Shown piece after piece: positions 1 to 64,000 of a DNA stretch of 64,000 bases. The translations under genes were made by a program, and so were the position numbers. The notes below the pieces were generated by a model, which searched no databases, had not been told where the DNA came from, and saw only the letters and a program-made list of their open reading frames with translations. Each line of letters begins with the position of its first letter. The stretch's first letter is position 1. Source of the stretch: an uncultured Gemmatimonadales bacterium (GTDB lineage: Bacteria; Gemmatimonadota; Gemmatimonadetes; Gemmatimonadales; Gemmatimonadaceae); contig CAWKMU010000003.1 of NCBI GenBank assembly GCA_963850905.1, positions 864,001 through 928,000 on the forward strand, written 5' to 3'.

Positions 1-7
1 CCACCCG

Positions 8-1177
8 ATGACCCCAAGGGTTCCAACAGCCCCATCCGCAGATCTCGTCGTCATCGGCGGCGGGGTCATGGGCATGAGCTGCGCTTACCAGGTGGCAAGG
101 CGCGGGGTGCGGGTCACCGTCCTCGAGGCGGAAGAGATGCTCGGCACCGGGTCCACCGGACTCAACGCCGGTGGTTTCCGGCACCAGTTCTCGACGTCGG
201 TCAACATCGAGCTGTCGAAGGTGAGCCTGGCGATGCTCGAGCGGTTCGAGGAGGAATTCGAGCAGTCGGTCGCGCTCAATTTGTGCGGCTATCTGTTCCT
301 GATCGATGCAGCAGACGATGTCGCCGCATTCGAGCGAAACGTCGCACTGCAGCACGCGCACGGCGTCGCGACACGCTGGTTGACGCCGGATGACGTCACG
401 CGCCTCGCGCCGCAATGCGATGTGACCGGCATCATCGCGGCGACGTTCTACGATCGCGATGGCCTGGTCGATCCGAGCGGCGTGCTCCATGGCTACGCAA
501 GAGGAGCGAGCCGCGCAGGTGTCGCCGTGCGAACGGGCGCCCGAGTGACCGGCGCGCGCACACAGGGCGGCCGCATCGTCTCGCTCGAGACCACGATCGG
601 CGAGGTGAGCGGTGCAGCATTCCTCCTTGCGGCCGGACCGTGGTCCGGCGTCGTGGGCCGGTGTCTCGGGCTCGACATTCCGGTGCGGGCGATCCGGCGG
701 CAGATCGCGGTCACGGCCCCCATTGCGGGCATCACCCGTACCCTGCCCTTCCTCATCGATTTCGGCCAATCACTCTACTTTCATTACGAGAGTGGCGGCA
801 TCCTGACCGGCATGTCGAACCACAATGAGCCCCCGGGATTCGACACCTCCGTCGACGAAGCCTGGCGCGAGACCCATGTCGCTGCAGCCATTCGCCGACT
901 GCCACTGCTCGCGGATGCACAGATCGCGAGCGAGTGGGCGGGCCTCTACGAGGTCACCCCTGACGATCAACCCATCCTCGGTCGATTGCCTCAGCTCGAT
1001 AATCTCTACGCCTGCACGGGGTTCAGCGGCCATGGGCTGATGCACGGTCCGGCCGCGGGCCTCGTCATGGCAGAAGAGATCCTGGACGGCCGCGCCCACT
1101 CCGTCGACATCGCACCCGTGCGGTGGCGCACTTTTGGTGAGGGCGAGTACGGCGAGAGCGAATACAACGTAGTGTGA
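8..1177 (+). CDS. FAD-dependent oxidoreductase, DAO/sarcosine oxidase beta-subunit family
   Basis: N-terminal VIGGGVMG Rossmann motif, GSTGLNAGG, C-terminal WAGLYEVTPD..PILG and GFSGHG motifs. Confidence 0.9.
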   Translation: MTPRVPTAPSADLVVIGGGVMGMSCAYQVARRGVRVTVLEAEEMLGTGSTGLNAGGFRHQFSTSVNIELSKVSLAMLERFEEEFEQSVALNLCGYLFLIDAADDVAAFERNVALQHAHGVATRWLTPDDVTRLAPQCDVTGIIAATFYDRDGLVDPSGVLHGYARGASRAGVAVRTGARVTGARTQGGRIVSLETTIGEVSGAAFLLAAGPWSGVVGRCLGLDIPVRAIRRQIAVTAPIAGITRTLPFLIDFGQSLYFHYESGGILTGMSNHNEPPGFDTSVDEAWRETHVAAAIRRLPLLADAQIASEWAGLYEVTPDDQPILGRLPQLDNLYACTGFSGHGLMHGPAAGLVMAEEILDGRAHSVDIAPVRWRTFGEGEYGESEYNVV

Positions 1178-1305
1178 GGGGCTAGACGTTGGACGCTAGA
1201 CGTTAGACGTTAGAGACAAACCTCGGGGCCAGTGGCAGCGTAGCTGGCTGTCCCCGAGGTTTGTTCTCCAGCGTCCAGCACGTCCAGCGTCTAGCGTCCA
1301 GCCCC
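1178..1305. repeat. Palindromic intergenic element, GACGCTR-heptamer type
   Basis: Left arm (GYTRGAC)n, core ACAAACCTCGGGG...CCCCGAGGTTTGT, right arm (GTCYAGC)n. Confidence 0.9.
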
Positions 1306-1306
1306 C

Positions 1307-3055
1307 ATGCCATCAAAGAAAACCGTCCCCCTCCGTGGCAGCGCGAAGCAACCGCTCCCCAATGCTCGCGTCGTGGCGCCGGCGCCGGCCGACGAACGAC
1401 TCGAGGTGACTGTGCGACTGCGTCCTCGCACGCCACTCCCGGACGCGACATCGTTGCTGCAGCCGTCCACCGATCCAGCACCCATCCTGACTCGACAGGC
1501 CTACAACGCCCGCTACGGCGCGGATCCCAAGGACATTGCCCGCGTCCGTCGCTTTGCGAGTGCGCACCATTTGACCGTCGTGCGCGCGAGTGCGCCACGA
1601 CGCAGCGTGATGCTCTCTGGCACCGTCGCCGAGTTCAACAAGGCATTCCACGTCGATCTCCACACGTACGAGTATCCCGGCGGGACGTATCGAGGTCGCG
1701 TCGGCTCGATTCGGGTGCCGAGCGACCTCGCACCTGTCGTGGAAGGGATCTTCGGCTTGGACAATCGCCCCGTTGCGAGACGGCACTTCCGCATCGCGCG
1801 ATCGACAGCGCGACAGGCCAATGGCGCGCAGCCGTTCAATCCGCCGGACGTGGCGAAGTTGTACAACTACCCCGTGGGAGTCGACGGCACGGGGCAGACC
1901 GTGGGCATCATCGAGCTTGGCGGTGGCTATCGCGCGCAGGACCTGCAGGCGTACCTGGGAGGGCTCGGGTTGAGTTCTCCGACCGTGATACCGGTCTCCG
2001 TGGACGGCGCGACCAATTCGCCGAGCGGGGATCCGGGCAGTGACGACGGCGAGGTCGGTCTCGACATCGAGGTGATCGCCGCGGTAGCGCCCGGAGCGAA
2101 GATTGTGGTGTACTTCGCGCCCAACAGTCGCACATCGAAAGGATTCCTGGATGCCATCACGAAGGCTGTACACGATGACGCGAATGACCCGTCGGTGATC
2201 TCGATCAGCTGGGGAGGGCCGGAGGCAGGTCCCGGAGATGCCTTCCAAACGCAGTTCGATCAGGTGCTACAGTCCGCGGCGATGCTGGGCGTCACCGTGT
2301 GCATCGCGGCCGGGGACAACGGCGCCGCGGACATGGGTCCGAAAGCGTGGGACGGCCTTGCGCACGTCGACTTTCCGGCCGCGAGTCCGTTCGCGTTGGC
2401 GTGCGGCGGCACGCGCCTGGTCGCCACGGCGGGGGCGATTTCCGCGGAATCGGTCTGGAACCAGCACGCGGCGGACACGTCGGCCGACGCGGGACCCGAC
2501 GGCTCGTTCGGCGCGAGCGGGGGCGGAGTGAGCGGCGCATTTCCATTGCCTGCTTATCAAAATGCAGCGCAGGTGCCTCCGTCCCTCAATCCCCAGGGCT
2601 ACAAAGGGCGCGGCGTGCCCGACGTGACAGGCAACGGTGATCCCGCATCGGGCTACAACGTTCTCGTCGATGGAACGTCGTTCGTCGTCGGCGGTACGAG
2701 CGCGGTGGCACCGTTGTGGGCCGCGTTGGTCGCACGACTCAACCAGAAGCTTGGTGGACGCGTGGGGTTTCTCAACCCGCAGATCTACGCGGTCCCCATG
2801 GCGACAGGCGCATTGCACGACGTGACGGTCGGAGACAACCGTGTGAGCTACCAGACGCACAAGAACGTGGGATACAGCGCGGGCGCTGGTTGGGATGCCT
2901 GCAGTGGCCTCGGATCGCCCAATGGCGCCGTACTCGCGGCGCAGCTCACGGTGAGCAAGCCGGCGCGCGCAGCGTCGCCGAAGGCGGCTCGTCGCGCCCG
3001 GACCCCGGCCCGCGCGCGCAAACGCACACGCCCGAAGCGAGTGGTGCGCCGATGA
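1307..3055 (+). CDS. S53 family peptidase (kumamolisin/sedolisin-like) with pro-domain
   Basis: Pro-kumamolisin region; EVGLDIE, SISWGGPE, AAGDNG, GGTSAVAP and GWDACSGLGSP motifs. Confidence 0.93.
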   Translation: MPSKKTVPLRGSAKQPLPNARVVAPAPADERLEVTVRLRPRTPLPDATSLLQPSTDPAPILTRQAYNARYGADPKDIARVRRFASAHHLTVVRASAPRRSVMLSGTVAEFNKAFHVDLHTYEYPGGTYRGRVGSIRVPSDLAPVVEGIFGLDNRPVARRHFRIARSTARQANGAQPFNPPDVAKLYNYPVGVDGTGQTVGIIELGGGYRAQDLQAYLGGLGLSSPTVIPVSVDGATNSPSGDPGSDDGEVGLDIEVIAAVAPGAKIVVYFAPNSRTSKGFLDAITKAVHDDANDPSVISISWGGPEAGPGDAFQTQFDQVLQSAAMLGVTVCIAAGDNGAADMGPKAWDGLAHVDFPAASPFALACGGTRLVATAGAISAESVWNQHAADTSADAGPDGSFGASGGGVSGAFPLPAYQNAAQVPPSLNPQGYKGRGVPDVTGNGDPASGYNVLVDGTSFVVGGTSAVAPLWAALVARLNQKLGGRVGFLNPQIYAVPMATGALHDVTVGDNRVSYQTHKNVGYSAGAGWDACSGLGSPNGAVLAAQLTVSKPARAASPKAARRARTPARARKRTRPKRVVRR

Positions 3056-4233
3056 CTCGTTGGCTGTACCGCCTCACGACGATGACATTTGCCGCGGTCG
3101 CAGTCGCGGCGGCATCGACTGCGTGTTCTCACACATCGACCACCGAACCGGCCACGGGAGGAGGAGGATCCGGCTCGCACCCTCACTTGGTCGACACGTT
3201 CGCGTTCAACGTCGCCAGCGCCGACACGCCGTGGACGATCGGCATCGGAGACATCGCGACGTATCTGATCGGCGCGTCGCATGTCAGTGCGCGCGGCCGA
3301 CTGGCGGCCTATCCACCGTCGGGGGTTCGACCGCGCCTGTTGCTGGACACGATCACCGTGAATGATACGATCTCAGGCCCACCCTTTGGTACGAACTTGC
3401 AGAGGCCCAGCTCTCTGGCGTTCGATGGGAACGGCAACCTGTGGATGTCGGTCGGCGGCCGCCACGACTCTGGAAGCGTCATCGAGTACGTCCGCTCGCA
3501 AATCAACCAGAACGGCCGACAGACGCCAATGGTCACGCTGTCTGGCGCACACGCACCGCGGGGCCTCGCGTTCGATGCGAAGGGCTCTCTCCTGGTGGTC
3601 GACAGCTCGGCAGCCGCGTTGCTCGAGTACACGGGCATTGAGCTGACGACCAGCGGCCCCCCGGCTGATACCATCTCACTGAGCGGCATCACCGCTGCCG
3701 GCGCGACGTGGTCTCCCGTGGGCCTCGCAGTCGATCAACAGGGCAACGTGTGGGTGTCGGCTGTTCCGCGCACCCTTCCTGGTGGCCCCGCCGCCGACAG
3801 CGTGCCCGCGTACGTCGTCGCGAAGTTTACGACCATAGCGCTACAGGGTGGTGGCACGCCGGCGCCAGCACTGACGTTGGTTCAGACTGGGTCGAATCCC
3901 GCCGGATATGGGCCGGGTATGGCGTTCGATTCAGCAGGAGATCTCTGGACCGCGAACGCCGCTGCCACCAGCGTGACGGAGTTCACCGCGGCATCGCTCA
4001 CAGCCGGCGCAAACCCTGGTCCCTCGGTCACCATTACCGGGGCAACGCTGGCCGGCATAGCCGACATTGCCATCGATCCGGGCGACGTCCTCTACGTCGG
4101 CGGGAACGCGTTTGGCACTCCCGGCGAGGGGATGTTTGCGTATCGCCTCTCCCAGCTCACCGTCAGTGGCTCGCCAACTCCCGTGCTGAACTTCACGCCG
4201 CCGAATGGCTTGAATCATTTTGCGATAAGATAG
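3052..4233 (+). CDS. NHL/SMP-30-like beta-propeller lipoprotein
   Basis: ATG overlaps the upstream stop; lipobox-like STAC; repeated P.GLAFD..GNLW blades. Confidence 0.7.
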   Translation: MTRWLYRLTTMTFAAVAVAAASTACSHTSTTEPATGGGGSGSHPHLVDTFAFNVASADTPWTIGIGDIATYLIGASHVSARGRLAAYPPSGVRPRLLLDTITVNDTISGPPFGTNLQRPSSLAFDGNGNLWMSVGGRHDSGSVIEYVRSQINQNGRQTPMVTLSGAHAPRGLAFDAKGSLLVVDSSAAALLEYTGIELTTSGPPADTISLSGITAAGATWSPVGLAVDQQGNVWVSAVPRTLPGGPAADSVPAYVVAKFTTIALQGGGTPAPALTLVQTGSNPAGYGPGMAFDSAGDLWTANAAATSVTEFTAASLTAGANPGPSVTITGATLAGIADIAIDPGDVLYVGGNAFGTPGEGMFAYRLSQLTVSGSPTPVLNFTPPNGLNHFAIR

Positions 4234-4342
4234 ACGCTGGACGCTGGATGCTGGAAAGAAACCTCGGGGCCAGTAGCAGTGCACATCGCCGGCCCCGAGG
4301 TTTGTCTTCTAGCGTCCAGCGTCTAGCGTCTAGCGTCTAACG
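4231..4342. repeat. Palindromic intergenic element, GACGCTR type
   Basis: TAGACGCTGGACGCTGG..AAACCTCGGGGCCAG..GTGCAC..CCGGCCCCGAGGTTTGT..(TAGCGTC)n. Confidence 0.9.
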
Positions 4343-4378
4343 CACTAGGTTCACGTCTCCTCTATCCAGGACCCGTGG

Positions 4379-4870
4379 ATGCCATACCGTTCGCTCGCTC
4401 GTCGTGTCGCCATCACCCTAGCCGTTGTCGCAACCGCCGGCCCTCTCTCGGCCCAGACCACTGCACCGGCGAAGTTGATGGGCAGTTGGGTCATGGATAC
4501 GACGAACGGATCGGATGATCACGGCCTGCCCAAGAGCGAGAGCCTGGTGTTCTCACCTCAGCCGAACGGCTTCCATCTCGTCGCGACCTCGGACGATGGA
4601 AAAGGACCGGGCACGTCGACCTTCGATTGCGCACCCGGCGGGGCGTCGACGACACTCAGCCCGACGACGGTCATGTTGTGCACCATTCACCTGATGGCGG
4701 ACAGCGTCCTGTACACCGTGGACGTCCTGAACAACGGGCAGACCGTCTCGACGGAGCGCGGCCGACTCGTGGTCTCGCCGTCAGGCCAATCGCTGCGCGA
4801 CCAGTACGACGCAACCTCCGGATCCGCGAAGGCGACGCACCACCGGCATGTATATGTGAAGCAGCCGTAA
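4379..4870 (+). CDS. Secreted hypothetical protein (lipocalin-like, G.W motif)
   Basis: Signal peptide ending LSAQ; LMGSWVMD motif resembles the proteins at 58165 and 58668. Confidence 0.65.
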   Translation: MPYRSLARRVAITLAVVATAGPLSAQTTAPAKLMGSWVMDTTNGSDDHGLPKSESLVFSPQPNGFHLVATSDDGKGPGTSTFDCAPGGASTTLSPTTVMLCTIHLMADSVLYTVDVLNNGQTVSTERGRLVVSPSGQSLRDQYDATSGSAKATHHRHVYVKQP

Positions 4871-4873
4871 GCC

Positions 4874-6265
4874 TTACCGCCGAATCCGCATCACCCGCCT
4901 GCCAGTCGGCGCCACGAATGGCTTCACCCGTTCCCACTGGGGACCGACGAGTGGCACGCCGTCCGGTGGGGGATTGAACACCAGGCTGACCGGGTTGCTG
5001 GCGACCGAGATCGTGAAGCTGGGCTGACTCGCGCCGCCCACGGTGATCTGCGCCGCAGAGTACTCGATGACACTGGAGCTCGCCGACCCGAAGGCCCAGA
5101 GATCGCCGCTGTTGTCGAACGCGAACCCCGCCGGGGCGCCGACGCCAGCGGGGACGGTGAGAATCTCGGCCGGTGTCGGGCTACCGCTCGCGGTCTGCTG
5201 GGCATTGCCGAATTTGACGAATGAGTTGCCCGTCGAGTTGGCGACCCAGAGGTTGCCTTGCTCATCGAAGATGATCGCTCGCGGGCCGGCGATCGAGCCG
5301 TTCGTCGCCGTGAGCGTGACCGCAGGCGTGGGACTCCCGCTCGCGCCGAGCTGGCTCGGCGAAAACTCGGCGACCGTGTTCAACGCGGTATTCGGTACCC
5401 AGAGGTTCCCGTAAACATCGAAGGTGATGCGCCCGGGATTGCCGATGGCCGCACCACTCAGCGTCACAGCCGGCGTTACCGCGCCGCTGGCGGTGAGCTG
5501 ACTCGCTACGAACTCCGTGATCGTGTTGCTGTTGGCGTTGGAGATCCAGAGATCGCCGTTCCGGTCGAACACCATGCCAACGGGTCCGTTGAGCGCGGTG
5601 CTCGTGATGGCGACTACTGCTGACGGGGTCCCACTCGCCGCGAGCGAAGTCGGGGTGTATTCCGTCAGCGTGGTCGATGTCGAGTCGGCAACCCAGAGAT
5701 TGCTATTGATATCGAGCACTTGATACGGCCCCGTGATCGACAGCGTCGTGCTCGCTGCAGCGGCCGTGGTCAGCTCGGTGCTCGTGTAGCCGGCAGAGAT
5801 CGCCGAACCGCCGTTGGTACTGCCAATCCACGCGCGGCCGGTCCCGGCGACCCGCGCGAACGTCGCGCCCATCCGCGCCGTATCGGCATCGTTCAGGGTG
5901 ACCGGCGTCCCACTCACCGTTCCAACGTAAAACGGCGTCACAATGGGGTCGGTCGCGGTCGCTATCGGGTCCGACAGCGTATACGTCCCAGTGCCCAGGA
6001 GGGTGAGTGTATCGATTCCGCTCGCGTTGATCGGAACGAACACGGCATAGCCACTGCCGGGCGGACCGCCGACGACCGCACTCGCGGTGGTGCCCGGCGG
6101 TACAACGACCGTCGTGATGAGTGTACCCGTTGTGGCGGCGGTAGGCGCCGTGGAGCTGTGACAGGCCACCCCCATCGCGGCAACGCCGAGGAGCGGCAGC
6201 CAGAAACAATGAAAGGACGGGAGTGAATCGCGGCGCCGAGCGCCCACCAATGCGAAGTGAACCAT
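4874..6265 (-). CDS. NHL-repeat beta-propeller lipoprotein (start uncertain)
   Basis: Lipobox-like GVAC; about 5 repeats of SG.PTPAVTL..GP.G..FD..GNLWV.N. Confidence 0.75.
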   Translation of the reverse strand: MVHFALVGARRRDSLPSFHCFWLPLLGVAAMGVACHSSTAPTAATTGTLITTVVVPPGTTASAVVGGPPGSGYAVFVPINASGIDTLTLLGTGTYTLSDPIATATDPIVTPFYVGTVSGTPVTLNDADTARMGATFARVAGTGRAWIGSTNGGSAISAGYTSTELTTAAAASTTLSITGPYQVLDINSNLWVADSTSTTLTEYTPTSLAASGTPSAVVAITSTALNGPVGMVFDRNGDLWISNANSNTITEFVASQLTASGAVTPAVTLSGAAIGNPGRITFDVYGNLWVPNTALNTVAEFSPSQLGASGSPTPAVTLTATNGSIAGPRAIIFDEQGNLWVANSTGNSFVKFGNAQQTASGSPTPAEILTVPAGVGAPAGFAFDNSGDLWAFGSASSSVIEYSAAQITVGGASQPSFTISVASNPVSLVFNPPPDGVPLVGPQWERVKPFVAPTGRRVMRIRR

Positions 6266-6330
6266 ACGTAGGCGGAAAAGTTACACGGGGTTACACGCCT
6301 GCTGTAGTCGCAAAGATCGGGTTCCTCGTT

Positions 6331-6426
6331 CTGGGTTGTTGGGTCTGGGGACTCAGAGAATCTGGAGGGCTGATCACAGTACGCCGTGACCAGCCCTCGC
6401 AGTTTGTTCCGGACCCCTGACCCCTG
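6331..6426. repeat. Degenerate palindromic element, GGGGTCA/TGACCCC type
   Basis: GAGGGCTG...CAGCCCTC stem, GTTTGT, then CCCCTGACCCCTG. Confidence 0.6.
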
Positions 6427-6575
6427 CGGTTTACCCTACATCCGCCCCAAATCCGTCTGGTGCGACCAAAACACGCAGGACAGGCTGGTCAACGGTGCGC
6501 AGCGATTGCCCTTCGAGTGCTGTTGTAGGCGCCTAAACCCCGAGACCCCTAACCCCAGACCAGCAGGTTTCAGCG

Positions 6576-7517
6576 TCACCGCCCAATCACGGCCCCGATC
6601 TCCTGCAACACCCTCTGATCCAGCAGCACGTCATGCGGTGCGCCTGGGATCTCGACCAGATCCACGTGGGCGTCGCCGGCGGCCCGGAGACGTTGCACGT
6701 ACTCGCGGCTGAGTTGGGGCGGCGTGGTGTTGTCGGCCGAGCCCACGACGACGCGGACGACGGTATGAGAATCGACTCGGTCGGTGAGGTCGATCGGCGA
6801 GAGGCTCTCCACGGGGACGCGCCAGATGGGGTCGTGCTGGACGGAGTCCATGTGACGCCGCCATGCGGGCACGTCACAGGGACACGACACGAGGATCGCT
6901 CCACCAGTGACAAGCTTGGGATGTCGGCCAATGATGTCCGCGACGATCGCGGCGCCACCCGAGTGGCCGACAAGAAACACGCGGCCGGGGAGGTACGTGT
7001 CGGCCAGCGCCCCGATCGCCGCGGCGATCGCGTCGACGTCGTGCGCGGTGTAGTTGTCACCGATCGCGCGCCCGCGAATCCCGCTGGACCGGTGGCCGTC
7101 GCGGTCCGTATAGCCCGGCCGAAGCAAGCCAATGGCGATGACGTTCTCGATATCGCCCGTAATGCGCCGCGCGACCGCGTACTGATACTCCGGCCGCTCG
7201 AACGGCGAGTCGCCGTGCAGCACGACGACGAGATCTGGATTAGCCGTGAGGGACGCGCTCCGGTATTCCTCGAAGTGTAGGCACTCGGCGCCGCCACGGA
7301 CCCACTCTTCCTCCACCGTGCTCTGACAGGCCCTCGAGTCGCTCGAAGAACGACGTCGCCCGCCCACTATCCACCAGAGCCCGGCGACGAGCACGAGGAT
7401 CAGGAGTCCGCCGCCGACGCGCTGCGTGATCCGCATCCAGCGGGGTGTTGGCCGCGGCGCGTCCCCGTCGCCTGTCGGCCCGCGCGGCCGTTCCCGCTGC
7501 CTGCCTGCACTACCCAT
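6576..7517 (-). CDS. Alpha/beta hydrolase with N-terminal membrane anchor
   Basis: VVVLHGD, GHSGG nucleophile elbow, G.AD and H near the C-terminus. Confidence 0.8.
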   Translation of the reverse strand: MGSAGRQRERPRGPTGDGDAPRPTPRWMRITQRVGGGLLILVLVAGLWWIVGGRRRSSSDSRACQSTVEEEWVRGGAECLHFEEYRSASLTANPDLVVVLHGDSPFERPEYQYAVARRITGDIENVIAIGLLRPGYTDRDGHRSSGIRGRAIGDNYTAHDVDAIAAAIGALADTYLPGRVFLVGHSGGAAIVADIIGRHPKLVTGGAILVSCPCDVPAWRRHMDSVQHDPIWRVPVESLSPIDLTDRVDSHTVVRVVVGSADNTTPPQLSREYVQRLRAAGDAHVDLVEIPGAPHDVLLDQRVLQEIGAVIGR

Positions 7518-7656
7518 GACGCAGAATGCTTCGAGGTTCGAGTGTCGGTGGGTGGTCGGTTCGATTGCGGAGAAGAGGAGCGCATCCAATGTCCAAATGA
7601 ACTGCGTGAGCGATGAAAGTCGAGGCCCCGGTAGTCGACTGTCGCCTTACGGCACC

Positions 7657-8463
7657 GTGGTTTTCCCTTCATATTCGCCGCCTCTTCGACCCCACCAGAC
7701 CCTGTCCTCTCCGACACCGCTCCGAGACTTCGACGGACGCGTCGCTATCGTGACGGGCGCGGCGCGAGGCCTCGGCCGTGCCGCCGCTCAGCGACTCTAC
7801 GAGCGCGGCGCGGCCGTTGGTGTGCACGTCCGGGATCAGGCGCGCGCCGCAGCGGTATCGACGGCGCTCGGCGAGCGAGCGATCCCGCTTCCGGGCGATC
7901 TGGCCGAGGCGGGCGTCATCGACGGACTCGTTGCCCGCACCTTGGAGCGCTTCGGCAGGATCGACATCCTGGTGAATAACGCAGCCGTGGCGCTGCCAAC
8001 GCGCTTCGCGCAGCTGTCCGCGGACGAGTGGCGGCGCGCGCTCGAGGTGAACCTCACCGCGCCGTTCTTGCTGATCAAAGCGGTGCTGCCGGCGATGCAG
8101 GCACAGGGGTTTGGCCGCATCATCAACATCTCGTCCACCGCCGGACGCATGGTCAGCACGCTGGGGGGCGCGCATTACACGGCATCGAAAACCGGCCTCC
8201 TCGGCCTGACCAGAGCGGCGGCCAAGGAGCTGGGCAAATTCGGCATCACCGTCAACGCGGTCTGTCCCGGTATGATCGATACCGAGCTGACGCGCGAGAC
8301 GGCCACGCCGGAGCAGCTCAACCGCTTGGCCGCCGCGTATCCAGTCCCTCGGCTGGGCACCGCACGGGAAGTCGCCGATCTGATTTGCTTCGCCGCCTCG
8401 GATGCCGCCGGCTACATCACCGGCGCCGCGTTCGACATCAATGGCGGCGACCTCATGATGTAG
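7657..8463 (+). CDS. Short-chain dehydrogenase/reductase (FabG-like; start uncertain)
   Basis: TGAARGLG, NNAA, YTASK, NAVCPG. Confidence 0.9.
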   Translation: MVFPSYSPPLRPHQTLSSPTPLRDFDGRVAIVTGAARGLGRAAAQRLYERGAAVGVHVRDQARAAAVSTALGERAIPLPGDLAEAGVIDGLVARTLERFGRIDILVNNAAVALPTRFAQLSADEWRRALEVNLTAPFLLIKAVLPAMQAQGFGRIINISSTAGRMVSTLGGAHYTASKTGLLGLTRAAAKELGKFGITVNAVCPGMIDTELTRETATPEQLNRLAAAYPVPRLGTAREVADLICFAASDAAGYITGAAFDINGGDLMM

Positions 8464-8472
8464 GATGGATCA

Positions 8473-9765
8473 ATGAAAGACAGCAAACGCGTGCTCATCG
8501 CGCTCGTATTGGCCCTCGTACTCGGAGCGGCGATCGCTGCCTCAGGCAGTGCGTCATTGCTCAGCGCCGCCGACGCAATCGCGCCGGTCGGGGCCCTCTG
8601 GGTCAACGCGATTCGGATGACCGTGATCCCGCTCGTCGTGGCGCTGCTCATTACCGGCATTGCAACCACCTCGGGGCTGAGCGCGATCGGCCGCATCGGG
8701 GGCCGCACCATTGCCGTGTTCGGGCTGCTGCTCGTGGGGATTGCCACGATCATCGTACCGATTGTCGCCACGATCTTCGGGAGCGTGCTTGCTCGGTTGC
8801 CGATCCGGCCCGCATTGCCAGCGGGTGCGGCTCAAGCCGCGAGCGACCTCACGGCGGCGGGCGGCGCTCAGACCTTCGCGTCGTGGTTGGTGTCATTGGT
8901 GCCGACCAACCCGATCGCAGCGGCGGCGAACGGCGCCATGATCCCGCTGATCGTGTTCTCCGTCCTGCTCGCGCTCGCAATCGCGAAAAGTCCCCCCGAT
9001 GCTCGCGACCGGCTCGCCGGCTGGTTCGAGGCGTTGCGCGACGCAATGCTGGTCCTCGTCGGCTGGGTCGTCGCGGTTGCGCCGATAGGCGTGTTCGCAC
9101 TGCTGCTGCCCATCGCCGCGCGCGGCGGTGTGGCGCTCGCCGGTACGATCGGCGTCTATATCGTTTCATACTCGATCGCCCATCTTGTGGCGTCGTTGGC
9201 GACGTATCCGGCCGTCGCGTTGATCGCGCGCGTGCCCATCGCACAGTTTGCCCGGGCCGCACTCCCCGCGCAGCTCATTGGGTTCAGCTCGAGCTCCTCG
9301 ATCGCATCGTTGCCGGCCATGGTGGAGAGCGTCGAACGGGACCTTGCCGTCGAACCGGCAGTTTCGGGGTTCGTGTTGCCGCTCGCCGTATCGGTGTTCA
9401 AGTTCGCGGCGCCCTTGTCGTGGACGATGGGCGCGCTGTTCGTGGCGTGGTTCTACGGCATCCCGCTTCACGTGCGCGACATCGCCACGGTCGCAGCCGC
9501 CGGCGTGTTCCTGGCCTTTGCCGCGCCCGGGGTCCCGCGCGGAGCGTTTCTGATGCTGGCGCCGCTCTTCCTTGCGATCGGCCTCCCGATCGAAGGCCTG
9601 GGCATCCTCATCGCGATCGACGCGATTCCTGACCTGTTCGCGACGATTCTCAACGTGACGGGCGATCTCGCCGCGACCGTGTTGGTCGCGCGGTTCGGCA
9701 AGAAGGAGGCAGTGGCGCCCCTTTCGGACGTGGTCGATCAGCAACGCTCGACCGTGGGTGCGTAG
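8473..9765 (+). CDS. Dicarboxylate/amino acid:cation symporter (DAACS/GltP family)
   Basis: VPTNPI, FSSSSS.ASLP and T.LNVTGD motifs; multiple TM helices. Confidence 0.9.
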   Translation: MKDSKRVLIALVLALVLGAAIAASGSASLLSAADAIAPVGALWVNAIRMTVIPLVVALLITGIATTSGLSAIGRIGGRTIAVFGLLLVGIATIIVPIVATIFGSVLARLPIRPALPAGAAQAASDLTAAGGAQTFASWLVSLVPTNPIAAAANGAMIPLIVFSVLLALAIAKSPPDARDRLAGWFEALRDAMLVLVGWVVAVAPIGVFALLLPIAARGGVALAGTIGVYIVSYSIAHLVASLATYPAVALIARVPIAQFARAALPAQLIGFSSSSSIASLPAMVESVERDLAVEPAVSGFVLPLAVSVFKFAAPLSWTMGALFVAWFYGIPLHVRDIATVAAAGVFLAFAAPGVPRGAFLMLAPLFLAIGLPIEGLGILIAIDAIPDLFATILNVTGDLAATVLVARFGKKEAVAPLSDVVDQQRSTVGA

Positions 9766-9914
9766 CAGGAGTCACCGGTCAGCGGGGCAGGGTTGCTGTT
9801 GCCGGCACGGACGCGCGAAGAACTTTCTAGAAACATCTGGCTAACGACCTCGGCTGTAACGTATGTTTGGGCCGATCCGCCGGAGTGCGCACGGTCCTCG
9901 GCGTCGGAGGTCGG

Positions 9915-10937
9915 ATGCGTTCAGCCCTGTCCCCGGTATCGGTTGGCAGCTTGCTGTGGGTCGTCAGCGCGTGCGGTTCGTCAACCGGGCCACACGTAGC
10001 CAGCATCTCGGGCACGTGGTTCGACACGACGAACTACTACCAGTCAGCCAACGTCCTGAACGTCACGCAGCACGGCGACAGCGTGCAAATTGTCAGCCCC
10101 GGCTACTACGTGAGTTTCACGTACGGCGGCGTCTCGTGGTGGAGCGAAGAAGGACAAGCCGCGGCCGCAACCGGTGCGATCTTCAAGGATTCGATCGCGA
10201 TCTGCGATGCGGACATCGGCCCACCGTGTCCAAACGTTACCGGCTATCTCCGCGACAGCGATCTGGTTTTGTATTTGGGGCCGTTGCCGGGCGTTCCGTT
10301 CGATACTGCTGGCCTGGGGTTTACCTTCTCTCACGGGGCATGGACACCAGGCAATACCAATCCGCCTTCAGGCGCCCCGGCTCCCGTGCAGGTCAGTAAT
10401 GTCTGGGTCTCCGACTCAATGTCGTGGAGTGGTACTTGTCCCGGCGTCGTGCAGATCGGACTCGGCGTAGGGAACTCGATCCTCCACGGTCTCCCTCCAA
10501 CGATATTCCAGCTCGTCCTCCCACTTTCCGATGGACAGTCGTGGGTTCGTCAGTGCGGCAGCTCATTATGGACCTCGCAATCCGACTATGTCGTGACGTG
10601 GTTTCCCATGCCGTGTACGTCGACCAATGCGTGCTTCATAGATGTGAGCGATACGATCGCCGCCAAGGACACGATCGATAGCTGGATCCTGCAGCCAGGT
10701 GGTGTGGATACGCTGGCAGACGTGACCCCGACGTACGTCAACACCGGGTGGCTCCCCCAGTTTTTCGTGCTGGATAGTGGCGCCACCTCGCTCGGGCGGG
10801 TGAGGAATGGACCGTGGCAAAGTCGCCCGATCGCGGCCGCGAGCCTGGCAGGTGTGACGGCGTATCAGAGCAGGTTGCGCCGGTACCGCGAAGCGCAGAC
10901 CCGTGCGCGTCGCCAGCGTCCACCCTGGGCCGCCTGA
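9915..10937 (+). CDS. Hypothetical lipoprotein
   Basis: Lipobox VSAC-G; long ORF; no family recognised. Confidence 0.55.
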   Translation: MRSALSPVSVGSLLWVVSACGSSTGPHVASISGTWFDTTNYYQSANVLNVTQHGDSVQIVSPGYYVSFTYGGVSWWSEEGQAAAATGAIFKDSIAICDADIGPPCPNVTGYLRDSDLVLYLGPLPGVPFDTAGLGFTFSHGAWTPGNTNPPSGAPAPVQVSNVWVSDSMSWSGTCPGVVQIGLGVGNSILHGLPPTIFQLVLPLSDGQSWVRQCGSSLWTSQSDYVVTWFPMPCTSTNACFIDVSDTIAAKDTIDSWILQPGGVDTLADVTPTYVNTGWLPQFFVLDSGATSLGRVRNGPWQSRPIAAASLAGVTAYQSRLRRYREAQTRARRQRPPWAA

Positions 10938-11033
10938 TGGCGCACCATATACGTCGTAACGCACCGCCCCGCATCGCACGGTGGCCGCGGGATGCGCCGG
11001 GATAGCAGCAGCCTTATTGTGATCGCACATCGG

Positions 11034-11057
11034 GGGTGGCCTGAAGGCCGCCCCTAC
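11034..11057 (-). repeat. GTAG-type REP (class A) at the RAYT 3' end
   Basis: Minus strand reads GTAGGGGCGGCCTTCAGGCCACCC. Confidence 0.9.
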
Positions 11058-11545
11058 ATGTCGGCGCGCAGTCCATTGTCTGGCGCCAGCCAGCGACGGG
11101 GATTGTTTGCGATGTAGCGCCGACAAGCAGCTAATTCCGTGGCGTTTCGGATTACGCGATCATGGAAACCGCGCTGCCAGAATGGACCAGCCCGGCTCCA
11201 GGCGACGTTGATGCGTTTCGCAGCGAGACCCTTGAATGCGCCAACGACCTGCCCAAGGGTGATCGATTCACCAGCTGTCATCGACAAAATGACGTGAACG
11301 TGGTCCGGCATGATCACATAACGGTCTACCGCGATCGACCAGTGTCGCTCAACGACAATACCCAGCGCCTCGGCCGTGGCCTCACCTGCAGCCGTGAGAT
11401 GAATGGTGCCGCCTTTCACGACGCTCAGCACGTCTGCACGGGTCCGAACAACGGTGGTCACAAGGTACGATCCGTTGCGCGCGTATACCCGGCCCGGCAG
11501 TCGCAGACTGGGATTTCTCGGCCTTCGCAAGAACAATCGCGGCAT
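11054..11545 (-). CDS. REP-associated tyrosine transposase (RAYT, Y1_Tnp/HUH family)
   Basis: SLRLPG..Y...GSYLVT, YVIMPDHVH (HUH), FKG, WQRGFHDRVIR, YIANNP; flanked by GTAG REPs. Confidence 0.93.
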   Translation of the reverse strand: MPRLFLRRPRNPSLRLPGRVYARNGSYLVTTVVRTRADVLSVVKGGTIHLTAAGEATAEALGIVVERHWSIAVDRYVIMPDHVHVILSMTAGESITLGQVVGAFKGLAAKRINVAWSRAGPFWQRGFHDRVIRNATELAACRRYIANNPRRWLAPDNGLRADM

Positions 11546-11640
11546 GCCGCCAGATGGCGCTCCCGCGTCATCGCAACGTCAAACGTTGCGCTAAGGGATG
11601 AGGCTCAAGTCGACAAAGGCGCTCCGTTCCCGGAAACGGC

Positions 11641-12054
11641 ACGCCGACATGTAGGGGCGGCCTTTAGGCCGCCCACCATCCATGCGCCGACCGCCGAACT
11701 CCCTGGCCAACGGCGCCGACGTTTCCCCGACAGCCGTACGATTCGTTCTCGGTAATGGCCACGCCGACATGTAGGGGCGGCCTTTAGGCCGCCCACCCTC
11801 CACGCGCCGACCGCCGAACTCCCTGGCCAACGGCGCCGACGTTTCCCCGACAGCCGTACGACTCGTTCTCGGTAATGGCCACGCCGACATGTAGGGGCCG
11901 CCTTCAGGCCGCCCACCATCCACGCGCCGACCGCCGAACTCCCTGGCCAACGGCGCCGACGTTTCCCCGACAGCCGTACGACTCGTTCTCGGTAATGGCC
12001 ACGCCGACATGTAGGGGCGGCCTTCAGGCCGCCCACCATCCATGCGCCGACCGC
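11641..12054 (+). repeat. Tandem array of 120-bp units, each starting with a class A REP (about 3.5 units, 4 REPs)
   Basis: Units start at 11641, 11761, 11881 and 12001 with ACGCCGACATGTAGGGGCSGCCTTYAGGCCGCCC; linkers near-identical. Confidence 0.95.
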
Positions 12055-12064
12055 ACTCCGGTCG

Positions 12065-12802
12065 TCAATGCGCGCCCAACGACTCCCGCACCACCCCGTA
12101 CGACGTGCCCCACGCGTCCGTCATCTGGTTGCGGATCTCCCAGAGCTCGGGGAAGAAATAGGTCTTGACGCCCTCGAGCATCCGGTCGACGGGACGACCC
12201 TTGAGCGACTTGGCGCCGAGCCCGATCGTACGGTTGATCAATTGCACGTGACAGTACCGGAATCGCTGGAACAGCTCATCGAATTCCGCAAGCGCCTCGG
12301 CGACGACATAGGCGTCGGAGTGTGAGTACTCGGAGTTGTAGATCTTCTCGACCGTGAGGTCGTGCCGCTCGAGGTAGCTCGTGCGGAACGATTTCCACAG
12401 CTGCGCGGGCATCTTGAGAATCGTCCGGAACCCGGGCGACTCCTGTCCGCTGCCGTTCCCCAGCTGCACACGGATCTCCTGATACTCCTTGGGCGACATC
12501 GTCTCCAGCAGCGACAGCTGCTCCGTCATGAGGCGCAGCGCAATGCGCACCCGGTGCATCAGCGTGAGCACGCGATTCGTGTTCTCCTGCTGCAGGTAGT
12601 CATCGACGTCGAGCAGCGTGTAGCCGATGAGCTTCATCCACAGCTCTTCGACCTGATGCACGATCTGAAACTGCAACTCGTCGCGGTTGCAGAACTCGTG
12701 GAAATCCTTCTGGCACGAGAGCAGTGCCTTGGTGTTGAGGTAGAGCTCGTAGTCGAGCGTCCCCTCGCCATTCATCGTTGCGTAGAACTGCTCGCGGTCC
12801 AC
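12065..12802 (-). CDS. Tryptophan 2,3-dioxygenase superfamily heme protein (MarE-like loop)
   Basis: YELYLNT, DELQFQIVHQVEELW, GNGSGQESPGF, proximal His region RYCHVQLINRTIG, FFPELW. Confidence 0.88.
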   Translation of the reverse strand: MDREQFYATMNGEGTLDYELYLNTKALLSCQKDFHEFCNRDELQFQIVHQVEELWMKLIGYTLLDVDDYLQQENTNRVLTLMHRVRIALRLMTEQLSLLETMSPKEYQEIRVQLGNGSGQESPGFRTILKMPAQLWKSFRTSYLERHDLTVEKIYNSEYSHSDAYVVAEALAEFDELFQRFRYCHVQLINRTIGLGAKSLKGRPVDRMLEGVKTYFFPELWEIRNQMTDAWGTSYGVVRESLGAH

Positions 12803-12885
12803 TAGAGCCCCCAGCGCAGGTACGGTGGAAAGTTACTCAACGCCGCGACTGCTCGGTCCAAACACCACGGACTGGCCTACGGCGG

Positions 12886-12909
12886 GTAGGGGCGACGCAT
12901 GCGTCGCCC
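12886..12909 (+). repeat. GTAG-type REP (class B)
   Basis: GTAGGGGCGACGCATGCGTCGCCC hairpin. Confidence 0.85.
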
Positions 12910-12959
12910 GCAATCGCGGCACCGCCCGTCCACGGTCGAGCGCGCCCGCGGCGGCCGCC

Positions 12960-14420
12960 TCAGCGCCCAGTCGCCTCCAAGGGGGCGTCGTTCGCCGTCT
13001 CCGACACGGGGCGGCGGGCGCCCGCGCGCCTGGACCGCACGAGCAGGTACACCAGGCTCACGACTCCCAGCCAGGGAAGGCCCCAGAGAAGCGCTGGACG
13101 CATCCCATCCACGAACCAGGTCGTGATCATGATCGCCACAATGGCCGCGGCCCCCAGGATCGAGGTGTACGGATAACCGATCATGTGCACCGGCAGTCGC
13201 GGACGGCCCAACGCGACCCAGCGCCGGCGGAAGTAGAGATGGGTGATGAAGATCATCAGCCAGACGAACAGTGCACCGAACAGCGCAACGCCAAACAAGA
13301 CGACGTACGCCGTATCGGGGTACCTGAGTGCGACCGCAACGGCGATGATGAGACCGGCGGCCGAGACCAGCAGTGCGACGAGCGGGACGCCTCGCTTGGA
13401 AACGCGGCCCCATGAAGCGGGCGCGAACCCACCGCGAGCGAGTGAGAACAGCATGCGCGAGGTGAGATATAGGTTGCAGTTGATGCTCGATGCAGCAGCC
13501 GTGATCACGACGAAGTTCACCAGGTTCGCCGCCGACGGGATCCCGATGAGGCGGAAGACATTGACGAATGGACTCGCCGTCACGTCGGCGCCCGGCTGGA
13601 TCTCGGTCCACGGGACGATCGCCACGAGTACGAACATCGCGCCCAGATAGAACACGATCAGGCGACCCACAACCTGACGCATCGCCCGCGGCACCGCTCG
13701 CGACGGGTCCTTGGCCTCGCCCGCAGTCACGGCGACGACCTCCGTCCCAATGAAGCTGAAAATGACGAAGACGATCGCGGTCCAGACCGGCGGTCCGCCC
13801 TTCGCGAAAAAGCCCCCGTGTGCCGTGAGGTTCGTGAGGCCAATGGCTGGGCGATGCCCGATCCCCGTGAGCAACGCGAAACCCAGCGCAATGAACAGCA
13901 CGATGGCGACGACCTTGATCATCGAGAGCCAGTACTCGACGCCGCCGAAACTGCCCACACTGCTGGCATTCACAAACAACAGGGCCGCGCCGAACACGGA
14001 CACCCATAACCACTGTGGCGTGTGCGGAAACCACCATTGACAGTAGATAGCGATCGCGACCGCTTCGCCACCAATCGCGATGACCTGACACGCCCAATAC
14101 GTGTAGCGCACCACGAATCCCGCCCACGGATTCACGTACATCTCGGCGTACACGCCAAATGAGCCTGGAGCCGGGTGGGCAACCGCCATCTCCGACAATG
14201 CGCCCATGAACAGCAGTGCGATCACCGCGCCAATCAGGTACGTGATCAGCACGGCTGGCCCTGCCATGTGGACCGCCAGCGAACTGCCGAGGAAAAGGCC
14301 GGTGCCGATCGCCCCACCGATGGCGATCATACTGAGCTGGCCGGTCGTCAGCGCGCGCGACAGCTCCTCGCCGCGCTCGATCGCGTCCGGCGCCCGCGCG
14401 CCGGGCGCCTCCTCAGTCAT
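12960..14420 (-). CDS. Amino acid permease (APC, AAT/AroP-like)
   Basis: MIAIGGAIGTGLFLGS, FSFIGTEVV..TAGEAKDP, SRMLFSLA. Confidence 0.93.
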   Translation of the reverse strand: MTEEAPGARAPDAIERGEELSRALTTGQLSMIAIGGAIGTGLFLGSSLAVHMAGPAVLITYLIGAVIALLFMGALSEMAVAHPAPGSFGVYAEMYVNPWAGFVVRYTYWACQVIAIGGEAVAIAIYCQWWFPHTPQWLWVSVFGAALLFVNASSVGSFGGVEYWLSMIKVVAIVLFIALGFALLTGIGHRPAIGLTNLTAHGGFFAKGGPPVWTAIVFVIFSFIGTEVVAVTAGEAKDPSRAVPRAMRQVVGRLIVFYLGAMFVLVAIVPWTEIQPGADVTASPFVNVFRLIGIPSAANLVNFVVITAAASSINCNLYLTSRMLFSLARGGFAPASWGRVSKRGVPLVALLVSAAGLIIAVAVALRYPDTAYVVLFGVALFGALFVWLMIFITHLYFRRRWVALGRPRLPVHMIGYPYTSILGAAAIVAIMITTWFVDGMRPALLWGLPWLGVVSLVYLLVRSRRAGARRPVSETANDAPLEATGR

Positions 14421-15171
14421 CTTCGTACGCGGCGCCAGGACTACCTGACGGATGAAATACTCCGAGCACGCGGATCGGCGCCGGGCCCGGGTTCTCCAGA
14501 CAGTGCACCACGCCGACGGGGAAATAGATGCTCGAGCCAGCACCGAACTCCGTCACATGCCGCTGACCGCGCAAGTGGAGCATGCCATTGCCCTCGAGGA
14601 TGTAGATCCCTTCCTCATAGGTGTGCCGGTGGAACGGCGCACGACTCTTCGGAATCAACCCGACAAACTGCGTGACCGACTCGCAGCCGACATCGGTGTG
14701 CACCAGATACCGGAACACCCGGTCCTTGCCCGCACGAATCGGCTCACGTTCCTCCGCGCGCACACTACGCTTGGGCGCCTCGCCGGCACGCGGGCTCGTC
14801 CGCGTCTCGCTCACGTGGCGGCCGGAGTCCTCCGGGCAGCACGCGCTCACGAGACGCAATGCGTCCGGACCACGATTCTCGATGTGATAGTCCGTCCCGG
14901 GAGGGACGAACACGCCGACGCCGGGCTCGAGCGCGTAAGCGAATCCGCCGAGGTGACAGGTCCCCGTCCCTTGCACGACGTAGAGCACTTCCTCCGCCCG
15001 GGGATTCACGACTGACGGAGATGTCCCGACCGCGTAGTCGTTGATCATCTGCGTGATCAGCGTCGTTCCGCTCGCCCGACACATCACCGTCCGGGCGGTC
15101 CACGGACCGGCCGACACGACCTCACCATCACCGGGCTCGTAGACTCGACAGCCGCCCGTGAGGACCTTCAT
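14413..15171 (-). CDS. Two-domain cupin protein
   Basis: Two cupin repeats; the C-terminal one has HRHTYEE...H metal ligands. Confidence 0.85.
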   Translation of the reverse strand: MKVLTGGCRVYEPGDGEVVSAGPWTARTVMCRASGTTLITQMINDYAVGTSPSVVNPRAEEVLYVVQGTGTCHLGGFAYALEPGVGVFVPPGTDYHIENRGPDALRLVSACCPEDSGRHVSETRTSPRAGEAPKRSVRAEEREPIRAGKDRVFRYLVHTDVGCESVTQFVGLIPKSRAPFHRHTYEEGIYILEGNGMLHLRGQRHVTEFGAGSSIYFPVGVVHCLENPGPAPIRVLGVFHPSGSPGAAYEDD

Positions 15172-16313
15172 GCTCGCACCATCAGGTCGATGTTGTCCTC
15201 GAGCGCCGCCAGCGTGGCGTCGACGTCCGCCGTGTTGTTGTACACATGAAACGCGAAGCGGACCCCGTCATGTCGGGCCGACACGATCACCCCTCGCTCG
15301 GCCAACTTGGCAACCATCGCGCGCGTGTCATGCGAGCGGAGCACGACCAGCGGACCGACCGTGGACGCCGGCGTCTTGCAGTCGATGCCGAGCGCGCGAG
15401 CGCCGTCGAAGAACAACCGGGACAGCCGCTCGACTTGCGCCGCCACGTTCTCCATCCCGATGCGCGTGAGCAGCTCGAGCGCGGGTCGTGCCAGGAAGAT
15501 GTTCGGGATCGATGGCGAGCCGCCCTCGAATCGACGGGCCGTCGAGGCGGGGTCGAGATGCAGCGTGTCGTACGCGAACATGTTCTGCTGCGCCATCCAG
15601 CTCGTCACGGTCGGCGAGAGCGACTCGATGAGTCCCCGCCGCACGTAGAGGAACGCCACCCCCGGTGGACCCAGGAGGTACTTCAAGGTGCCGGTGACGT
15701 AGAAATCTACGTTCGTCGCCTTCACGTCGACCGGCCTCGTGCCGGCGTCCTGGAAATCATCGAGAAAGAGCAGCGCGCCACGGTCGTGCGCGAGCCGTGT
15801 GATCGCGCCCACGTCCGACCGCATGCCATTGATGAACGACACGTGGGCCAGCGGGACGATAGCGGTGCGCTCGTTGATCGCGCGCTCGTAACACTCCGTC
15901 GGCAGCGTGTTGTGGCTGCCCTTGAGGAACTGCACCTTGGCGCCGCGCGGCTGCTGTGCGAGCCAGATCTGCCCCATGGTCGGGAATTCGTACTCACTCA
16001 TCACGACCTGGTCGCGCCCGTTGAATTGCACCGCGGTCGCTATCGGGTTGATCCCGGCCGACGCGCTCGTCACGATCGCCACTTCATCCGGCTCGGCGTT
16101 GATGAACCGCGCGAACAGCCGTCGCAGATCCTCGTACGCCTCGATCCACTCGTCCCAGGGCGCGACCGCCGTCCGCCAACTCGCGGCAAAACGTCGCATG
16201 CCCTCTTCGGACGCATCGGACATCGCTCCCTGCGAGCAGTTGTACAGGTAGGTCTTCTGCCGCAGGATCGGGAAATGTGAACGGACCTCAGCCAATTGGG
16301 TTTCGGTCAGCAC
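15168..16313 (-). CDS. Class V PLP-dependent enzyme (kynureninase/lyase-like)
   Basis: EFPT, HVSFING, DDFQDAG, GTLKYLLGPPG (PLP lysine), RRFEGG; no desulfurase catalytic Cys motif. Confidence 0.85.
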   Translation of the reverse strand: MLTETQLAEVRSHFPILRQKTYLYNCSQGAMSDASEEGMRRFAASWRTAVAPWDEWIEAYEDLRRLFARFINAEPDEVAIVTSASAGINPIATAVQFNGRDQVVMSEYEFPTMGQIWLAQQPRGAKVQFLKGSHNTLPTECYERAINERTAIVPLAHVSFINGMRSDVGAITRLAHDRGALLFLDDFQDAGTRPVDVKATNVDFYVTGTLKYLLGPPGVAFLYVRRGLIESLSPTVTSWMAQQNMFAYDTLHLDPASTARRFEGGSPSIPNIFLARPALELLTRIGMENVAAQVERLSRLFFDGARALGIDCKTPASTVGPLVVLRSHDTRAMVAKLAERGVIVSARHDGVRFAFHVYNNTADVDATLAALEDNIDLMVRA

Positions 16314-16317
16314 GGCA

Positions 16318-16450
16318 GGGATAGGGGGTTAGGGGTTAGAAGTAGGGACAACAAAACGCGTGGGTGGACGTTACGAGCCGTGAGGGCCGAGGACAACGTC
16401 CCTGCCTCTGTTCTTCTCCCAAAGCCCTGGTCCCTAACCGCTGGTCCCGG
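16318..16450. repeat. Degenerate heptamer-flanked element (GGGGTTA / CCCTAAC)
   Basis: GGGGTTAGGGGTTAG..ACAAA on the left, CCCTGGTCCCTAACC on the right; core not conserved. Confidence 0.4.
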
Positions 16451-16471
16451 CAGTTCGTACCTTCCGCCACC

Positions 16472-17959
16472 ATGCCAATGCTCTCCAGAACGGTTCGCCG
16501 ACTGGTGGGATGCGCCCTGGTCGCGGGGGTCGCGCCTCGCGGCGCCGCCGCGCAAGGACTCTCGCCCGACGTCCGCAAATTCGTCCGTGTCGACACACCG
16601 ATCGTCGTGCTGACGCATGTCCGGGTCATCGATGGGACCGGGGCACCGGCCCGCGACGATGAGACCCTGGTGCTCACACGCGGATCCATCACCGCAGTGG
16701 GCCCGGCGGGGTTGGCGACACCGGCCGGCGCGCAGGTGCTCGACCTGCGGGGTTACTCCGTCATCCCCGGCCTCGTGGGGATGCACGACCACATGTTCTA
16801 CACGCACTCGCTGGACCGCGACAGCCTGGGACGATCCGCGCCGCCCGGCCAGACGGCGGCGGAGCAGGCCTTCTCCTTTCCGCGCCTCTATCTCGCGGCC
16901 GGTGTGACGACGATTCGCACGACGGGCAGCATGGAACCGTACATGGACCTCAACCTGAAAACGCAGATCGATGACGGTCGCGCGCCAGGGCCGACCATGT
17001 ACATCTCGTCCCCATACCTCGAAGGGAAGGGAACGCAGTTCCCGCAGATGCACGAGCTCACGGGGCCTGAGGACGCACGGAAGATGGTCGACTTCTGGGC
17101 CGACGCCGGCGCGACCTCTTTCAAGGCATATATGCATATCACGCGGGGGGACCTCGGCGCCGCGATCGCCGAGGCCCACCGGCGTGGCATCAAGGTCACG
17201 GGCCACCTGTGCTCCGTCGGATGGCGTGAGGCCATGGCCCTTGGCATCGATGACTTCGAGCACGGTCCCGTCGGCACGGACGCCGAGTTCGTGCCGGGCA
17301 AACAGCCCGACACCTGCCCCGGGGGAGCCGCGATTTTCGGCAGCTGGCTCAACACCGACGTGCCCGGTCCGAGAGCCGATTCCCTGATTCACGATCTCGT
17401 CGCGCGTCACGTGGCCGTCACGTCCACATTGCCGGTGTTCGAGCTCACCGTGCCCGATCGCCCGCCGCTCCAGCGCCGCGTACTCGATGCGATGTCCGCC
17501 GAGTCGCGCCTCAGCTACCTGACCATGCGAGCGCGCGGCACGCCGCCATGGAACGGTCGCCCCCTCCCGTGGGCGAGCCTCCTCGCGAAAGAGGAGGCGT
17601 TCGAGCTCGCCTTTGTGAAGGCCGGCGGCCTGCTCCTCGCCGGGCCGGATCCCACGGGCATCGGCGGTGTGCTCGCCGGCTACGGCGACCAGCGCGAGGT
17701 CGAGCTCCTGGTCGAGGCGGGGTTTACGCCCCTTGAAGCGATTCGGATTGCGACCGCCAACGGCGCCCAGTTCCTCGGCCAGGCCGACCACTTCGGCACG
17801 ATCGCACCCGGGAAACAGGCAGACCTCGTGGTGATCCGAGGCGACCCATCGACCCACATCGCCGACATCGAGAACGTGGACATCGTGTTCAAGGGAGGCG
17901 TCGGGTATGACTCGGGCAAATTGATCGAGGCGGTGAGGGGGGTCGTCGGAATACGTTGA
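16472..17959 (+). CDS. Secreted metal-dependent amidohydrolase
   Basis: Signal peptide; IPGLVGMHDH, GVTTIR, GH, EH, AGPD, GTIAPGKQADLV. Confidence 0.9.
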   Translation: MPMLSRTVRRLVGCALVAGVAPRGAAAQGLSPDVRKFVRVDTPIVVLTHVRVIDGTGAPARDDETLVLTRGSITAVGPAGLATPAGAQVLDLRGYSVIPGLVGMHDHMFYTHSLDRDSLGRSAPPGQTAAEQAFSFPRLYLAAGVTTIRTTGSMEPYMDLNLKTQIDDGRAPGPTMYISSPYLEGKGTQFPQMHELTGPEDARKMVDFWADAGATSFKAYMHITRGDLGAAIAEAHRRGIKVTGHLCSVGWREAMALGIDDFEHGPVGTDAEFVPGKQPDTCPGGAAIFGSWLNTDVPGPRADSLIHDLVARHVAVTSTLPVFELTVPDRPPLQRRVLDAMSAESRLSYLTMRARGTPPWNGRPLPWASLLAKEEAFELAFVKAGGLLLAGPDPTGIGGVLAGYGDQREVELLVEAGFTPLEAIRIATANGAQFLGQADHFGTIAPGKQADLVVIRGDPSTHIADIENVDIVFKGGVGYDSGKLIEAVRGVVGIR

Positions 17960-17988
17960 CGGACGTGCCTCGCGCGGGCGGTGACCGT

Positions 17989-18012
17989 GGGCGACGCATG
18001 CGTGGCCCCTAC
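17989..18012 (-). repeat. GTAG-type REP (class B)
   Basis: Minus strand reads GTAGGGGCCACGCATGCGTCGCCC, with the same upstream GGCGG as the 12886 copy. Confidence 0.85.
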
Positions 18013-18137
18013 CCGCCTGGGCCAGTGCGTCGTAGTCTCCTTTCTCCTTTCTGTACTTCTCCTTTCTTGAGCGCCTTAGCGCCCGCCCCCTGATCCCTGA
18101 TCCCGCCCCTTCAGGTTCAACCCCAATCCCTACCACC

Positions 18138-18920
18138 GTGCCAGACCTACTCACCCAATTCGCAACTGCGATTGCGAGCGGCGCGATCCGCGTCATCGAT
18201 CTCACGCAGCCGCTGGACCCCACGACACCGGTCATCCAATTGCCACCGGACTTCGGGAAGAGCTGGCCGTTCGAGATCGAAGAGATCTCGAAGTACGATA
18301 GCCGCGGACCGGCCTGGTACTGGAACAACTTCTCGTGCGGCGAGCACACCGGCACGCATTTCGACGCGCCAATCCACTGGGTCACCGGGAAGGACTACCC
18401 GAGCAACGCCACCGACTCGATCCCAGCCGAGAAGTTCGTCGCCCCTGCCTGCGTGGTGGATGTGTCGAAGGAAGTCGCCAAGAATGCCGATTTTCTGCTC
18501 ACGATTCAGCACATCGAGGGATGGGAGAAGACACACGGTCGCATCGAGGCCGGATCGTGGGTGCTGATGCGCACCGACTGGTCGAAGCGACGCGATCCAT
18601 CAGCATTTCTCAACATGAAAGAGGACGGTGCCCACGTACCGGGCCCGCACCCCGACCTCGTCCCTTTCCTCGCGCGTGAGCGCAACGTCATCGGCTGGGG
18701 CTCCGAGGGCGTCGGGACTGACGCCGGCCAGGCTTTCACGTTCAATCCGCCGTTCCCCTGTCACAGCATCATGCATGGCAGCAACAAGTTCGGGCTGGCC
18801 AGCCTCACGAACCTCGACAAACTGCCGCCGAAAGGCGCGATTCTGATCACGCCACCGCTCAAGATCGTTCGCGGCTCCGGGAGCCCGTGCCGGGTCCTGG
18901 CACTGGTTGGGCAGGCGTGA
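18138..18920 (+). CDS. Cyclase family metallohydrolase (isatin hydrolase / kynurenine formamidase-like)
   Basis: IDLTQPL, WYWNNFSCGEHTGTHFDAPIHW (HxGTHxD), GSGSPCRVLA. Confidence 0.9.
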   Translation: MPDLLTQFATAIASGAIRVIDLTQPLDPTTPVIQLPPDFGKSWPFEIEEISKYDSRGPAWYWNNFSCGEHTGTHFDAPIHWVTGKDYPSNATDSIPAEKFVAPACVVDVSKEVAKNADFLLTIQHIEGWEKTHGRIEAGSWVLMRTDWSKRRDPSAFLNMKEDGAHVPGPHPDLVPFLARERNVIGWGSEGVGTDAGQAFTFNPPFPCHSIMHGSNKFGLASLTNLDKLPPKGAILITPPLKIVRGSGSPCRVLALVGQA

Positions 18921-18923
18921 GGG

Positions 18924-19082
18924 GGGTGACGGGTGACGGGTGACGGGTGACGGGTGACGGGTGACGGTGACGGGGAAAACGCGACGTGCACTGGCTTGTC
19001 AACCGAGCTCTACAATTACCTTCGCCTCACGATATGTTGTCGTTCCCGTCACCCGTCGCCCGTTTGCCTTTATCCGTCGCCC
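18924..19082. repeat. Heptamer-flanked element, GGGTGAC type
   Basis: (GGGTGAC)x6 plus 1 imperfect copy, GTGCAC nearby, inverted CCCGTCACCCGTCGCCCGT at about 19045. Confidence 0.8.
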
Positions 19083-19166
19083 ACACCTCTCGCCGCTCAG
19101 TCCCGGGACTTACTAATTAGGTAGGCCCAAACCCGCTCTCGTCCTTCCCTTTAGCCCCTCGCCACC

Positions 19167-21337
19167 ATGGCCGAGCGGTCCTTTACGAAGGAAGTCCAGA
19201 AGCTGTACCTCGGCGAGGGCGAGACCTTCCGCGGCGAGGGCATTCTCGCGGTCACCAAGGCGCTGCTCCAGTCCGGCGTGTCATACGTGGCCGGCTATCA
19301 GGGCGCGCCGATCTCGCACCTCATGGACGTCCTCACCGACGCCAACGACATCCTCGAGGAGTTGGGGGTGCATTTCGAGCACAGCGCCTCGGAGGCGACA
19401 GCGGCAGCCACACTCGCGGCGTCGGTCAACTATCCCCTGCGCGGCGCCGTCACCTTCAAGTCGACGGTGGGTACCAACGTCGCCTCTGATGCGCTTGCGA
19501 ACCTGGCGTCGGGTGGCGTCACCGGCGGGGCGCTCATCATCGTCGGCGAGGATTACGGCGACGGCTCGAGCATCATGCAGGAGCGCTCCCACGCGTTCGC
19601 GATGAAGTCGCAGATGTGGCTGCTCGATCCGCGGCCGAATCTGCCCTGATCGTGCGGGCGGTTGAAGAAGGATTCGCCCTGTCCGAGGCAACCAACACAC
19701 CGGTCATGCTCGAGCTCCGCATCCGGGCGTGCCATGTGCACGGCCAGTTCGCCGCCAAGAACAACGTCCGGCCCACCTTCACGCTCAAGGATGCCATCGA
19801 GCATCCAGTTCGCGATGTCACGCGCATCGTGTTGCCACCTGCGAGCTTTCTCCACGAGCAGGAGAAGATCCGCACGCGCTGGCCTGCGGCGCAGCAGTTC
19901 ATCCAGGATCATGCGCTCAACGAGTTCTTCGCGGCCGACGCCCGTGACTTCGGCATCATGTTGCAGGGCGGGATGTACAACGCGACCATCCGGTCGCTGG
20001 AGTTGCTCGGTCTCTCCGACGCGTTCGGCGACTCCAGGATCCCGCTGTACGTCCTGAACGTCACCTATCCGCTCGTCGAGGCTGAAGTCCAGCGGTTCTG
20101 CGCCGGTAAGCGCGGGGTGCTGGTGATCGAAGAGGGACAGCCCGACTTCATCGAGCAGAACTTGCACGCCATCCTGCGGAAGGCGGGGATGGACACGACG
20201 TTGCACGGCAAGGACATGCTGCCGATGGCGGGCGAGTACACCGGCGCCACGGTTACCAAGGGCGTCTTCGCGTTCGTGGACCGGTACGCGCCAAACCTGC
20301 TCGATCGCGCGAAGCTGCCATCCATCGTTCGCCCCGCCCCAGCCCCCACGCCTGCGCCGGGCGCCGCCACTCTGAACGTCGGGGCACAGGTGCATGCCCG
20401 CCCGCCGTCGTTCTGTACGGGGTGCCCTGAGCGACCGATTTTCGCTGCGATGAAGCTCGTGGAGCGCGAGATTGGCCAGCACCATGTCAGCTGCGACATC
20501 GGATGCCACCTGTTCTCGATTCTGCCGCCGTTCAACATCGGCGCGACGACAATGGGGTACGGACTGGGCTGGGCCGGGGCCGCCGCCCTCAACACCAAGA
20601 CGACCAATCGCCGCACGCTCGCCGTGATGGGCGACGGGGGGTTCTGGCACAATGGGCTCACGAGCGGCGTTGGCAATGCCGTCTTCAATCAGAGCGACAA
20701 TGTTTTGATCGTCGTCGACAACACCTACACCGCCGCCACCGGCGGGCAGGACATCCTGTCCTCGGCCGCCACGAATCCCATTCGCACGACACGGCTGTCG
20801 ATCGCCGATGCCGTGCGCGGCGTGGGAGTCAAGTGGGTCCGCACGATCACGAACACCTACGACGTCGCGAAGATGCGCGACACCCTGCGAGAGGCGCTCA
20901 CGACCAAGGAGCGCGGGCCGAAGGTGATCGTCGCGCAAAGCGAGTGCATGCTGAACAAGCAGCGCCGCGTCAAGCCACAGCTCGCGAAAGCAGCGCAAGA
21001 GGGCGTACGCGTCGTGCGCGAGCGATTCGGCGTCGACCCGGATACCTGCACCGGTGACCACTCGTGCATCCGGCTCTCCGGCTGTCCGTCGCTGACGGTC
21101 GCGCCCAACCCCGACCCGCTCCGCCAGGACCCGGTCGCGACGGTGATCGACAGCTGCGTCGGCTGTGGTCTGTGTGGAGAGGTCGCGCACGCCGCAGTCC
21201 TCTGCCCGTCGTTCTATCGCACCGACATCATTTCCAACCCGAGCCTCTGGGAACGCTTCGCGGGCCGTGTCAGACAGGCCGTGATTCGCATCCTGCAGCG
21301 TCGCATCGACCGCCGTTTGGCGGGGGTTTTCGGATGA
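19167..21337 (+). CDS. iorA: Indolepyruvate:ferredoxin oxidoreductase alpha-subunit family (frameshift at about 19647)
   Basis: AGYQGAP, HSASEA, RPPSFCTGCPER, DIGC, ThDP motif GDGG..HN, ferredoxin CVGCGLC; split across ORFs 19167..19649 and 19616..21337. Confidence 0.9.
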
Positions 21338-21464
21338 CGGTTAGTAGCAAAATCAGTGGGCGACCGACGTAGTGGTTGCCCAGGCCTCCGTAACCATTAG
21401 AACCGCCTCTACCCTAACCCCTGTAGTTACGTCTCCTCTCTCCTCTCAGGAGTCCTCCTCTCTC

Positions 21465-22996
21465 GTGGCCGCTCCGCCTCAGGCGGAGCGGCCACGCGCC
21501 ACCACGGTCGCCATTCTCGCAATGGGAGGCGAAGGGGGTGGCGTGTTGGCGGATTGGATCGTGGATGTCGCCGAGCATGCCGGCTACTACGCGCAGACGA
21601 CGTCGGTCCCCGGTGTCGCCCAGCGCACCGGTGCGACGATTTACTACCTGGAGATCTTCCCCGAGGCGGCGGTCGCAAAAGCCGGCCGGCCGCCTGTACT
21701 GTCGCTCATGCCCGTGCCGGGCGAGGTCGACGTCGTCATCGCATCCGAGCTCATGGAGGCCGGCCGCGCCGTGCAACGCGGACTCGTGACCTCTGATCGC
21801 ACGACGCTGATCGCGTCGACCAATCGCGTCTACTCGATGACCGAGCGCACCGCGATGGCAGACGGCCGCGTCGACAGCGCAGCGCTCATCGAGGCGGGGG
21901 CGGCAGCCGCGAAGCGATTCGTACAAGGTGACTTCGCGCAGATCGCGGAAGAGACGCGGAGTGTCATCAGCGCGGCGCTGTTCGGCGCCCTGGCCGCGAC
22001 CAACGTGCTGCCCTTCTCGCGCGAGCAGTACGAGGAGGGGATTCGCCGTGGCGGAGTCGGGGTGACCGCCAGTCTGGCGGCTTTCGGGGCAGGGTTCGCC
22101 ATGGCCTCACAGACCACTGCGCAGCCGGCAGTGACTGCTCCAGCACCCGCGACCACCGCCGAGCCGCCTGTCGGGCCGCGGCTGTATTCGCTGGCGTCTC
22201 GTTTACAACGAGGCTTCCCCGAGGCAGCGCACGACATTCTGTTCGCCGGCATCACGCGACTTGCCGATTATCAGGATGTCCGGTATGCCACGCAGTACCT
22301 CGACCGCCTCGAGCCGATCCGCGAGGTCGACGCACATCGGAATGGGGAATGTGCGCTGCTGCGCGAGACGGGACGCCACCTGGCGCTCTGGATGGCCTAC
22401 GAGGACGCGATTCGCGTCGCGGACCTGAAGATTCGGCGGAGCCGATTCGAGCGCGTCGAGCGTGAGTCTCGAGCGAGGCCCGCCCAGCTGGTACGCATCA
22501 ACGACTTTCTTCATCCGCGCATCGAGGAGATGAGCGACATTCTGCCGGCAGGCATCGGTCGATGGCTGCTTCGCTCGCGCTGGGCAGGAGCCGTAATCGA
22601 TCGATTGACGCGCCGCGGCAAGGTCGTACCTACCACGTCGCTGCACGGGTACCTCCAGCTCTACGCGATCGCCAGCTTGCGACCGGGTCGCCGGCGATCC
22701 TTGCGGTTCGGTCGCGAGCAGGTCGCGATCGACGCGTGGCTCGCGCAGGTGCCCGCGCTGGCGGAACGAGAGTACGAGCTCGCACTCGCCGTCGCCGCAT
22801 GCCCGCGGCTACTCAAGGGCTACGGCGACACACATGCGCGCGGCCTGAAGAATTTTGATGCGGTGATGGCCGCCGTACCCGCGCTACGAGGCCGCACGGA
22901 TGCGGCGTCGCGCCTCCGCGCCCTGCAGGACGCCGCTCTCGCGGACGACACGGGAGAGAGGCTGGCCAAGGCGCTGTGCGACGTCCCGCCGGGCAC

Positions 22997-23000
<4 letters not shown>
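21465..23000 (+). CDS. iorB: Indolepyruvate oxidoreductase beta-subunit family (POR domain plus C-terminal domain)
   Basis: AMGGEGGGVL, SVPGVAQRTGAT, MAYED..RVA, LLKGYG; AGGAG upstream of the GTG. Confidence 0.88.
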
Positions 23001-25282
<2,282 letters not shown>

Positions 25283-25286
<4 letters not shown>

Positions 25287-26080
25287 CAGCGCCCACGAGC
25301 AGTCCACCAGGAGGGCTGGAGGGGAAACACGCGATCGTGACCGGCGGCGGGCGTGGTATTGGCGCGGCCATCACGCGCGCACTGTCGACACACGGCGCGC
25401 GTGTGACGATCGTCGGCCGAGATGAGAGCGCGCTGCGAACGGCGATCCAGTCGCTGGGAGATCCACGGCGCCTGCATGCGGTGCCGGGCGATGTGACGGA
25501 TGCCGAGGTGCTCGCGCGCGCCTTCGACCAGGCGCGAGCCCGATTCGGGCCGATTCAGATCCTGGTCAATAACGCCGGGCAGGCCGGTTCGGCGCCCATT
25601 CGCAAAACGGATCTCGCGCTGTGGCGCCGGCTCATGGCTGTGAACCTCGACGGCGCCTTCCACGCAACTCTGGCGGTCGTGGCCGAAATGACCGCGGCCG
25701 GGTGGGGACGCATCGTGAACATCGCAAGCACCGCTGGACTCGTCGGCTATCGCTACGTGTCGGCCTACTGTGCATCCAAGCACGGCCTGGTCGGCCTCAC
25801 ACGAGCCCTCGGTGTCGAGCTGGCCACCACAGGCGTGACGGTCAACGCGGTCTGTCCCGGCTTTACGGAGACCGATATGCTGACGGACGCGGTCACCGCG
25901 ATCGTCACGAAAACTGGCCGCACGCGGGAGCAAGCCATGGCCGATCTGTTGGCGCACAACCCCCAGCAACGACCCATTCGTCCCGACGAAGTCGCCAACG
26001 CGGTCGTCTGGCTCTGTCTCCCCGGGAGCGAAGCAGTCACCGGCCAAGCGATCGCTGTCTCTGGCGGTGAAATGACATGA
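25283..26080 (+). CDS. SDR family oxidoreductase (abm-cluster type)
   Basis: [25 protein letters not shown]; overlaps the upstream stop. Confidence 0.9.
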
Positions 26081-26111
26081 GCAACCAATCTCCAAGCCCA
26101 CCAACCGTCCC

Positions 26112-26969
26112 ATGACCCGCTTCCTGCCAGGGGAACCCCACTCGCTACCCGGCAACCGCACAACGCTCGCTGAATATCAGAGCCGGCACTTTCGTTACAG
26201 CGTCAGCAACGCCGTGGCCACGATTACGCTCGACCGACCACAGCGCAAGAATCCGCTGACGTTCGATTCGTACGCGGAATTGCGAGACCTGTTCCGCGCG
26301 ATGCCGTATGCGGAAGACGTCCGAGCGATCGTGATCGCGGGGTCGGGCGAGAACTTCTGCTCCGGCGGCGATGTACATGAGATCATCGGCCCGTTGACGA
26401 AGCTCGACATGCCAGGCCTGCTCGCGTTCACGCGGATGACGGGCGATCTCGTCAAGGCGATGCGGGGAGCGCCGCAGCCCATCGTCGCCGCGATCAATGG
26501 CGTGTGCGCAGGCGCCGGAGCGATCCTGGCGCTCGCGTCCGACCTGCGCTTCGGCACCGCGCGCAGCCAGACCGCGTTCCTGTTTACGCGCGTCGGACTT
26601 GCTGGGTGTGACATGGGGGCGTGCGCGCTGCTGCCCCGTCTCATTGGCTCCGGGCGCGCGGCGGAGCTGCTGTATACCGGTCGCAGCATGAGCGGCACCG
26701 AAGCCGAGCGATGGGGATTTGTGAATCGGCTGTGCGAGCCCGCAAGCCTGCTCGGTGAAGCGCATGCCATCGCCGCGGAACTGGCGGCCGGCCCCACCTT
26801 CGCCCACGCGATGACCAAGCGCATGCTGCACCACGAGTGGAGCATGAGCATCGACGATGCGATCGACGCCGAGGCGCAGGCACAGGCCATTTGCATGGCC
26901 ACGAACGATTTTCACCGCGCCTATCACGCGTTTGTGGCGAAGCAGAAGCCGGTATTCGAGGGAAACTGA
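26112..26969 (+). CDS. Enoyl-CoA hydratase family protein
   Basis: [32 protein letters not shown]. Confidence 0.92.
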
Positions 26970-26972
26970 ATC

Positions 26973-28157
26973 ATGCACGGCCGAGAGCATCTCGAGTGGC
27001 CATTCTTCGAGCCGCACCACCGGGCATTCGCCGAGCGACTCGACGAATGGGCGCGCGCCCATGCCGACCCGGCGCGGCCGGCGGACATCGATGCGGCATG
27101 CCGCTCGTTGGTCCATCGCCTCGGTGAAGCCGGGTGGCTCAAACACACCGTTGGCGGGACGGCTTATGGTGGCGTGGCCGACCGAATCGATACGCGCACC
27201 GTGTCCCTCGCGCGCGAAACGCTCGCCTGGTATTCGGGGCTCGCCGATTTTGCATTCGCCATGCAGGGCCTCGGGTCCGGCGCGATCACCCTGTTTGGCA
27301 CCGACGCGCAGCGGGAGCGGTATCTCCCGGGCGTGGCGAGCGGGACCACGATTCCGGCGTTTGCGCTGTCCGAGCCGCAGGCCGGCTCCGACGTCGCTGC
27401 ACTGGAGTGCCGAGCGCGACGCGTGGGCGACGAGTACGTGCTCGACGGCGAAAAGACGTGGATCTCGAACGGAGGCATCGCGGACATCTACGTCGTGTTC
27501 GCCCGAACGGGTGAGGCGCCGGGCGCCAAGGGCATTTCTGCATTCGTGATCGACGCGGAGACGCCGGGCTTCACATGCGCCGAACGGATCGAAGTGATGG
27601 CACCGCACCCGCTGGCACGCCTGACGTTTACGGAATGTCGGATCCCGGCGACGCAGCTGTTGGGTGAAGCCGGGCGCGGGTTCGCGATTGCCATGGCCAC
27701 ACTCGACGTGTTCCGCATCTCGGTCGCCGCGGCAGCGCTCGGCTTTGCCCGCCGGGCGCTGCACGAGGCGCTCCAGCGCGCGACGTCGCGCCGGATGTTC
27801 GGCCAGACGTTGGGCGACTTCCAATTGACACAGGGCAAGGTGTCCGCGATGGTAACGGGCATCGACGCCGCCGCGCTCCTCACCTATCGCGCTGCGTGGC
27901 TCCGCGATCGAGGGCAGCGCGTCACCGTGGAAGCCGCGATGGCGAAATTGACCGCCACGGAGACCGCGCAGCAGGTGATCGACGCGGCGGTGCAGATGTG
28001 TGGCGCGTTGGGTGTCATGAGCGAGGAGCCTGTGGAACGATTGTACCGTGAAATTCGTCCGTTGCGCATTTATGAGGGCGCAAGTGAGGTACAGCAGTTG
28101 ATCATCGGGCGTGGCGTCCTGCAAGCGTATCGAGACCACGAGGCCGCGAGTGGCTGA
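26973..28157 (+). CDS. Acyl-CoA dehydrogenase
   Basis: [35 protein letters not shown]. Confidence 0.93.
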
Positions 28158-28608
28158 GGCGCGAACGGCGCGGAAGCGATCGAGCGCTGGACAGGTCTAC
28201 CGATCGGACATCCGGATTCGGTTCGCGCACTGCGATCCCGCGGGCATCGTGTTCTTTCCGCGGTATCTGGTGATGTTCAACGACCTCGTTGAGGACTGGT
28301 GTCGCGACGAGCTCGGATTCACGTTCGCCGACATCCATACGGGGCGTGGGTGGGGACTGCCGACCGTCCGCCTGGAGGTCGATTATCTGGCACCCAGCCG
28401 GATCGGTGACCAGCTCACCGCGCATCTCAGCGTCCGCGCGATCGGCACCAGCTCGCTTCGCCTGGCGATCGTGCTCCGTGGGCCCAACGATCAAGACCGC
28501 GTCCGCGCCGAGATGGTGGTGGTGCTGACCGATCCGGGCTCCATGCGGGCCACACCGATCCCTGACGACCTGCGCAAACGCATCGCGCCGTTTCATGCGG
28601 CCGACTGA
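28150..28608 (+). CDS. Acyl-CoA thioesterase (4-hydroxybenzoyl-CoA thioesterase family)
   Basis: [17 protein letters not shown] hot-dog motif. Confidence 0.9.
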
Positions 28609-29077
28609 CCCCCGATCAGCGGCGCCGGCAGGCGGTCGGTCTGACCCAGCGCCGAGCGGGCGCGACCAGCGGCCGGCTCGCGAGTTGCTGCATCCACCCG
28701 GATGGCCGCGGCCCAAGGGCTATGCCTACGGCGTCGTCGCAGAAGGTCGGGTCGTGTGCCTGAGCGGCATCATCGGGTGGGACGCGCAGGGCCGCCTCGT
28801 CGGTGACGACCTGGTGTCGCAGACGCGCCAGGCGCTCACCACCATCGCGTCCCTCGTTCGCGAGGCGGGCGGGGCGCCGAGCGACATCGTCCGCATGACC
28901 TGGTACGTCGTCGACAAACGGGAATATCTCGCCGCGCAGGAACCCCTGGGCGCCGCGTATCGAGACATCATCGGCCGGCATTTCCCGGCGATGACCGTCG
29001 TCGAGGTCGCGGGACTCCTCGAGGACCGCGCGCGCGTCGAGATCGAGGCGACCGCCATCCTGGGGGGAACGAGTTGA
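28595..29077 (+). CDS. RidA/YjgF family protein
   Basis: PPGWPRPKGY, SG.IG, FPAMT.VEV..L, VEIEATA. Confidence 0.9.
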   Translation: MRPTDPRSAAPAGGRSDPAPSGRDQRPARELLHPPGWPRPKGYAYGVVAEGRVVCLSGIIGWDAQGRLVGDDLVSQTRQALTTIASLVREAGGAPSDIVRMTWYVVDKREYLAAQEPLGAAYRDIIGRHFPAMTVVEVAGLLEDRARVEIEATAILGGTS

Positions 29078-29454
29078 ATACCGATATCGTGCAGCGCCTG
29101 ATCGACGCGTACAACGCCATGGACGCGGACGCCTTGCGCCCGCTGCTCGACGCGGAGGCGAAGCACTCAGCGCCGGGATCGGATTTTGGGGCCGACCTCG
29201 TTGGGTCGCAGAAGATCATCGAGTACTTTCGCACCGGAGTCTTCCCCGCATTTCACTCGGTCCGGTTCGAGGTCGTGCACATGTACGAAGACCAGCGGCA
29301 GGGGGCCGTCGTGGTGGAGTGGCGCAGCCACCTCGAGCCCAAGAGCGGCCGGAACTACAGCAACACCGGCGTCTTCGTCATCGACCTCGCGGGCGGGAAG
29401 ATCGTGTGGGTGCGCGAGTATTTCGATACCGAGAAGTCTCACGCCAACGTGTGA
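29074..29454 (+). CDS. SnoaL/NTF2-like protein
   Basis: YNAMD..L..LL; C-terminal GKI..VREYFD. Confidence 0.85.
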   Translation: MNTDIVQRLIDAYNAMDADALRPLLDAEAKHSAPGSDFGADLVGSQKIIEYFRTGVFPAFHSVRFEVVHMYEDQRQGAVVVEWRSHLEPKSGRNYSNTGVFVIDLAGGKIVWVREYFDTEKSHANV

Positions 29455-29466
29455 TCGCTAGGCCGA

Positions 29467-30192
29467 ATGCCGACTGACCTCAAGAATCGGACGGCCATCG
29501 TCACGGGCGCGGCCCGCGGCCTCGGCCTCGTGATCGCCGAAGATCTCGCGCGCGAAGGCATGCGCGTCGCGGGCGTCGACATCCGGAGCGAGGAATTGGT
29601 GCGCGCCATGGCGGATATCGCGCAACGGCACAGCGTCGAAACGCTCGCGTTCCCAGCGGATGTCGGCGACGAGAAGTCGGTCAAGCACGTGATCGGCGAG
29701 GTACGGCGCCGGTGGGATCGGATCGACGTGCTCGTGAATAACGCGGGCATCCGGCAGATCGCGCCCGTGTGGGACGCGTCGACCGAGCTCTGGGACCGCG
29801 TGCACAACACGAACCTCAAGGGGCCGTTCTTGTTCACGCGCGAGGTGCTCGCGCAGGACATGCGCGCACGCGGCGAGGGCGTGATCATTTTCATTTCGTC
29901 CGGGTCGGGGAAGAAGGGCGAGGAAGACAGCTCGGCCTACTGCGCGTCGAAGTGGGGACTCCTGGGATTCTCCGAGTCCGTCGCCAAGGACCTCAAGAAG
30001 ACGCGCATTCGTGTGACCGCGTTGACGCCCGGCATGATTCTCACGCCCATGGCCGAAGAATCCGAGGTCTGGCATCTCGGACTCGACTGGTTGGATCCCG
30101 CGCCCGTCTCTCAGGCCGTCGTGTTCTGCATCAAGCAAGATCCGGACACGATCATACCCGAGCTGCGCATATATCATAGGGCGCAGGTATAG
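29467..30192 (+). CDS. SDR family oxidoreductase
   Basis: TGAARGLG, NNAG, YCASKWG. Confidence 0.9.
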   Translation: MPTDLKNRTAIVTGAARGLGLVIAEDLAREGMRVAGVDIRSEELVRAMADIAQRHSVETLAFPADVGDEKSVKHVIGEVRRRWDRIDVLVNNAGIRQIAPVWDASTELWDRVHNTNLKGPFLFTREVLAQDMRARGEGVIIFISSGSGKKGEEDSSAYCASKWGLLGFSESVAKDLKKTRIRVTALTPGMILTPMAEESEVWHLGLDWLDPAPVSQAVVFCIKQDPDTIIPELRIYHRAQV

Positions 30193-30195
30193 GGG

Positions 30196-32967
30196 CTATT
30201 CTGCCCTCAACGCCACAATCGGATCGATGCGGGCTGCGCGGCGCGCGGGGATGAGACCGGCGATCGTGATGCAGAGGATGAGGCCTGCGGCCGCCAGGGC
30301 GGAGTTTCGGGGGTCCGTCGGACTCACCCCATAGAGCTGGCTCGCGATCACGCGGCTGGCGATGAACGCGATGGGGATGCCGAGCAGCACACCGATGGCG
30401 CCCTGCACGAGGACGCGCTCGAGCACCATGCCCGTCACGACGCCGCGTCGCGCCCCCAGCGCCATCCGCAGACCGATTTCGCTCGCACGTCGTGACACAC
30501 CGAAGGCGGTCAGCCCATAGAGACCCACGCTCGTGAGCACGAGCGCGAGTAGCCCGAAGAACGTCGCGAGCGCGGCAACGACATCATCTTGGCTGAGCGC
30601 GTTGCTGAGATGATCCGCCACGGTCGCGACGTGCATGACGCTGAGTTTGGGGTCGATACCGGTGAGTGCGGAACGGACTTCGCTCGCAAGGGCGTCCGGC
30701 CGGCCTATCGCCCGGATTTCAATGACGTCGGCGAAATCGGTTTCCGTCAAGACGCCGATCGGATTGTGCGGCGCCTGCAGGAGCGGCAGGAAGGCGGTGG
30801 GGAAAGGATCTTCGCGGATGTCATCGTACTTCGCGTCCTCGACGACGCCGACAATCTCCAGATCCCTGGCCTTGTCCGCGCCCCCGCCAAAACCGAAACG
30901 CTTGCCGATAGGATCATCGTGGGAGAAATAGCGTCGGACAAAGGCCTCGCTCACCACGGCCACGGGCGGGGCATCGGGTGTGTCGCGCGCATCGAATGTG
31001 CGGCCACGGATGAGCTGCGTTCCGATCGTCTGGAAGTAGCGTGTCGACGCCCGATCGATCCGGGCATGGGGTTCCTCGTCCGGCTTGTGGATGTAGCCGT
31101 CGATTGCAATCGAGAATGACGTACAGCACTCGTTGAGGGGACTGTAGGTCGAGAAACTGGCGCTCGTCACGCCGGGAAGCGCGTTGAGCCGTTGCTCCAT
31201 CTCCCGGTACAGCGGTGCCAGTTGCTGGTGGTCGTAGCCAGCGCGTTCGGGATCGACGTTGATCGTCAGCACGTGTGCACGGTCGAATCCGAACTGTTGC
31301 TGTGCCAGGTTCTCCAGGCTGCGCACAAAGGCGCCGGCGCACGTGAGCACAACCACTGACAGGGCGGCTTCGCCAATGATCAGAGCAGCGCCCAGTCCGA
31401 GTCGGGCGCGACGGTGCCCCGACCACTCGTCGGGCGCGGTCGCGCCCTTCATGCCGTGAGCAATTTCGGTCCCAATGTGCAGGGTCGGCAAGACACCGAA
31501 CAGCACCACGGCGACCACGGACAGCGCCAGTGTAAACGCGAGCACCCGGAGGTCCGGCGCGACCTGGATCGGGACGAAGTCCGCTCCCCGAAAGGCCGCG
31601 GCGACGAGGAGCTTCGTGCCAACGCCCGCAATCACCAGTGCCAGCCCTCCGCCGAGGAGGCCCAGGGTGAGGCTTTCCGCCAGTGACTGCCGCATCAGAC
31701 GCCCGCGACCGCCTCCGAGCGCGAGACGAAGCAGTCGTTCCCCCCGGCGGCTCGAGCCGCGTGCGAGCAGGAGCGCGGCAATGTTGGCACAGGCGACGAT
31801 GAGCACCGTCAGTGTGATCGCGAATAGAATCTCGAGGCTGTGGCCATACTCGCGCTTCATCCCGGCAACACCACCACCCGCCGGCGTGAGCTCGATGTAG
31901 TTCGCCAGGATTTGCTGCCGGTCCTCGTCGGAGATGGCCGAGCCTTCCCGGGCGAAGCGCCAGTTTCGCAGCGCGGCGGTGAGGCGAACCTGCGCCCGGG
32001 CGATGGACACATTTGGTTTGAGACGGCCGATGAGGTACAGCCAGTGAGCGTCGGGCGAGTTGACCAGGTTGCGCTGCGGATCCAGCAGCGGTTGGACCGC
32101 GATCGGAAGCCAGAATGCCCGGCGGATCCGCTCGCAGCTTCTCGCCGAAGAATCCGGGCGGCGCAACGCCAATGACCGTGACCGCCACGCCGCTCACGTC
32201 GAGTGTCGACCCGATCGCGGCGGGGTTGTCGCCGAACACACGCTTCCAGTACTCGAAGCTGATCACCGCGACCGGTGGCGCCAATGCCGAATCGTCCGAT
32301 GGAGCAAAGGTCCGGCCGAGTGCGGCAGGGACACCGAGCACGCTGAAATAGTTGCCCGACACGAGCGTCGCTCGAGCCGGCTGGGCCTCCGTCCAATTTG
32401 CACGTCGCACGCTCACCCGCGTCTGATCGCCGCTCTGAACGGCCGCCAGGCCATCAAAGAGATCCAGTGCGTCGAGGTGTCGGTAGAGATCGACCGAGTA
32501 GACCCAGAAGGACCGCGCTTGCGCCGTCCCGACGCCCTCCCCCCGCGCGTCGCCGAGCAGAAGCAAGCCGGCCGGATCACGAATGGGGAGCGACTTGAGG
32601 AGGACGGCGTTGACAAGTGTGAAGATGGCCGTGTTGGCGCCGATACCGAGCGCGAGGCTCAGTACGGCAACCGCGGTGAAGCTTGGCGCCTTGCGCAGCT
32701 GTCGGAGCGCGAAGCGAACGTCCTGCACGAAATCCTCGGCCCACCGCCCACTCCACAGCTCTCGACTGATTTCCTTGAGTTGGGTTGCGTTGCCAAACCG
32801 CCGCCGAGCGGCCAGCACCGCCCCCTCGTCAGTCAATGCTCGCTCGCACGCAGCTGCTCGGCACGAAGGTCGGTGTGCAGCCGCATCTCCTCATCGAGAT
32901 CGGCACTGAACTGGTCGCGGTGGACCCAGAATTGGAGGCGACGCCACAGCTCACCAGGTGACGGCAC
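30196..32967 (-). CDS. ADOP-type duplicated ABC permease (MacB/FtsX family); two frameshifts at about 32840 and 32120
   Basis: LDEEMRLH..., ARRRFGN, QDVRFALRQLRKAP, LALGIGANTAIF, ACANIA.LLLAR, EIGLRMALGA, PARRAARIDP across three frames. Confidence 0.88.
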
Positions 32968-32975
32968 TCTCACTC

Positions 32976-33314
32976 CTAGGCCGGGCGCAGAATGCGCGCG
33001 ATCGCGAACGACACTCGGCGATACGACTCGATTGCATCGGCCAGTTGTTTCTTGCCTGCCGGTGTCAGGCGGTAATACCGCGCGCGCCTGTTGCCAGCCG
33101 TCCTGCTCCATTCTCCAATGATCCATCCCTTAATGAGTATCCGCTGAAGCGCCGGATACAGCGACCCCTCCTCGACCTGAAGCACATCCTGTGATGTCCG
33201 CTGGATGGCGCTGGCGATTTCGAATCCGTGCATCGGACCGCCTCCCGACAGCGTCTTGAGAATGACCATGTCGAGGGTGCCAGGCGGGATCGGCTCATGC
33301 GGCGTCATCGTCAC
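32976..33314 (-). CDS. PadR family transcriptional regulator (acidobacterial type)
   Basis: GTLDMVILKTL..GPMHG, EEGSLYPALQR, NRRARYY.LT. Confidence 0.93.
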   Translation of the reverse strand: MTMTPHEPIPPGTLDMVILKTLSGGGPMHGFEIASAIQRTSQDVLQVEEGSLYPALQRILIKGWIIGEWSRTAGNRRARYYRLTPAGKKQLADAIESYRRVSFAIARILRPA

Positions 33315-33329
33315 ATAGACAGTCTATGT
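33313..33329. promoter_or_regulatory. Putative PadR operator palindrome
   Basis: Perfect ACATAGAC-A-GTCTATGT overlapping the padR start. Confidence 0.65.
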
Positions 33330-33397
33330 TAGTGTCGCGATCCGGTCAATGTCCTGCCCGTTGGGCGCACGTCGGCGGTCCGAGACGACGTCGCGTC

Positions 33398-35299
33398 TTA
33401 CGGCGCCGCGCGCGCCATTCGCCACGACACCGCGCACAATCCCCCGAACGTCAGCAATGCCCACACGGGCGATTGCAGAACGCCCCACCCGAGGCGTGTA
33501 CCGAGGTCCATTCGATCAAGACCGCCAGTGCTGGCGAGCACGGCGATGGCGATCGCGCAGATCGCGCCGCCGGCGATGAGGCCCGAGCTGTAGAGCACAC
33601 CAGGCCGGAAGGGGTCCTCCAGTCCAGTGGCCGTTTTGGGGCCGGCCCCTGCGGCAATGCCGGCACCCACGAGGAGGGTCGCCGTCGCAGAGAGCGGTAA
33701 GTACATGCCGACCGCAAATGGCAATGACCGCACGCCGGTGAGCTCGAGCACGAAGGCGATCACCACTCCGGCGAGCAACAGCGGCCAGCGCATCCGGTCG
33801 TTGAGCAAGCCGTCCACGAGGATCGACATGACCTGCGCCTGCGGCGCCGGCAGCAGCGCCGACCCGATTCGCTGCGTGTCGTTGAGCCACATCAGCGTAA
33901 AGCCAATGAGCAGTACCGACGTTAGGACGCCCACCAGCAAACCGAGTTGCTGGAGGCGGGGTGACGCCCCGACGAGGTACCCCGTCTTGAGGTCTTGTGC
34001 GGTGGTGCCGGCGTTCGATGCGGCGATGCAGACGACCGCGCCGATGCTGATCGCAATGATTTCGTACGCGTGCCCGGTCCAACCAGCGGCGACGAACAGC
34101 AGGCACGTCAACATCAGGACGGCGATGGTGATGCCCGAGATTGGATTCGCCGACGAGCCCATGATGCCGGTGATGCGCGCAGACACGACGACGAAGAAGA
34201 AGCCAAAGACCGCGACGAGCATCACCGCGACGCCTGCGCTGGCGGCGTGCGCGCCAAGCCTCCACACGAGCAGGGCGCCGAGTACGCCCAACATGGCAAC
34301 GGTCCCTCCCACGACGGTCCGAGCGCCGAGGTCCGCGTCCTGTGAGTTCGTGGTCTCAGTCGCCCCGCCTGCTCCCGGAGGCGCGCCGGACTGGCCCACG
34401 CCGGGTAGGGGCGACACCTGCGTCGCCTTGTGCCGGCGCAGCGATCGCCAGACGGTCGGCAGCGCTTCTACGACGAGTCGGACGCCGCCAGTGATCACGC
34501 CGCCGGCTCCGATGTAGCGAATGTAGCTCGACCAGATGTCGCCGGGGCTCATTTGCGCAATGGGAATGGTCGAGGGATAGATCGGTGTCGAGAGCTGCGC
34601 TCCGAAGAAGTAGATCAACGGAATCAGCACAACCGCCGACATGATCGACCCCGCGAAGATCACGCGCGCGACCGGCAGACCGATCAAGGCGCCAATGCCG
34701 AGCAACTCCGGCGAGAGATCGAGGCTCAGCGCCGCACCTCGCAGGCCGGGGATCGCCCATTCGAGCATCGATCGGGAGAGGTGCAGCGCGCTCACGGCAA
34801 GCTTGTAGAGCGCTCCGACCGCAAGCCCGAGGAACACCGGGCGCGCGAACGTGCCCCCGCGTTCGCCGGCGATCAGGATGTCCGCGCACGCGGTTCCCTC
34901 GGGGTAGGTGAGTCGACCGTGCTCTTCGACGACGAGGTGCCGCCGGAGCGGCACCATGAAGAGCACGCCGAGGATCCCGCCAACGAGCGCCAACCAGAAA
35001 ATGCGCCACAGCTCGAGCTGGTAGCCGAGGAAAAGGAGGGCCGGGAAGGTGTAGACCGCCCCGGCGGCGATGGACTCGCCCGCTGATCCGACGGTTTGGA
35101 CAATGTTCTGCTCGAGCACCGACGGCCGGCCAAGGCGCTTGAACAGCGTGATGGCGATGACGGCAATGGGAATCGACGCGCTGAAGTTGAGACCGACGCG
35201 CAGCGCGATGTAGACGGTAACCAGCCCAAAGACGACGCCGAGAACGGCGCCGAGCGCCACGGCCCGGACGGTGAGCTCCGCGTGGCGCACGCGCGGCAT
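33398..35299 (-). CDS. OPT family oligopeptide transporter
   Basis: ELTVRA, SASIP, EQNIVQT.GSAGE, YPEGTACA, QDLKTGYLVG, PAPQA. Confidence 0.93.
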   Translation of the reverse strand: MPRVRHAELTVRAVALGAVLGVVFGLVTVYIALRVGLNFSASIPIAVIAITLFKRLGRPSVLEQNIVQTVGSAGESIAAGAVYTFPALLFLGYQLELWRIFWLALVGGILGVLFMVPLRRHLVVEEHGRLTYPEGTACADILIAGERGGTFARPVFLGLAVGALYKLAVSALHLSRSMLEWAIPGLRGAALSLDLSPELLGIGALIGLPVARVIFAGSIMSAVVLIPLIYFFGAQLSTPIYPSTIPIAQMSPGDIWSSYIRYIGAGGVITGGVRLVVEALPTVWRSLRRHKATQVSPLPGVGQSGAPPGAGGATETTNSQDADLGARTVVGGTVAMLGVLGALLVWRLGAHAASAGVAVMLVAVFGFFFVVVSARITGIMGSSANPISGITIAVLMLTCLLFVAAGWTGHAYEIIAISIGAVVCIAASNAGTTAQDLKTGYLVGASPRLQQLGLLVGVLTSVLLIGFTLMWLNDTQRIGSALLPAPQAQVMSILVDGLLNDRMRWPLLLAGVVIAFVLELTGVRSLPFAVGMYLPLSATATLLVGAGIAAGAGPKTATGLEDPFRPGVLYSSGLIAGGAICAIAIAVLASTGGLDRMDLGTRLGWGVLQSPVWALLTFGGLCAVSWRMARAAP

Positions 35300-35304
35300 C
35301 TCGC

Positions 35305-36285
35305 CTACAGACGCAGTAGGCGAGACGCGTTGCCGCCGAGGATGGCGGCTCGATCGGGGTCCGGTATCGGCAGCGCCTTCAGACTCTGGAGCATGAGAGG
35401 TATGCTCCCGATCTGGTGCGGATAGTCGCTCCCCGCAAGCACGTGGTCGGCGCCGGCAAAGGCGACCCCGAGCTGGAGCGCACGGACGTCGAAATTCACG
35501 GTGTCGTAGTAAAAATCGCGCAGGTAGTCGCTCGGCGGCCGGTCAATGTGCACGCGGCACTCGCTGAACGCGTGAAAGCCGCGGTCCAACCGCTCGACGA
35601 GATACGGGATGGCGCCACCGAGATGCCCGAGTACCCAGCGGATGCGCGGGAAGCGTTCGGCGACGCCGCTGAACACGAGGCTTGACGCTGCCAGCGTCGT
35701 GTCGAAGAGGAAGCCGACGAGCGGCATCAACCAATACTCGCGCATCTGGTCGACGTTGATCGGATTCGTCGGATGTATGTGCAGAATCGCCTCGCGGTCG
35801 TTGGCGATTTCGTACAGCGGCCAGAACCGTTGGTCGCTCAGCATGACGCCGTTGACGTTGCTGAAGAGCATGGCGCCTCGGAATCCGAGAGCGGTGGTCG
35901 CCCGATCGAACTCCGCCGCCGCGGCCGCCGGATCGTTGAGCGGCAGAGTGGCCAGCGCGGCGAACCGGCCTCGTTTGGTTCGCACGACCTCGGCGAACGC
36001 ATCATTGACCACGCGCGAGAGTCGGAGCGCGACCGGCGGCGTTTCGACGTGGGTGCCAGGGGTGGTCAGGGAGATCACTTGCGTGTCGACGCCGTGCTCG
36101 ATCAGGACCTGCTCGCGATAGTCGATGTCCCGGTGGCCGGGAACCGCGACGTTGTAGTCGCCCGGGTAGTGCAGGCAGGGATTCCCGTGGCTGTCCGTGG
36201 TGATACGCACCACACTTGGGCCCGCGCGCAACGCGTCGAGATAGGCAGGTGGATAGTAGTGGTCGTGGAAGTCGATGATGGGCAT
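35305..36285 (-). CDS. Amidohydrolase_2 family decarboxylase/hydratase (ACMSD-like)
   Basis: IDFHDH, HIHP, HLGGAIPY..R, YYDT, GSDYPH. Confidence 0.88.
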   Translation of the reverse strand: MPIIDFHDHYYPPAYLDALRAGPSVVRITTDSHGNPCLHYPGDYNVAVPGHRDIDYREQVLIEHGVDTQVISLTTPGTHVETPPVALRLSRVVNDAFAEVVRTKRGRFAALATLPLNDPAAAAAEFDRATTALGFRGAMLFSNVNGVMLSDQRFWPLYEIANDREAILHIHPTNPINVDQMREYWLMPLVGFLFDTTLAASSLVFSGVAERFPRIRWVLGHLGGAIPYLVERLDRGFHAFSECRVHIDRPPSDYLRDFYYDTVNFDVRALQLGVAFAGADHVLAGSDYPHQIGSIPLMLQSLKALPIPDPDRAAILGGNASRLLRL

Positions 36286-36350
36286 TGGCGGGAGAGGGGG
36301 AAGGTGTGCACCAGAAGTAGCACAGTGACCCCCCGGGCGCAAAGCGCCGG

Positions 36351-36422
36351 AGAGAGTAGAAGCACAGAAAGTAGACGAGGACCGCCCGGTCTACTTTCTA
36401 CTCTCTAGAGGTCTACTTTCTC
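36351..36422. repeat. Heptamer palindrome, AGAAAGT type
   Basis: AGAGAGTAGAAGCACAGAAAGTAGAC ... GTCTACTTTCTACTCTCT. Confidence 0.75.
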
Positions 36423-36448
36423 GGGCGCGTTAGCGCCCGCCGCGTGCG

Positions 36449-39400
36449 CTAGCCCGCCCGCCGCATCGGGCCGGGCGTTGCCCTCACCACATCGATCAGT
36501 TCCGCCGGGTAGCCACGTAGCGTTTCCATCCGAATCGCCGTGAACACGCGGATCGCCGCTGGTGTCGGCAGGAGGCCCACACACTGGTTCCGGCCGAAGT
36601 CTTTCGCGAGATACAGCGCGTGATCCGCCAGCTCGATCACGTTCTCCATCGTCAACGGGTCTCCCGCGCCGCTGATCCAGGGGAACGGCGCCCAACCGAC
36701 CGAGCAGGTTTTGTAGAGCCGAATCCCGGCGCCGAGGTCGAACGGCTCCGCGCACACCTCTTCGATGATGCGCTTGGCCAGCAAGACTCCGGAGGAGCGG
36801 TCGGTGCCGCGGCAGATCATCAAAAACTCTTCGCCGCCCCATCGAATGAGCACGTCGGAAGTACGCATCCACCGCGACAGACGATCCGCAAAAGCCTGCA
36901 GTAGGCGATCACCGACCGCGTGCCCGTACACGTCGTTCACGACTTTGAAGGCGTCGATGTCGACCATGAGCAGCAATAATTCGCCGCCATATTCTGGCCG
37001 GACGCCGCCGGGACTCGCGCTCCACGCTCGTCGGACGTGAGCGACTTCGCCTTCGATGATCTCCTGGAAGTACCGCCGATTGCGGAGTCGGGTCAGGGGA
37101 TCGGTGAGCGACATCTCGTGCAGCTCACGATTCTTGTCCACGAGCTCCGCGTTACGCGCGGCGACCGCCTGCTCGAGCTCCCGCCGCCGCATTTCGAGCG
37201 CGCGGGTGCGCAACCGTATCAGACCCCAGATGAGAGCCCACGCGATCGCCCCCTCCGCGAGTCGCGCCATCCAAGTGTCCCACCATGCTGGCGCGATGAC
37301 AAATCGAAAGGAGGCCGGCACCTGCGTCCACCCCGATGACTCCCGCCGGCACATGATGAGAAGCTCGTAGTGCCCCGGAGGCAGCGCCGGATACCGGATG
37401 TCGCGCGCGCTCGCGAGCGTGAAGGCGGTCTCGAATGGCGCGAGTCGGTGCTGGCACTCGACTTGGTCCGGGTTGCTCAGCGTGAGTGGCGTGAACGAGA
37501 CATCGAGTGTACCCGCATCGTGCGCGACTTCGCCGGGTGTGTCGAGGCGTTGCTCGCGGCCCCCGAGCGACGCGCTGGTGATCGCGACACCGGGCGCCGC
37601 CGGATGCGTCAGCTCCGCGTCCGGCGCAAATCGGGCCAGCCCTCGTGACGTCGCGATCATGAAGCTGCCGTCGTCCTCCTCGCGTACACCATCGGGACCG
37701 ACGTCGTCCCAGATGAGCCCGTCCGAGTGATTCAGTGTGCGGAGATCACCATCGGGCGCGACGACCGACAGGCCGTTCCGACCGTTGAACCACACACGCC
37801 CCTTCGAGTCGGCGGCGACGACCGCGAGCTCCCACGGATATTGCTGTGCGCGCACGGCACCCCGCGCGTCCAGCTTCAGGTGTGTGACCTGCGGCACGTC
37901 GTTGTACCCCACCCAGACGTCCCGATCGTCGAGTGCAACGATGCTCGTCACCGCCCTGCCCGCGATGCCATCGACCGCCGTGAACACCCTCCACTTCGCG
38001 CCGTCGAAGCGAGCCACCGTTCCGTTGCCCGTCGCCCAGAGCACGCCGTTGGGCGCAAAGTGCATGTACCAGACCTGAGCCTGCATCGCGTCTGGCAACG
38101 GCACGACAATGGGATGGGGCGCCGCGAATCGAGGATCGAATCGCACGAGCTTGTAGCGCGTCGTCGCCCAGATCGTTCCGTCCGGAGCCACTGCCTCGTA
38201 CAAGTAGGGTTTCTGATCGAAGGCGCGTGAGGTGACCATGTGCAGTGTCACGGGATCAATCCGAATGAGCCCGCCTGTCGGCGACATTGCCCAGATCGAT
38301 CCGTCGTGCGCGACGGCCAGTTGGTCAACCTCCTGATCGGCGTTACCCGCACGGTCACGCGGGCGAAGCCAACGATGATGCGCCGGATCCCACACGCCGA
38401 TCCCCTGCGACGTCCCGACCCAGAGCCGCCCGAAACGATCGCGTACGGTCGACCAGGTCGTGTTCGCCGGTAAACCCTCAGCAGTCGTCCAGGCAGCCCA
38501 ATTGCGCATGCCGACCACGCGATCGAGACCAGTTCCAAACTCGCCCAACCACAAGGCGCCTTCCCGGTCCTCGAGGGCGATTTGGACGCCGTTGCCCGTG
38601 AGACCCTGCGTTTCGGAGATGCACCGCCACCGATCCCGATCGCGCCAGAACAGGCCCGCCACCGACGGGATCAACACATGCCCCTCGCGATCGAGACTCG
38701 GCTTGCCGAACACAGGGTTCGCCGGCGCGACACCAGCATCATCAAATGTGACGGTGTGGTGCGCAACATCAATGCGGGCGACGTGCGGCGCAGTGCGCAG
38801 CCACAGCTCGTGCGCCGTATCGAAGATCAATCCGAGGTACGGACCTTCAGGTAACACGATGGTCGAGTCGATCGTGAACGTGGTTGATCCAGGCTGGAAG
38901 TGACCAAGCCGTCGACCGGCGGTGAACCACACCACGTCGTCGGGACCGAGCACCAGCATCCCTGCTTCGCCCGGCAGTCCGCGTGTAGCATCCAGGACCT
39001 GTACCGGTTGGGCCGGGTCGCGTGGGATGAAGACAATCCCCTGCTCAGACGCGACATACGCGTTGCCGGCCCGGTCGATCGCGAATGCCTGGCTCGATCG
39101 GTTGATACCGTGCACCGAGCGTGGCAGGCGGAGCGGAACGAACCGGCCGCCCGTGTAGTGTGCGATCCCCAGAAACCCCTTGAACCACAGGGAGCTGTCC
39201 GGTCCGACCAGCATGTCATCTACGTAGTGACCGACCAAGGCGTCGGTTCCTGTCATCTGCTGGACCCGCGAACCATCGTACCTGAACACACCAGTCTGCG
39301 TCGCGATCCAGAGCGCGCCCGATCGATCCTGTGCCAGACCGTTGACCGCCGCGACGCCCAGGCCGAAACGATCGCCGAAGTGTTGCACCGTGTAGCGCGC

Positions 39401-39739
39401 CCCATCGGGGAATCCGAGGGACGTACCGTGCGTGGCGGGCTCGCCTGGCGCCAAAGACTGCGGCGTCCTGGGGGAGGGCGGCGCAGCCTGCGGAGCGGGG
39501 GATCGCCCAGCCGGTGTCTGAGGAGTGGCCAAGTGGGGCCAGCCTGACGGCCAGCTCGCCATCGCCAATGCGGCGACGAGCAGTGCCGAACGCCTCGGCC
39601 CGCGCGGCGCAGCGGTGGTGGGCCTCTCGGCGCTCAGGCGACCCCCTGCGGGGCGGCTCCCCACGCGACGCCCCGCGGCGTCGGCTGGGGGGCCCGGTGG
39701 CCCGGCACATCGACCCGGCCAAGAAAGAAAAAATCCCAT
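36449..39739 (-). CDS. Sensor diguanylate cyclase (periplasmic propeller, Y_Y_Y, TM, GGDEF; start uncertain)
   Basis: D..G.LW propeller repeats, Y.ALPPGHY, PAWW, SLTDPLT, DID.FK.VND.YGH..GD, RWGGEEF. Confidence 0.9.
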   Translation of the reverse strand: MGFFLSWPGRCAGPPGPPADAAGRRVGSRPAGGRLSAERPTTAAPRGPRRSALLVAALAMASWPSGWPHLATPQTPAGRSPAPQAAPPSPRTPQSLAPGEPATHGTSLGFPDGARYTVQHFGDRFGLGVAAVNGLAQDRSGALWIATQTGVFRYDGSRVQQMTGTDALVGHYVDDMLVGPDSSLWFKGFLGIAHYTGGRFVPLRLPRSVHGINRSSQAFAIDRAGNAYVASEQGIVFIPRDPAQPVQVLDATRGLPGEAGMLVLGPDDVVWFTAGRRLGHFQPGSTTFTIDSTIVLPEGPYLGLIFDTAHELWLRTAPHVARIDVAHHTVTFDDAGVAPANPVFGKPSLDREGHVLIPSVAGLFWRDRDRWRCISETQGLTGNGVQIALEDREGALWLGEFGTGLDRVVGMRNWAAWTTAEGLPANTTWSTVRDRFGRLWVGTSQGIGVWDPAHHRWLRPRDRAGNADQEVDQLAVAHDGSIWAMSPTGGLIRIDPVTLHMVTSRAFDQKPYLYEAVAPDGTIWATTRYKLVRFDPRFAAPHPIVVPLPDAMQAQVWYMHFAPNGVLWATGNGTVARFDGAKWRVFTAVDGIAGRAVTSIVALDDRDVWVGYNDVPQVTHLKLDARGAVRAQQYPWELAVVAADSKGRVWFNGRNGLSVVAPDGDLRTLNHSDGLIWDDVGPDGVREEDDGSFMIATSRGLARFAPDAELTHPAAPGVAITSASLGGREQRLDTPGEVAHDAGTLDVSFTPLTLSNPDQVECQHRLAPFETAFTLASARDIRYPALPPGHYELLIMCRRESSGWTQVPASFRFVIAPAWWDTWMARLAEGAIAWALIWGLIRLRTRALEMRRRELEQAVAARNAELVDKNRELHEMSLTDPLTRLRNRRYFQEIIEGEVAHVRRAWSASPGGVRPEYGGELLLLMVDIDAFKVVNDVYGHAVGDRLLQAFADRLSRWMRTSDVLIRWGGEEFLMICRGTDRSSGVLLAKRIIEEVCAEPFDLGAGIRLYKTCSVGWAPFPWISGAGDPLTMENVIELADHALYLAKDFGRNQCVGLLPTPAAIRVFTAIRMETLRGYPAELIDVVRATPGPMRRAG

Positions 39740-39827
39740 TGCCTTAGGAGGACGAGGCAAGGGACACACGAGTGACGAGCCAGAACGGCCCGCGCGCGTT
39801 GCGCGGGCCGTTCTCAACGCGGAGGCG

Positions 39828-40418
39828 CTAGATGGTCATCCCGAAGGTGAACGGCGCGAACGACGTATGGCCGCCAGGTGTTTGCTCAACGCCTGCGAAG
39901 ATGTAGTGGTAGCGCCATTCCGCGAAGAAGCCGAACATGCCAAACCCGGACCGGAGGCCCAGCCCGCCGTTGATGCCAAATCCATTCATCAGGTACTGGA
40001 TCTCCGTGGGATCGCCCGGCGCGGCCTGCGGATTGAAAGCTTGCCCCGTCAGGTGGTAGTAACCCCCTCCACCGATCAGATATGGATGAATGATCGGGAT
40101 CGGAAACGTGTACACAGCGTTTGCCGTTGCGCTGTACACGCGATTCTGATAGACGCTGAGAAGCGTCGAGAACTGGTTGTACATCCCTTCGACCCGAACC
40201 GACACAGGCAGCACCGGCATCGAGACCGAAAATCCGGCGACAATGTTATATCCCAGACCGTTGTAGGCCGTCCCGTCTGGCAAGTTGCCGCGGAACGTGC
40301 CGCCGGCTCCAAACACGAGCCCGACCTGGCCAATGTCCTGAGCGTTGGCAGGTCGAATCGCCGGAATCAGCGCTGCAGCCGTGAACACCGCGCCCCACAC
40401 CATACGCCGTATCCGCAT
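39828..40418 (-). CDS. Small outer-membrane beta-barrel protein
   Basis: Signal peptide; PYLIGGGG, GINGGLG, FFAEWRY. Confidence 0.75.
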   Translation of the reverse strand: MRIRRMVWGAVFTAAALIPAIRPANAQDIGQVGLVFGAGGTFRGNLPDGTAYNGLGYNIVAGFSVSMPVLPVSVRVEGMYNQFSTLLSVYQNRVYSATANAVYTFPIPIIHPYLIGGGGYYHLTGQAFNPQAAPGDPTEIQYLMNGFGINGGLGLRSGFGMFGFFAEWRYHYIFAGVEQTPGGHTSFAPFTFGMTI

Positions 40419-40543
40419 AGCTGTCCCACCCCCCGTTGGAGTGTTCGCCGTTCGGCCACAGGCGAGCGACCTCAGTCCGTGAGGCCCGGCCCCCGCAGCA
40501 GAACAAGCGGAATCTACGCCGCCTTTGCTACCCGGGACGAGAA

Positions 40544-41134
40544 TCAAGGGTCCTTGGAAACGGGTCCGGGCTCGACCGGCTCGGCGCTGACGGCGCGTGC
40601 GACGAGCTCGGGCAGAACACCGATGTTGGTCACGAGAGCGTCCGGGAGCTGGTGCCGCTCCCGAAGATATTCCGCGTCGTTGTATGCAAGCCAGACCGCG
40701 CCCGCGGCGTCTTCGAAGATCAGGACGCGCAGCGGCAGGTCGAGAGCGACCGTCGGGGCCGCAGCGACGAGCCGCGTCCCCGTCCGGGCGTTCCCAAACA
40801 CGATCTGGCGCATTGGCCGCATAGACAGTCCCGCCCGTCCTGCATCCCCGGCGAAATCAATGTCCCCCAGGATGTCGAAGCCACGTCCTTGCACGAGCGC
40901 CGTGAGTCGCCGTGCCGTTTCTCGCACCGAGTGTTGGCTCGTCTGGCGCACGAGCCCGTAGATCGCCGTCACTGCCGGCGGCAGCGGAATTGCCGACTGC
41001 GATGTGCGACCCAACGGCCCGCTCCAGGGTTCGGCAGGCCGAGGACCGAGCGGCTCGACTGGCGGAGGCGGTGGGTGGCCCTTCACCGCTGGAGGGCTGT
41101 GTGCGCGCTCTTTCGGATCCATGGCGTCGGCCAT
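40544..41134 (-). CDS. DUF302 domain protein
   Basis: GF.I...ID.A..A, IVFGN...GT.L, ALDLPLRVLI. Confidence 0.85.
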   Translation of the reverse strand: MADAMDPKERAHSPPAVKGHPPPPPVEPLGPRPAEPWSGPLGRTSQSAIPLPPAVTAIYGLVRQTSQHSVRETARRLTALVQGRGFDILGDIDFAGDAGRAGLSMRPMRQIVFGNARTGTRLVAAAPTVALDLPLRVLIFEDAAGAVWLAYNDAEYLRERHQLPDALVTNIGVLPELVARAVSAEPVEPGPVSKDP

Positions 41135-41174
41135 TCGCAGGCTCGCAGTGCCGGTGAGATGGATTTATAGGTTA

Positions 41175-41316
41175 TGGACGTTAGACGCCAGACGCTGGAC
41201 GCTGGAGACAAACCTCGACGCCGGCTTGATGCACCGTGGCCGGCTTTGAGGTTTGTCTCTACCGTCCAGCGTCTACCGTCCAGCGTCTAGCGTCCAGCCG
41301 TCCAGCGTCCAGCCCC
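41175..41316. repeat. Palindromic intergenic element, GACGCTR type
   Basis: (GACGYYR)n ACAAACCTCGA.GCCGGC..ATGCAC..GCCGGC.TTGAGGTTTGT (CGTCYAS)n. Confidence 0.9.
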
Positions 41317-43824
41317 TCACATCCTGAACAGGTAACTGAACTTCACGAAGAAGCTGTCGGCCGACCGGGTGAGCGTCAGGAAATGGAAGGAGACGGGCTC
41401 GGTGAGGTTGTTCCCGTACCCGGCAAAGACGACCGTGCCGGGCACCGGCTGGTAGGCGAACAACCCCTGCACCTCGAACGTGTTCGTCGTCGTCCGCACG
41501 GCTGGCGAGAGGATACCGGTGTTGGGGTCCTCGATGTAAATGGGAAGCTCGGTGCGAGAAGCATCCCGCAGATTGTCCACGTACTGCGCGTCGTACTGCC
41601 CCACGAGGCGGAAGAAAATCGGGCGCGAGATCTGGTACTCGATGTCGAGCCGCGGGATCCGTGTTTGTCCGACCACCGAATGGTCGCTGCGCCGCTGATA
41701 GACCTGCGCGTTGTAGAGGAATTGCGCCCGCAGCTGCGGCGTTGGCCGCCAATCGACGGTGAGCCCCACGTCGTAGATGTTTGCGGATGCCCACTCGAAG
41801 AAGTTCTCGTCGCGGCAGGTGACGTAGTTGATCTTGAAGTCGACGTGCGCGAACGCCGGACTCTGTACGGCAACCGAGCAGTCGGTGTTGGGGATTTGCG
41901 ACGTGCCGACGAAATGCGAGAATGTCGTATCGTGGCCAGAGATGTGGGCGAGATAGTAGTACTGGTAGAGCTGTGGGTCGTAGCCGAAATGCTCGAGGAA
42001 GATCCCGGCGGTCAGCTGCCAGCCGCCGAAAAGCGTGGCAAGCCCCGTGAAATGGAACTTGCGATCCTCGGTCGGGCCGCCGTCGGTGAAATTGCGGTAG
42101 GTCCAGATGTTCACGAAGGTGAAATCGGGCGTGAAGGTCTGGAGAAAGAGACCGGGCCGGAAATAGAACGTGTACCGACTGTCGGCAGTCAGATTCACGA
42201 TGCCCGCGCGGCTCACGAACCCGGCGCCTGGCAGCCACTCGGGGTCGATGCCATTGATGTCGTAGTTCAATCCCAGGCTGCGTCCTGCGCGAATGAAGTG
42301 GGCGTCCCACAGCGGGCCCGCACCGTGCGACGTCGCGGCGGGGAGCGTGTCCGCGATAAACGGCGTGTTGGTACGCTCGACGCTCGCCGCACCCTGCAGC
42401 GCCAGCGAGTAGATCTTGTTCCATGTGAATCGCGTGTCGATGCCCGCGACGCGGTTGAAGGAGCCGCCGTCTTCCTTGTCCGTGAAGGTGAAGCCGATCT
42501 GCGATGCTTCACCGAGATCCGTTAGCGCCCGGAGCACGTTGAACAACGGATGGCCGCCACCGCCTGCGAACGGGTTGCCTTCGTCGTCGAGCGCGCCCAG
42601 ATACGCCACATTGAGGTCGCCGATCTTGCCGGTCAGCTTGGCCGCGCCGATCGGCGCGACGACCTGCCGAGTGTAGATCAGGTTGTTCGGCACGCTGAAC
42701 TGGTCGATGCCGTCGAGGAAGAAGGGCCGCTTCTCCGGATACTGGATGGCTTGGCGTGGGTCGTACGACAGCTGCGTCACATCCGACTCGACTTCCGCGA
42801 AGTCGGGACGGAACGTGCCGTCGAGGACCAGGTTGTTGGTGACGCCATAGCGCACGTTGCCACCCACCTGCGGCCGCTCGACGTTGTACTGCCACCCGGG
42901 CGTGGCGGTCACCGGCGGGTTGCCGAGCGTTTTCTCCGTCACGATCGGGTTGAGATCCAGCACGAGGCCCGCCTGCAGGCCCGTCAGTCCGACCAGCGTG
43001 CCCGACTGCGCGAGGAAGGATGCCGACGCAATACGCGTCGGTACCCACGTATCCATCTCCGCCGAATGCTGCACGTTGCGGACGATATTGATCCCCCAAT
43101 CTTGAGGATCCTTCTGCTGGAACTTCAGGCTGCGAAACGGGATCCGCACCTCGATCTCATAGCCGTACGGCGTCAGCTGCCCCTTCGATTCGTAGACATA
43201 GTCCGCGCTGAGATCCACTGGCGGCGGTCCCGTTGCGGCAACGTTGTAGCCCGTGGCGAGGACGCCTTCCGTGATCGTGCCATCCTCCTGGACCCCAAAT
43301 GGATTGACGCCAAAAAGAATCGCATGCCGCCCGTGGACGAACGGCGTGAGGATGATCTCGACATTGTCATCGCCGTCGATCTGATCTCGGTTGGCGAGCG
43401 TCGCATGCACCCGACCGTGGGCCTCGAACGCACGGATCCCGAAGTAGATCGCCGACGGGCTGTACCAGACCAGCACCTCGGTCGAATCGCTGGCTGGCCG
43501 CCCGTCAATCGGGAAGTACTCCGAGAAACCGGTGAGCAGGGCGGCCTGTTGCCACACCGGCGCGGCCAGCGTGCCGTCGACGGGGATGTCGGCGGCCAGC
43601 CGCGGGATCCGGGCAGCGAGGTGGTTGGCGCGACCGTCGTACACCGCTCCGGTCGCCCGCGCAACCCCAACTGCAGCACCCGGCCCTGGCGGCGGTTCTG
43701 AGCCCGAACCACGGACAGATGTGACGACCGTCGCGGTCGTGTCTGCGGGGACACCCGTTTGCTGGGCAGCGGCGACCGAGGCCGTGGCGAGCGCCGCGGC
43801 CGTCAAGAGAATACGAATAGGCAC
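41317..43824 (-). CDS. CBM9-like plus DUF5916 outer-membrane protein
   Basis: DG.L...VW, EVRIPFRSL.F, PDFAEVESD, YPEKRPFFL, C-terminal FFVKFSYLF. Confidence 0.88.
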   Translation of the reverse strand: MPIRILLTAAALATASVAAAQQTGVPADTTATVVTSVRGSGSEPPPGPGAAVGVARATGAVYDGRANHLAARIPRLAADIPVDGTLAAPVWQQAALLTGFSEYFPIDGRPASDSTEVLVWYSPSAIYFGIRAFEAHGRVHATLANRDQIDGDDNVEIILTPFVHGRHAILFGVNPFGVQEDGTITEGVLATGYNVAATGPPPVDLSADYVYESKGQLTPYGYEIEVRIPFRSLKFQQKDPQDWGINIVRNVQHSAEMDTWVPTRIASASFLAQSGTLVGLTGLQAGLVLDLNPIVTEKTLGNPPVTATPGWQYNVERPQVGGNVRYGVTNNLVLDGTFRPDFAEVESDVTQLSYDPRQAIQYPEKRPFFLDGIDQFSVPNNLIYTRQVVAPIGAAKLTGKIGDLNVAYLGALDDEGNPFAGGGGHPLFNVLRALTDLGEASQIGFTFTDKEDGGSFNRVAGIDTRFTWNKIYSLALQGAASVERTNTPFIADTLPAATSHGAGPLWDAHFIRAGRSLGLNYDINGIDPEWLPGAGFVSRAGIVNLTADSRYTFYFRPGLFLQTFTPDFTFVNIWTYRNFTDGGPTEDRKFHFTGLATLFGGWQLTAGIFLEHFGYDPQLYQYYYLAHISGHDTTFSHFVGTSQIPNTDCSVAVQSPAFAHVDFKINYVTCRDENFFEWASANIYDVGLTVDWRPTPQLRAQFLYNAQVYQRRSDHSVVGQTRIPRLDIEYQISRPIFFRLVGQYDAQYVDNLRDASRTELPIYIEDPNTGILSPAVRTTTNTFEVQGLFAYQPVPGTVVFAGYGNNLTEPVSFHFLTLTRSADSFFVKFSYLFRM

Positions 43825-44193
43825 GTGGTAACGAAAATACGCGACGACGTCCCGGCGCGCGTGGAACCGTGCGGCGGCAACCGGGTCCCAGCGGTGGACG
43901 GACGGCCCACGATCGGCCCGCCCTTCGCCCGGTCGGCGCCACACATCCCGGCTCTGACCGTCTGGCGCTTTGGATCGTCCCCCTTCGCAACCCGCAGCCT
44001 GGCGGTGCAATCTGCAGGCAAGATGCGCTACCATCATGGCGCAGGTCTTCGAGCTCGTCCGTCGCGCTCGCATCAATCGTGCATAGAGGATGGAGGAGTG
44101 AACGCCGTCGGCCGACGCGACAAAGAGGACCGTCGAGGACCGCGAGCCGACGACCAGAGTGACCAACCAATGAGGAACGAGGAGCAGACACCC

Positions 44194-44817
44194 ATGACAT
44201 CGCGCATCGTGAACGCTCTTGTTGTTGCCGTGTGCACACTCGCTATCGCCAGCCCGGCGCTCGCGCAGGGCATACAACCAGCGCCGCCACCACCCAATGG
44301 GCACATCCTGCCAGGGCAGTGGGCCCTTGATGGGTCCCTCGGATTTTCGGTGCCGGTCGGAGATTTTGGCACAGGCCTCAACACCGGCCTCGATGTGATG
44401 GGAGCGGTCGAATACCGACCGGCTTCGACCGGCAAGATTTACTTCCGCGGCGAGATCGGATACTCGGACTTCGGCTACAGCGGGACGAGTGGCAGCTCGA
44501 GCGTGTGGCGATTCGCGGCCAACGGCCTGTACGACTTCGACACGCACTCGGCGCTACAGGTTTATGGCCTGGCCGGCATCGGCCTCTATCACGTCTCCTC
44601 GACCTTCGACCTCTGCGGCCAGGCGCCGTTTTACTCCTGCTCCGAGTCGAGTACCGGATTCGGCCTCAACTTCGGCGCTGGCATCCGCTATCCCGTCAAT
44701 CCCGTCCAGCTCTTCTTCGAGCTGCGCTATCAGATCGCACTGAGCGCTCCGTTCGGCCTAGGCGACGCGCCGTTTTTCCCCTTCCAGTTCGGCGTGCGGT
44801 ATTTGTTGCCCAGGTAG
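44194..44817 (+). CDS. Small outer-membrane beta-barrel protein
   Basis: Signal peptide; GFGLNFGAG, FFELRY, FGVRY; similar architecture to 39828..40418. Confidence 0.75.
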   Translation: MTSRIVNALVVAVCTLAIASPALAQGIQPAPPPPNGHILPGQWALDGSLGFSVPVGDFGTGLNTGLDVMGAVEYRPASTGKIYFRGEIGYSDFGYSGTSGSSSVWRFAANGLYDFDTHSALQVYGLAGIGLYHVSSTFDLCGQAPFYSCSESSTGFGLNFGAGIRYPVNPVQLFFELRYQIALSAPFGLGDAPFFPFQFGVRYLLPR

Positions 44818-44884
44818 GCAAACCTGCGGGGCCAGAGATCAGGGGTCGGGGGTCGGGAACGACGACGACCTTCCAACAACGACC

Positions 44885-45022
44885 GGGCGGGCTGAAGCCC
44901 GCCCCTACATGTTGCTGCGGACGCCCGCGACAACAATTCGTCGACGCGCGAAGGGAAACATTGGTCGAGCACTCCCGAATCCGACTATGCACCGACATGT
45001 AGGGGCGGCCTTCAGGCCGCCC
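44885..45022. repeat. Inverted class A REP doublet (REPIN-like)
   Basis: GGGCGGGCTGAAGCCCGCCCCTAC (44885-44908) and GTAGGGGCGGCCTTCAGGCCGCCC (44999-45022). Confidence 0.9.
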
Positions 45023-45079
45023 ACCGTCGGACCCGGTCGTGCGCCGTTGTCGTTCTCTGGCCCCAGGCCTCTGTAGTTG

Positions 45080-45682
45080 ATGCCGCACCTCGTTCTCCTC
45101 GGCGACTCCGTCTTCGACAACGCGAGCTACGTGGTTGCCGGACGTGCCGCCATCCACGCGTTCGAGGCGCATGCTCCGCCAGGCTGGCGCGTCTCGCTGC
45201 TGGCACAGGATGGCAGTACGATCGACGAGATCGGTCGACAGCTGATGCATCTCCCGAGCGATACGACCCACCTTGCGCTGTCCGCCGGTGGCAATGACGC
45301 GCTCCGGGATGCTGGGATCCTCACGGAGCGGGCCGGGACGGTCGCGGAAGCGCTCTGGAAGGTGGCGCACGTCGCCTCGCGATTCGAGCGCCGGTACGTC
45401 GACATGCTGCGCAAAGTCCGCGCGCGCAAGATGCACGCTGTGGTGTGTACGATCTACAACGGCAACTTCGGCGACACACACTTGCAGCAAATCGCTTCGA
45501 CCGCGCTGTGCGTGTTCAATGACGCCATCATTCGCGCCGCCGGGGCCGCGTCCATGCCCATCGTGGAGTTGCGAACGGTCTGCGACGAGCCGGAAGACTA
45601 CGCGAACGAGATCGAGCCGTCCGGCCGTGGGGGAGAGAAGATTGCCAGGGCAGTGCTACAGGCGCTAGACGCTGGACGCTAG
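45080..45682 (+). CDS. SGNH/GDSL hydrolase
   Basis: LLGDSVFDN, SAGGND, DYAN.IEPS. Confidence 0.88.
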   Translation: MPHLVLLGDSVFDNASYVVAGRAAIHAFEAHAPPGWRVSLLAQDGSTIDEIGRQLMHLPSDTTHLALSAGGNDALRDAGILTERAGTVAEALWKVAHVASRFERRYVDMLRKVRARKMHAVVCTIYNGNFGDTHLQQIASTALCVFNDAIIRAAGAASMPIVELRTVCDEPEDYANEIEPSGRGGEKIARAVLQALDAGR

Positions 45683-45773
45683 ACGCTGGAGAAGAAACCT
45701 CGGGGGCGACCTAGATGCGCTGCGGCTGGCCCATGAGGTTTGTTTTTATAGCGTCCAGCGTCTAACGTCCAAC
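45664..45773. repeat. Palindromic intergenic element, GACGCTR type, between convergent genes
   Basis: (GCTRGAC)n AAACCTCGGGGG...CTGGCCCATGAGGTTTGT (GCGTCYA)n. Confidence 0.88.
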
Positions 45774-46520
45774 ATCCCTCCCCACTCTCGCCGTCACCGC
45801 CCACCGCAGCTCGTGACGGGTCCCGCGATCTCCCCACAGGGGCGCCAGGCTCTCCAGGAACGGCGACACGGGATCGGCGCCGTGGCGCTTGAGATACGCG
45901 GCGCACGATGACCAGGAGCGGAGGTATTGCGCGAGCTCATCGAGCGTCCATAGGCGGACGATATCGATCGGCGGAGCCGGCGTCTCCACAAAGGGAAACG
46001 GGAGCTGCCGCATCGCGGCGCCCACGAGTCCGCGGCCGGCGGGCCAGTACGGGCCGAGCGTGACCAGATTGAAGTGCTGGAGTGCGGCATCGACTGCCCT
46101 GTCATCCGGTATCACCGGGTCGCCATAGCTCCAGACTGCGAGCACACCACGGGGCACGAGCACCCGCTTCGCTTCTGCGTAGAAGCGTTCGCGGTCGAAC
46201 CAGTGCAGCGCCTGCGCGACCGTGACCAGATCGACTGTTGCGCCCGGGAGACCACTGGCTTCGGCCGTCGCCACTCGGTACTCGATTCGCGGATGCGCGC
46301 GCGCATGCGCGAGTTGCTCCGCGCTCGCGTCGGTTGCGATGACCCGCTCGAAGAAGGCCGCCAGCGCCAGCGCCGCTTGCCCGTTGCCGGTAGCGCAGTC
46401 CCATGCGAGCCTGCGTCGCTCAACGATCGACGCGAGGAAGTCGAACAGGGCGGGCGGATAGTCGGGACGGATGGCCGCGTACGTCGCGGCCTGCGCGGAG
46501 AAAAGATCCTGAAACCCCAT
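45762..46520 (-). CDS. Class I SAM-dependent methyltransferase
   Basis: RPDYP, AWDCATGNGQ, VAQALHWF. Confidence 0.92.
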   Translation of the reverse strand: MGFQDLFSAQAATYAAIRPDYPPALFDFLASIVERRRLAWDCATGNGQAALALAAFFERVIATDASAEQLAHARAHPRIEYRVATAEASGLPGATVDLVTVAQALHWFDRERFYAEAKRVLVPRGVLAVWSYGDPVIPDDRAVDAALQHFNLVTLGPYWPAGRGLVGAAMRQLPFPFVETPAPPIDIVRLWTLDELAQYLRSWSSCAAYLKRHGADPVSPFLESLAPLWGDRGTRHELRWAVTARVGRDVGR

Positions 46521-46591
46521 CGCGTCGATCTCAACGCTCGGCGAACGGACCGTTCATGGTCAGATCGCCGTCGACCGATGCGGGCCGATCG

Positions 46592-46876
46592 CTACCGAAA
46601 TTTCGGGAAGGCACCTGTCGGTGAATACGTCAGGTCGCGCGTTGCCTCTTCGAACACGCGGAGTCGGAGCATGAGCAGCTCGCACAGCTCCTGGGCATCG
46701 TCCGACAACTCGCGATCGTGATCCTCGCGCACGCGGTCCACCACGGACTCGGCCAGGAAACACAAGTGTCGAAGTGCGTCCGCAGGAACGACAGACCCCG
46801 GAGTTCGACGTCCTGGCAGTCGCACGACCGCCATGTTGCGGTCCTGGTTGAAGACCTCGAGCTCGACCCGCTCCAT
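46592..46876 (-). CDS. Small hypothetical protein (DUF6959-like)
   Basis: N.AVVRLPGR..PG.VV..D.L; GGAGG RBS. Confidence 0.65.
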   Translation of the reverse strand: MERVELEVFNQDRNMAVVRLPGRRTPGSVVPADALRHLCFLAESVVDRVREDHDRELSDDAQELCELLMLRLRVFEEATRDLTYSPTGAFPKFR

Positions 46877-46915
46877 GGTTTGGCCCTCCTACGGCGAGGC
46901 TAGGAAAGGTAACGA

Positions 46916-47070
46916 GGACCAGGGCTCAGGGATCAGGGACCAGACATCAGGGGTCAGGGGTCAGGGGTGAGGGGTCAGGGACCTACAACAAACACCGAGG
47001 GCCAGCCGCTTTACACCGCGACCGGCCCTGAGTGTTTGTTCCGGACCCCTGATCCCCGATCCCTGATCCC
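46916..47070. repeat. Palindromic intergenic element, GGGGTCA type
   Basis: (CAGGGGT)n ACAAACACCGAGGGCCAG...CCGGCCCTGAGTGTTTGT (CCCTGAT)n. Confidence 0.9.
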
Positions 47071-47079
47071 GCCCTCCAG

Positions 47080-47676
47080 TTACTTGTGCTTATCCCGATA
47101 GATCGCGTGGCTCGTCTTGTTCTGCTCGTGGTTGATCTGGCCCTTCTCCACGCCGGTCAACTTGCCACCGTTAGCGGACCGATCCGCATGGATCTGCTGG
47201 TTGATGTGCTGCTCATGTCCTTCGAGATGGGCGGCTTGGCCAGCTGACAGCTTCCCGCTGCGAATGCCGTTCGCGATTCGGTTCTGCTGATTCAGGCGAC
47301 GTTGCCCAACCTCGTTGTTGCCATAGTGCGCGGTCGCTGCATTGTGCTTATCCGTGTAGATCTCTTTGCTCAAATGGTTCTGCTCGCCATTGAGTTGCGA
47401 GCGGTCGGCCGCCGTGAGGTGGCCATCATCCGCGGCTCGGTCGGCGCGTGCCTGCGAGTTGACCGTGGCCTCCTGGCCCTCGAGGGACTTCGTCTCGCCG
47501 GCCGTCAACTGTCCGCTCTGGACGCCGTTCGCGATGCGATCCTGTTGGTTCTGCTCGCGGTCCTGGTAGGTCCCCGGAGGCGGGGCCTGCGGATCCTGGG
47601 CTGCGCCGCTCGATGGCAGAAAGACGAGACCGACGGTGGCGGCGATCGAGGCCGCGTAGAAGGCTTTCCCAAGCAT
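47080..47676 (-). CDS. Secreted helical-repeat hypothetical protein
   Basis: Signal peptide; repeats of NQQ.RIANG..SG.L.AG....LE. Confidence 0.8.
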   Translation of the reverse strand: MLGKAFYAASIAATVGLVFLPSSGAAQDPQAPPPGTYQDREQNQQDRIANGVQSGQLTAGETKSLEGQEATVNSQARADRAADDGHLTAADRSQLNGEQNHLSKEIYTDKHNAATAHYGNNEVGQRRLNQQNRIANGIRSGKLSAGQAAHLEGHEQHINQQIHADRSANGGKLTGVEKGQINHEQNKTSHAIYRDKHK

Positions 47677-47780
47677 GGTACCCCCCGAAGCGATGGACGC
47701 TCAAGACCTCTTCGGTAAGGTGGACGACAGAGCGAGCTGAGCGTTAACGGCGAGACCGAAGAAAGGCCGAATGAGATTCG

Positions 47781-47840
47781 GAGAAACACTGAGGGGCCAG
47801 TGTCGGATCACCGCCGCTGGCCCTCAGTGAGGTTGGTTCC
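47781..47840. repeat. Core-only copy of the palindromic element (no heptamer arms)
   Basis: AAACACTGAGGGGCCAG...CTGGCCCTCAGTGAGGTT. Confidence 0.7.
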
Positions 47841-47861
47841 CGAGTCGTAAATCCCCCGCTC

Positions 47862-48488
47862 TTACCCCTTCGGCGCGCCAGGTCCCCGATTGCCGCCCGG
47901 TGGGGCCATGCGCCACATCATGTTGCGGTGCGCGGCACGATCGAAGTTGCCAGCCGTGTTGAGCTGGTCCGCCGTCAGCACGGCGTTGGCGGCAGCGGTT
48001 GCCCGCCACGTGTTCTCGCGCATGGTCTGCATGATGCCCATGACGGAGTCGCGCTGAGCCGCCGATGGCCGCATCGGAGCGCCGCCCGCGCCAGCCTCGC
48101 CCTGCGCACGCGACCCGTTGCGACGCATGCCGGCGCGCATCGCCATCAGGCGCTCGGCGAGTGGCTTGTTATCAGCGTGCAGCTTGTTGTCGATCGCGAT
48201 GATGTTGTTGACCTGGGCGACGCTCAAGTGCAACGCGGTCTGATGCTCGAGCAATCTGCCGACCGGATCGTGCATCCGGTGCATTCCGCGTCGGTGCATA
48301 CGCATGTTGCGCATGCCCCGTCCACGCATCCCAGGGCCGCCTCGTCCGTCGAATTGCCCGCCCCGACCTCCCCCGCCCCATCGACCCGGGGCGTTCGCAC
48401 CAGGCCCGCCGCCATCCTGGGCCAGCGCTACGCCCGCTGAGAGAGTGACAGCCATACAGAGAACCAGCATTGCGCGAATCGCTTTCAT
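47862..48488 (-). CDS. Secreted Spy/CpxP-like protein
   Basis: Signal peptide; G/M/R-rich region, L.LSVAQ and VLTADQ (LTxxQ-like) motifs. Confidence 0.7.
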   Translation of the reverse strand: MKAIRAMLVLCMAVTLSAGVALAQDGGGPGANAPGRWGGGGRGGQFDGRGGPGMRGRGMRNMRMHRRGMHRMHDPVGRLLEHQTALHLSVAQVNNIIAIDNKLHADNKPLAERLMAMRAGMRRNGSRAQGEAGAGGAPMRPSAAQRDSVMGIMQTMRENTWRATAAANAVLTADQLNTAGNFDRAAHRNMMWRMAPPGGNRGPGAPKG

Positions 48489-48632
48489 ACACGTACCCCA
48501 CCGGTGATGTCGGGTCGGCTGAAGGCCGCCCGTTGTCGTGAGCCGCAGCCGGGCACTGCGCCCGGCCGCGGATGATTGACGCACTCCTGTCTTCTGCCAG
48601 TACTACTACACGACTGGTTCCGGCGTTTGGTG

Positions 48633-49295
48633 CTATTGCTTTCGAGCCATCAACACGCCGTCCCCGACCGTCAGCAGCACCGACTCCACCCGGGGATCGT
48701 CACGAACCTTCTGATTGATAGCGCGGATCGCATCGGTATCCGCTTCGTGCGCCGACGGATCGACAACCGCGCCATTCTGCAGGGCATTGTCGAGGAGAAT
48801 GAGGCCACCGACGCGAACGAGCGTCAGACAACTCTCATAATACGCGTCGTACGTTGTCTTGTCGGCGTCGATGAAGGCGAAGTCGAACGACCCGCTGGCC
48901 CCGTCCCGAGTGAGCGCCGCGAGTGTGTCGCGGGCCGGCCCGAGCCGCAGCTCGATGCGGTCCGCGACGCCCGCTTTGGCCCAGTACCGGCGAGCGATAC
49001 TCGTCCACTCTTCGCTCACGTCACATGCGATGAGGCGCCCGTCCGGCGGGAGCGCCGCGGCGACCACGAGGGCGCTGTAGCCGGTGAACGTGCCGATCTC
49101 GAGGCACCGCCGAGCGCCGATCAAATGCACGAGCAGCGCCATGAACGCGCCCTGGTCCGCGCCGATCTGCATCCCGCCGCGCGGCAACTTGGATGTTTCG
49201 GCCCGCAGTGCACGCATTACCGGCGATTCGTGCACCATGTCGACGGCGGTATACCGTTCGATGTCGTCCGGGAGCAGCGAGCGTTTCTGCGTCAT
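48633..49295 (-). CDS. O-methyltransferase (caffeoyl-CoA OMT family)
   Basis: LEIGTFTGYS, FDFAFIDADK, DN.L..G. Confidence 0.93.
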   Translation of the reverse strand: MTQKRSLLPDDIERYTAVDMVHESPVMRALRAETSKLPRGGMQIGADQGAFMALLVHLIGARRCLEIGTFTGYSALVVAAALPPDGRLIACDVSEEWTSIARRYWAKAGVADRIELRLGPARDTLAALTRDGASGSFDFAFIDADKTTYDAYYESCLTLVRVGGLILLDNALQNGAVVDPSAHEADTDAIRAINQKVRDDPRVESVLLTVGDGVLMARKQ

Positions 49296-49333
49296 GCTTC
49301 CATCTCCCCTTGGCGTTTCTCAGATTATCGCGC

Positions 49334-51073
49334 ATGAAACCTACCACTCATCGGCTGCATTCTGTCTTCACTCGCGCCGCGAGCCACGGCGCCTTCGTTG
49401 TCGGTCTCCTCGTCGCGCTGGCGTCCGCGCGCGCGTCGGCACAGGCCAATCAACGATCGACCGGCCTGCGATTCGCCGTAACCGTGCCGGCATCCCTCGA
49501 GGCAAACCCTGTCGACGGACGACTGCTGCTCATCATCGCGCGCACGAACGATCAGGAACCGCGATTCCAGGTCGGGCGCGGGCTGACATCAGAGCCCATG
49601 TTCGGCGTCGACGTCGAGGCGCTTCGGCCCGGTCAGGCGGCGGTCATCGACGCGACGACGCGAGGGTGGCCGGTCGAGAGCGTGCGCGAGATCCCCCCGG
49701 GTACGTATTGGGTGCAGGCCGTGCTCAACGTGTACACCACGTTCCACCGCGCCGATGGCCATGTCATCAAGGCCCATATGGATCAATGGGAAGGCCAGCA
49801 CTGGAACCGGTCGCCCGGCAATCTCATGAGCACACCGCAGCAGGTGACGATCGGCCGGTCAACCGGCACCGTTCGCATCGCGCTGAGTCAGCACATGCCG
49901 CCCATCGTGCCGCCGGAGGACACGAAGTACATCAAGCATATCAAGTTCCGCTCCGACAAGCTGAGCGCGTGGTGGGGACATGATATCTACCTGGGTGCGT
50001 ACGTGCTGCTGCCGGCGGGCTACGATGAGCACCCGGGCGCGCACTACCCGGTTGCCTACTACCAGGATCACTTCCAGCCGACGTTCTCACAGTGGCGGGA
50101 GAATCCTCCGGATCCGTCGGCGACCGGTCGTCTGCGAGCGCGGCAGGAGCAGGCGTACCGGTTTACACAGGATTGGACGAGCGGGAAGCTGCCCAAGTTC
50201 TTGATCGTTGGCTTCCAGCATCCCACGCCGTACTACGACGACTCGTACGCAGTCAATTCGGCGAACAATGGACCGTACGGCGATGCGTTGTGGGGCGAGC
50301 TCGTGCCCCGGGTCGAGAAGCAATTCCGCGCGATTGGACAGCCGTGGGCGCGCGTCACCTTCGGCGGCTCAACTGGCGGATGGGAATCAATTGCCTGGCA
50401 GATCCTGTACCCCGACTCGCTCAACGGCACTTGGACCGCGTGCCCCGACCCGGTCGACTTTCATTACTTCCAGCTCGTGAACATCTACGACGACTCCAAT
50501 GCATTCCGGCCGAACGCCTCGTGGAAGCGCACCGATGTGCGCGGGTGGGAGCGAACGCCTGACAATCAGAGCATCATGAACCAGATGGACGCCAGCCATC
50601 TGGAAGCTGTCTACGGGTCGCGCGGGCGCTCAGGCGATCAGATGGACATCTTCATGGATGTGTTCGGCCCGATGGGCGACGACGGATATCCGCGGCTTTT
50701 GTACGACAAATGGACCGGCCGAATCGACAAAGGCGTCATCGACTACTGGCGCGATCACTTCGACCTCAATCACATCCTGCAGCGCGATTGGTCGACGCTC
50801 GGCCCGAAGCTGCAAGGCAAGCTGCACTTCTATGTCGGCGACGAGGACAGTTACTACCTCGAAGAAGCCGCATTCTTGATGAAGGATTTCCTCGATCAGT
50901 CCACCAACCCGCACTCCGACGCAACCTGGGACATCGGGCGCCGCCAGCCACACTGCTACACCGGCGCGTCGTCCAGCCCCGGCGAGACCTTCTATCATCG
51001 TGTACTCCCCGGGATGTCCGCGCGCGTGCAATCCACCGCGCCCCAGGGCGCGGACATGAGTTGGAAGTACTGA
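49334..51073 (+). CDS. Secreted esterase-family alpha/beta hydrolase
   Basis: VLLPAGY, NSANNGPYGDA, GGSTGGW, PDPVDF. Confidence 0.85.
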   Translation: MKPTTHRLHSVFTRAASHGAFVVGLLVALASARASAQANQRSTGLRFAVTVPASLEANPVDGRLLLIIARTNDQEPRFQVGRGLTSEPMFGVDVEALRPGQAAVIDATTRGWPVESVREIPPGTYWVQAVLNVYTTFHRADGHVIKAHMDQWEGQHWNRSPGNLMSTPQQVTIGRSTGTVRIALSQHMPPIVPPEDTKYIKHIKFRSDKLSAWWGHDIYLGAYVLLPAGYDEHPGAHYPVAYYQDHFQPTFSQWRENPPDPSATGRLRARQEQAYRFTQDWTSGKLPKFLIVGFQHPTPYYDDSYAVNSANNGPYGDALWGELVPRVEKQFRAIGQPWARVTFGGSTGGWESIAWQILYPDSLNGTWTACPDPVDFHYFQLVNIYDDSNAFRPNASWKRTDVRGWERTPDNQSIMNQMDASHLEAVYGSRGRSGDQMDIFMDVFGPMGDDGYPRLLYDKWTGRIDKGVIDYWRDHFDLNHILQRDWSTLGPKLQGKLHFYVGDEDSYYLEEAAFLMKDFLDQSTNPHSDATWDIGRRQPHCYTGASSSPGETFYHRVLPGMSARVQSTAPQGADMSWKY

Positions 51074-51085
51074 AGGGCGAACGGC

Positions 51086-51193
51086 GGGGTCAGGAATCAG
51101 GGGTCAGGGGTCAGTGAACAAACCGAGAGACCGGTCACGGTGCACCGGAACTGGCCCTCTATGTTTGTTCCCCGGCCCCTGGCCCCTGACCCC
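51086..51193. repeat. Palindromic intergenic element, GGGGTCA type
   Basis: (GGGGTCA)n ACAAAC..GTGCAC..CTGGCCCTC..GTTTGT (CCCCTGR)n. Confidence 0.88.
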
Positions 51194-51210
51194 GCAGTTC
51201 TAGCCTTCCC

Positions 51211-51588
51211 CTACTTTTTTTGCGAGCCGGGCCCGCCACTGCGTCCGCGATCTTGATCGCTGATATCCTCGTCATCGAGGTCGGGATCGCGGTCCTGCAT
51301 CGAACCCGATCCGCCTTGCGTTCCGCCGCGAGAACCAGCTTGCGATCCGCCGCCCGTTCCACTCATCCCGCCGCTCGACCCACCGGAGCGTCCGCCGCCA
51401 CCGCCAGGCGCCCCACTGCCACCTGAGGATCCACCACTCGACCCACCGGACCCACTCGACCCGCCAGCGCCACCGCTGCGTCCCGGTGTGCCGCCCTGCT
51501 GCCCTGGCTTGGATGCGCCCATTCGGTTCTGTTCGTCCTCGCGCTCACCTTTCCCGCCGGAACCTTGTCCGCTGCGATTGTCAGCCAT
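51211..51588 (-). CDS. Gly/Ser-rich low-complexity hypothetical protein
   Basis: Strong GGAGGGAG RBS; hydrophilic, probably disordered. Confidence 0.6.
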   Translation of the reverse strand: MADNRSGQGSGGKGEREDEQNRMGASKPGQQGGTPGRSGGAGGSSGSGGSSGGSSGGSGAPGGGGGRSGGSSGGMSGTGGGSQAGSRGGTQGGSGSMQDRDPDLDDEDISDQDRGRSGGPGSQKK

Positions 51589-51808
51589 AACTCCCTCCCT
51601 CTCGTCTGCGTCTCATTGATCACGAGTGCCGATGCTCGCCCAGCCCTGCGCTCGCGAGCTGCGCGCGCTGAGAGGTACGCACGCGGTGTGCCCGCCGCGG
51701 CCGCGAGCGCGCGGATCGATTGCGTTGTTTCGCGTACGGTAGCGTGCACGCGACCATGCACGGTCCAGATCCGTTCGCTTGAGCGACTGTGACGCAGCAC
51801 GGCGGGCC

Positions 51809-53270
51809 TTACTCCCCGAGCACCTCCGATGGATCACGCGCGACCGCAGGGTCGCGTCCAGCCGCTCGGTGGCGGAACGCGAGATACGCGGGCACGCCAC
51901 ACGCGAGCAGGCTGAGCGCGAGCCATGCCACGAGAGGGCTTGTTTGTATCATGTTGATCACGAGCCACGCGCTCGTCACGGCAAACGCGAGCGGCACCCA
52001 CGGGTATCCGAATGTGCGGTAGGGTCGAACCGCATTCGGCATCGTGCGGCGAAGCACAAAGAGTCCCACCGCAGTGAGCACGAAGAAGATGGCGTACGCG
52101 AAGACGGCGAAGTCCGTCAGCTGATCGTAGGTCCCGCTCAGGGCAAGGAAGGCGGCGAAGATGACCACCGCCGCGATTCCGTACACGGGCACGTGTGATC
52201 GGCGGCCAAGCACGCCAAAGATTGCGAAGAACTGCCCGTCGCGAGCCATGGCAAACGACACCCGGGGCGTGTAGAGCATCGAGGCGTTGAGCGTGCCCAA
52301 GGCGGAGATCATGAATATCACGGTCACGGCCTTGCCGGCGTTACCACCGAGAAACGTCGCCACCGCCTTGGTTGCGACTGCGGGTGCCGCTGGATAGGCC
52401 GTCGAGTTGGCCGTGATGATCGCACTCGGGGACAGAGCGTAGAAGTAGGCGGCGTTGACGCCGATGTAGAGCGTCATCACCACGAGCGTCCCGCCGATGA
52501 TCGCCCTGGGCAGATTGCGCTGCGGGTTTTGAATCTCGCCCGCGCTGATGGGCAGGTAGCTCCATCCGGTGTAGGCCCACATGGCGCCAACAACGGCGGC
52601 GCCGAACGCCGCGGGTTTGCTGAGACCGGATGCCACCGCGGGGAGTCGGGGCGCGGTCTCTCGAAAATGAGTCCAGTCGCCGGTCGTCGACATCGTGAAC
52701 ACTCCCACGATGATGAGCGCGACGGCCGATACCTTGATCAGCGCGAGCACGGTTTGCGTCCGACCGCTCGCCTTGACGCCGATGCTGTTGAGGATGGCAA
52801 CGGCCCCGATCACGGACAAGGCGACGAGCTGCCGGACGCCGATGGCCCAGTGGATCGCGTGACCCGTCAGCTGCCGATCGACTGCGAGCCAATCTCCTCC
52901 GAGGTCCACCAACGATCCGGAGAACGTCGCGAACGATGTCGCGACCGCCGCGAGCGTGCTGCCGCCGACGATCACGCGCATCCAGCCGTACTGGAATGCG
53001 ACGGCGCGCCCGTAGGCGGCGCGCAGAAACACGTACTCGCCGCCCGTCTCGGGCAGCATGGCGCCGAGCTCCGCGTAGGTGAGCGCGCCGGTCAGCGACA
53101 GGAGCCCAGCGACGATCCACGCGGCCAACACCAGCGTCGGCGTACCGACCAGCTGTGTGATGATCGCGCCTTTGAGAAACACGCCGGTGCCGATGACGAC
53201 CCCGACCACCAGCCCCGTCGCGTCGACGGCGCTGAGACCGCGGACCAGCTGGGAGGAACGGGTGACGGGA
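51809..53270 (-). CDS. APC family amino acid permease (start codon unresolved)
   Basis: LVRGLSAVDATGLVVGVVIGTGVF, YAELGAMLPETGGEY, GEIQNPQRNLP, RPYRT.GYP. Confidence 0.9.
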
Positions 53271-53279
53271 GGGGTAGGC

Positions 53280-53513
53280 GTTGGACGGTAGACGTTGACG
53301 TTAGACGCTGGACGTTAGACGCTGGACGCTGGACGAGCAAATTCCGAGGGCCACTTGCGGTGCACCGAGTCTCGTGCTCGAGTTTTTCGCCAGCGTCCAG
53401 CGTCCAGCGTCCAGCGTCCAGCGTCCAGCGTCCAGCGTCCAGCGTCCAGCGTCCAGCGTCCAGCGTCCAGCGTCCAGCGTCCAGCGTCCAGCGTCCAGCG
53501 TCTAACGTCTAGC
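53280..53513. repeat. Palindromic intergenic element, GACGCTR type, with expanded right arm
   Basis: About 8 left 7-mers, degenerate core with GTGCAC, then (CAGCGTC)x16 at 53391-53502. Confidence 0.95.
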
Positions 53514-55298
53514 CTCTCGGCTCGCTGCCCGCGCCGCGGCCGTGTCCCCGATCGCCGTCAGCATGGTCACATAGCTGCGCCGTAGTAACCGGTCACGCGG
53601 GTGATCACTCAGCGCCAACCGATAGGCCGCGTCGGCGTCGTGGACGTCGTCGACGCGCTGCGCCGCCTGGGTCAATACCATGATCGCCTCGACGGAGTCG
53701 CGGTCGAGCAGGTAGGCCCGGCGCGCCAGCGCTATCGTCCCGCGATAGTCGCCCGCGGCGTACTGCAGCCAGGCGTGCCGCATGAGATCCGGGTATGCAC
53801 CCGGCTCGATCAATCGCGCGCTGTCCAGCAGGCGCTCCGCTGCACGAGCGCCGGAGTCGCCCCGCCTCACCAGCATCCACGCCGCCGCTTGATACAGGTA
53901 CGGGTCTTGGTTGTACAGCGCTCGGGCGATCTGGTACTCGCGCAGCGCGGTCGTCGTGTCGCCCTCGCGCTCGAACACGTCGGCGACGCGCTCGTGCGCC
54001 CGATACGACTCGGGCTCGTCGTGCAGCGACGCGACAATCGCCGTCTTGTTATCTCGCCAGATCGGCGTTCGTGTCCAGCTGCGGGCGGCGCATGCCGCGA
54101 TGAGGGCGGCCGCCAGGGCCGGCCAGGCCGCGCGCGCCCGCGTCATCGGTCGGCGCTCCCACAGCCACCCCACGGCAATGGCGACGGCCAGACTGGGCAG
54201 GTACAACGTACGCTCGGCGACCACGATGCCCGACGGGAAAAACACGTTCGCGACCGGAGCCACCGCGATCACGAACGCCGCGACTGCGAAAGCGATGGCC
54301 GGCGCAGTGCGCCGCGCCCGTACGGCGAGCACAGTCGATGCAGCGATGATCACAAGACCCAGCAAGACCCGAACGGTCAATCCGTGCGCGATCGTGATCA
54401 CCTGTGGCATGTAGTCGACGTGCAGGCGAGCCGGGACCACCATCAGACGGAGATACTCGGTGGCGTCGCCGATTGCGGTCAACCAGCGCGCCCCCAGTGA
54501 GCTGTGCGTCCAGGGCGCGGCGATCCGCACCATCGGCCTGCCGCTGAAGACGAGTAGAAGGATCGCTCCGTACAGCGCCGTGACGGTAGCGTACGCGGCG
54601 TACAGTGCTCGTCGTGGGAGCGGTCGCGCGGTGGACGCTGTCATGTCGGCCGCGTGGGTCGCCGGGTCGACGCCGCCCCACCCCAGCACCAGATCGGCGG
54701 CGGCGGCGAGCCCCAAGAACGTGATCCCCGTTTCCTTGGACGCGAGGGCAGCGGCGTACAGCAGGATCGCCACCCAGCGACCGCGGCGGTGCGCGAGCAG
54801 CGCCGCGAGCACGAAGGCCGTGCACATCAACTCGCTCCGGCCCACCAGATTGGCGACCGCTTCGACGTGCACGGGGTGGACCGCGAACACCAGTGCGCCG
54901 ACGATCGCAGCGCCGGGCGCGAGCATTGTCGCCAACAGCCGCCAGATGAGCAGGCACACGAGGACGTGCCAGCCAACATTGACAGCATGCAGCCATACGG
55001 GGGAACCGTGCGAGAGCGACCAATCGACCGCAAACGACGCGATCGTGAGCGGGCGGTATTGCCCGGCCTTGGTGGCCTCTGGCCAGTAGCTGTGTGCGAA
55101 CGATCGCACAACGCCTGACAGCGAGTGGACGAGAGGATTGCGGGCGATCACATCATTGTCGTCCAGCGCGAATCCGTTCCCAAGTGCATTCGCGTAGCCC
55201 AGTGCCGCGGTCGCGGCGACGATGCTGGCCGCGACCGATCGTCTGGTTCGCCAATGTGCTTCCGATCCGTCAGGGGCCTGCTCGAGGATCGCCCGCAT
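53502..55298 (-). CDS. TMTC-like GT-C membrane glycosyltransferase with C-terminal TPR-like repeats
   Basis: GFALDD, YRPL, HPVHVEAVA..GR, SKE, AERTLYLP. Confidence 0.82.
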   Translation of the reverse strand: MRAILEQAPDGSEAHWRTRRSVAASIVAATAALGYANALGNGFALDDNDVIARNPLVHSLSGVVRSFAHSYWPEATKAGQYRPLTIASFAVDWSLSHGSPVWLHAVNVGWHVLVCLLIWRLLATMLAPGAAIVGALVFAVHPVHVEAVANLVGRSELMCTAFVLAALLAHRRGRWVAILLYAAALASKETGITFLGLAAAADLVLGWGGVDPATHAADMTASTARPLPRRALYAAYATVTALYGAILLLVFSGRPMVRIAAPWTHSSLGARWLTAIGDATEYLRLMVVPARLHVDYMPQVITIAHGLTVRVLLGLVIIAASTVLAVRARRTAPAIAFAVAAFVIAVAPVANVFFPSGIVVAERTLYLPSLAVAIAVGWLWERRPMTRARAAWPALAAALIAACAARSWTRTPIWRDNKTAIVASLHDEPESYRAHERVADVFEREGDTTTALREYQIARALYNQDPYLYQAAAWMLVRRGDSGARAAERLLDSARLIEPGAYPDLMRHAWLQYAAGDYRGTIALARRAYLLDRDSVEAIMVLTQAAQRVDDVHDADAAYRLALSDHPRDRLLRRSYVTMLTAIGDTAAARAASREARR

Positions 55299-55303
55299 GC
55301 CGC

Positions 55304-56440
55304 TTACGCCGCGCGTGACTGGCTGGGGAGACGCGGCGGAATGATGGGCACCGCCACCGCCGAAGCAATCGATGTCTGGCGTCGCTGCCAGCGCACACTA
55401 GCCGAGACGATGGCGGCGAACGCCAGCGGGATGATGACGAAGACGAGCGGAGTCCCGCTGAACGCATTCACGAGGTACGCCTTACTGGGGTTGCCGGGAT
55501 CGACGTACGCGGTCACACGCTGACCGGGTCGAAAACGATGCGAGATGTCAGAGGCCCAGGTCCAGCTCCGCGACTCGGGAATGATCGTGACCGATGCAGA
55601 CGTGTAGCTGATGCCTTCGACCCGATACGTGTACGCCACCGCGGGTCTGTAGCTCGTTCCGCCTTTGGATCCCCGGACCGCATCGATGTGCGATTCCAGG
55701 ACGACGGCGGGCACGGCCCGCCATGTCGCGAGGCGCTCGAGCTCCACGACGACGCCTGCGGCGCCTGCGGCCGCGAAAAGGCCCAGAATGGCCATCACAC
55801 ATCCCAGATTCTGTAGAGCGGGCGAGCGAGTTGGTGGAACCACGTTTGTCACGCCGCGTGGCGTGGCACGGATCGGCACAACGCCGGGAGCAGGTGTCGG
55901 GCGAGCGATCTCGGTGGGCGCCGCGCCACTGCGCGCGGCGGCTGCGTCCCATCCCCCGAAAGCCCGCGCGGCGGCCGCGCAAGCGGCCTGGGTGCCGACG
56001 TCACTGGTCAACATCGTCGTCCATGGGAGACGGGATCCGTCGCGCAAGACGAAGACGATTCGGTATGCGGAGCCTCCCCGACTGGGTCCGTCGATGATGG
56101 AATTCGATTCGAGCGCAATGTCACGGACCTCAGAGAACTGCAATTCGGTTGCTTTGGAGGCGGTGACAGCACCCATTCGAATCAACTGGACGACCTTCCG
56201 AGTGCGGTCAAAAACGATCTGCCGACTGGACGCGGTCACGGCGATGGCCGTCCCCACGATTGTGAAGCTCCCACAGACCACCCACGCGACCCAGATGCCG
56301 TGGTCCTTCGAGTGCCCGCCCCAGATCAACCCGGCGAGCACGACTGCTCCGAACACGCCGAACGCCATGCCGAACAGGCGCGCGCTCCACGCGCCTTGGC
56401 GGAGGACGAGATGATCCGATGACTGGTCGACGATCTGCAT
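55304..56440 (-). CDS. DUF3592 domain membrane protein
   Basis: W..VPA.V, Y.P.V.YTY.V.G, G..V..YVDP.NP. Confidence 0.75.
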   Translation of the reverse strand: MQIVDQSSDHLVLRQGAWSARLFGMAFGVFGAVVLAGLIWGGHSKDHGIWVAWVVCGSFTIVGTAIAVTASSRQIVFDRTRKVVQLIRMGAVTASKATELQFSEVRDIALESNSIIDGPSRGGSAYRIVFVLRDGSRLPWTTMLTSDVGTQAACAAAARAFGGWDAAAARSGAAPTEIARPTPAPGVVPIRATPRGVTNVVPPTRSPALQNLGCVMAILGLFAAAGAAGVVVELERLATWRAVPAVVLESHIDAVRGSKGGTSYRPAVAYTYRVEGISYTSASVTIIPESRSWTWASDISHRFRPGQRVTAYVDPGNPSKAYLVNAFSGTPLVFVIIPLAFAAIVSASVRWQRRQTSIASAVAVPIIPPRLPSQSRAA

Positions 56441-56690
56441 CGTGGGATCCGTAGCGAGCTGTTGGCCGAACAACGTCACCCTGCTGCCATACAGGACAGA
56501 CGAATTGGCAGGCACACCGCTACGGGCGCCGGGCACCCGACCGCGTCAACGGGCCGAAGCCCATCACTCGACGAGTCGCCAACGACGCGCCGGCTACATC
56601 TGCGCGCGCCTCCTGCGTAGCGCCACGCTACGACGCAGCGACGCGCGAAATGGCGTGTTACGCGGGAGCACGTTCGTGCGTCGGCCGCTC

Positions 56691-57503
56691 ATGCAGTGTT
56701 TGGCGCCGTTCGAGCCCCGCGAAGCCGGCCCCCGTGGGGCTGCCGCGACGAGGCTTTCCTGGTTTGTCATCGCCGTCGCGGTCAGCGTCGGGCTCGGACT
56801 CCTTCTCATCATGAATTGGCGAGAGGTCATCGCCACGCTCCATTGCCACACCGTCCTCCAAGCCGAGCTCGCGATCTGCGCGGGGACGCTCGCTGGATTG
56901 CTTCTCAGCCGGATGGAAGTCAACCCGATCACGCAACGGCGCATCGCCGCGCTTGACCAACTCTATGAGCGCGCGGCCTCGGCTCCTGCACGCGTAGAGC
57001 CTGGCTACACCCACTATCTGCCCTGCGTCGTCCTGTTGACCAATGATCCGTCGGCGAACGTCGTGGCGGAAGTCCGCGCGCGGTCGGAGGGAACCCTGTT
57101 GAAGACTGCCGCCGGTGCGGTCCTCTACTTCGGGCCCAAGGGCGTGCTGCTGTCGAGTCCCCATGACCACCCCGATCCGAGCGGGATCGCCGGCGTCGTC
57201 GAGTCGATTCCTGCCTCGACGCGGTCGCGCCAGCGGACCTGGCTCCGGGCTCGGCCGGTGCCACCCCGTCTTGCGACCACCGATTTGGGGACCGTGCGGG
57301 AGGTGACCGCGGTGTCCGTCGCGCTGCCGCAAGGCCAACTCGCGCGGGTCGCCCGCATGCAGCCCAAGAATGCCATGCTGCTGCGATGGCCCCGGGGTCA
57401 GGCACTCATTGCCGTCCCGTCCATCGGCGACACCCTGCCACGACTGCACCGCTGCTTGGATGAGCTGCGGTGGGCCGCGGACGCTGCGCGTCCGAGAAAG
57501 TAG
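56691..57503 (+). CDS. Hypothetical membrane protein
   Basis: Long ORF with two N-terminal hydrophobic helices. Confidence 0.5.
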   Translation: MQCLAPFEPREAGPRGAAATRLSWFVIAVAVSVGLGLLLIMNWREVIATLHCHTVLQAELAICAGTLAGLLLSRMEVNPITQRRIAALDQLYERAASAPARVEPGYTHYLPCVVLLTNDPSANVVAEVRARSEGTLLKTAAGAVLYFGPKGVLLSSPHDHPDPSGIAGVVESIPASTRSRQRTWLRARPVPPRLATTDLGTVREVTAVSVALPQGQLARVARMQPKNAMLLRWPRGQALIAVPSIGDTLPRLHRCLDELRWAADAARPRK

Positions 57504-57590
57504 AACCACAGAAAGTAGAAAGTGGACAAACTGCGCTTCGAGACTCGAGGTCCGCCGCTGGTGTTCACCTTCTACTCTCTGTAGGTCTCG
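57495..57590. repeat. Heptamer element, AGAAAGT type
   Basis: AGAAAGTAGAACCACAGAAAGTAGAAAGTGGACAAAC ... CTTCTACTCTCT; left arm shared with 36351. Confidence 0.7.
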
Positions 57591-57694
57591 TCCCTCCAGC
57601 GCGAAGCGCCGGCCACGTTGCGGTTCCCTTGCCGACACCGTCCTCAGAGTCGAACGCGATTCGCAGGTCCACTTTTCCGCCCATTGGAGGCCCA

Positions 57695-58051
57695 GTGGCC
57701 GACCCTGTATCGAAGCCCGCCAACCCGGCCGGCGCGACCGCTGGCAAATCTGCGCCCTCGTCGCCCACCCCCGCGCCAACTGGCGGAGCGGCCCCAAAAT
57801 CGGTACCCGCGCCCACCGCGGCACCCAAGCCAATCGCCTCGATCGATGACTTGATCGAGCGCGCCGAGGACCGGCTCATCCCGAAGGGATCGACAGTTCG
57901 CGTGTCGCCCGACAACCCGGATGTCGCCTCAAAGGCCCGCCAGGAAGAGCTCGAAGACAGTCTCCAAGCGTGCGGTATCAAGGTCATCTGGGATAAATCG
58001 CTCGGGACGACGGAGATAGTGGTGGAGGCAGCAAAGGGCGGGAAGAAGTAG
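57695..58051 (+). CDS. Small hypothetical protein, Pro/Ala-rich N-terminus
   Basis: GGAGG RBS before the GTG; globular-looking C-terminus. Confidence 0.55.
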   Translation: MADPVSKPANPAGATAGKSAPSSPTPAPTGGAAPKSVPAPTAAPKPIASIDDLIERAEDRLIPKGSTVRVSPDNPDVASKARQEELEDSLQACGIKVIWDKSLGTTEIVVEAAKGGKK

Positions 58052-58059
58052 GTAGGAGA

Positions 58060-58167
58060 TAGACGCTAGACGCTCGACGCTGGACGCTAGAAAAAACCTC
58101 GAGGGCCAGCCCAATGCACTGCGGCTGGCCCTCGAGGTTTGTTCCAGCGTCTAACGTCTAACGTCTA
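58060..58167. repeat. Palindromic intergenic element, GACGCTR type (best-preserved core)
   Basis: Perfect 18-bp IR AAACCTCGAGGGCCAGCC (58094-58111) / GGCTGGCCCTCGAGGTTT (58123-58140); loop CAATGCACTGC. Confidence 0.95.
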
Positions 58168-58671
58168 TTTCCTGTCATACACCGCGATGAAATGCACTGG
58201 AATGCCGCCGCCCATGCTCAACTGCAGGTTGACGTCGCGGACGTACGACCTCTTGTCCGGCGTGAGATACTCGCGGCTCGCCTGCGTCGCCACCTTCTGA
58301 CCTGCGACGGTGATCTCTCCGGTGCTGGTGGTCGTATCCCCATGCATCGTGAAGACCGCGTGGATGGAGCTTGCCGGTTGTCCGTTTTGCGGCGCCACGC
58401 TGTTCGTGACTTCGCCGTCGCCGACCGGGAACTCGAACGTCATATGTGAAGGGCCTTCGGGCGAGATCGTGTTTTCATCCACATGATACATCCCGCCAGA
58501 CCGCGTGATGATTAGTGAGTCCATCGTCGGCGCAGGCGAATTCCCGAAGGAGCTTTTCGAGAGGTTGAGCACCCACCGGCCTGAGAGGTCGCTCGGCTGG
58601 GCCGCGATCTCGCCAATCGGGAGGAGGAGCAGAACGAGGATGCGAAGTACCGTCATTCGGCCCATGGTCAC
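58165..58671 (-). CDS. Secreted lipocalin-like hypothetical protein
   Basis: Signal peptide; DLSGRWVLNLSKSSFG, REYL.PD; paralog of the next gene. Confidence 0.75.
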   Translation of the reverse strand: MTMGRMTVLRILVLLLLPIGEIAAQPSDLSGRWVLNLSKSSFGNSPAPTMDSLIITRSGGMYHVDENTISPEGPSHMTFEFPVGDGEVTNSVAPQNGQPASSIHAVFTMHGDTTTSTGEITVAGQKVATQASREYLTPDKRSYVRDVNLQLSMGGGIPVHFIAVYDRK

Positions 58672-59204
58672 TGCCGCCTGAAAACCGCCACCACGTGCTG
58701 CAAATCTTCGTCCGGGTTCACCAGACTTTGCAGGTCATATTCACGAGTGCGGACCTTCCCGTCGGGCGAGAGATACTCGCGGCCGGACTCGATCTCGATG
58801 GCCTTTCCGGCGTGTTTGAGCTGCGAAACGAACATCGCCGTGTCACCGTGTAGCGTGACACGCGTTTGCATGCTGGCCTCCAAATCGGGAAGATCGGCCG
58901 TGGCCTCTCCCGAGCCCACCGGCCACGAGTAGGTGATGTGCGAAGCCCCCGTGTCCGTCGCATTGACTTCCACGATCTGATAAACACTTCCGACTCGTGT
59001 GTAGGTCGAGGTGTCCGAGGTCGGCGTTGGCAACAGCCCGAAGTCGCTCTTCTGCTTGTCAAGCACCCAGGTGCCGGCCAAATCCGGCACGCTCGCGCGT
59101 TGATCGGGGTTCGGACCCGAAGGGCGATTGGCCAATTGCGCGCCCGCAACCCACGCCACCGAGGGCAGTGCGCACAGACTAGCGACAACGACGAGGCGGC
59201 GCAC
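58668..59204 (-). CDS. Secreted lipocalin-like hypothetical protein
   Basis: Signal peptide; DLAGTWVLDKQKSDFG, REYLSPD. Confidence 0.75.
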   Translation of the reverse strand: MRRLVVVASLCALPSVAWVAGAQLANRPSGPNPDQRASVPDLAGTWVLDKQKSDFGLLPTPTSDTSTYTRVGSVYQIVEVNATDTGASHITYSWPVGSGEATADLPDLEASMQTRVTLHGDTAMFVSQLKHAGKAIEIESGREYLSPDGKVRTREYDLQSLVNPDEDLQHVVAVFRRQ

Positions 59205-59205
59205 G

Positions 59206-59841
59206 CTAGCTCCTCGCACCGGCAGTGGCCTTCGTCGCCTCGGACTCGAGCGCGACGACCACTTCGCCCAGCTCATCCATGATCGCCGCATCGAAGCCGA
59301 CCGCCTGCAACCGATTCAACACGCGCCGATACCAGCCGGCCATCACGTCAGGGCCACGGGCAAACCGTCCCCAAACGGTCTCCGGAAACGCGGTCCGGTT
59401 GAGATCAGCGAGGATCGCGCTCGCGTTGTGCAACTTGTCGGCTGCACAAATCCAGTGGGCTGACTCGCTGGCCTCTCCCAATCGGTCGAGATAGTCGTCC
59501 TTGCGCTCCTCCCACGAAAGGTCGACGCCGTCGTCGTCGACCTTTCGCTCCGTCACCGACAGCACAGCTGAGAGCACGTCGTTCCCGAACTTCGAGCCGA
59601 TTCGCTCCATCAAGTCCTCCCGTGTATAGCCATCGCGGACGCTGTCCTCGACGACATCATGGAGGATCCCTCCAAGCACCGTGGCCTCGCTGCAGCCGTA
59701 GCGCGTGAGGATGACCGCGACGTTCGCCGGATGGGTGAGGTACGGGAGCGCTGTGCCCTTGCGCACCTGGCGGTCGTGGTGCTTCGCCGCAAACGCGAAC
59801 GCATGATTCACCCGATCCGAATACCCCACGATTCGCGGCAT
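59206..59841 (-). CDS. Stand-alone RelA/SpoT-type HD domain protein (small alarmone hydrolase-like)
   Basis: AF.FA..HH..QVRKG...PYLTHP, ILHDVVED, ADKLHN. Confidence 0.9.
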   Translation of the reverse strand: MPRIVGYSDRVNHAFAFAAKHHDRQVRKGTALPYLTHPANVAVILTRYGCSEATVLGGILHDVVEDSVRDGYTREDLMERIGSKFGNDVLSAVLSVTERKVDDDGVDLSWEERKDDYLDRLGEASESAHWICAADKLHNASAILADLNRTAFPETVWGRFARGPDVMAGWYRRVLNRLQAVGFDAAIMDELGEVVVALESEATKATAGARS

Positions 59842-59881
59842 GGAAGGAAGGATGAGGGGACGGAGGGTTCGGGGGCAACTA

Positions 59882-59986
59882 GGGGCTGGACGCTGGACAG
59901 AAACTCAAGGCCAGCCACGGTGCATCTAGCTGGCCCCTCGAGGTTTGTCTCTAGCGTCTAGCGTCTAGCGTCCAGCGTCCAGGCCC
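59882..59986. repeat. Palindromic intergenic element, GACGCTR type
   Basis: GCTGGACGCTGGAC AGAAACTCAAGGCCAGC..GTGCAT..GCTGGCCCCTCGAGGTTTGT (CTAGCGT)n. Confidence 0.9.
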
Positions 59987-59987
59987 T

Positions 59988-60416
59988 TTACACCTGCAGC
60001 GCCACCATCAATCGCGCGTGAATCGCGAACAAGGCCGTCCCCTGCACAATCACCGCGAGGGCGGCCCCCAGAAGACCCTGTCGGGGACCGAGCTTCAGTG
60101 CGGTGAACGACAGCGCGACACCCATCACCACGACGCCGGCAGCAAGACCGGCATCGAACCAGAGAAATCGATCGAGGCGCGTCGCGGCAGCCAGGTCGCG
60201 CAGCGGGATCGCCCGCCAACGAACCGCCCCAACCAGGAGCGCGCCGCATCCCCACAGCATCGTCTGCCACGCGAAGTACGAGAGCATCACAGAGCGGGCG
60301 CGCCACACGGCGAGTGCAGCGAGCACGGCCGTGCCAGCGACGATACTGGCGGCACCCCAAAGCATCAGTCGCTCGAGGTAGACTCGCTCGAGCTGCAGCA
60401 CAGTGTCGGCAAACAT
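59988..60416 (-). CDS. Small membrane protein (DUF6992-like)
   Basis: L..WG..S...G, F..Q...WG, G.ALAVIVQG. Confidence 0.7.
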   Translation of the reverse strand: MFADTVLQLERVYLERLMLWGAASIVAGTAVLAALAVWRARSVMLSYFAWQTMLWGCGALLVGAVRWRAIPLRDLAAATRLDRFLWFDAGLAAGVVVMGVALSFTALKLGPRQGLLGAALAVIVQGTALFAIHARLMVALQV

Positions 60417-60436
60417 GGGGAAAATAGAAGAGTGGT

Positions 60437-62152
60437 CTAGCTCTCGGTCAGGCGTGGCGGCACATCGGCATCCCAGAGCACGATTCCCCGCACCCGCAGC
60501 CGTGATTCCCGCAAGGTCGCGACGGCGGCGGCGAGACGGGCGAGCGGTGTATATGCAACGCGCGCACAGACCAGCGCGTCGCGAACTGGCAAGATGCTGT
60601 CGGGACCGACTTGCGCGGCCCCCGCCGGCGCAGCGACCACCACGAGGTCGTATCGACGACCGAGCCGAATGAGCTCAGCACGCAGCTCCTCTGCCTCCGC
60701 GGTCCAGGGAACCGCCTCTTGGTCTGTCCCATCTTCGACCAGCACGGCCGGCCGAAGCTCGTCGCCGGCGCCACGCACGTCCTTGGATGAGTCCTGCACA
60801 GTGCCCGCCGGCATGACGTTGAGCGTTTGGTCGCGACCGACCACCGCGGTCACCACGATGCCACTCCAGTCCGCGACTCCCCCCAGGACGTCCGCCACTC
60901 CCGGCGCTCGACGTACCCCCAGAATGCCGGCAACGACCGACGCGTCGGTATCCGCATCGATCAGCAATGTGGTCCGCGAATCGTGCGCGCTCGCGACCGC
61001 AATGTTCGTCGCGACCGTCCCGACCACCTCGGCCTCATCGCCCGTCACCGCGACCAACGGAAATCCGAGCGCGGAGGCTGCGTCGTGGCCAGTAACGCTC
61101 AGATACACGTATCGGTAGCTCTCCGAATTGACATCGACCAATGTCGAGACGTCGCGATCCGTCCGTCGCCGCATGCGTTGCGGGTCAGGGACGCGAGGCA
61201 CGACCGTCGCCAACGTCGACACCCCCGCCACTCGGCTGGCCTCACGCGCATCGGATACCCGCGGCGTGGACAACTCTCCGCCGAATGTGACGGCAAAGCC
61301 GACGGCCAGCCCCAACACGAGCGCGGCCGCCATCAACGCGAGCGGGGGTGCGTTCCCCGCTGCGAGTGATCGCGCGCGGTCAGCTTGCGCGTCCAGTGTC
61401 ACATCCAGCCGACGCGCTCCGGCGAGCGCCAGGGCGGCGCGGGCCGCCACCCGCCGCACCGAATCGACGCGCATCCGGGCTGGCATCGTGTCGACCCCGA
61501 CTCGTGACGGCGGGGGAGGTGGCAGCTTCGCGACATCGGCATCGAGTGTGGCGAGGCGGGCCGCCGCGATGGTCTCCATCGCTCGGCCAATCGAGGTCAA
61601 GCGCGCCGTGAGAGCGAGGTAGACCGGGTCCGACCGTCCACCCGACGAGATCGCGTCGCGGGCACGACTGAGAACAGCCAGCGAGTCGAGGAGCGAGCGG
61701 ACGTGGACGTTCTTCTCGAGCGCGCGGGCGGCGCCCAATCCACGATACGAAGTCGGCAGCGGTGATCGGGTGGCGCGCGCGAGGAGCGATGCGAGCTCGA
61801 CGCGGTCCGAGACGAGCGAGTCGCGGCGGGTGGCTCCTTCGGGGTATCCGTGCCACGCCAGCAATGATTCGCGCACAGCCTGTTCATGCGCCTGCCTGCG
61901 GGCTCGGTCTCGCCCGAGCGCTCGTTCGGCGTCGGTGGTCTCGAGGCGCAACTGGTCGATCCGCCGCAGCATCGCGGCGGTGTCCGGCCTCGTGCGTGTC
62001 TGGTCGAGCATCCGCTCCGCTCGGCGCGTGGCCTCGTGGGGAATCAGGATCAGCGTCAACAGCGCAGCGATGAAGGCCGTCGAACTCACCCCGATGATCC
62101 GCAGCGGACGACGGAGCGCATTGCGCGCGCGCGCCGCCAGCCACTGCGTCAC
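60437..62152 (-). CDS. Wzc/CpsD-like membrane protein with degenerate P-loop domain
   Basis: TM, coiled coil, TM, then ESYR, TLLIDAD, PG..DVL, V.PAG, YDLVVV.APA; Walker A absent. Confidence 0.75.
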   Translation of the reverse strand: MTQWLAARARNALRRPLRIIGVSSTAFIAALLTLILIPHEATRRAERMLDQTRTRPDTAAMLRRIDQLRLETTDAERALGRDRARRQAHEQAVRESLLAWHGYPEGATRRDSLVSDRVELASLLARATRSPLPTSYRGLGAARALEKNVHVRSLLDSLAVLSRARDAISSGGRSDPVYLALTARLTSIGRAMETIAAARLATLDADVAKLPPPPPSRVGVDTMPARMRVDSVRRVAARAALALAGARRLDVTLDAQADRARSLAAGNAPPLALMAAALVLGLAVGFAVTFGGELSTPRVSDAREASRVAGVSTLATVVPRVPDPQRMRRRTDRDVSTLVDVNSESYRYVYLSVTGHDAASALGFPLVAVTGDEAEVVGTVATNIAVASAHDSRTTLLIDADTDASVVAGILGVRRAPGVADVLGGVADWSGIVVTAVVGRDQTLNVMPAGTVQDSSKDVRGAGDELRPAVLVEDGTDQEAVPWTAEAEELRAELIRLGRRYDLVVVAAPAGAAQVGPDSILPVRDALVCARVAYTPLARLAAAVATLRESRLRVRGIVLWDADVPPRLTES

Positions 62153-62277
62153 CGTCGCCGTCGTCGGGGCCGACGGTTCGAGGTCGGGTAGGAGTGTCGG
62201 AGCTACAGTCAGAGTTCAGCTAGCAGCCGCTGCACACCGCACGCGGCCCGCCAACCGGATATCGCGCCCGCTACGTC

Positions 62278-62844
62278 CTATTGGACGGTCACCTGGCCCT
62301 GCATGCCAAGCGCCAGGTGGGGCGTGCAGTTGAAATCGTAGACGCCAGGCTTCACACCCGCGAACGATACCGTGTAGCGCTCGTTCGGCGTCATGAGGAG
62401 CGGACCATCGAGTGGAGCCATCTTCGCAGCGGGCCCTGTGCTCGTCTGCGCCGGCATGTTCGCGTCGAGTTGTGCCTTTGACGGGTCCGGCACCGCGCCG
62501 AATGCGACGTTGTGCGGGCCCTGGCTCACGTTGACGAACCTGATGCCGTCACCGACCTTGATGGTGAGGTTTGCCGGCTCGAAGCGGTACCCTTTCTCGT
62601 CACCGATCATCTTCACGACCACCGTCTTGCCTGTGATGGGCAGTGGCGATGCCACGCTGGTCGCTGCGGGCGCAGGAGCGGCTGTCGGGGCAACCGCGGC
62701 AGAGTTGGCCGGCGCGGCTGTGCCGGGCGCGGGCCTCGCGGCAGCGCCGCCGGACGTTTTGTCACCGCCGCCGCACGCGGCAAGCGCCGTCACACCGGCC
62801 GCCAGCATCGCCCACGAACACCGCATCCTGGACAACCCCCGCAT
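62278..62844 (-). CDS. Plastocyanin/azurin family blue-copper lipoprotein
   Basis: Lipobox LAAC, Ala/Pro linker, FEP..L, PHNVAF, CTPHLALGM (His, Cys, His, Met ligands). Confidence 0.93.
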   Translation of the reverse strand: MRGLSRMRCSWAMLAAGVTALAACGGGDKTSGGAAARPAPGTAAPANSAAVAPTAAPAPAATSVASPLPITGKTVVVKMIGDEKGYRFEPANLTIKVGDGIRFVNVSQGPHNVAFGAVPDPSKAQLDANMPAQTSTGPAAKMAPLDGPLLMTPNERYTVSFAGVKPGVYDFNCTPHLALGMQGQVTVQ

Positions 62845-62941
62845 CGGTCACAATGTACCGTCGATGATGGCACGCACCCACCTCGCGCACGGATCGCTCA
62901 AACTACCGACCTGCGATATGGAGGGCAATCACAGAACGACA

Positions 62942-62970
62942 TGGACGTTCGACGTTGGACGTTGGACGCT
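62942..62970. repeat. Isolated left arm of the GACGYTR element
   Basis: TGGACGTTCGACGTTGGACGTTGGACGCT. Confidence 0.6.
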
Positions 62971-63057
62971 CGCTTCCTGCCGAGACAGACCCGTGAGTGA
63001 CAACAATGGTTTGTGCGCTACAATGCGCGACGGCACCAACGCTGTGGGGCAGCGCAC

Positions 63058-63771
63058 GTGATCGTCGTTCCTTCGCTGCCGCTGCTCGGCGGCGCGTGCG
63101 CGCTGCAGGTCCGCGGCGACCCGGGAGAGGAGCGCGTCCGGATCGCTGATCCCCCTACAGTCGCCCGCGAGTGGGAGCAAGCCGGTTTTCGACGATTGCA
63201 CATCGTCGATCTCGACGCCGTCGCCGGTCACGGGTCGAACGATCGCGTCATCCAGCAGATACTGGCGACGACACACATGGACGTTCAGATCGGCGGAGGC
63301 GTTCGCACTGAAGAACGGATCGAATGGCTGCTCGAGAGTGGCGCGAGCAGTGTGGTCATTGGCACGCGGGCGCTCGAGGACCCGTCGTGGCTCGAAGAGG
63401 TCGCGACACATCTCCCCAATGAGTTGCTCGTCGCGGCGGACGTGCGAGATCGCCGTGTGGTGACGCGTGGCTGGCAGCACACGCCCGGAAGCGACATCTT
63501 CGACGCCTTACGAGAGCTCGCATCGTTACCCCTCGCGGGCCTCATTGTCACGGCCGTTCACCGTCAGGGCACGCTCACAGGATCGGACTTGCCGCTCATG
63601 GAAGACGTGGTCGAGGCTACACCGTTCCCGGTCTATGCGGCTGGCGGGATTGCATCCCTCCCCGAGCTTCGAGCCCTGGCTGAGCGGGGACTCGCCGGGG
63701 CGATCGTGGGGATGGCGCTCTACACCGGAGCGATCGACGCACGGATTGCCGCTACCGAGTTCGAGGAATGA
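63058..63771 (+). CDS. hisA: HisA family (ProFAR isomerase-like) protein
   Basis: LHIVDLDA, QIGGGVR, VVIGT.A, RGW, AAGGI, GAIVG.ALY. Confidence 0.85.
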   Translation: MIVVPSLPLLGGACALQVRGDPGEERVRIADPPTVAREWEQAGFRRLHIVDLDAVAGHGSNDRVIQQILATTHMDVQIGGGVRTEERIEWLLESGASSVVIGTRALEDPSWLEEVATHLPNELLVAADVRDRRVVTRGWQHTPGSDIFDALRELASLPLAGLIVTAVHRQGTLTGSDLPLMEDVVEATPFPVYAAGGIASLPELRALAERGLAGAIVGMALYTGAIDARIAATEFEE

Positions 63772-64000
63772 AACGACGCCAGGGCCAGGCGGCACCGCTA
63801 GAGGCCGATAGTCCGGATGCATTGCTGAGCGCGGTCGCGGAGGTGGCGCGCGCCGCAGGCGATGTCGCCCTGTCCTACTTCGATCAGGCCCGCCGATCGG
63901 CGCTGGCCATCGAGGTCAAGCCCGATGGCTCGCCCGTGACCGCGGCTGATCGTGCGGCGGAATCGACGGCACGAGAGTGGATCGAGCACCGGTTCCCGGA
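63768..64000 (+). CDS. Inositol monophosphatase family / histidinol-phosphatase (HisN-like), runs off the window
   Basis: ATG overlaps the hisA stop; translates to A..AG..AL.YF...EVKPDGSPVTAADRAAE...WI..RFP. Confidence 0.85.
   Translation, partial: MKRRQGQAAPLEADSPDALLSAVAEVARAAGDVALSYFDQARRSALAIEVKPDGSPVTAADRAAESTAREWIEHRFP

Follow-up and report, generated by a model that had tools for sequence, protein, structure and literature searches.

Foldback hairpins with heptamer arms occupy gene-end slots of changing content in an uncultured Gemmatimonadales bacterium

Intergenic repeats with a period of seven nucleotides are widespread and unexplained, and the genus studied here provides a case that can be counted. 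The REP, REPIN and RAYT systems comprise ~100-nt extragenic hairpins, numbering hundreds per genome, that are commonest between convergent and tandem genes and are restricted to particular lineages (PMC3733652, PMC8266576, PMC3686654, bioRxiv 10.1101/2021.07.10.451892, 10.1101/2024.10.14.618302), and overwriting of REPINs in place has been reported (bioRxiv 10.1101/2024.10.14.618302). The elements analysed here resemble them in these respects, to the extent that the cited accounts describe them. Like REPINs they are multi-copy, extragenic, placed at the 3′ ends of genes and apparently overwritten at orthologous sites, and GTAG REPs and RAYT genes share their arms. Unlike REPs, their core lacks a GTAG or CGTC foot, does not flank a RAYT gene and shows no strand bias; no two inner cores are identical, and the conserved termini are tandem heptamer arrays rather than REP stems.

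The intergenic heptamers of Xanthomonas (GGGAATC) and Nostoc share the period of seven, the placement of the G-rich strand near stop codons and a frequent arrangement as inverted pairs, of which there are 70 in Xcc and 75 in Xac (PMC4692102). In that account, so far as it is drawn on here, each species has one word, the arrays are read as G-quadruplexes and the loci are stable. By contrast, several families coexist in the present genome, the loop holds a conserved core and the slots turn over; a GGG tract is found only in the GGG family, and neither the GACG nor the AGAAAG words can form quadruplexes. The S23p (PF05635) intervening sequence (IVS) of Coxiella 23S rRNA has heptamer-bearing inverted ends around a four-helix-bundle gene (PMC4990558), an arrangement that recurs in an orthologous slot of one relative; the present elements differ from the IVS as described there in lying at the ends of mRNA genes, in being gene-less throughout the window and in the lack of homology between their core and the cassette flanks. 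The TAACTGA repeats of Beggiatoaceae (PMC4679880) and the heptanucleotide elements of Geobacter (PMC2700814) are likewise dispersed intergenic heptamer arrays beside gene boundaries, of unexplained function. They are mostly direct repeats, those of Beggiatoaceae being upstream of start codons, and a unit of inverted arms plus core does not figure in the cited parts of those papers.

The window is the whole stretch of 64,000 nucleotides that was analysed, from a genome (G000) that is 82% complete; the relative G004 is 92% identical, and G001 is more distant than G004. The original prediction was of a conserved hairpin core at 11 intergenic sites, wrapped in inverted heptamer arms. Alignment and an HMM confirmed all 11 cores (the HMM matches begin at the core starts in Table 1), and the arm assignments were correct, with the GACGCTR type at seven sites, the GGG type at three (that at 6331 degenerate) and unrecognisable arms at 47781, where the G004 orthologue retains short GGGATY-like units. 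An iterated core HMM (E ≤ 0.1) found 176 non-overlapping copies genome-wide and none in the reversed genome. Inverted heptamer arms surround 108 of the 176, whereas matching arms flanked 3 of 2000 random positions. Tandem arrays with a period of seven number 387 genome-wide, while any other period between 4 and 12 gives 1-38. The written core consensus fits the GACG subtype, but the GGG subtype has its own; hairpins said to span 100-230 bp measure 85-240 nt (median 113); and the sites put forward as related (16318, 18924, 36351 and 57495) do have arms but give no core HMM match.

Table 1. Positions of the elements and associated features in the window, with the state of the same slot in relatives.
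Feature	Position	Strand	Remarks	Relatives
GACG-armed element, core 1216-1262	1178..1306		fills gap from stop codon (1177) to next ATG (1307)	GACG-type elements in G004 and G001; plain 37-nt gap in G002
GACG-armed element, core 4259-4305	4233..4337		core HMM	G004: GGGTGAC arm and GTAG REP; G001: GACGTTC element
Degenerate GGG-armed element, core 6359-6407	6340..6424		more arm-like units out to ~6570	absent from G004
RAYT-like HUH tyrosine transposase gene, 163 aa	11054..11545	-	PF01797 36.9 bits (cut-off 23); NF047646 76.4 bits, slightly below cut-off 80	
GTAG-type REP2 copies around RAYT gene	11034..12040		one below gene, four above in 120-nt units	
GGGGTTA-armed hairpin, core-less	16318..16460			kept in G004 and G001; AGAAAG type in G002
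Layered remnant	17985..18110		REP1-like hairpin, AGAAAG arm, mini-hairpin, GGG arm, stop-like cap	
GGGTGAC-armed hairpin, core-less	18924..19070		from sequence	
AGAAAGT-armed hairpin flanked by two mini-hairpins, core-less	36330..36445		from sequence	G004: one mini-hairpin only; G001: GGG arms with REP
GACG-armed element, core 41208-41254	41177..41312		right end adjoins stop codon	
GGG arms enclosing inverted REP2 doublet, REPIN-like	44828..45075		overlooked in original prediction	G004: GACG and core; G001: AGAAAG type; G002: CTAG-type arms and core; G003: nothing
GACG-armed element, core 45695-45743	45661..45776		convergent genes on both sides	G004: arm carries IS; G001: arms-only collapse; G002: CTAG-type arms and core
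GGG-armed element, core 46988-47036	46915..47070			near-identical in G004 (vertical); replaced in G001
Core 47788-47834, arms decayed	47781..47845		core HMM	
GGG-armed element, core 51120-51168	51086..51193			G001: collapse to caps and one mini-hairpin
GACG-armed element, core 53340-53386	53277..53516		right arm grown to 18 units	
AGAAAGT-armed hairpin, core-less	57495..57600			kept in G004 and G001
GACG-armed element, core 58095-58142	58062..58165		between convergent genes	arms GACGTTR in G004, GACGTTC in G001
GACG-armed element, core 59901-59948	59882..59985			G001: single arm remnant; G002: absent

The element at 58056-58172 has a folding energy of -78.1 kcal/mol (z -12.7). Changes on both sides of the core stem number 22 against 10.9 in shuffles, a count whose weight is limited by the relatedness of the sequences, and RNAalifold predicted no consensus pairs from a MAFFT alignment. 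A search of the window against Rfam at gathering score gave no match to a described ncRNA family. The core is limited to one genus, where it forms one cloud across three species (mean identity 0.64-0.68 both within and between them), and every inner core is distinct (38/38, 59/59 and 26/26). The two arms of an element are similar in composition. Shuffling unit order within arms altered nothing (P 0.26-0.87), so we reject the idea that template switching made one arm by mirroring the other unit by unit.

The idea of interchangeable arms on one core holds in part, within a family, where the arms shift and the core is kept: at GACG/GACG slots in common with G001 the word has changed from GACGCTR to mostly GACGTTC with orientation kept 10:1. 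Cross-family swaps, however, bring a new core. For 89 of 105 cores the closest other core belongs to an element of the same arm family, against a shuffle mean of 52; core subtypes follow arm family, and where the arm family of a slot differs the cores are at least 0.85 identical in 0/14 cases in G004 and 2/14 in G001.

Placement relative to genes is precise. The outer end of the arm lies within 15 nt of the stop codon on 68 of 75 GACG and 55 of 77 GGG gene-end sides; for tandem gaps the figure is 40/50 against 13.2 expected. Convergent gaps hold 76 of the 176 cores and divergent gaps 10, compared with 271 and 503 respectively of all 2001 gaps. RNA-level evidence for the elements is weak. The sense strand is the more stable in 27 of 50 elements (Wilcoxon P 0.046), GU exceeds AC by 105:70 in columns that are not independent, and core polarity showed no link with transcription or replication.

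Turnover was counted on partial stretches of three relatives using our own gene calls and arm classes; on that basis, 88 of the 801 gaps common to G000 and G004 have the same arm family, 35 a different family and 102 an element in one genome only. By arm call, 169 of these conserved gaps (about one fifth) carry such an element in G000. The element is non-coding, as predicted, and is no fixed feature of its slot: an orthologous gap may be filled, collapsed or empty, or another family may have taken it. A different family had re-occupied the tandem slot in 20 cases, where 4.3 were expected (P 4e-11), while slot reuse in convergent gaps was not significant (13 vs 9.1, P 0.09). Whole families displace each other at the same stop codons, and the word shifts genome-wide between species 8% apart: GACGCTR makes up 61% in G000, GACGTTR 91% in G004 and GACGTTC 58% in G001. 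Core identity at GACG/GACG slots (0.68, from HMM columns with 79 of 80 pairs kept) equals that of paralogues (0.69), with 2/18 at 0.85 or above, against a median of 0.89 for plain gaps. Some slots are nevertheless plainly vertical between genomes. MITEs are non-coding and multi-copy with inverted ends; the present elements differ in having no cognate IS, and neither fixed termini nor a target duplication was noticed by eye when 48 pairs of filled and short alleles were compared. Most of the short alleles resemble collapses rather than pristine targets, and 15 of 25 retain an arm or mini-hairpin remnant against 21 of 170 controls.

The elements are best read as behaving like REPINs without being REPs. 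We give an even chance to the view that they are foldback hairpins at gene-end slots whose contents are overwritten by recombination between genomic copies. Relatives often have a different hairpin, a small gene or near-nothing in the same gap, so that overwriting in place is likely, and the uniqueness of all inner cores is what mosaic copying would give. Comparison of present-day genomes makes recombinational copying the likely route. A hairpin would now and then be broken or bypassed and repaired by copying another element of the genome, probably in the manner of gene conversion. Arm length may be set by slippage and elements lost by deletion across the hairpin, while RAYT would move only the REP-bearing subset; a stable RNA hairpin at the transcript end might be retained because it does no harm or because it helps, through protection of the 3′ end, processing by RNase III or weak termination. 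Chimaeras of left and right halves are found, with the joint at the right stem of the core, and the right half bearing REP1 occurs with GGG, AGAAAG and GACG left arms. Neither adenine-directed mutagenesis of the DGR kind nor a C-to-T bias was seen in 27 composites. Counting against overwriting, neither a copying event nor an intermediate was seen among the genomes compared, cross-family swaps offer little outer homology on which recombination could resolve, and a GACG arm is paired with a GGG arm at just 1 of the 176 cores. No burst of near-identical copies was found, so the donors cannot be named. What lies inside the arms is variable: they may enclose the core, but also GTAG REPs, a gene for RAYT or one for a four-helix-bundle protein. 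One slot thus joins three puzzles (heptamer arrays, REP/RAYT and four-helix-bundle cassettes), which makes the copying route testable.

The presence of RAYT raises the question of whether all the elements are REPIN-like passengers of the resident HUH enzyme, single-stranded hairpins cut and pasted at gene ends, with those lacking a REP being decayed or cross-mobilised. In G000 there are two RAYT genes, each accompanied by cognate GTAG REPs; one is that of the window and the other lies at C3 ~704.4-705.0 kb. The former and its REPs had been missed in the original prediction. Arms lie near 73 of 247 REP1 and 37 of 102 REP2 copies compared with 330 of 2001 gaps, a RAYT gene of G002 lies inside GGG-like arms, the REPINs in the work cited above are overwritten at conserved sites, and among 42 composites of core and REP1 all 39 in negative-skew regions are on one strand. 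Yet no GTAG REP accompanies the GACG elements, which make up most of those in the window, and cores without REPs, those of the GACG elements included, show no strand bias. The core HMM has no match in DNA adjoining the RAYT genes (the sole match, ~1.2 kb upstream, is a separate element), these genes being flanked by REP1 or REP2 and never by the core. In GACG-rich G004 there are only five composite-type copies of linker plus REP1 in 1.2 Mb. We regard this explanation as improbable, if the strongest of the alternatives. Note that GTAG and CGTC are absent from the core consensus and present only in REP1/REP2 cargo, as had been claimed, but the claim of unrelatedness to classical REPs has to be qualified, since GTAG REPs too are found inside these arms. 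It is rather unlikely that the elements are gene-less, non-autonomous copies of an arm-enclosed PF05635 cassette, spread by that protein or a partner and comparable to rRNA intervening sequences. In G001, GACGTT arms that have the same cap enclose an intact PF05635 gene, and the GACGCT arms at that slot in G000 enclose 74 gene-less bases; 14 of the relatives' 29 best PF05635 loci are within inverted heptamer arrays, against 0-2 for periods 5, 6, 8 and 9; and heptamers are described at the RNase III site of the Coxiella IVS (PMC4990558). On the other hand, the core HMM gave nothing significant at 53 PF05635 loci (best E 1.1), so derivation of the core from the flanks of the four-helix-bundle gene is rejected. 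None of the four PF05635 matches of G000 is enclosed by arms; they follow an AGAAAG hairpin, and three of them are partial. Whereas the core occurs in a single genus, PF05635 is present in 32 of 41 genomes. No convincing gene-bearing GACG or GGG cassette was found in G000 and the stretches of relatives scanned, and neither a reverse transcriptase nor GxxExxY families were found in G000, at its 82% completeness. We know of no catalytic activity in the PF05635 family. Protein genes inside such arms do exist, PF05635 in G001 and, within GGG-like arms, RAYT in G002, but no enzyme is tied to the core, and no protein gene flanked by it was found that would make it a recognition site.

An undescribed self-overwriting system, in which a small four-helix-bundle protein reads the heptamer word and directs error-prone replacement of the gene-end hairpin, so that hundreds of loci are rewritten when the word preferred by the protein changes, with REPs, RAYT genes and IS elements carried as cargo, seems distinctly unlikely. 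Very doubtful, finally, is that the elements are resident, fast-mutating terminator or mRNA-end hairpins, with arms selected for a host binding protein that has a species-specific word. Their strict gene-end position, the A-rich and T-rich flanks of the core, the stem covariation, the single cloud of cores over three species and the vertical slots would all be expected of it. Intrinsic terminators are gene-end hairpins whose 3′ flank is T-rich; a terminator scan flagged 2 of 8 cores and found 11 sites in the region against 9.4 ± 3.2 in shuffles. At least five T follow the arms at 10 of 216 ends, and for 9 of 39 start-facing GACG ends the next start codon is no more than 15 nt away. Nor would such hairpins account for whole families displacing one another or for emptied slots. 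Core orientation is kept 11:6 in the closer G004 against 10:1 in the more distant G001, which uniform mutation leaves unexplained and which is better fitted by overwriting in one lineage than by uniform hypermutation.

Two minor observations concern single hairpins. The left arm of the G001 PF05635 cassette is adjoined by 12 bases that hint at a likeness to the core, and the loop of the hairpin at 18924..19070 contains, by eye, a sigma70-like -35/-10 pair.

The eleven window sites that had been proposed to share one core do share it; all align and all are recovered by the core HMM. The window is positions 864001-928000 of contig C3 in genome G000 (4.49 Mb, 82% complete). Iterated over this whole genome, the model finds 176 cores at E≤0.1, while the reversed sequence, used as a control, yields none. 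Arms are present on both sides of 108 cores, 57 of the GACG type (GACGCTR-like units) and 51 of the GGG type (GGGGTCA-like), with a median length of 113 nt. A third arm family, AGAAAG, encloses loops other than the core. The genome contains 387 period-7 tandem arrays, compared with 1-38 for each of periods 4-6 and 8-12, and 159 inverted array pairs at most 1.5 kb apart, of which 107 have a spacing of 50-99 nt. A strict core pattern matched 29 stretches in the GTDB collection (a scan that may not include G000 itself), all from two uncultured Gemmatimonadales assemblies. A looser pattern applied to 121 genomes of the family gave overlapping matches, 18 in G000, 24 in its relative G004 and 1-2 in four others, with no match in 115. 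Over the genomes covered by these two scans, the core is thus confined to a portion of a single genus.

The elements are located at gene ends, as defined by home-made gene calls. Of the 176 cores, 76 fall between convergent genes, 87 between tandem genes and 10 between divergent ones; two lie within genes and one borders a contig end. Among the gaps of at least 100 nt taken as background, 271 are convergent, 1227 tandem and 503 divergent. On 68 of 75 GACG and 55 of 77 GGG gene-end sides, no more than 15 nt separate a stop codon from the outer end of the arm. For 35 GACG sides the stop, as called, falls within the arm itself, near offsets -1, -8 and -15. At GACG ends in G000, a TAG-containing 7-base unit puts a stop codon into each of the three frames over a stretch of 21 nt. 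In tandem gaps the element is closer to the stop than to the start in 43 of 50, and 40 of 50 are within 15 nt of the stop, against 13.2 expected. Translation is affected by REPs that lie no more than 15 nt from a stop. Signs at the RNA level are weak, and the elements may have some function there. In the core stem 84.1% of cells are paired, with both-side changes numbering 22 against 10.9 in shuffles (41 sequences, mutually related); RNAalifold gave no consensus structure from the alignment of those 41 sequences, and no Rfam family matched anywhere in the window.

Slots (i.e. the gene-end gaps that hold the elements) change their occupants between related genomes. Sequence was fetched from G004 (1.2 of 5.3 Mb), G001 (0.8 of 4.4 Mb), G002 (0.36 of 4.0 Mb) and G003 (34 kb), matching 801, 503, 128 and 2 of the 3359 gaps of G000; flank identity to G000 is 92, 84 and 77% for the first three. 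The 801 gaps shared with G004 have the same arm family in 88 and a different one in 35, arms only in G000 in 46 and only in G004 in 56 (classes inflated by decayed arms), and neither in 576. Clear short alleles occur in both directions. Comparison of empty and filled orthologous loci, suggested in the original prediction, thus reveals slots that are filled, emptied or held by another family. In the G000/G004 comparison, reuse of a tandem slot by a different family is seen 20 times, where 4.3 cases are expected (P 4e-11); for convergent slots the corresponding 13 against 9.1 is not significant. Eight slots in a three-way comparison have GGG in G000 but GACG in both others, and the slot at window position 44828 carries a different element in each of four genomes and is empty in G003. 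Remnants of an arm or mini-hairpin persist in 15 of 25 short alleles for G004 and 9 of 13 for G001, whereas the controls show them in 21 of 170 and 19 of 100, respectively; many short alleles are therefore collapses. Collapse of AGAAAG elements leaves one mini-hairpin, sometimes nested within GGG arms, a sign that the occupants of a slot may be layered one upon another. We also note an IS200-like element inside a CTAG-type arm in G002 (L211).

Core subtype tracks arm family, the nearest core being of the same family in 89 of 105 (in shuffles, 52 on average and 72 at most). The inner cores are all unique, with no identical pair, and core identity is 0.64-0.68, alike within and between species. 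The inner stem of GACG cores is uneven, its left and right sides being 0.49-0.50 identical, no more than random halves are; this polarity shows no link with either replication or transcription. Symmetry is greater in GGG cores (0.68 vs 0.57). The two arms of one element share composition, not unit order. Plain gaps of G000 and G004 have a median identity of 0.89 (n=171), 74% being at least 0.85. Core identity in GACG/GACG slots of this pair is 0.68 (paralogues 0.69), reaching 0.85 in 2 of 18; that level is reached in 4 of 10 GGG/GGG slots and in none of 14 different-family slots. With the more distant G001, GACG/GACG cores are 0.76 identical (paralogues 0.67), 4 of 11 reaching 0.85. Core orientation is kept:changed 10:1 for G000/G001, 11:6 for G004/G000 and 8:11 for G004/G001. 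It is kept less by G004 than by the farther G001, and we therefore read overwriting as having happened mainly in the lineage of G004. Each species has its own arm word, GACGCTG/A in 61% of 765 units in G000, GACGTTG/A in 91% of 687 in G004 and GACGTTC in 58% of 369 in G001, and the difference holds at orthologous slots. Taken together, core identity, orientation and arm word bear out interchangeable arms around one core only within a family, where arms can be rewritten round a kept core; a swap between families brings a new core.

The elements are real, and are REPIN-like in position and turnover, yet are not REPs by the defining features. Published papers describe inverted GGGAATC pairs close to stop codons (PMC4692102), REP classes (PMC3733652, PMC3686654), RAYT cleavage (PMC8266576), heptamers at an IVS RNase III site (PMC4990558), intergenic heptamer repeats in Beggiatoaceae (TAACTGA, PMC4679880) and Geobacter (PMC2700814), and mixed REPINs in 13 of 20 conserved spaces (bioRxiv 10.1101/2024.10.14.618302, 10.1101/2021.07.10.451892). 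Within the literature covered (main texts, few of them from subscription journals) we found neither a conserved core within exchangeable 7-mer arms nor slot turnover of heptamer arrays.

Features of the window and of contig C3 (window positions unless the contig is named)
Feature	Position	Observation
Element filling the gap between a stop codon and the following ATG	1178-1306	no ribosome-binding site visible; orthologous gap in G002 is an ordinary 37-nt gap
RAYT-like gene	11054-11545	GTAG REP2 copies on flanks
Tandem 120-nt units upstream of RAYT gene	11640-12054	three and a half units, one REP2 each; partial RAYT at same locus in G002 (L216)
REP1 copy	12886	
AGAAAG elements	18060-18085, 36330-36445, 57480-57600	flanked by tiny GC hairpins, loops 3-4 bases
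GGGTGAC element loop	18980-19010	near-consensus sigma70 -35/-10 pair, by eye, upstream of ORF at 19167
Element	45661-45776	G004 orthologue (L073): ~1.2-kb insertion with transposase-like ORF, presumably IS5-like, inside left GACGTTR arm
ORF	47080-47676	internal repeats at a 258-nt spacing, with 73-75% identity (47084-47551); no NCBIfam match
Second RAYT	C3, about 704.4-705.0 kb	flanked by REP1

The evidence best fits a population of hairpin slots at gene ends, where recombination between element copies, probably by a repair route, would overwrite the hairpin and deletion across it would remove the element. Static terminators that mutate fast would share the gene-end position, but set beside the replacements and collapses this is the least likely of the alternatives. 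The elements also carry cargo. The two GTAG-type REP families lie near arms (REP1 73/247, REP2 37/102) more often than do gaps in general (330/2001), a REP1 half is also found attached to AGAAAG and GACG left arms, and in the 42 core+REP1 composites 39 of 39 within negative-skew regions are on one strand; REP-less cores have no strand bias. A RAYT (HUH tyrosine transposase) may thus act on the REP-bearing copies, and it is unlikely that it drives all of them. The strand bias of REP1 itself (+:-) is 125:6 at 0-1 Mb of C3 (negative GC skew), 7:15 at 1-2 Mb, 55:11 at 2-3.65 Mb and 28:0 on C4, and much smaller for REP2; REP1 copies are densest round their RAYT.

A cassette driven by the four-helix-bundle protein (PF05635, known from rRNA intervening sequences, IVS) is less likely again. 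The gene is present in 32 of 41 genomes, and inverted 7-mer arrays enclose 14 of the 29 best loci. G001 has an intact gene between GACGTT arms where the same slot in G000 has GACGCT arms around 74 gene-less bases; that slot has a different arm family in G002 and nothing in G003. None of 53 PF05635 loci contains a significant match to the core. The anticipated protein gene carrying the same arms is therefore found in G001, while all four PF05635 matches in G000 lie outside arms. Apart from the slot population favored here, a recurring unit comprises a tRNA 3′ fragment (att-like), a mini-hairpin, a hairpin with AGAAAG arms and a frequently truncated gene for a four-helix-bundle protein. It is found at apparent island borders in G000, G002 and G004 (L001-L004 at 12-48 kb of C3 in G000, L030-L032, L185-L187), the fragment being from tRNA-Ile in three G000 copies. 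G006 and G009 have just the AGAAAG hairpin and four-helix-bundle gene of this unit.
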